Below, one piece after another: positions 1 through 20,000 of a stretch of 20,000 nucleotides of DNA. Location of the stretch: the NCBI GenBank assembly GCA_026026165.1, contig JAPEUD010000067.1:117533-137532 (forward strand), in the 5' to 3' direction. Numbering within the stretch: the first letter of the stretch is position 1; every line of letters starts with the position of its first letter. The stretch comes from Sarea resinae. Lineage: Eukaryota. Below the pieces are notes generated by a model. The model was given only the letters and a program-made list of their open reading frames with translations, was not told where the DNA came from and ran no database searches. The position numbers and the translations under genes are program-made.

Positions 1-1745
1 GAAGATCTTAGAATCTTATAGGTAATTCTCTTACAGTTTAATTTGCCTTACTACTTATTTATTGCTGTTCTACTAAGTATAAAGTAGCCTAAGTGTTATT
101 AGATATATATTATCTGCTTATTAGTATACTCTCTTTACAATTAACTAAGTTCACTTTAATATGATTTAGCCTAAGGCTTATTATTTATCTTCTTATTATA
201 TAAAGACACTCTTATTTATTTAGATTCTTTCTAGACAGACAATTGCACTTAGATACTTCTTTATCTATTAGTGTACTTATCTAGCTATTAAGAGTTGCTA
301 GTATAAGTTGACTTTCTAGACCCTTAGTGCTATCTAACTAATATCTCTTTCTCTAAGTAGGTGTATTCTATATTATTAGATTAAGTGAATTATTACTATC
401 TTCTATGTTTTTAGCAGCAGATATAGCGCTAACATTAGATAACTAACTAAGTAGGCTTTGTATTAGAGATATTATAGCTTGCTTATAATTCTCTTTATTA
501 CTATCTAATAACATTAGCTATAGTTGCTTTTAGACTAGAGAAGTAGTAGTAGTAATCACTAGATCTAAACTATATTTAGTCCTTTAGTAGTAGTCTTTTA
601 TTAAGTGTAAGTATTATAGAAGGCAACTACTTTGTTTAGTATAGATTAGATAAGTAGAGATAGAAACAAGTGTTATTATTAGTAAAGTAGTTAAGTTTTT
701 ATTCCTTAGTAGACTAAATATCTTGCTAAGAATAAGTCTAGAGTTATTTAAGAGGTATTGTAAAAGTTACTAGCTTCTCTATATAGAGCAGATTTAGATA
801 GCTAGGAGTTTAGTGTGTAGAAGACATTAGTATTAAATAGGAATTTAAAGAGAGAGAGAATTATTAGTCTAAGTAGAGATAAGTATTATCACTTAAATTA
901 TATCTTTACAAATTAACAGATAATTATATCGCTATTAGAATAACTTATATAATTAATTTAGATTTATATATACTTAGACTAATTAAAATAACACTAAACA
1001 AAATAAAAGAGACTAACTTAAAGTAGATTAGCAGATATTAGCTTCTATACCTTATTAAAGTTATCTAAAAGACACTTATAGTTTAGAACTAACTATTGCT
1101 ACAATCTCTACTAGGCTGCTAGAATAGAGTATAGTAGAAGAGTAGGTAATAACAGTCTTAAGAGTAGTAGATATATATATCTACTGCTCTTAGTATTATA
1201 AAGTCGCCTATAATTAAATAAAAACTTATATTAGCTGTGTTTATTACATGTCCTATTTGTCTTTATCTCTTTTATATATTGTAGAGTTAATAATAGAGGT
1301 TGTTATCTTTAGTATCTATATTATCTTTACTGCTAATCTTAACTTTAACTTGTAGCAGAACTAGCAGATTGTTCTTCTTTAAGGCTGTGTTATTTAGGAT
1401 ACCTCTTAACCTCTAGGTAGCTATAAGTGTATTCTTAATTATAGACTTAGTGTTAATAAATTAATATAAAGTCACCTTATTATACTAGCTAATACAGTAA
1501 ACTCTATTAAGTGCTTATTACTTAGAGGTGTCTATATAATTAGGTTTAAAGACAACTACTAGATTCGCGCGAATTAAGGTTAAGCCTAGTAATATTATAC
1601 CTATTGTCTTAACTAAGTAAAAAGGTTCTAAGCTAGAGAACATATCTATAATGCCTTAGAATTATTCTACTAACCTTAAGCGCTTTGCTATAGAGATTCT
1701 GCTATAGAATAGAGCAACTAGCTTATATCTAATATATTTTATCTA

Positions 1746-1799
1746 CTATATATCTGCTATTAGCCTAAGTATATTATCTAGTAGATAAATACTACTTAC
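1746..1799 (-). other. Relic spliceosomal intron in SNF2 pseudogene
   Basis: Minus strand reads GTAAGT...GCTAAT...TAG, 54 nt, within the helicase C-terminal lobe just after EKIVIFT. The acceptor could alternatively be 3 nt further on. Confidence 0.6.
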
Positions 1800-3181
1800 T
1801 ATTACAATAATAAAGGCTATAATTAGGAATACAGTAAAGATAACTATCTTTTCACTCTCTATCCTTAAATTCACTCCTATATTATTAATAAGATTATCTA
1901 GTGCTTTTAATTTAGAGAATAACTAGCTAAGTATTTCTAGATTGTTATACAACAGATATAATTCCTAATCCTTAGTAGCTATAGACCTAACGCTTAATAA
2001 GCTCTAGTCTAACCTAGCTAGATTAGAGTAGGTAAGGCCTAGGAATAAAGAGATAATTTGTAGTCGCTATATATATTAGAAATATATTATTAAAGTAATA
2101 CATTATCCTTTATTTAACTCTAGAATTTAGTTTGTTCTTACTACTATAACAGCTTGCTATTGTTTATATACTGTCTTCTAGTAGTTATTGCTAAACTAGA
2201 CTAATAATTTATATCTGCAGAACAGTAAGAGGTTAATTAGTAGGTAGCTGTCTAAGTCGACTGCATTTTTATCCTATTAGATTATTAGCACGCTAAGGAA
2301 GCTAATAAAATTCTAGGCATATTAATTAAAGTCTTTATTAGTAGAAGGTAGTTGCAGTCTGTTAGGTTTTGCTATGCAATTAAATAGATTTTTATACTAA
2401 CTTTTAATAAAGTCTAACTTTTTAGGCAAGCATTTTTATCTAATGCAAGAGAGATTAGTTGTCTATTAGGTATATATAAGAATGTTTACCTTCTCTCTTA
2501 AGTCTCTAGGTATAATAAATAGAGTGCTAGAGAGGAACTATATTATAAGCTAGTGTTCCTTATAGCTTTATCTTAAGGTAGTTAGGTCTTAAATTAGGTT
2601 AGTGTTCTTTAATTTAATAATGTGCGCCTTATCTACTACTATCTACTAAAATTAAGTTTCTGCCTACAAATTGCAGCAAAGTTGCAAACACTTAAACAAT
2701 GTTACTAGGATAACATTTAATCTTATATGTTTGCTACTAGAGTCTGTTTCTATTAAGTCTGCAAACTTATATTCCTATTAACTATACTTAAGAACTATTA
2801 GGTTCTTAGTAATCTATTATACAATAAACGACTTTTAGTATTCTATTACCTATATATAGGTAAGATATGCTAGGTATATAACTATATTTGCTTCTTTATC
2901 TACAGTGATTTAAGAGGTTATAGATCCTAGTTAATATAGGCATTATATCTTATAGAGGTTATTACTAGGACACTTAACGCTATATTTAGTATTGTTATCT
3001 ATATTGTCTAATAAATATAAGTGTAAGTAAAATGTTATATAATATTTAAAGTCTTATACAGATAATACCTACTACTAGCCCTTAGATATCTTCTGTTATA
3101 GATTTGCTAACTCTTTATTATATCTAAGTGATTATAGTATAAGGTCTATAAAGTAGTAATAAGAGCTAATGTTATTAGTAT

Positions 3182-3250
3182 CTGCTAGTAGATTAAGCGT
3201 TAGCTATTAATTTAAGTACATATTAAAGAGACACTATAGTAGACACACAC
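3182..3250 (-). other. Relic spliceosomal intron splitting the Walker A motif (GK|T)
   Basis: Minus strand reads GTGTGT...GCTAAC...CAG, 69 nt. Removing it joins [GFLADGMGFG]K to [T]LxTLALI, restoring the SNF2 motif I consensus. Confidence 0.7.
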
Positions 3251-3681
3251 CTTTCTAAACCCTATCCTATCTGCTAAAAACCCCTCTCTAATTCTGTTGC
3301 TTTTATTGCGTAATATAAATATAATAGCTATAGCTTAATATAGTAGTAGTTAAATAGGTGCTTAAAGAAACAGTAGCTTTATAGGTATTTAGGTTATTAA
3401 TGCAGTGTGTTTAGGAATAAAGAATATAGCTACTATATCCTTCTATATTTAGAGTGTGTCGTGTTAAATTACTAGACTATTTTAAATAACTGTTTAGCGT
3501 TTTACTATCACTAGGTTTATTCTCTTAATTAGGTTATCTACTCTCTCTAATTTGTTATACTATTTGCTAGCAAAAGCACTAAGGTCTTAGAGGCCTATAA
3601 AGTAAGGATAAAAGTTAGTAGAGGTTGTTACTTATAATCCTAGTACTTACTAAGCAGATAATGTTCTGTGCTATATAGATA

Positions 3682-3913
3682 ATTATTAGGTAGCAGATTA
3701 TTATATAGAGTATTATTAGGTGGCAGATTATTATATAGAGTATTATTAGGTAGTAGATTGTTATTTAGAGGATTATTAGGTAGTAGATTGTTATTTAAAG
3801 GATTATTAGGTGGCGGATTATTATTTAGAGGATTATTAGGTAGTAGATTGTTATTTAAAGGATTATTAGGTGGCGGATTATTATTTAGAGGATTATTAGG
3901 TAGCAGATCATTG
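3682..3913. repeat. 30-bp minisatellite, ~7.7 copies
   Basis: Unit is approximately ATTATTAGGTRGYRGATTRTTATWTARAGK, starting at 3682, 3712, 3742, 3772, 3802, 3832, 3862 and 3892. Copies differ mostly by G/A and C/T transitions. Confidence 0.95.
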
Positions 3914-4832
3914 TTTTTAACAAGTAGATAATCCTTATTATTAATGTTATCTTTGTTGCTATTATTATTATTAATGTTATCTTTGTTGTTATCTTTATCC
4001 TTAACATTCTCTTTATTAGTATCCTTGCTATTAATGTCTTCTTTATTAGCCTTATCTCTTATTAGGTTATATATAAGCTTATTAGAAATATTATCTTTAA
4101 TTTGCAGTGATAGGTCTATAAAGAGTTAGCTTTATAGTAATAAGGAATAGTACTGCGTTTAAGTCTAGCAGCTTACACTTAACGTTATAGCAACCTAGCT
4201 TAGGAACTAGTAATAGACATTGTGTTTCCTTTAGCTAATATAGTAATAACTTAGGTGTGCTACTAGACTAACTAACGCTTGTTGCAAGGCCTAGCAACTA
4301 ACTCTTTAGTAGGTGTTAGCTAGTCTTAGTAGTAGAGAGTAAGGTAGTATTTAGTGTTATTACATTTAGGTTTGTATAATATGTCTCTAGTTAGATAATT
4401 AAACAGTCTGTTGCACTAGACAGTTAACAACTATATTAAGACTAGATATAATACCTTATAGCAGACAGTGTATATACCTAGTCTAGGTCTTATCTATATA
4501 GAAACTAAGTTGTCACTAGCTTGCTTAAGGTTTCTGCGTTTTACATCCTATATAAGGTTAACAACTAGAAATCAATGTACTCCTATAAAGAGACACTTAT
4601 AATATAGAATACAATTAGTTATAGGCCTAACTTAAGTACTAGTACAACCTCTTTATTATGTTCTAATCTAATTCTCTCTCTCTCTATATCTGTCTTAATC
4701 TTATTAATAATTGCTGCTTATAGGATAAACCTAGCAATAATATTACAAATACTATCTATAGTTAGAGATAATAGTAGGAAAAGTTAAGTGCTTATCTTAT
4801 TATCTATTGTTATATACTATTTAGCTAGTTAG

Positions 4833-5299
4833 TTGTCTATTAACTATTAGTAAATGTTAGTTAATAGATAAATATATATACCTCTTACTTATTAGTAGTC
4901 TTATAAGAGAAGGTGCTATGTAGATAGTTAGTAGATAAGAAGGTATTAGTGTATAAAGAGTAGTAAGGCTACTAGGTAGAAGGGTATTAGAGTTAGATTA
5001 ATTGTTTATTAGCTATTAGCAAGTGCTATTTAATTAATATAATTAGATGTCTTCTACTTATAGATGTCTTTATAAGCTGCTAAACAGTCTAGTTAGTAGC
5101 TTTATACTAAGAAGAAGCTAGTGTATAGATAGTAACTACTAGAGAACTACTAAGTAGAAAGGTATTAGAGTTATATTAAATGTCTATTAGTTGTTAGCAA
5201 GTGCTATTTAATTGATATAATTATATATCTCTTACTTATAGATATCTCTATAAGCTACTACAATGTTTGTTTAGTAGCTTTCTACTAAAAGAGAGCTAG
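4833..5299. repeat. Degenerate direct repeat of ~170-178 bp period (2 clear copies + 1 partial)
   Basis: 4983-5121 aligns without gaps to 5161-5299 (GGTATTAGAGTTA...TTAGCAAGTGCTATTTAATT...TACTTATAGAT...TTAGTAGCTTT...GCTAG). A more diverged partial copy lies at ~4833-4892. Confidence 0.8.
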
Positions 5300-6531
5300 C
5301 TAGCAAGGGGTAGCTAAAGTACTAAAGGTATTAGATAAGAGCAACAGCAAGGTTCTACTTTTAGATTGTAGTTCTTTCTTTATATTGTCTTATAGCTTCT
5401 TACAGATATCTTATACAATAATAAATAGGTGTTTCTAATTGTAGCTCTATCTAGCAGCTTATCTTCTAATTTAGTCTGCAAATAGTATTAGAAAGTTAGC
5501 AGACTATATTATATCCTCTATTATAGTGTTAACTGTATAATTTCCTGCTGCTTAAAGGTTAGTGCAGCTGTAGTCAGATAATACTTACTAGATAGCCCCT
5601 TATAATCTAGTCTTAGCTTTATTTAATGTGACACTTAGATTTAAGTACACTTCTAATAGCCTCTTTTTTATAAGTTCTTATACTTAAGAATTAGGTCTTA
5701 TAACTGTCTCTTATTCTAGTTGACAAACTATATCCTATTATATCTCTTATTAGTTATATCTATTGTATAATAAGAGAGTAGCTTACTTAGCTAGATTGTT
5801 ATAATATATTAAGAGGTAGAGAGATAACTAGTAAAGAGAATAAGTAGAAAGTAATTAAGGCTAAGAGTATAGCACTAAACTTAAGTTTAGTATAATAAGA
5901 ATAATTAGGCTGCTAGGCTAAGAGAGATATAACAAGCTAAAAGATAAAACATAAGAGAATATAAGTAGAGAGCTAATAAGGCTAGAGATAAAGTTAATAT
6001 CTTAATAGAACAATTATCTAAATTAGTAACAAAGTAAGGTTATATCTAGTAGGAATTCTTAATTAGGCTAGACTAGGTAGTAAGGGTTTTATAGCTTTAA
6101 TATTAGATAAATAATGTGTTAGCGCAGTGTAAGGTGAATAAGAGTAGTAGCAGCAAACAAGAGTAGTAGAAGTAAATAGAGATATAAGGTAAATAGAGAT
6201 CTAACTAAATAAAACAAAGAATAATAACATTATAACATGTAAGAAAGAAGATAAAGAAATGTTGCTATTATTAACTGTTTCTAGCTATTAGCACTTAATA
6301 CTATTAGTATATCTAGTGTGTAATATTGCACCTCTAACTAATATTATATCTAATATGCAATATATTATATAGATAATAGTTTGCTTGTGTTTTAGACAGC
6401 TATTAGTGTAGGAGTAAGGTTAAAGCAATATAAATAGCAGCACTACTTATATAGTGTCTACTTAGTGATAAAAGTCTAATAGTTAGTCTACTACTTAAGT
6501 GAACTATCTGCTAATATAATGTTAAGATAGA

Positions 6532-6536
6532 GTCTT
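6532..6536 (+). repeat. 5-bp target-site duplication (left copy, GTCTT)
   Basis: GTCTT lies immediately before the 5' LTR and recurs immediately after the 3' LTR (15055-15059). Confidence 0.95.
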
Positions 6537-6680
6537 TGTTATCGGCACTGGTGCATCCATGGTGGTACCAGGCCCCTGTAGCTTAGCGAGCCAGCATATT
6601 AGCGCTTGCAGGCTCTTAGCAGTTTAGAAACTAATCCACTTATCATCATCATACGGACCGTCCATGGTCAGCCCGTGCCA
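6537..6680 (+). repeat. 5' LTR (144 bp)
   Basis: TGTTATCGGCAC...CCCGTGCCA, identical base for base to 14911-15054. Confidence 0.97.
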
Positions 6681-6682
6681 AA

Positions 6683-6700
6683 TGGTATCGACGGCGCGTT
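6683..6700 (+). promoter_or_regulatory. Putative primer-binding site (tRNA-type, initiator-Met-like)
   Basis: TGGTATCGACGGCGCGTT begins 2 nt after the 5' LTR. Its complement ends in ...TACCA like a tRNA 3' end. Confidence 0.6.
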
Positions 6701-6862
6701 CTTTGCTTTTGCTTTGAAATTGTCTTCTCGAGATCCATTATATCTCACGGAGACCCCAGGTTGTCATCAAACAACCTACACGTTAGAAACGGTCTCACAC
6801 CTAGAGCCAGCCGTTTGTTTACTACGGACTTTCCATAGTCCCTCCCACGATGCGATAGCCCT

Positions 6863-9800
6863 ATGGCTCGAGACTCAGCTTTGCAGCCTGACCAAGTTCT
6901 CCAACTCGCTGATCAGCTCCTCGCATTACAGAGGCATCATCCAGATCTCCTACCACCGGAGACATCAATATTACTTGACCAGCTAAGCACGCACCGCCGA
7001 CCGAACACACGCCCAACGTCACGACCCCCCTCAAGTGGGAACTCAAACGGAGAATCCGACGGATTTCCTGGCATTTGGACCACTGATTCAGCCCGCCGAA
7101 ACACCGCTATTGCCAATTTCGAGAACGGTGCCTTTCAACTTCAACAGTCACGACGCACCGGTGGATTACGTCATTCGCTAGTCCCACCTTCAGTTGGCAG
7201 CATCGCTGGACCTAGCATTGGTCATTCTACAACTTCACCCGACGAGCCTTCCAACTCAGAAGACATCCCAACAGACACGGGGTCATCGTCACCCGAACAA
7301 TCAGCAGCAGCATCGGGAGTTACCGAAGACGTCATCGATCCGGCAAGAATCACACCAGCCCGACCGAACGACAACGCCCACACACGTTTGGAACCACCAC
7401 GACGTGACCGTGCCCAATCAAACGAGCCCATCATGTCTCAATTATCCCCCCAAGCCCTTGAACAAATTCAAGCCATGATTACTGCTGCAGTACGAGCAGG
7501 CGGAAATCACAACGGTCCCCCCGGTCCCCCTGGCCCTCCTGGCCCACCAGGAGAACCCGGAGAACCCGGAGAACCCGGCGAGAACCGCTATACCGGACAA
7601 TGGAAAGCCGCCGAGATCGGCCTCTTCTACCCCAACCTCCCCGGAGGAGACACCGACGCTCATACCGACGTCGTCGACAAAGATAATAAAACTTTCTATC
7701 GCGATGTGTACGCTTTCACCAATCGAGTCCGAGTCGCTGCCCTAACGCGGGATCCCACAAAAATACGCCAGAATCTGGACTCTTGCCTGCGAGGAGAAGC
7801 CGAGCAGTGGTGGAATACCGAATTGTCTGAGGTCACTAGACTAGGCCTTGTCGCCCACCCGAACGGAGTCGAAGAATGGTGCAAAGCTTTAGAGAAAAGA
7901 TTCAAGCCTACCCCAAGTGCTTCCTGGAATAAATACCAGAACACCCGATACACTGTGGAGGATGCGAGGAGTCACCGCAGCCTCGGAGAATATGTGAGCA
8001 CCTTGGTAGCAGCGGCAAAGGGTTGTGGACAAGGTGACTCCGAATTCGGTCTTGTTACCCAAGCCTGGATGCATTTGGCCCAGCCGTTACGCAAGTACAT
8101 TGACGAACCTACCGAAGACACAACGCTAGAGGGTTTTGCAGAGATACTCCGAAGGAAGCAGACAAACTGGTTCGACGAGTTTAGACGTCAACCTGCACAA
8201 CCTACAGGCCGACAAGGTAATAATAATCGCAGTCAACAGCAGCAATCCAACCTACAATCACAGTCCAATGCTCAGTTCAACCCGCCTCAGTACAATAACG
8301 CTTACAATTTCCGAAATCAGGGCTACCAACCGAACTGGCAACAGTCATATCGTTCCCCGTGGCAACAAACTCCGTGGCAAAACCGGCCTTCTTGGCGTCC
8401 AGGGTCGGCACGAGGAAGAGGACAGCTGCCTTTCCGTCCTCAACCACGCCAAATAACGTCGGGCGGAGAAAGACCGTCAGGTTCCAATAATAATAGCAAT
8501 ACTAGAGGGAATTGGAACAACCAATCCAATAGCAACAGAGGCAATTGGAATAATCAGTCGCAACCATGGCGTCAAGGAGGATTCCCACGTCAGCCCGGAG
8601 CTGCCTACCATGGAGACACCGAGGAAGGACCACAGAACGAAACAACTTCCCCAGAGGGCATACCAGACGAACAAGCCAACCCCGGTAACGACCACGATGC
8701 CGAAGCATACCAAGCATGGGAAGACTCGTTCTACCAAGGCTATGCCTACGCCCATTGGCAAAACCAGGAACAGCCCGAGGAAACCGTTAATAATGCTAAT
8801 CAAGAACATGATCGTGACGGTGATAACAACGGTCAGTCCAATGACGAGGAGGTCGATGCCCACCATGCTACTTTCCACGTCGCATCAACCACAGAAGCTA
8901 CCTGTCGACACTGTCTCCAAACGTTTCCCTCCAGGACTAAGATGTTTAAACACCTGCGGAATGACTGCAGTAAAACCAAGAATATCCAAAACGCCGAAGT
9001 CCTAAACGCCGATATCAGAAACACCGAAGCACGCACCGCCGACACCGAGCCTAGCGACATCACTATCCTTGCGTCCGACGCCTCGGATCTTAAGGGTGAT
9101 GGTTATGGTTTCCGAGGATATCAGTACGTCACGGCAAAAGGCGGACTTACCGTTGAAAAAACCAATCACGATATGTGCTTGGATTCAGGTTGCACGATGT
9201 CCCTCATCGACAGAGAGTTTGTCAAGCGACATGCCCCAACATCGACCACGGTAGAACGAATGGCTTCACCGATCATGGTACGAGGAATAGGCAGTGGCAC
9301 GCACAAATCAGATGAATACGTGACCATGAGCGTCTACTTTCCAGGGACGAAGCCCGATAACAATAGATTGATCGCTAAGATTACGAGGGAATTCCACATC
9401 GTCGATCATCTTAAGGCCAATGTTCTGCTCGGAATCGACGTGCTTGCTCCGGAACATATCGATATTAGCGTATGGAAGAAGCGAGCCACCATCTTCTCCT
9501 GCGGTGGAATAGAAATTCCCCTCACGGTGACGACAAAGGATAAACCAATTGACCGTGTCGTCAAGGCCGCGCAACGACTTACTATCCCCGCCCGGGCCAA
9601 GAGGGCCATCCCGATCGTCTATCGGAAAAACCTACCGAAAGACCGAGATCTATTGTTCGAACCAAAAGGGAAAATGCTACCCAGCGACATAAGCATCTAT
9701 GCCCATATCGTCGACAGCAACGTCTGCGAAATACACGTGCGCAACGACTCTGGCCGGTCTATTACAATCCCTAAGAACACGAAACTAGGGAACATTATTG

Positions 9801-12800
9801 AATATAACGCCGAAGGTTGTTTCATGGCCAACCCAGATACAGAAAGTATGGCCGCTATTCCTGCGGGACACAAACGCCCATCTCGGAAGCCTAACTGGGC
9901 AAAACGCACAGTAAAGGCACTGCTTACTGCTGCCGTGATGCATGGAACGACCCAGCCGAACCGTGAGACCACCCTCACAAATGGAATTACCATCTACGGG
10001 GACCGCCAAGCCTCTAACGCAATCGGCGAAGCTGCCATGGAAAACCCGGACTTATGGATTGACAATGGGAATACTGTCGACATTCCAGAAGATCAATGGA
10101 TGTCCGTTCCCCTAACGGACAACTGGAAAGAAACCTACAAGCCACAAGCAAAGGTCTACCCGCTTGGCACGACTGACAGAGAGGTCGTGGACCGAGAATT
10201 TGATAAACTACACGACCAAGGCCGTATGAATTGGGCGACCGAGGAAACACCGTTCAGTTTCCCTTGTTTCGTTGTCTGGAGAGACGTCGGGAACGGTACC
10301 CGTAAAGGACGAGTAGTAGTCGACATCAGAGCATTGAACAAGATTACAATTCCTGATGTCTATCCAATGCCCGCTCAAACCGATATCATATCCGCAGTCC
10401 AAGGCGCCGGATTCATATCCACAGTGGATTGCTCATCCTTTTTCTACCAGTGGCGCGTCCGGAAGAACCATCGTCATCGCCTTGCAGTGGTGTCCCACCG
10501 CGGGCAAGAGATCTTTAACGTGGCCGTTATGGGTTTCAAGAACTCGCCTGCCTACGTTCAACGGAGAATCGACCAAATATTGCGCCCACTCAAACAATTC
10601 TCCAGAGCATACGTCGATGATATAGTGATATTTTCGAAATCACTTGACGATCACCTTCAGCACTTAAGGACCGTATTCAATACACTCACTCGAATGGGAG
10701 TATGCCTTAAGCCTACTAAATCCTTCCTCGGCTACCCATCGGTTCAGCTACTAGGCCAAAAGGTAGACGCGTTTGGACTTACCACGGCCGCAGAGAAACT
10801 GAAGGCGATATCCGACGTGACTTTCCCAGAGAATCTCCGAGGACTAGAGAGATATCTAGGAATGACTGGATGGTTACGGCAATATATCCCATACTACGCA
10901 GCAGCATCAGAGCCTTTACAGCAGCGAAAAACACTTCTCACTAGAGGAATATCCACTGGAAAATCCCACACTAAAAGGAAATTCGAAGCAATCAAGACCA
11001 ATCTGGCGCTACCGACTCCCAAGGAAATTACGTCATTCGATCTGCTCCAATCCTTATTCTCGCGACCCTCTATTCTAACCCACTTCGACATATGCAGGCG
11101 ACTGTACGTTGACCCAGATACATCGAAAGAAAGAGGAATCGGAGTCATGATATACCACGCCACAGAGGACGCAGCGGATCCACCCAGGAAAGACCAAGTG
11201 CAACCTATCATGTTCCTTAGCCGCCTCCTCACAAAGGCCGAGATGAACTATTGGCCTACCGAAATGGAAGTCGCCGGACTGGTATGGACTATGAAGAAAA
11301 TTCGTCATATGGTTGAATCATCGAAACAACCAACTATCGTTTATACGGACCATGCAGCTACGCTAGGGATCTGTAAACAAACTAGCCTAAGCACCTCATC
11401 GACCGACAAGCTGAATCTCAGGCTGATAAGGGCCTCCCAGTATCTTCAAAGATTCTCGCTCGACGTCAGACATAAGCCAGGGAGAGCACACATCGTGCCA
11501 GACGCCTTATCGCGCCTATCAACGCTGGACAGCTCTCCGCCTGACCAGCCCGGAGTACTGGACACGCTGTACACCTACCATTCCGAACTAGTTGAAATAA
11601 GCCCACAATTCCGAGGACGGCTCATCCAGGGTTATATCGATGACCCCCGTTGGCAGTGGATCAAGCAGATGATCCTCGATAACGACGCACAGGACGATAA
11701 TGCCACGGAACTACCCTATAAGATAATCGAGGATCTGATGTATTACATCAACCCAGACGGGCACCAGAAGTTAGGAATTCCACAAGCTATGATACAGGAA
11801 GTGTTCAAGCTAGCGCACGACGAAGGAGGGCATCCCGGGTACGATCGTACCCATGAGCGCGTCTCACAAGGACTCTACATCCACAAACTTGGGAAACACC
11901 TTCGGGAATACCTTCGCCACTGCCCTCAATGCCAGCTTAACATGACTCCTCGGCACCGTCCCTATGGTTCTATGCAACCTATAATCAAACCAGCTATTCC
12001 ATTCTACACCATAACGATCGATTTCATCCTGGCATTACCAAGGTCCGACCCGGATCACTTCGACTGCATTATGTCGGTAACCGACAAATTTTCTAAACGC
12101 GTCACCTTTATACCCGGAATGGCCAATCATAAAGCCAAGGACTGGGCCGCTTTGATGTTGGACCGACTAAGCATAGCGGACTGGGGCCTACCAAAGATAA
12201 TCATCTCCGATCGAGACCCTAAGTTCCTCAGTGAATTATGGAAAGCACTGTTCAAATTGCTGAAAGTGGAGCTCCTATACTCCACCGCGTATCACCCTCA
12301 AACCGACGGACAGTCTGAGCGCACAAATCAGACCGCAGAGATAGCCCTCCGATACTACATAGGAGCACTACATGACTCTAAAGGATGGCCCACAGTACTT
12401 CCTATGATGCAGGCTAGACTAAATAATTCGGTCAACTCTACCGGAGTCTCCGCGAACGAGATAAATTACGGATTCAGACTGACAGAACCAGTGGACTTTC
12501 TGTCAAGAAACCCACTCCCAGAAGCACCAGATAATCTCAAAGACTTCGCTAACCGTTACCGGCCCGCACGAATCGAAGCCGAGGAGGCTATCTCCCTGGG
12601 GAGCATGCACGCTAAAATGCACTACGATAGGCGACATGCCGCCATGTTTCTTAAGGCAGGCGATTATGCCAATCTGCGGTTACACCGTGGATATTCCGTA
12701 CCAGGAATAAGGAACAGAAAAATCTCGCAGCAGTTTGTAGGACCATTACGCATTAAAAGAAAGGTAGGCCGCCTAGCTTACGAGCTCGACATACCACCAG

Positions 12801-13147
12801 GATGGAATATTCATCCAGTTTTCTCCATTGCCCACATAGAACCGGCGTCTGCACCGCAGGAAGACCCATTCCAACGTCGTCAAGAGGAACACCCTCCGGA
12901 GGTCGAGGTAGAAAGTGGAGAAAGTCTACACTATGAGGTAGAAAAGGTACTCGATAAAAGGGTCATACGGCGCGGCCGCGGAAGAACCGAGAAAACAGAA
13001 TACCTGATAACCTGGAAAGGCTGGGGCCCCGAATATGACAGATGGTATGATAGAGAGGATCTCCAAGACTGCGAAGAACTGCTTGAAGATTATGAGCGCG
13101 AGGTCCAAGGTCTTCCACCTATCAATCGGGACGTAAGCCCTAAATGA
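6863..13147 (+). CDS. Gag-Pol polyprotein (2094 aa, single frame): Gag, Zn finger, aspartic protease, RT, RNase H, integrase, chromodomain
   Basis: Gag-like WKAAEIGLFYP. Protease CLDSGC (DSG at 9182-9190). RT with VDIRALN, FYQWRV, MGFKNSPA and YVDD (10610-10621). RNase H DPDTS/TEME/YTDH/PDALSR (from ~11111). Integrase HHCC (11816-11932) and D(12020)-D(12209)-35-E(12317). GPY/F-like FVGPL and a C-terminal chromodomain. An alternative start ATG lies at 7433. Confidence 0.97.
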   Translation: MARDSALQPDQVLQLADQLLALQRHHPDLLPPETSILLDQLSTHRRPNTRPTSRPPSSGNSNGESDGFPGIWTTDSARRNTAIANFENGAFQLQQSRRTGGLRHSLVPPSVGSIAGPSIGHSTTSPDEPSNSEDIPTDTGSSSPEQSAAASGVTEDVIDPARITPARPNDNAHTRLEPPRRDRAQSNEPIMSQLSPQALEQIQAMITAAVRAGGNHNGPPGPPGPPGPPGEPGEPGEPGENRYTGQWKAAEIGLFYPNLPGGDTDAHTDVVDKDNKTFYRDVYAFTNRVRVAALTRDPTKIRQNLDSCLRGEAEQWWNTELSEVTRLGLVAHPNGVEEWCKALEKRFKPTPSASWNKYQNTRYTVEDARSHRSLGEYVSTLVAAAKGCGQGDSEFGLVTQAWMHLAQPLRKYIDEPTEDTTLEGFAEILRRKQTNWFDEFRRQPAQPTGRQGNNNRSQQQQSNLQSQSNAQFNPPQYNNAYNFRNQGYQPNWQQSYRSPWQQTPWQNRPSWRPGSARGRGQLPFRPQPRQITSGGERPSGSNNNSNTRGNWNNQSNSNRGNWNNQSQPWRQGGFPRQPGAAYHGDTEEGPQNETTSPEGIPDEQANPGNDHDAEAYQAWEDSFYQGYAYAHWQNQEQPEETVNNANQEHDRDGDNNGQSNDEEVDAHHATFHVASTTEATCRHCLQTFPSRTKMFKHLRNDCSKTKNIQNAEVLNADIRNTEARTADTEPSDITILASDASDLKGDGYGFRGYQYVTAKGGLTVEKTNHDMCLDSGCTMSLIDREFVKRHAPTSTTVERMASPIMVRGIGSGTHKSDEYVTMSVYFPGTKPDNNRLIAKITREFHIVDHLKANVLLGIDVLAPEHIDISVWKKRATIFSCGGIEIPLTVTTKDKPIDRVVKAAQRLTIPARAKRAIPIVYRKNLPKDRDLLFEPKGKMLPSDISIYAHIVDSNVCEIHVRNDSGRSITIPKNTKLGNIIEYNAEGCFMANPDTESMAAIPAGHKRPSRKPNWAKRTVKALLTAAVMHGTTQPNRETTLTNGITIYGDRQASNAIGEAAMENPDLWIDNGNTVDIPEDQWMSVPLTDNWKETYKPQAKVYPLGTTDREVVDREFDKLHDQGRMNWATEETPFSFPCFVVWRDVGNGTRKGRVVVDIRALNKITIPDVYPMPAQTDIISAVQGAGFISTVDCSSFFYQWRVRKNHRHRLAVVSHRGQEIFNVAVMGFKNSPAYVQRRIDQILRPLKQFSRAYVDDIVIFSKSLDDHLQHLRTVFNTLTRMGVCLKPTKSFLGYPSVQLLGQKVDAFGLTTAAEKLKAISDVTFPENLRGLERYLGMTGWLRQYIPYYAAASEPLQQRKTLLTRGISTGKSHTKRKFEAIKTNLALPTPKEITSFDLLQSLFSRPSILTHFDICRRLYVDPDTSKERGIGVMIYHATEDAADPPRKDQVQPIMFLSRLLTKAEMNYWPTEMEVAGLVWTMKKIRHMVESSKQPTIVYTDHAATLGICKQTSLSTSSTDKLNLRLIRASQYLQRFSLDVRHKPGRAHIVPDALSRLSTLDSSPPDQPGVLDTLYTYHSELVEISPQFRGRLIQGYIDDPRWQWIKQMILDNDAQDDNATELPYKIIEDLMYYINPDGHQKLGIPQAMIQEVFKLAHDEGGHPGYDRTHERVSQGLYIHKLGKHLREYLRHCPQCQLNMTPRHRPYGSMQPIIKPAIPFYTITIDFILALPRSDPDHFDCIMSVTDKFSKRVTFIPGMANHKAKDWAALMLDRLSIADWGLPKIIISDRDPKFLSELWKALFKLLKVELLYSTAYHPQTDGQSERTNQTAEIALRYYIGALHDSKGWPTVLPMMQARLNNSVNSTGVSANEINYGFRLTEPVDFLSRNPLPEAPDNLKDFANRYRPARIEAEEAISLGSMHAKMHYDRRHAAMFLKAGDYANLRLHRGYSVPGIRNRKISQQFVGPLRIKRKVGRLAYELDIPPGWNIHPVFSIAHIEPASAPQEDPFQRRQEEHPPEVEVESGESLHYEVEKVLDKRVIRRGRGRTEKTEYLITWKGWGPEYDRWYDREDLQDCEELLEDYEREVQGLPPINRDVSPK
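7514..7585 (+). repeat. Collagen-like Gly-X-Y repeat in Gag N-terminal region
   Basis: (GPP)4(GEP)3GEN = 8 Gly-X-Y triplets. The DNA contains a GGAGAACCC 9-mer repeated three times. Confidence 0.9.
12932..13097 (+). other. Chromodomain at integrase C-terminus
   Basis: YEVEKVLDKR...EYLITWKGWGPEYDRWYDREDL...ELLEDYE. The aromatic-cage positions (Y of YEVE; W and W of WKGW) are all aromatic. Confidence 0.92.
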
Positions 13148-13412
13148 AGAACGCGAGCACCACGGATTCACCAAGTATTGATATCCAAGGCTCGAAACAT
13201 CAATAACATTCACAATTCGCTTCACCGGCATTAATAGGACTACTTGAGATGGCGTCGCTCAACTCACTCTACTACCATCTCACCTCACTTACTCAACTCC
13301 CAACATCTAATTCGCTTCGGATTCCACCCAACTTTCGACATCTCACCTCATTCAACTTACTCAGTTCTTTGCTCAGCACTAGCTTATCGTGTTCGCCGTT
13401 GCTACCGGCAAG

Positions 13413-14720
13413 ATGCCTCAAACCGCGGGAGGAGCTCACATTATGGAGCCCCTAATCGAAAACATGGTTTCGTACGAAGCCGAGTTGAAGAAACCCGAGT
13501 GGGATGGCATACACGGCCGCCTGATCAAGGTATTACCACAGCAGAACCATATCGCCGTGCTCAAGAAGCACAGCTTCAAGATTGATGACGAGCCGCCTGA
13601 TGAGCCAGTCAAGGATACTATCACATCTGATATTTGGACAAAGACTTTTGCCGGAATGACCAAGGATGAATTGATTGCCAGAACTCTCAAAACCAAAAAG
13701 ATCATCAGGGCAGGCAGAAAAGTTTACCTTCGCATCGTGGCTGGTTCAGAATCAAAAACATATGACTTAATCGACTCTACCGGGACCCACGTGGCGAAAA
13801 CCAACATCCTGTGGCATGGCCGTTTCGACAATGAGCGGTATCGCCAGGGGATTGCCGCCCAGAAAATTCGCGAATACCAAGCCGAGGTCTCCAGCATTGA
13901 GCGAAAGTACAACGATGCCGTAACGGAGTGGCAAATCGAACAGAAACGGTGGGAGGAAAAACTAGTCCTACAACTTTGGGATGAGAACGAGAGACGCAAG
14001 GCCAATAATCAGGAACCCGTCGCCTTATTTCCTCCATACGTCACCTCTCGAGACCAATTGGGCGACTTCCCCATGGAAATTCCGGAGCCGTATTCGAAGA
14101 TACCAATCTGGAAAGCCGCTAACTACTGCGCCGATTGTCAAAAACCGATGCCTAATTACTGTGATGGCTGCCAGAGACAACGTGACCTCGACATTGCACG
14201 CGAAGACCAGGACGACCCCCCGGCCGATCCCCCTCAGGACGATAACAACGATCTTTTCCTACCTCCGGCTGATGACGCCCCAGACCCTGACGTCCAGATG
14301 GGAAACTCAGACGCGGAAACCATTGCTAGGCGCGAACATCATCGCCACAGCAACTCTGAGGACGAAGCGTGTCGCCCACCAAACGGAGAGATGAGTTGCC
14401 TACCCAACGGTTTTCAACCTGGGAAATCGCTTCCAACCCGTGGAATCACCGTGCAAAGTTCATCCACACTCAGCTCCCCTGACACTTGGTACTCTGCCAG
14501 GGCCGACGGAATTCTCTCAATCTCAGAGATCTCTACGAACGACATGCCAACTACCTTTTCATACGAAGCTGAAGAGGATAGGGAGAGACGCGTCGACTCC
14601 TTCGTGTTCGTAGCCGCCGATCCTGCAGAGCGTGAAAGAACCCGCGCGTTCCTAGAGGAGAGGCTTGCCAGCCAGCGATCCCGTTTCAGTGCTTTCATGA
14701 CACTAGTCCGTGGACCCTGA
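13413..14720 (+). CDS. Additional ORF of unknown function in the env position (435 aa from first ATG)
   Basis: Open 13389-14720 with the first ATG at 13413 and an in-frame TAG upstream at 13380. It lies entirely between the pol stop and the 3' LTR. It has a charged, probably coiled-coil segment (~13860-14000), a CxxC-x7-CxxC motif (14127-14171) and an acidic Pro/Asp tract. No signal peptide or TM segment is visible. Confidence 0.8.
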   Translation: MPQTAGGAHIMEPLIENMVSYEAELKKPEWDGIHGRLIKVLPQQNHIAVLKKHSFKIDDEPPDEPVKDTITSDIWTKTFAGMTKDELIARTLKTKKIIRAGRKVYLRIVAGSESKTYDLIDSTGTHVAKTNILWHGRFDNERYRQGIAAQKIREYQAEVSSIERKYNDAVTEWQIEQKRWEEKLVLQLWDENERRKANNQEPVALFPPYVTSRDQLGDFPMEIPEPYSKIPIWKAANYCADCQKPMPNYCDGCQRQRDLDIAREDQDDPPADPPQDDNNDLFLPPADDAPDPDVQMGNSDAETIARREHHRHSNSEDEACRPPNGEMSCLPNGFQPGKSLPTRGITVQSSSTLSSPDTWYSARADGILSISEISTNDMPTTFSYEAEEDRERRVDSFVFVAADPAERERTRAFLEERLASQRSRFSAFMTLVRGP

Positions 14721-14770
14721 TCATGGAAGATCTCTGGTCGGCCCATCTATGTCCGCCTCTCACGCGTTCG

Positions 14771-14851
14771 AGCGTTCCGACATATCCCTTCCCGTTTTCG
14801 TTTGTTTCTCCAGCGTTCCGGCACAACCCCCTACCCGTTTTCATTTCTCCA
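14771..14851 (+). repeat. Imperfect ~40-bp tandem duplication in the 3' untranslated region
   Basis: AGCGTTCCG...CCCGTTTTC...TTTCTCC occurs at 14771-14811 and again at 14812-14850. Confidence 0.7.
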
Positions 14852-14901
14852 TCGTGTATCTACGCTTTCTCTGCGAGGGCGCAGAGCTTTTCTTTCCTAT
14901 T

Positions 14902-14910
14902 GCGGGCAGA
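14902..14910 (+). promoter_or_regulatory. Weak candidate polypurine tract (GCGGGCAGA)
   Basis: Assigned by position only, immediately 5' of the 3' LTR. It is 7/9 purines and is preceded by a pyrimidine-rich run. Confidence 0.3.
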
Positions 14911-15054
14911 TGTTATCGGCACTGGTGCATCCATGGTGGTACCAGGCCCCTGTAGCTTAGCGAGCCAGCATATTAGCGCTTGCAGGCTCTTAGCAGTTTA
15001 GAAACTAATCCACTTATCATCATCATACGGACCGTCCATGGTCAGCCCGTGCCA
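14911..15054 (+). repeat. 3' LTR (144 bp)
   Basis: Identical to 6537-6680 and followed by the TSD GTCTT at 15055-15059. Confidence 0.97.
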
Positions 15055-17930
15055 GTCTTATAATAGAGTATTAACTGTAGTATATCTAGCATTTTAATAT
15101 TAAATAAAGAGGTAGAGCAAGAATAGTAGAGTAACACTGCATATAAAATCTGCATTTTAGCTAATAGCTGCTATATACATGTAACATATATTAGAGGCAC
15201 TACCTTATATTATACAATAGATAAACAGTGTACTAGGTAGTTAGGTAGGTAAGGTACTATAGTAGATATAGTACCTACCTAGGTATATCTTAGACTATAA
15301 TGTAGTAGGTAGTTACAGTCTACTTAGATTTATATAGCTACTGTATAATAGTATACTAAGAGATATACAAATATACTTAAGAGTACCTTACTATAATATT
15401 GTGCTATAGTAGTCCTTAATAATAGACTAGAGTATGTAGTACTATATAGAAGCAGATTAATAACTAATACAATTAGTAGATTATCTTATTTATATACAAA
15501 TTAAGTCTAGTTTATTACTAAATTTATCTGTGTCTTTAGCTAAAGCAGGTCTTTAAATCACTTAAACACTGATTAGAGTAGCTAACCTACTATACAAAGC
15601 TAATCAGATATTTAGACTAGTGTATAGTGTTATCTATTAGTTAACTTTTATTATATAGATAATATAATAGACTTAAATTAAACACTAATATATAGTTTAT
15701 ATAATAGAACGTTATATAACTACCTCTAAAGAAGGTGTAGTAGATAATTAGGTTTCTTTACTAAGGACTAGAGAAAGCTTCTGCTAAACGCCTACTATCT
15801 TACTATAGTTACATGTTATAGAGATACTTTTATTATCACACTATACACACTTATTATAATTAATTAAACTATCTAATGCATAATAATAAGAGCGCTTTTT
15901 TAGTCCTTCTAGTATACTGTATTTATCTATGTATATAATCTTATTAGTAAGGCAGATAGGAATTTTATTTGATATATAACAACAGTTATCTCTTAGTAAC
16001 ATCTAATAGACATATATAGTATATCTACTTACTACTACTTAGGTAGCAAGATAATAGCCTCTTCTAAGGCAGACTACTTTTGCTTGTATATTTAGAGCTA
16101 GTAATAAGAGGTACTTAGTAGGATAGAAGTCCTACATTATTAGTTTAGGTCTAATCCTATAATTAAGTGATATACTATCTGCTTACTCTTCTTTTAAATT
16201 GTAAATTTCTGCAATCTATCTATTTATTAGGTTTTATACAGATATATATCTCTTTAGAGATGCTAGATAATAACAATTAGTAGATAATTATCTCTTAGGT
16301 AAAGATAGTCTAGTTATCTAGACATATGTTATTAAATAGTTATAGTGTTATGTTATAAGCTACACTTATAATTTTTAAACGTATAGTTTCTTCTAGAAAA
16401 AGTTTAAAGGCAGACTCTAGCTTACTATTATATTTAATCTAAAACGTCTAGTAGTTAATATCTAAGTCTATCTAAACTATCTTATAGCTAGGTATATAGC
16501 GTCTAATAACTTATTAGATAGATTCTATTAAAGAGAATAGAAGAGAGTGTATCTAAGATTTAAAGGTGTTCTTTCTATAGTATATATCTTAGATAATATA
16601 ACGTTTAACTATCTAGTATATAAGGATATAGATATTAAATAGGTATTAGATATTACTTACTAGTTAGAGTCTTTATACTAGAAGTTAATATTTCTACTGC
16701 GCTAGTAGATAGTAGTGTACTACTATTATCTTTACCTTCTCTATTATTATTATTAGTTGTGTCACTATCTGCTATAAGAGGACTATATTCTCTCTTCTCT
16801 TAATCTCGCTCCTTTTTACAACAATCTTAGATAATAATGTATAAGCATTCCTAATAGTCTGCCTATTCTTAAGGTTGTTATTTAAAGTAATTTGCTAGGG
16901 CTAAAAGAAAGTCTACCTGCTAGATTATATCTCTAATTAAATTATTAACTTGTTTAGCCTCTACTTAGATAGTGTTATATATCTTATACTAACTTATAAT
17001 GCGTTTTATATAATGTTGTAATACTGCCTTGCTTTTATTTATTAGATTAAGAGTATAATATGCGTCTAATAGCTAATAATAAGATAATTGTTTAGATTGC
17101 CTAGATAGTTAGTTTAAAGGACTAGAGAGTAGATAATAAAGGCTACTAGTAGTTAGCTAACAAGGTGCTTTTCTCTACTAAGTCTCTCTAGTTAGTAAGG
17201 TGCTAATCTTATAGAATTAGGTGTACTATATAGGTCTGCTAGAGTTTATGCTTTTTCTAGGTAAGAGTAATATAATAATTATGCTTAGGAAGTCCTATCT
17301 TAATATAAGCTTAATATAAAGGTGTGTGTTAATTAACATGTGTGTAGAAATAGAAATCACTGCCTTATCTACCTATATTAGTATAAACATATAGGTTGCC
17401 TATATACTAACACTAATATCACCTAACTAACAACTTAGTCACTCTTTAGACTTTTAAACTCGCCTCTATAAATATAATGTGTAAAGCAATTACCTATACT
17501 ATTATATGTATAGCAACAACTACTAGAGGATATTGCAATGTTAAAATGCTATATATATAGTTATAATACAACACACTCTCTATAGTTAACTTTATATATA
17601 AGACGCTACAATCTACTGTTATTTAAGAAACGCAACAGACACTAAAGCAAAACAGTAGATATTAGCTCTATAATTAACAACGACACTAATAGCTACACTA
17701 ACTGCAATATTCTAGCAGATATCTATAGTAAGACAGATATTAACTACGCTAAAGATTAACTAGATTATAATAGTAGTTAGTTGTTAGATAGAGTAGCTTA
17801 TAAGACTACATTATATATATAATTACTAGTAAAGCTTATAGCTATCTAGTTAATAGCTTATCTATTAGCAGGCAAACTATATAAATTGCCTAATTAATTA
17901 AATAAAAGACATAATATATACCTTAGTTAA

Positions 17931-19873
17931 TCTTAGGCGCTATTTAATACTGCTAAAGACTATAAACTAGTGCAGTAGTTTCTATAGAATAATATTACCT
18001 TAACTATAATTAATAAGTTCTTTAATAACAATATTATAAGATAGGACTACTCTAGTTTCTAATCTGTATATACTCTGCATTAAAAATTAGATAGGATATT
18101 AACTATACCTAGAACGCTAGGTAGAGAATAGGAAGAAATATCTTTCTTAGAGTATTATAATAAGAAGATACAGATATATTTTAAAGATCTCTTAAGATAT
18201 ATTTTGTTTCTACTTAGACACCTACAGTTTAAAGAGGCGCTTGTATATTTGCCTATAAAATTATATAGAGAATAGAATACTTAACTATACTTAGATATAT
18301 ATACTAAGAATTAGTAGTAGCAGACTTAGGTATATAAATCACACTTATTTAGTATTAGATATAGTGCTAACTATCTACTAGAATACACTGCCTAAAAACT
18401 TAACACTAGTCCTAGTAATCTATATATCTAATAAAACTTATCTAACTAATTTCTTAGGCGATAAGCATATATAGCTAATATATCTTATAATTAGTAACTT
18501 GCTAAGCACGCTTTAAGCTAAACCTTTATTATAAGCGACTATTCTTTTAGGTCTCCTACTAGTTTATCTAAAGCAAATTAAAGCAAATAACATTTAAGAG
18601 CAGAATTATTATTATTAACTATACTATAATAGACTAGATTAGGCTCTTTAGACACTTAGAAAGCTAGAAGAGAATAGTATATAGATACTATATATAGATA
18701 GTTATACTTAGAATTGTTTTCTACAGCTTACTAAGTAGGTAGCTAACTATAAAGAGGTTATTACAATATGTAGTATTATATAAGGCTACTATCTAGTATA
18801 TAAATGTCTATAGGCTAACCTTAGTTATTATCTAGAAGATAATAACTAGATAGTAAGAGATTTAGCAAACTACTAGCAACTTCTAAAAGAGAGTAATATA
18901 TAAACGCTAGAGTAGAAAGGTGTTAGAAAGACATTTAATAGCCTCTAGTTTCTGCTAGGTATTAACATCTACAATCTGCTAAAACTAGATCTACTGTATT
19001 AAGTTTATATAGGTATACTATAGCACTTTCTAAACTAGCTAGCAGCATTCCTACTTCTACATAAATAACTAAACACTTTTAACTCTCTATAGACTGTAAT
19101 ACTAGTGTATCTAATTTTTAGTCTGCTAACTAAGACCTATCTCTAGATATTATAGTAGTAAGAGAAGGAAATACAGAATATAGTGAAATTCCTAGTCCTT
19201 ATTATAGCTATATTATTAGCAAATCTATTTATATAACAGCACTAGGATTTTAAGCAAGCAATAATATATATACAGTCCTTTATTAACTTTATCTTCTTTG
19301 TATAACTATATACTTATAACAATAAAACTCTTTAGTGTATAGACCTTCTACTAGATATCTTCTATAAACATAAAGCTATTTTCTAGAGATTTTATACTAA
19401 TAAAAGAACAGTAGCTATAGCGCGCTTAGTATCTTAAACAGCATATGCTATAGCATTATAAAGAGCTTTATAAAGAGCTTCTTAGCTAACAGCTAATAGA
19501 AAGCAAAAGCAGAAACATAGTGCATATTCTAATAAGGGTTAGAGAAGAGAAGATAGTATATAGTAGGCAAAGGATTGTGTAAAAGAAGAGGCTCTAAAAG
19601 CAGGTGCATATTTTAACTTCCTTAAGATATATATTATTAGTCACTATATATCTATAATCAGATAATTTAGGTCTTTTTATAGCTTCTTTACTAACTGTTT
19701 AGAGGCTCTCTACTAAACAACAGTAAAGTTAGGCTAGTAAGCATTAAATTATTAACATACTACTCTATAGATATTAAAATACTATAACTAACATTTCTAT
19801 TTTAAGGCGTGTGAGATAGCTATAGAGAGGCTATTATCTTCTAATATAGTACAGATATTAAATACTAGATTAC
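17931..19873 (+). pseudogene. RIP-inactivated Plavaka-type transposase (5' end not defined; 3' end cut by an insertion)
   Basis: Colinear motifs, de-RIPed in brackets: S*ALFNTAKDYKLVQ*F [xWAPF...LxQWF] at 17931; LYLDIYTKN***QT* [LYSDMHTxDWWWQTQ] with TAGTAGTAG at 18312-18320; SNKTYLTNFLGDKHI*LIYLIISNL [SDKTHLTNFSGDKxxWPIYLTIGNL] from 18427; YIDSYT*NCFL [CxDGxTRxCFP]; *VANYKE [WVADYxE]; LDLLY* [PDLLHQ]; ***EKE [QWQGKE]; YFNFLKIYIISHY [HFNFPKMHxxSHY] at ~19610-19647; EALY [ExLH]. One frame is maintained on each side of a single intron. Confidence 0.88.
18330..18381 (+). other. Relic 52-nt spliceosomal intron in Plavaka transposase
   Basis: GTATAT (probably GTATGT before RIP)...GCTAAC (18366-18371)...TAG. 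Removing exactly these 52 nt restores the reading frame between the WWW and SDKT motifs. Confidence 0.82.
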
Positions 19874-20000
19874 TGTGAGGGCCACTACCGATAGGGGTGC
19901 CGTATGCGGCTCGGCGCAGCGCAGGGTAACCACCTGGTGTGGTTCGGCAACGTTCGGGTAAGCCGAGCGGGGTCATCAGTTATATAGATCAATAGGGGCG
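19874..20000. mobile_element. Start of a second, un-RIPed insertion, probably an LTR of a different retrotransposon family
   Basis: Abrupt switch to GC/CpG-rich sequence beginning TGTGAGGG (an LTR-like TG start), with TATATA at 19981. There is no similarity to the 144-bp LTR, and it interrupts the Plavaka frame. Confidence 0.6.

Follow-up and report, generated by a model that had tools for sequence, protein, structure and literature searches.

We report that a RIP-mutated, multicopy repeat of Sarea resinae holds the relics of two genes, a SNF2-family ATPase on the minus strand and a Plavaka transposase on the plus strand, in the divergent orientation given in a preliminary description of this DNA. 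We consider it reasonably probable that the two flanks of the window, which is the whole stretch of 20,000 nucleotides analysed, are one copy of a large Plavaka-lineage DNA transposon family carrying the SNF2 ATPase; that they form a single unit is what we infer.

Results

The window consists of two flanks (1-6536 and 15060-19873), which base composition (GC 0.27-0.28) marks as RIP DNA, and an insert between them (6537-15059) with a GC content of 0.51. TpA/ApT is 1.63-1.69 in the flanks vs 0.73 in the insert, and (CpA+TpG)/(ApC+GpT) is 0.45-0.53 vs 1.08; the RIP thresholds, reportedly those of Margolin et al., are about 0.89 (exceeded under RIP) and about 1.03 (undercut under RIP), respectively. 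The differences between copies are also of the transition type, with 509 transitions vs 8 transversions among contigs of a publicly available run of this species (X1), and these data together with both indices bear out the earlier claim that both flanks were RIPed. All in-frame stops of the two relics (n = 102) are TAA or TAG. The X1 contigs, which contain 59% of the sampled words of the stretch, may come from another strain or from the source sample itself, in which case they are not independent. The indices are equal on either side of the insert, and the left part of the repeat (1-6536; GC 0.275, TpA/ApT 1.68) and its right part (15060-19873; GC 0.27, TpA/ApT 1.63) make up a visible repeat of at least 11.4 kb with the insert taken out. 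The left part reaches the window start with no boundary there, and on the right the transposase relic is cut off at 19873 and interrupted by the start of another repeated sequence (19874-20000), which by composition is GC-rich (61%) and is preceded by other DNA in 4 and 3 X1 contigs (loose ends 19874 and 19878). The element ends lie outside the window, within which the preliminary description had likewise seen none.

The insert is a plus-strand Ty3/Gypsy chromovirus LTR retrotransposon (6537-15054), with TG..CA LTRs, a 5-bp TSD, the domain order reverse transcriptase, RNase H and integrase, and a C-terminal chromodomain. Its two 144-nt LTRs (6537-6680 and 14911-15054) are 100% identical and are flanked by the TSD GTCTT (6532-6536 and 15055-15059), and its pol ORF (6839-13147, 2102 aa) encodes RVT_1, RNase H, integrase zinc-binding, SH3 and chromo domains. 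An extra ORF lies at 13383-14720; an Atlas search gave no match for this second ORF and no taxonomy for the retroelement. In X1 the retroelement is represented by one contig with no differences at a depth of 480, and other copies of the repeat show the empty site, where the loose end that follows 6536 is identical to the sequence found from 15060 onward. The retrotransposon is young, un-RIPed and not part of the Plavaka element.

Both relics were delimited by a RIP-aware alignment, in which codons receive log-odds scores under a model of C>T and G>A decay. The main exon of the transposase, covering the DDE core and beyond, lies at 18382-19836 on the plus strand and scores 758.9 half-bits against a null maximum of 53 (columns 245-732 of 990), with 45 stops in 485 codons and 0 frameshifts. 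Its upstream exon at 17841-18329 on the same strand scores 220.1 half-bits against a null maximum of 61 (columns 87-245), with 16 stops in 163 codons. A phase-0 plus-strand intron of 52 nt (18330-18381, GTATAT..GCTAAC..TAG) sits where the frame changes, and the two alignment blocks meet at profile column 245. The stop-as-X reading of 18391-19029 matches Pfam PF18759 with 55.3 bits (cut-off 26.3, E 8.2e-15), an exhaustive phmmer search retrieved 258 Plavaka homologues at E<=1e-3 (best E 6.7e-27), and the top matches are to a transposase carrying PF18759 in 16 of 16 cases, the nearest named homologue being that of the ascomycete Dactylella cylindrospora. Read by eye, the residues at the SSDxTHLT, caD and ADhmE positions are identical or one G>A or C>T change away (N for D, Y for H). 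Judged by its sequence, the plus-strand relic is beyond doubt a Plavaka transposase, as the preliminary description had proposed.

The SNF2 reference profile was built from 54 bacterial SNF2 cores, and the members checked carry both SNF2-rel_dom and Helicase_C (6/6). On the minus strand, positions 1370-2900 hold the relic of the ATPase core (motifs Ia to VI) together with a C-terminal tail, all in a single frame with 0 frameshifts; among its 511 codons are 41 in-frame stops, each TAA or TAG. Aligned from 2900 to 1370 with columns 210-606 of 624, this relic scores 166.7 half-bits (null maximum 47, z 32) vs 31-50 half-bits for the remaining five frames, so that the minus-strand SNF2 relic claimed earlier was found in that frame only; with a second, independent SNF2 profile the score is 140.8. 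Together with an exon carrying motif I (Walker A, ..LADxxGxxK) at 3253-3352, the whole relic spans 1370-3352 on the minus strand. This exon, with a score of 47.3 (columns 162-194), is collinear with the core and in another frame, and taken alone it lies at the null boundary. Motif II reads VVDKAH (2622-2639) and motif VI reads ALNRVYCIS plus a stop (1488-1514), and C>T or G>A reversal alone would turn them into the DEAH and DRxHRIGQ types. Motifs I, Ia, II, III, IV, V and VI are collinear on one strand with SNF2-type spacing (columns 162-194 and 210-606). Pattern scanning and reading of the sequence point to a candidate minus-strand intron of 66-69 nt directly after the GLGK codons (3182-3250, GT..GCTAAC..CAG); splicing from 3250 to 3182 would make the codon that follows GLGK compatible with Thr (ATA, from ACA), and a further frame change occurs before 2900. 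The claim of introns in both relics accordingly stands for the transposase, where the 52-nt intron lies at the frame change, and holds in a weaker form for the SNF2 gene, which probably had introns on support less rigorous than that for the Plavaka intron.

Conventional searches recovered little of the SNF2 relic. Pfam searches of raw translations (12 whole-frame and 4 short, stops as X) gave no SNF2-rel_dom or Helicase_C even at E<=10, a miss that is to be expected after saturating RIP and is no argument against SNF2 ancestry. Phmmer searches of the PDB with the relic gave marginal matches only, the best being Rad54-like (E 0.027); the 19 matches at E<=10 include 11 SNF2 proteins, which align at motifs V-VI, and the top two of the 19 are ABC transporter binding proteins. 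Whole frames gave 0, 13 and 0 PDB matches, all marginal, and a protein homologue search with the RIPed SNF2 translation returned nothing at E<=10. Two other procedures were abandoned: E. coli RapA as the lone SNF2 reference was too distant (z <= 2.8), and a RIP-aware score based on the best ancestral residue, whose expectation was positive, gave way to log-odds.

Tandem and inverted repeats were searched in purine/pyrimidine (R/Y) space. Two arrays of 30-bp tandem repeats at 3669-4050 (3669-3916 and 3931-4050, R/Y identity 0.93-0.98) account for a 161-codon open frame at 3640-4125 on the minus strand. A tandem repeat of about 178 bp at 4827-5316 comprises two full units (4965-5138 vs 5143-5316, R/Y identity 0.94) and part of a third, 4827-4907, which matches both full units. 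No inverted repeat in the window rose above shuffle level in R/Y space. When positions 1-1400 and 3301-17900 were joined and compared in the RIP-aware manner with 400 of 562 Plavaka-flanking metagenome ORFs, only low-complexity tandem arrays matched, and six extra ORFs from two intact Plavaka loci described below (L178 and L187) gave nothing above the null in the window except the tandem array. Neither a tyrosine-recombinase relic nor any other gene was found in the window with tools that are weak for RIPed DNA. Where traces of further genes had been read between the relics, these comparisons turned up only tandem arrays and low-complexity matches.

The summed depth of X1 contigs, which is not itself a copy number, is 5840-8631 in all 20 flank bins (5840-8451 in every bin of the left part, 6149-8631 in the right part from bin 15342) vs 480-502 for the retroelement, and 3819 in the junction bin 14675-15341. 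It amounts to 6024-7536 in the SNF2 bins, 7037-7758 in the Plavaka bins and 5840-8631 between them, and the depth per position is 2873-4961 in the SNF2 part vs 2914-5140 in the Plavaka part. Single flank contigs have depths of 360-426, the flank sum is about 15 times that of the retroelement, and the family size estimated from summed contig depth is about 15 copies. The preliminary description had named a junction between the two relics in other copies as evidence against a common element. Such a junction was looked for in X1, where 54 of 3138 contigs fit only partly and loose ends backed by at least two contigs occur only at the empty site (6536/15054) and at 19874-19878; no well-supported breakpoint was found between the two genes among these contigs. 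Because the SNF2 depth equals the Plavaka depth with no breakpoint between them, the SNF2 relic is multicopy, as had been supposed, and has the same copy number as the transposase. The X1 flank contigs are about 200 bp each, and no single molecule spans both genes. In contig sets of other organisms from the same study (X2 and X3), only 4 and 10 short low-complexity pieces matched.

Intact SNF2-Plavaka neighbourhoods, for which a search of other genomes had been suggested, do exist, with a SNF2 lineage different from that of the window. In 4 of 80 metagenomic Plavaka loci an intact gene with SNF2-rel_dom and Helicase_C adjoins the transposase gene, a pairing seen as relics in the window; a rough estimate of chance SNF2 neighbours in that much fungal DNA is about 0.6. 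These four loci are two independent sequences, L178, L182 and L183 being identical and L187 being the second, and the pair co-diverges: between the two sequences SNF2 and transposase are each 57% identical, and the gene order is rearranged, L187 having the divergent arrangement of the window. No SNF2 lies within the fetched flanks of the other 76 loci, and the close relatives of the L178-type transposase in L189, L193 and L203 (77-84% nucleotide identity) have no upstream SNF2. No terminal repeats were found in L178, L182, L183 or L187. Unlike the canonical ATPase of the window, the intact-locus SNF2 belongs to an aberrant lineage with a DESH box, which is represented in Tuber aestivum and T. 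brumale; outside the fungi, the closest relatives of this lineage are bacterial, with <= 26% identity. The window SNF2 scores 70.5 against the profile of this clade vs 140.8 and 166.7 against the generic SNF2 profiles, and by these scores it is outside the clade that accompanies Plavaka in intact loci. Nor are the SNF2-linked transposases specially close to that of the window, ranking 17 and 55-78 of 230.

Discussion

The view that the SNF2 gene was a passenger of the same multi-gene element as the transposase is upheld in part: its multicopy state, its equal depth and the intact pairs elsewhere agree with it, and shared ends, a linking molecule and a SNF2 of the same clade did not come to light. 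We also count in favour of a single element that both genes keep long indel-free frames, that the RIP indices agree on the two sides of the insert, and that giant Plavaka elements of 17-19 kb with accessory genes related to chromatin are on record from a red alga. One pair of transposon ends presumably encloses both genes. A different and rather unlikely possibility is that the RIPed DNA is a mosaic of two adjoining repeat families that were never mobilised together, as would arise if a Plavaka element had inserted beside, or within, a SNF2-bearing repeat. It is generally held that AT-rich RIP blocks are typically nested mosaics, and the position of the element ends outside the window, the roughly 5 kb free of assigned genes between the relics and the 76 of 80 Plavaka loci lacking SNF2 are all in keeping with such an arrangement. 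However, depth is uniform over the flank bins, no multi-contig breakpoint separates the genes, and two families would need equal copy number and always the same junction. It is likewise improbable, and slightly more so, that both relics were passengers of a larger repeated unit that the Plavaka transposase did not move, such as a segmental or tandem duplication or another giant element, for instance a Starship-like carrier. The repeat does run to both ends of the RIPed DNA without a boundary, but some 15 dispersed-looking variants with RIP transitions are more readily explained by a burst of transposition than by a series of segmental duplications, a transposase gene that is in frame, of full-length type and intron-bearing is present, and the search for a tyrosine recombinase or other gene, weak as its tools are, was negative. 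It is highly improbable that the SNF2 relic was a host gene present in one copy, into which RIP spilled over from neighbouring repeats, for although RIP is generally known to leak into adjacent unique DNA and Pfam failed to detect SNF2, the depth of the SNF2 bins matches the rest of the repeat at about 15 times the single-contig depth, which contradicts a single copy, and the mutation is saturating.

If the flanks are indeed one transposon, it would belong to the Plavaka lineage with a CACTA/EnSpm-like DDE transposase, would number about 15 copies and would have its ends outside the window. The living element would have contained two divergently transcribed, intron-containing genes, with some 5 kb of non-coding DNA and its tandem-repeat arrays between them, the transposase cutting and pasting the element and the canonical SNF2-family ATPase serving as an accessory gene. 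This ATPase may have spent ATP on shifting or evicting nucleosomes or bound proteins, at the DNA of the element itself or at target sites, which could aid excision and integration or counter heterochromatic silencing. It would in this way be similar to the accessory genes for chromatin and DNA modification that other Plavaka and KDZ elements carry. Amplification would have come first. RIP, acting solely by C>T and G>A transitions, would then have struck every copy and killed both genes, which now contain 41 and 61 in-frame stops and 0 frameshifts. Later, a single-copy Ty3/Gypsy element would have inserted between the genes, and another repeat would have removed the 3' end of the transposase.

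Fungal Plavaka elements are placed in the CACTA/EnSpm-related 'CMCT' clade with PlavakaA and PlavakaB (Kojima 2025, PMC12730594) and are also treated in Tuber (PMC12581995). Some members carry an accessory gene acting on chromatin or DNA marks (TET/JBP), and the defining termini are TGT..ACA, CATCA..TGATG or CATAC with a TSD of 2-3 bp; the term 'snf2' occurs 0 times in the two papers. The family of the window shares with them the PF18759 transposase, the multicopy state and the large size. It differs in that its accessory gene is a SNF2-family ATPase and that all copies seen here are RIP-dead, and the comparison with TET/JBP is only an analogy. In the red alga Bostrychia, a preprint describes giant Plavaka elements of 17-19 kb with accessory genes PAG1-3, chromatin or DNA being the predicted target of their proteins (a 6mA methylase and SET; ParB and a 2OG oxygenase) (bioRxiv 10.1101/2025.02.11.637652). 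These elements resemble the window in being very large and multi-gene with tandem repeat arrays beside an accessory gene. In contrast to the window, they belong to another kingdom and have other accessory genes, SNF2 figuring there only as a host family that has expanded. Cryptococcus KDZ giant transposons of 6-11 kb (10.1101/2024.08.15.608186) and Starships are likewise large fungal mobile elements with extra ORFs beside the mobilising enzyme. Unlike the window, they use other transposase or recombinase families and have no SNF2 ATPase reported in that source, where 'SWI2/SNF2' occurs only within the name of the SWIM zinc finger. In the literature searched, a scope that excludes the 2014 paper naming Plavaka, we found no report of a SNF2-Plavaka pairing or of a transposon-borne SNF2.

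We tentatively suggest, as a possibility that we hold in some doubt, that Plavaka elements of Pezizomycotina recruited SNF2 remodeller ATPases at least twice, once as the canonical type in the RIP-killed family of about 15 copies and once as the aberrant bacterial-like clade of L178, L187 and their truffle relatives. Were this so, ATP-driven chromatin remodelling would be a recurrent transposon-encoded function beside TET/JBP demethylation, possibly used to open the chromatin of the element for excision or to resist heterochromatin silencing. Transposons with enzymes for chromatin or DNA marks, such as TET/JBP in fungi and the methylase/SET and ParB-oxygenase genes in red algae, show that mobile elements themselves act on host silencing instead of simply being subject to it. 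With a SNF2 remodeller carried by a transposon, an ATP-driven mechanism would join these cases. The copy in the window is dead, and the intact SNF2-Plavaka loci offer material that can be tested at the bench. As a matter of method, codon-level log-odds with C>T and G>A decay can recover genes from RIPed DNA that are invisible to Pfam.

Composition of the window and the retrotransposon insert

The AT-rich sequence on both sides of the window centre is most likely a dead copy of a large transposon of the Plavaka type, with a SNF2 ATPase as accessory gene. In composition the window falls into three blocks: the AT-rich flanks, an insert, and a GC-rich start from 19874 (GC 0.61). The flanks (1-6536 and 15060-19873) have a GC content of 0.27-0.28, a TpA/ApT ratio of 1.63-1.68 and a (CpA+TpG)/(ApC+GpT) ratio of 0.49-0.51, while the corresponding values for 6537-15059 are 0.51, 0.73 and 1.08. 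Judged against the usual index thresholds, the flank values are a textbook RIP signature and are alike on either side of the insert, in line with the uniform RIP seen in the preliminary description.

The window centre is a complete LTR retrotransposon. Its two LTRs (6537-6680 and 14911-15054; 144 nt each, TG..CA ends) are 100% identical and are bordered by a 5-bp GTCTT target duplication (6532-6536 and 15055-15059), and the reverse transcriptase, RNase H, integrase zinc-binding, SH3 and chromo domains of an ORF of 2102 aa identify it as a Ty3/Gypsy chromovirus. A second ORF of 445 aa (13383-14720, +) follows pol, in the stretch from the chromodomain to the 3' LTR; it matches no Pfam family, gave no usable homologue in the Atlas, and may be an extra retroelement gene. 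In X1, a public sequencing run of the same species that is possibly the source sample of the window, the retroelement is a single contig with zero differences from the window and a depth of 480-502, about that of one contig. Together with the identical LTRs, this suggests a very recent insertion, possibly in single copy, and would account for its escape from RIP. Other flank copies in X1 have an empty site, where a loose end behind 6536 continues as the sequence from 15060. The first reading was right to splice the insert out and join the flanks, since the element is complete and unmutated and its site is empty elsewhere.

The SNF2 and transposase relics

Pfam found no SNF2 domains in the window translations, and a word-seeded homologue search with the RIPed SNF2 translation gave zero matches. 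A phmmer search of PDB with 1401-1880 (-) gave 19 matches at E<=10, including 11 SNF2 ATPases aligned at motifs V-VI (best, Rad54-like 1z3i, E 0.027) and eight unrelated ABC transporter binding proteins with similar E, two of which outrank the best SNF2 match. We also used a RIP-aware score, a codon-level log-odds alignment to a protein profile in half-bits, log[P(codon given aligned residue or profile column)/P(codon given background)], in which ancestral C->T and G->A each have a probability of 0.5; its expected value on window DNA is negative (-0.78). The SNF2 profile came from bacterial genes fetched by a degenerate DNA pattern for motif VI; 54 cores also having Walker A and a DExH box gave 624 columns, and Pfam detects SNF2-rel_dom and Helicase_C in all six members checked. 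The best of the six frames of the joined flanks, 2900..1370 on the minus strand, reaches 166.7 half-bits over columns 210-606 (column-shuffle null mean 38.7, maximum 47.3; z = 32), with the other five at 31.6-50.4. Scored without the RIP model and with stops tolerated, this frame gives 111.0 (z = 24), and a second profile, from other SNF2 proteins, gives 140.8. Motifs Ia, II (VVDKAH), III, IV, V and VI are collinear, and the residues of motif VI all return to the DRxHRIGQ type by single C>T or G>A changes. Over its 511 codons the core has 41 stops, TAA or TAG only, and zero frameshifts. These results confirm the SNF2 ATPase relic proposed for the minus strand. Its intron stands as a candidate, GT..GCTAAC..CAG at 3250-3182 (-), directly after motif I (LADxxGxxK; 3352..3253, -), which is in another frame and collinear with the core, but whose score of 47.3 is borderline alone.

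The Plavaka transposase relic, with its intron, was equally recovered on the plus strand. PF18759 matched the stop-as-X translation of 18391-19029 (+) with 55.3 bits (cut-off 26.3; E 8.2e-15), and the same search gave a weak upstream piece in a different frame. Exhaustive phmmer of 18301-19500 against 1.84 billion representatives yielded 258 proteins at E<=1e-3 and 52 at E<=1e-10 (best E 6.7e-27); all 16 long matches checked are Plavaka transposases, and a protein of the ascomycete Dactylella cylindrospora is one of the ten best. A RIP-aware profile of 13 full-length homologues (990 columns) aligns in an upstream block at 17841..18327 (+; columns 87-245, score 220.1, null maximum 61) and a main block at 18379..19834 (+; columns 245-732, score 758.9, null maximum 53), the remaining four frames being at null level. 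The blocks lie in different frames and both reach column 245; between them, 18330-18381 (+, 52 nt) is, to judge by its GTATAT donor, GCTAAC branch site and TAG acceptor, a clean fungal intron. Over 648 codons the frames are interrupted by 61 stops, TAA or TAG only, with zero frameshifts. About the last quarter of the protein is missing because a different, GC-rich repeat begins at 19874. This sequence (19874-20000, GC 61%) is un-RIPed, starts abruptly and interrupts the relic; since at least two other contexts precede it in X1 (4 and 3 contigs), it is the end of another RIP-escaped repeated element.

Copy number and probable linkage of the two relics

X1 contains 59% of the sampled words from 1290-6536, and 3138 of its contigs were placed on the window at >=80% likeness. 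The summed depth is 5840-8631 in every one of 20 flank bins, 1-1334 included, and 3819 in the junction bin 14675-15341; it is alike in the SNF2 bins (6024-7536), Plavaka bins (7037-7758) and spacer bins, summed contig depth being no copy number. The longest single flank contigs (168-226 bp, ~10% off the window) have a depth of 360-426, and comparison with the summed depth indicates that ~15 variants cover each flank position. Differences from the window comprise 158 A>G, 141 T>C, 107 C>T and 103 G>A with 8 transversions, a spectrum that marks the copies as separate products of RIP on a single ancestral sequence. The SNF2 relic is thus multicopy, at a depth equal to that of the Plavaka bins, which supports the earlier view of it as a passenger of the Plavaka element, but the element ends are unseen in the window.

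The two relics probably belong to one mobile unit. A mosaic of two repeat families side by side, with equal copy number, is unlikely, as X1 shows no sign of a junction between the relics: 54 of the 3138 contigs fit partly, and among the ends listed, loose ends with at least two contigs occur only at the retroelement empty site and at 19874-19878, with 50 weaker ends besides, on contigs too short for physical linkage of SNF2 and Plavaka. A larger carrier unit holding both relics, the other main rival, is likewise unlikely. A single-copy SNF2 gene with RIP leakage is essentially excluded by the summed depth over the SNF2 bins, the same as in the rest of the repeat.

SNF2-Plavaka pairs in other genomes

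Intact SNF2-Plavaka neighbourhoods, which the preliminary description had proposed to look for, do occur. A 12-protein Plavaka alignment, used to scan JGI metagenome contigs, gave 80 loci (907 kb in total with their flanks), four of which match the SNF2 profile; L178, L182 and L183 represent the same sequence (99.3-99.6% identity), and L187 is a second, independent one. In both sequences Pfam identifies SNF2-rel_dom and Helicase_C beside a full Plavaka transposase. L178 has the two genes in tandem; L187 has them divergent, with two stops inside the SNF2 frame. Between L178 and L187 the SNF2 proteins are 57% identical, the transposases likewise 57%, and an upstream ORF is also conserved (31%), so that, despite rearrangement, the pair diverged together. 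Counter-evidence is that the other 76 loci have no SNF2 in reach of the fetched flanks and that L189, L193 and L203, whose transposases are close relatives, have none upstream; element ends were not found in the four SNF2-bearing loci.

The L178/L187 SNF2 clade has ~26 close relatives, including Tuber aestivum and T. brumale proteins, beyond which there are only bacterial proteins with <=26% identity. The clade (L178:3162-5168, L187:638-2812 and proteins P0151-P0176) is compact and is marked by a DESH box and by an aberrant form of motif VI; several paralogues exist in both Tuber species, and clusters hold up to 49 near-identical members. It has the look of a family carried by transposons and may have come from bacteria. 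The window SNF2 scores 70.5 against the profile of this clade versus 140.8 and 166.7 against the generic profiles, placing it by score outside the clade, and the window transposase shows no special closeness to those linked with SNF2. These loci show that the SNF2-plus-Plavaka architecture exists; descent of the window from them does not follow.

Possible role of the ATPase; sequence of the spacer

From its Plavaka family membership, the transposase would act by DDE cut-and-paste with a short TSD. The ATPase might open or protect the chromatin of the element, by analogy with TET/JBP borne by Plavaka and KDZ elements (PMC12730594) and with what the giant Plavaka of red algae carry as accessory genes (bioRxiv 10.1101/2025.02.11.637652). 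Giant DNA transposons that bear an accessory gene related to chromatin are already known; the full-text literature searched, a scope outside which lie the original 2014 Plavaka description and consensus-sequence supplements, contains no report of a SNF2 ATPase in that position in Plavaka, KDZ or CACTA elements. The window copy is irreversibly decayed, and intact relatives of the architecture exist and are testable.

The spacer between the divergent genes holds tandem arrays of 30-bp units (3669-3916 and 3931-4050) and of units of about 178 bp (4827-5316), found by a repeat search in purine/pyrimidine space, which is blind to RIP transitions. The same search detected only these internal arrays and no inverted repeats above shuffle level in the window. 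The 30-bp array accounts for an open frame of 161 codons at 3640-4125 (-). RIP-aware comparison of the spacer and left end with 400 of 562 Plavaka-flanking ORFs and with six ORFs of the SNF2-bearing loci gave only low-complexity matches to the arrays, so that the traces of further genes suspected between the relics were not upheld at a sensitivity that is low for unknown families in RIPed DNA. Tandem arrays also adjoin an accessory gene in the red-algal giant Plavaka (bioRxiv 10.1101/2025.02.11.637652). At 4244-4306, two X1 contigs have 33-37 other letters in place of ~60 bp, a small structural variant among the repeat copies.
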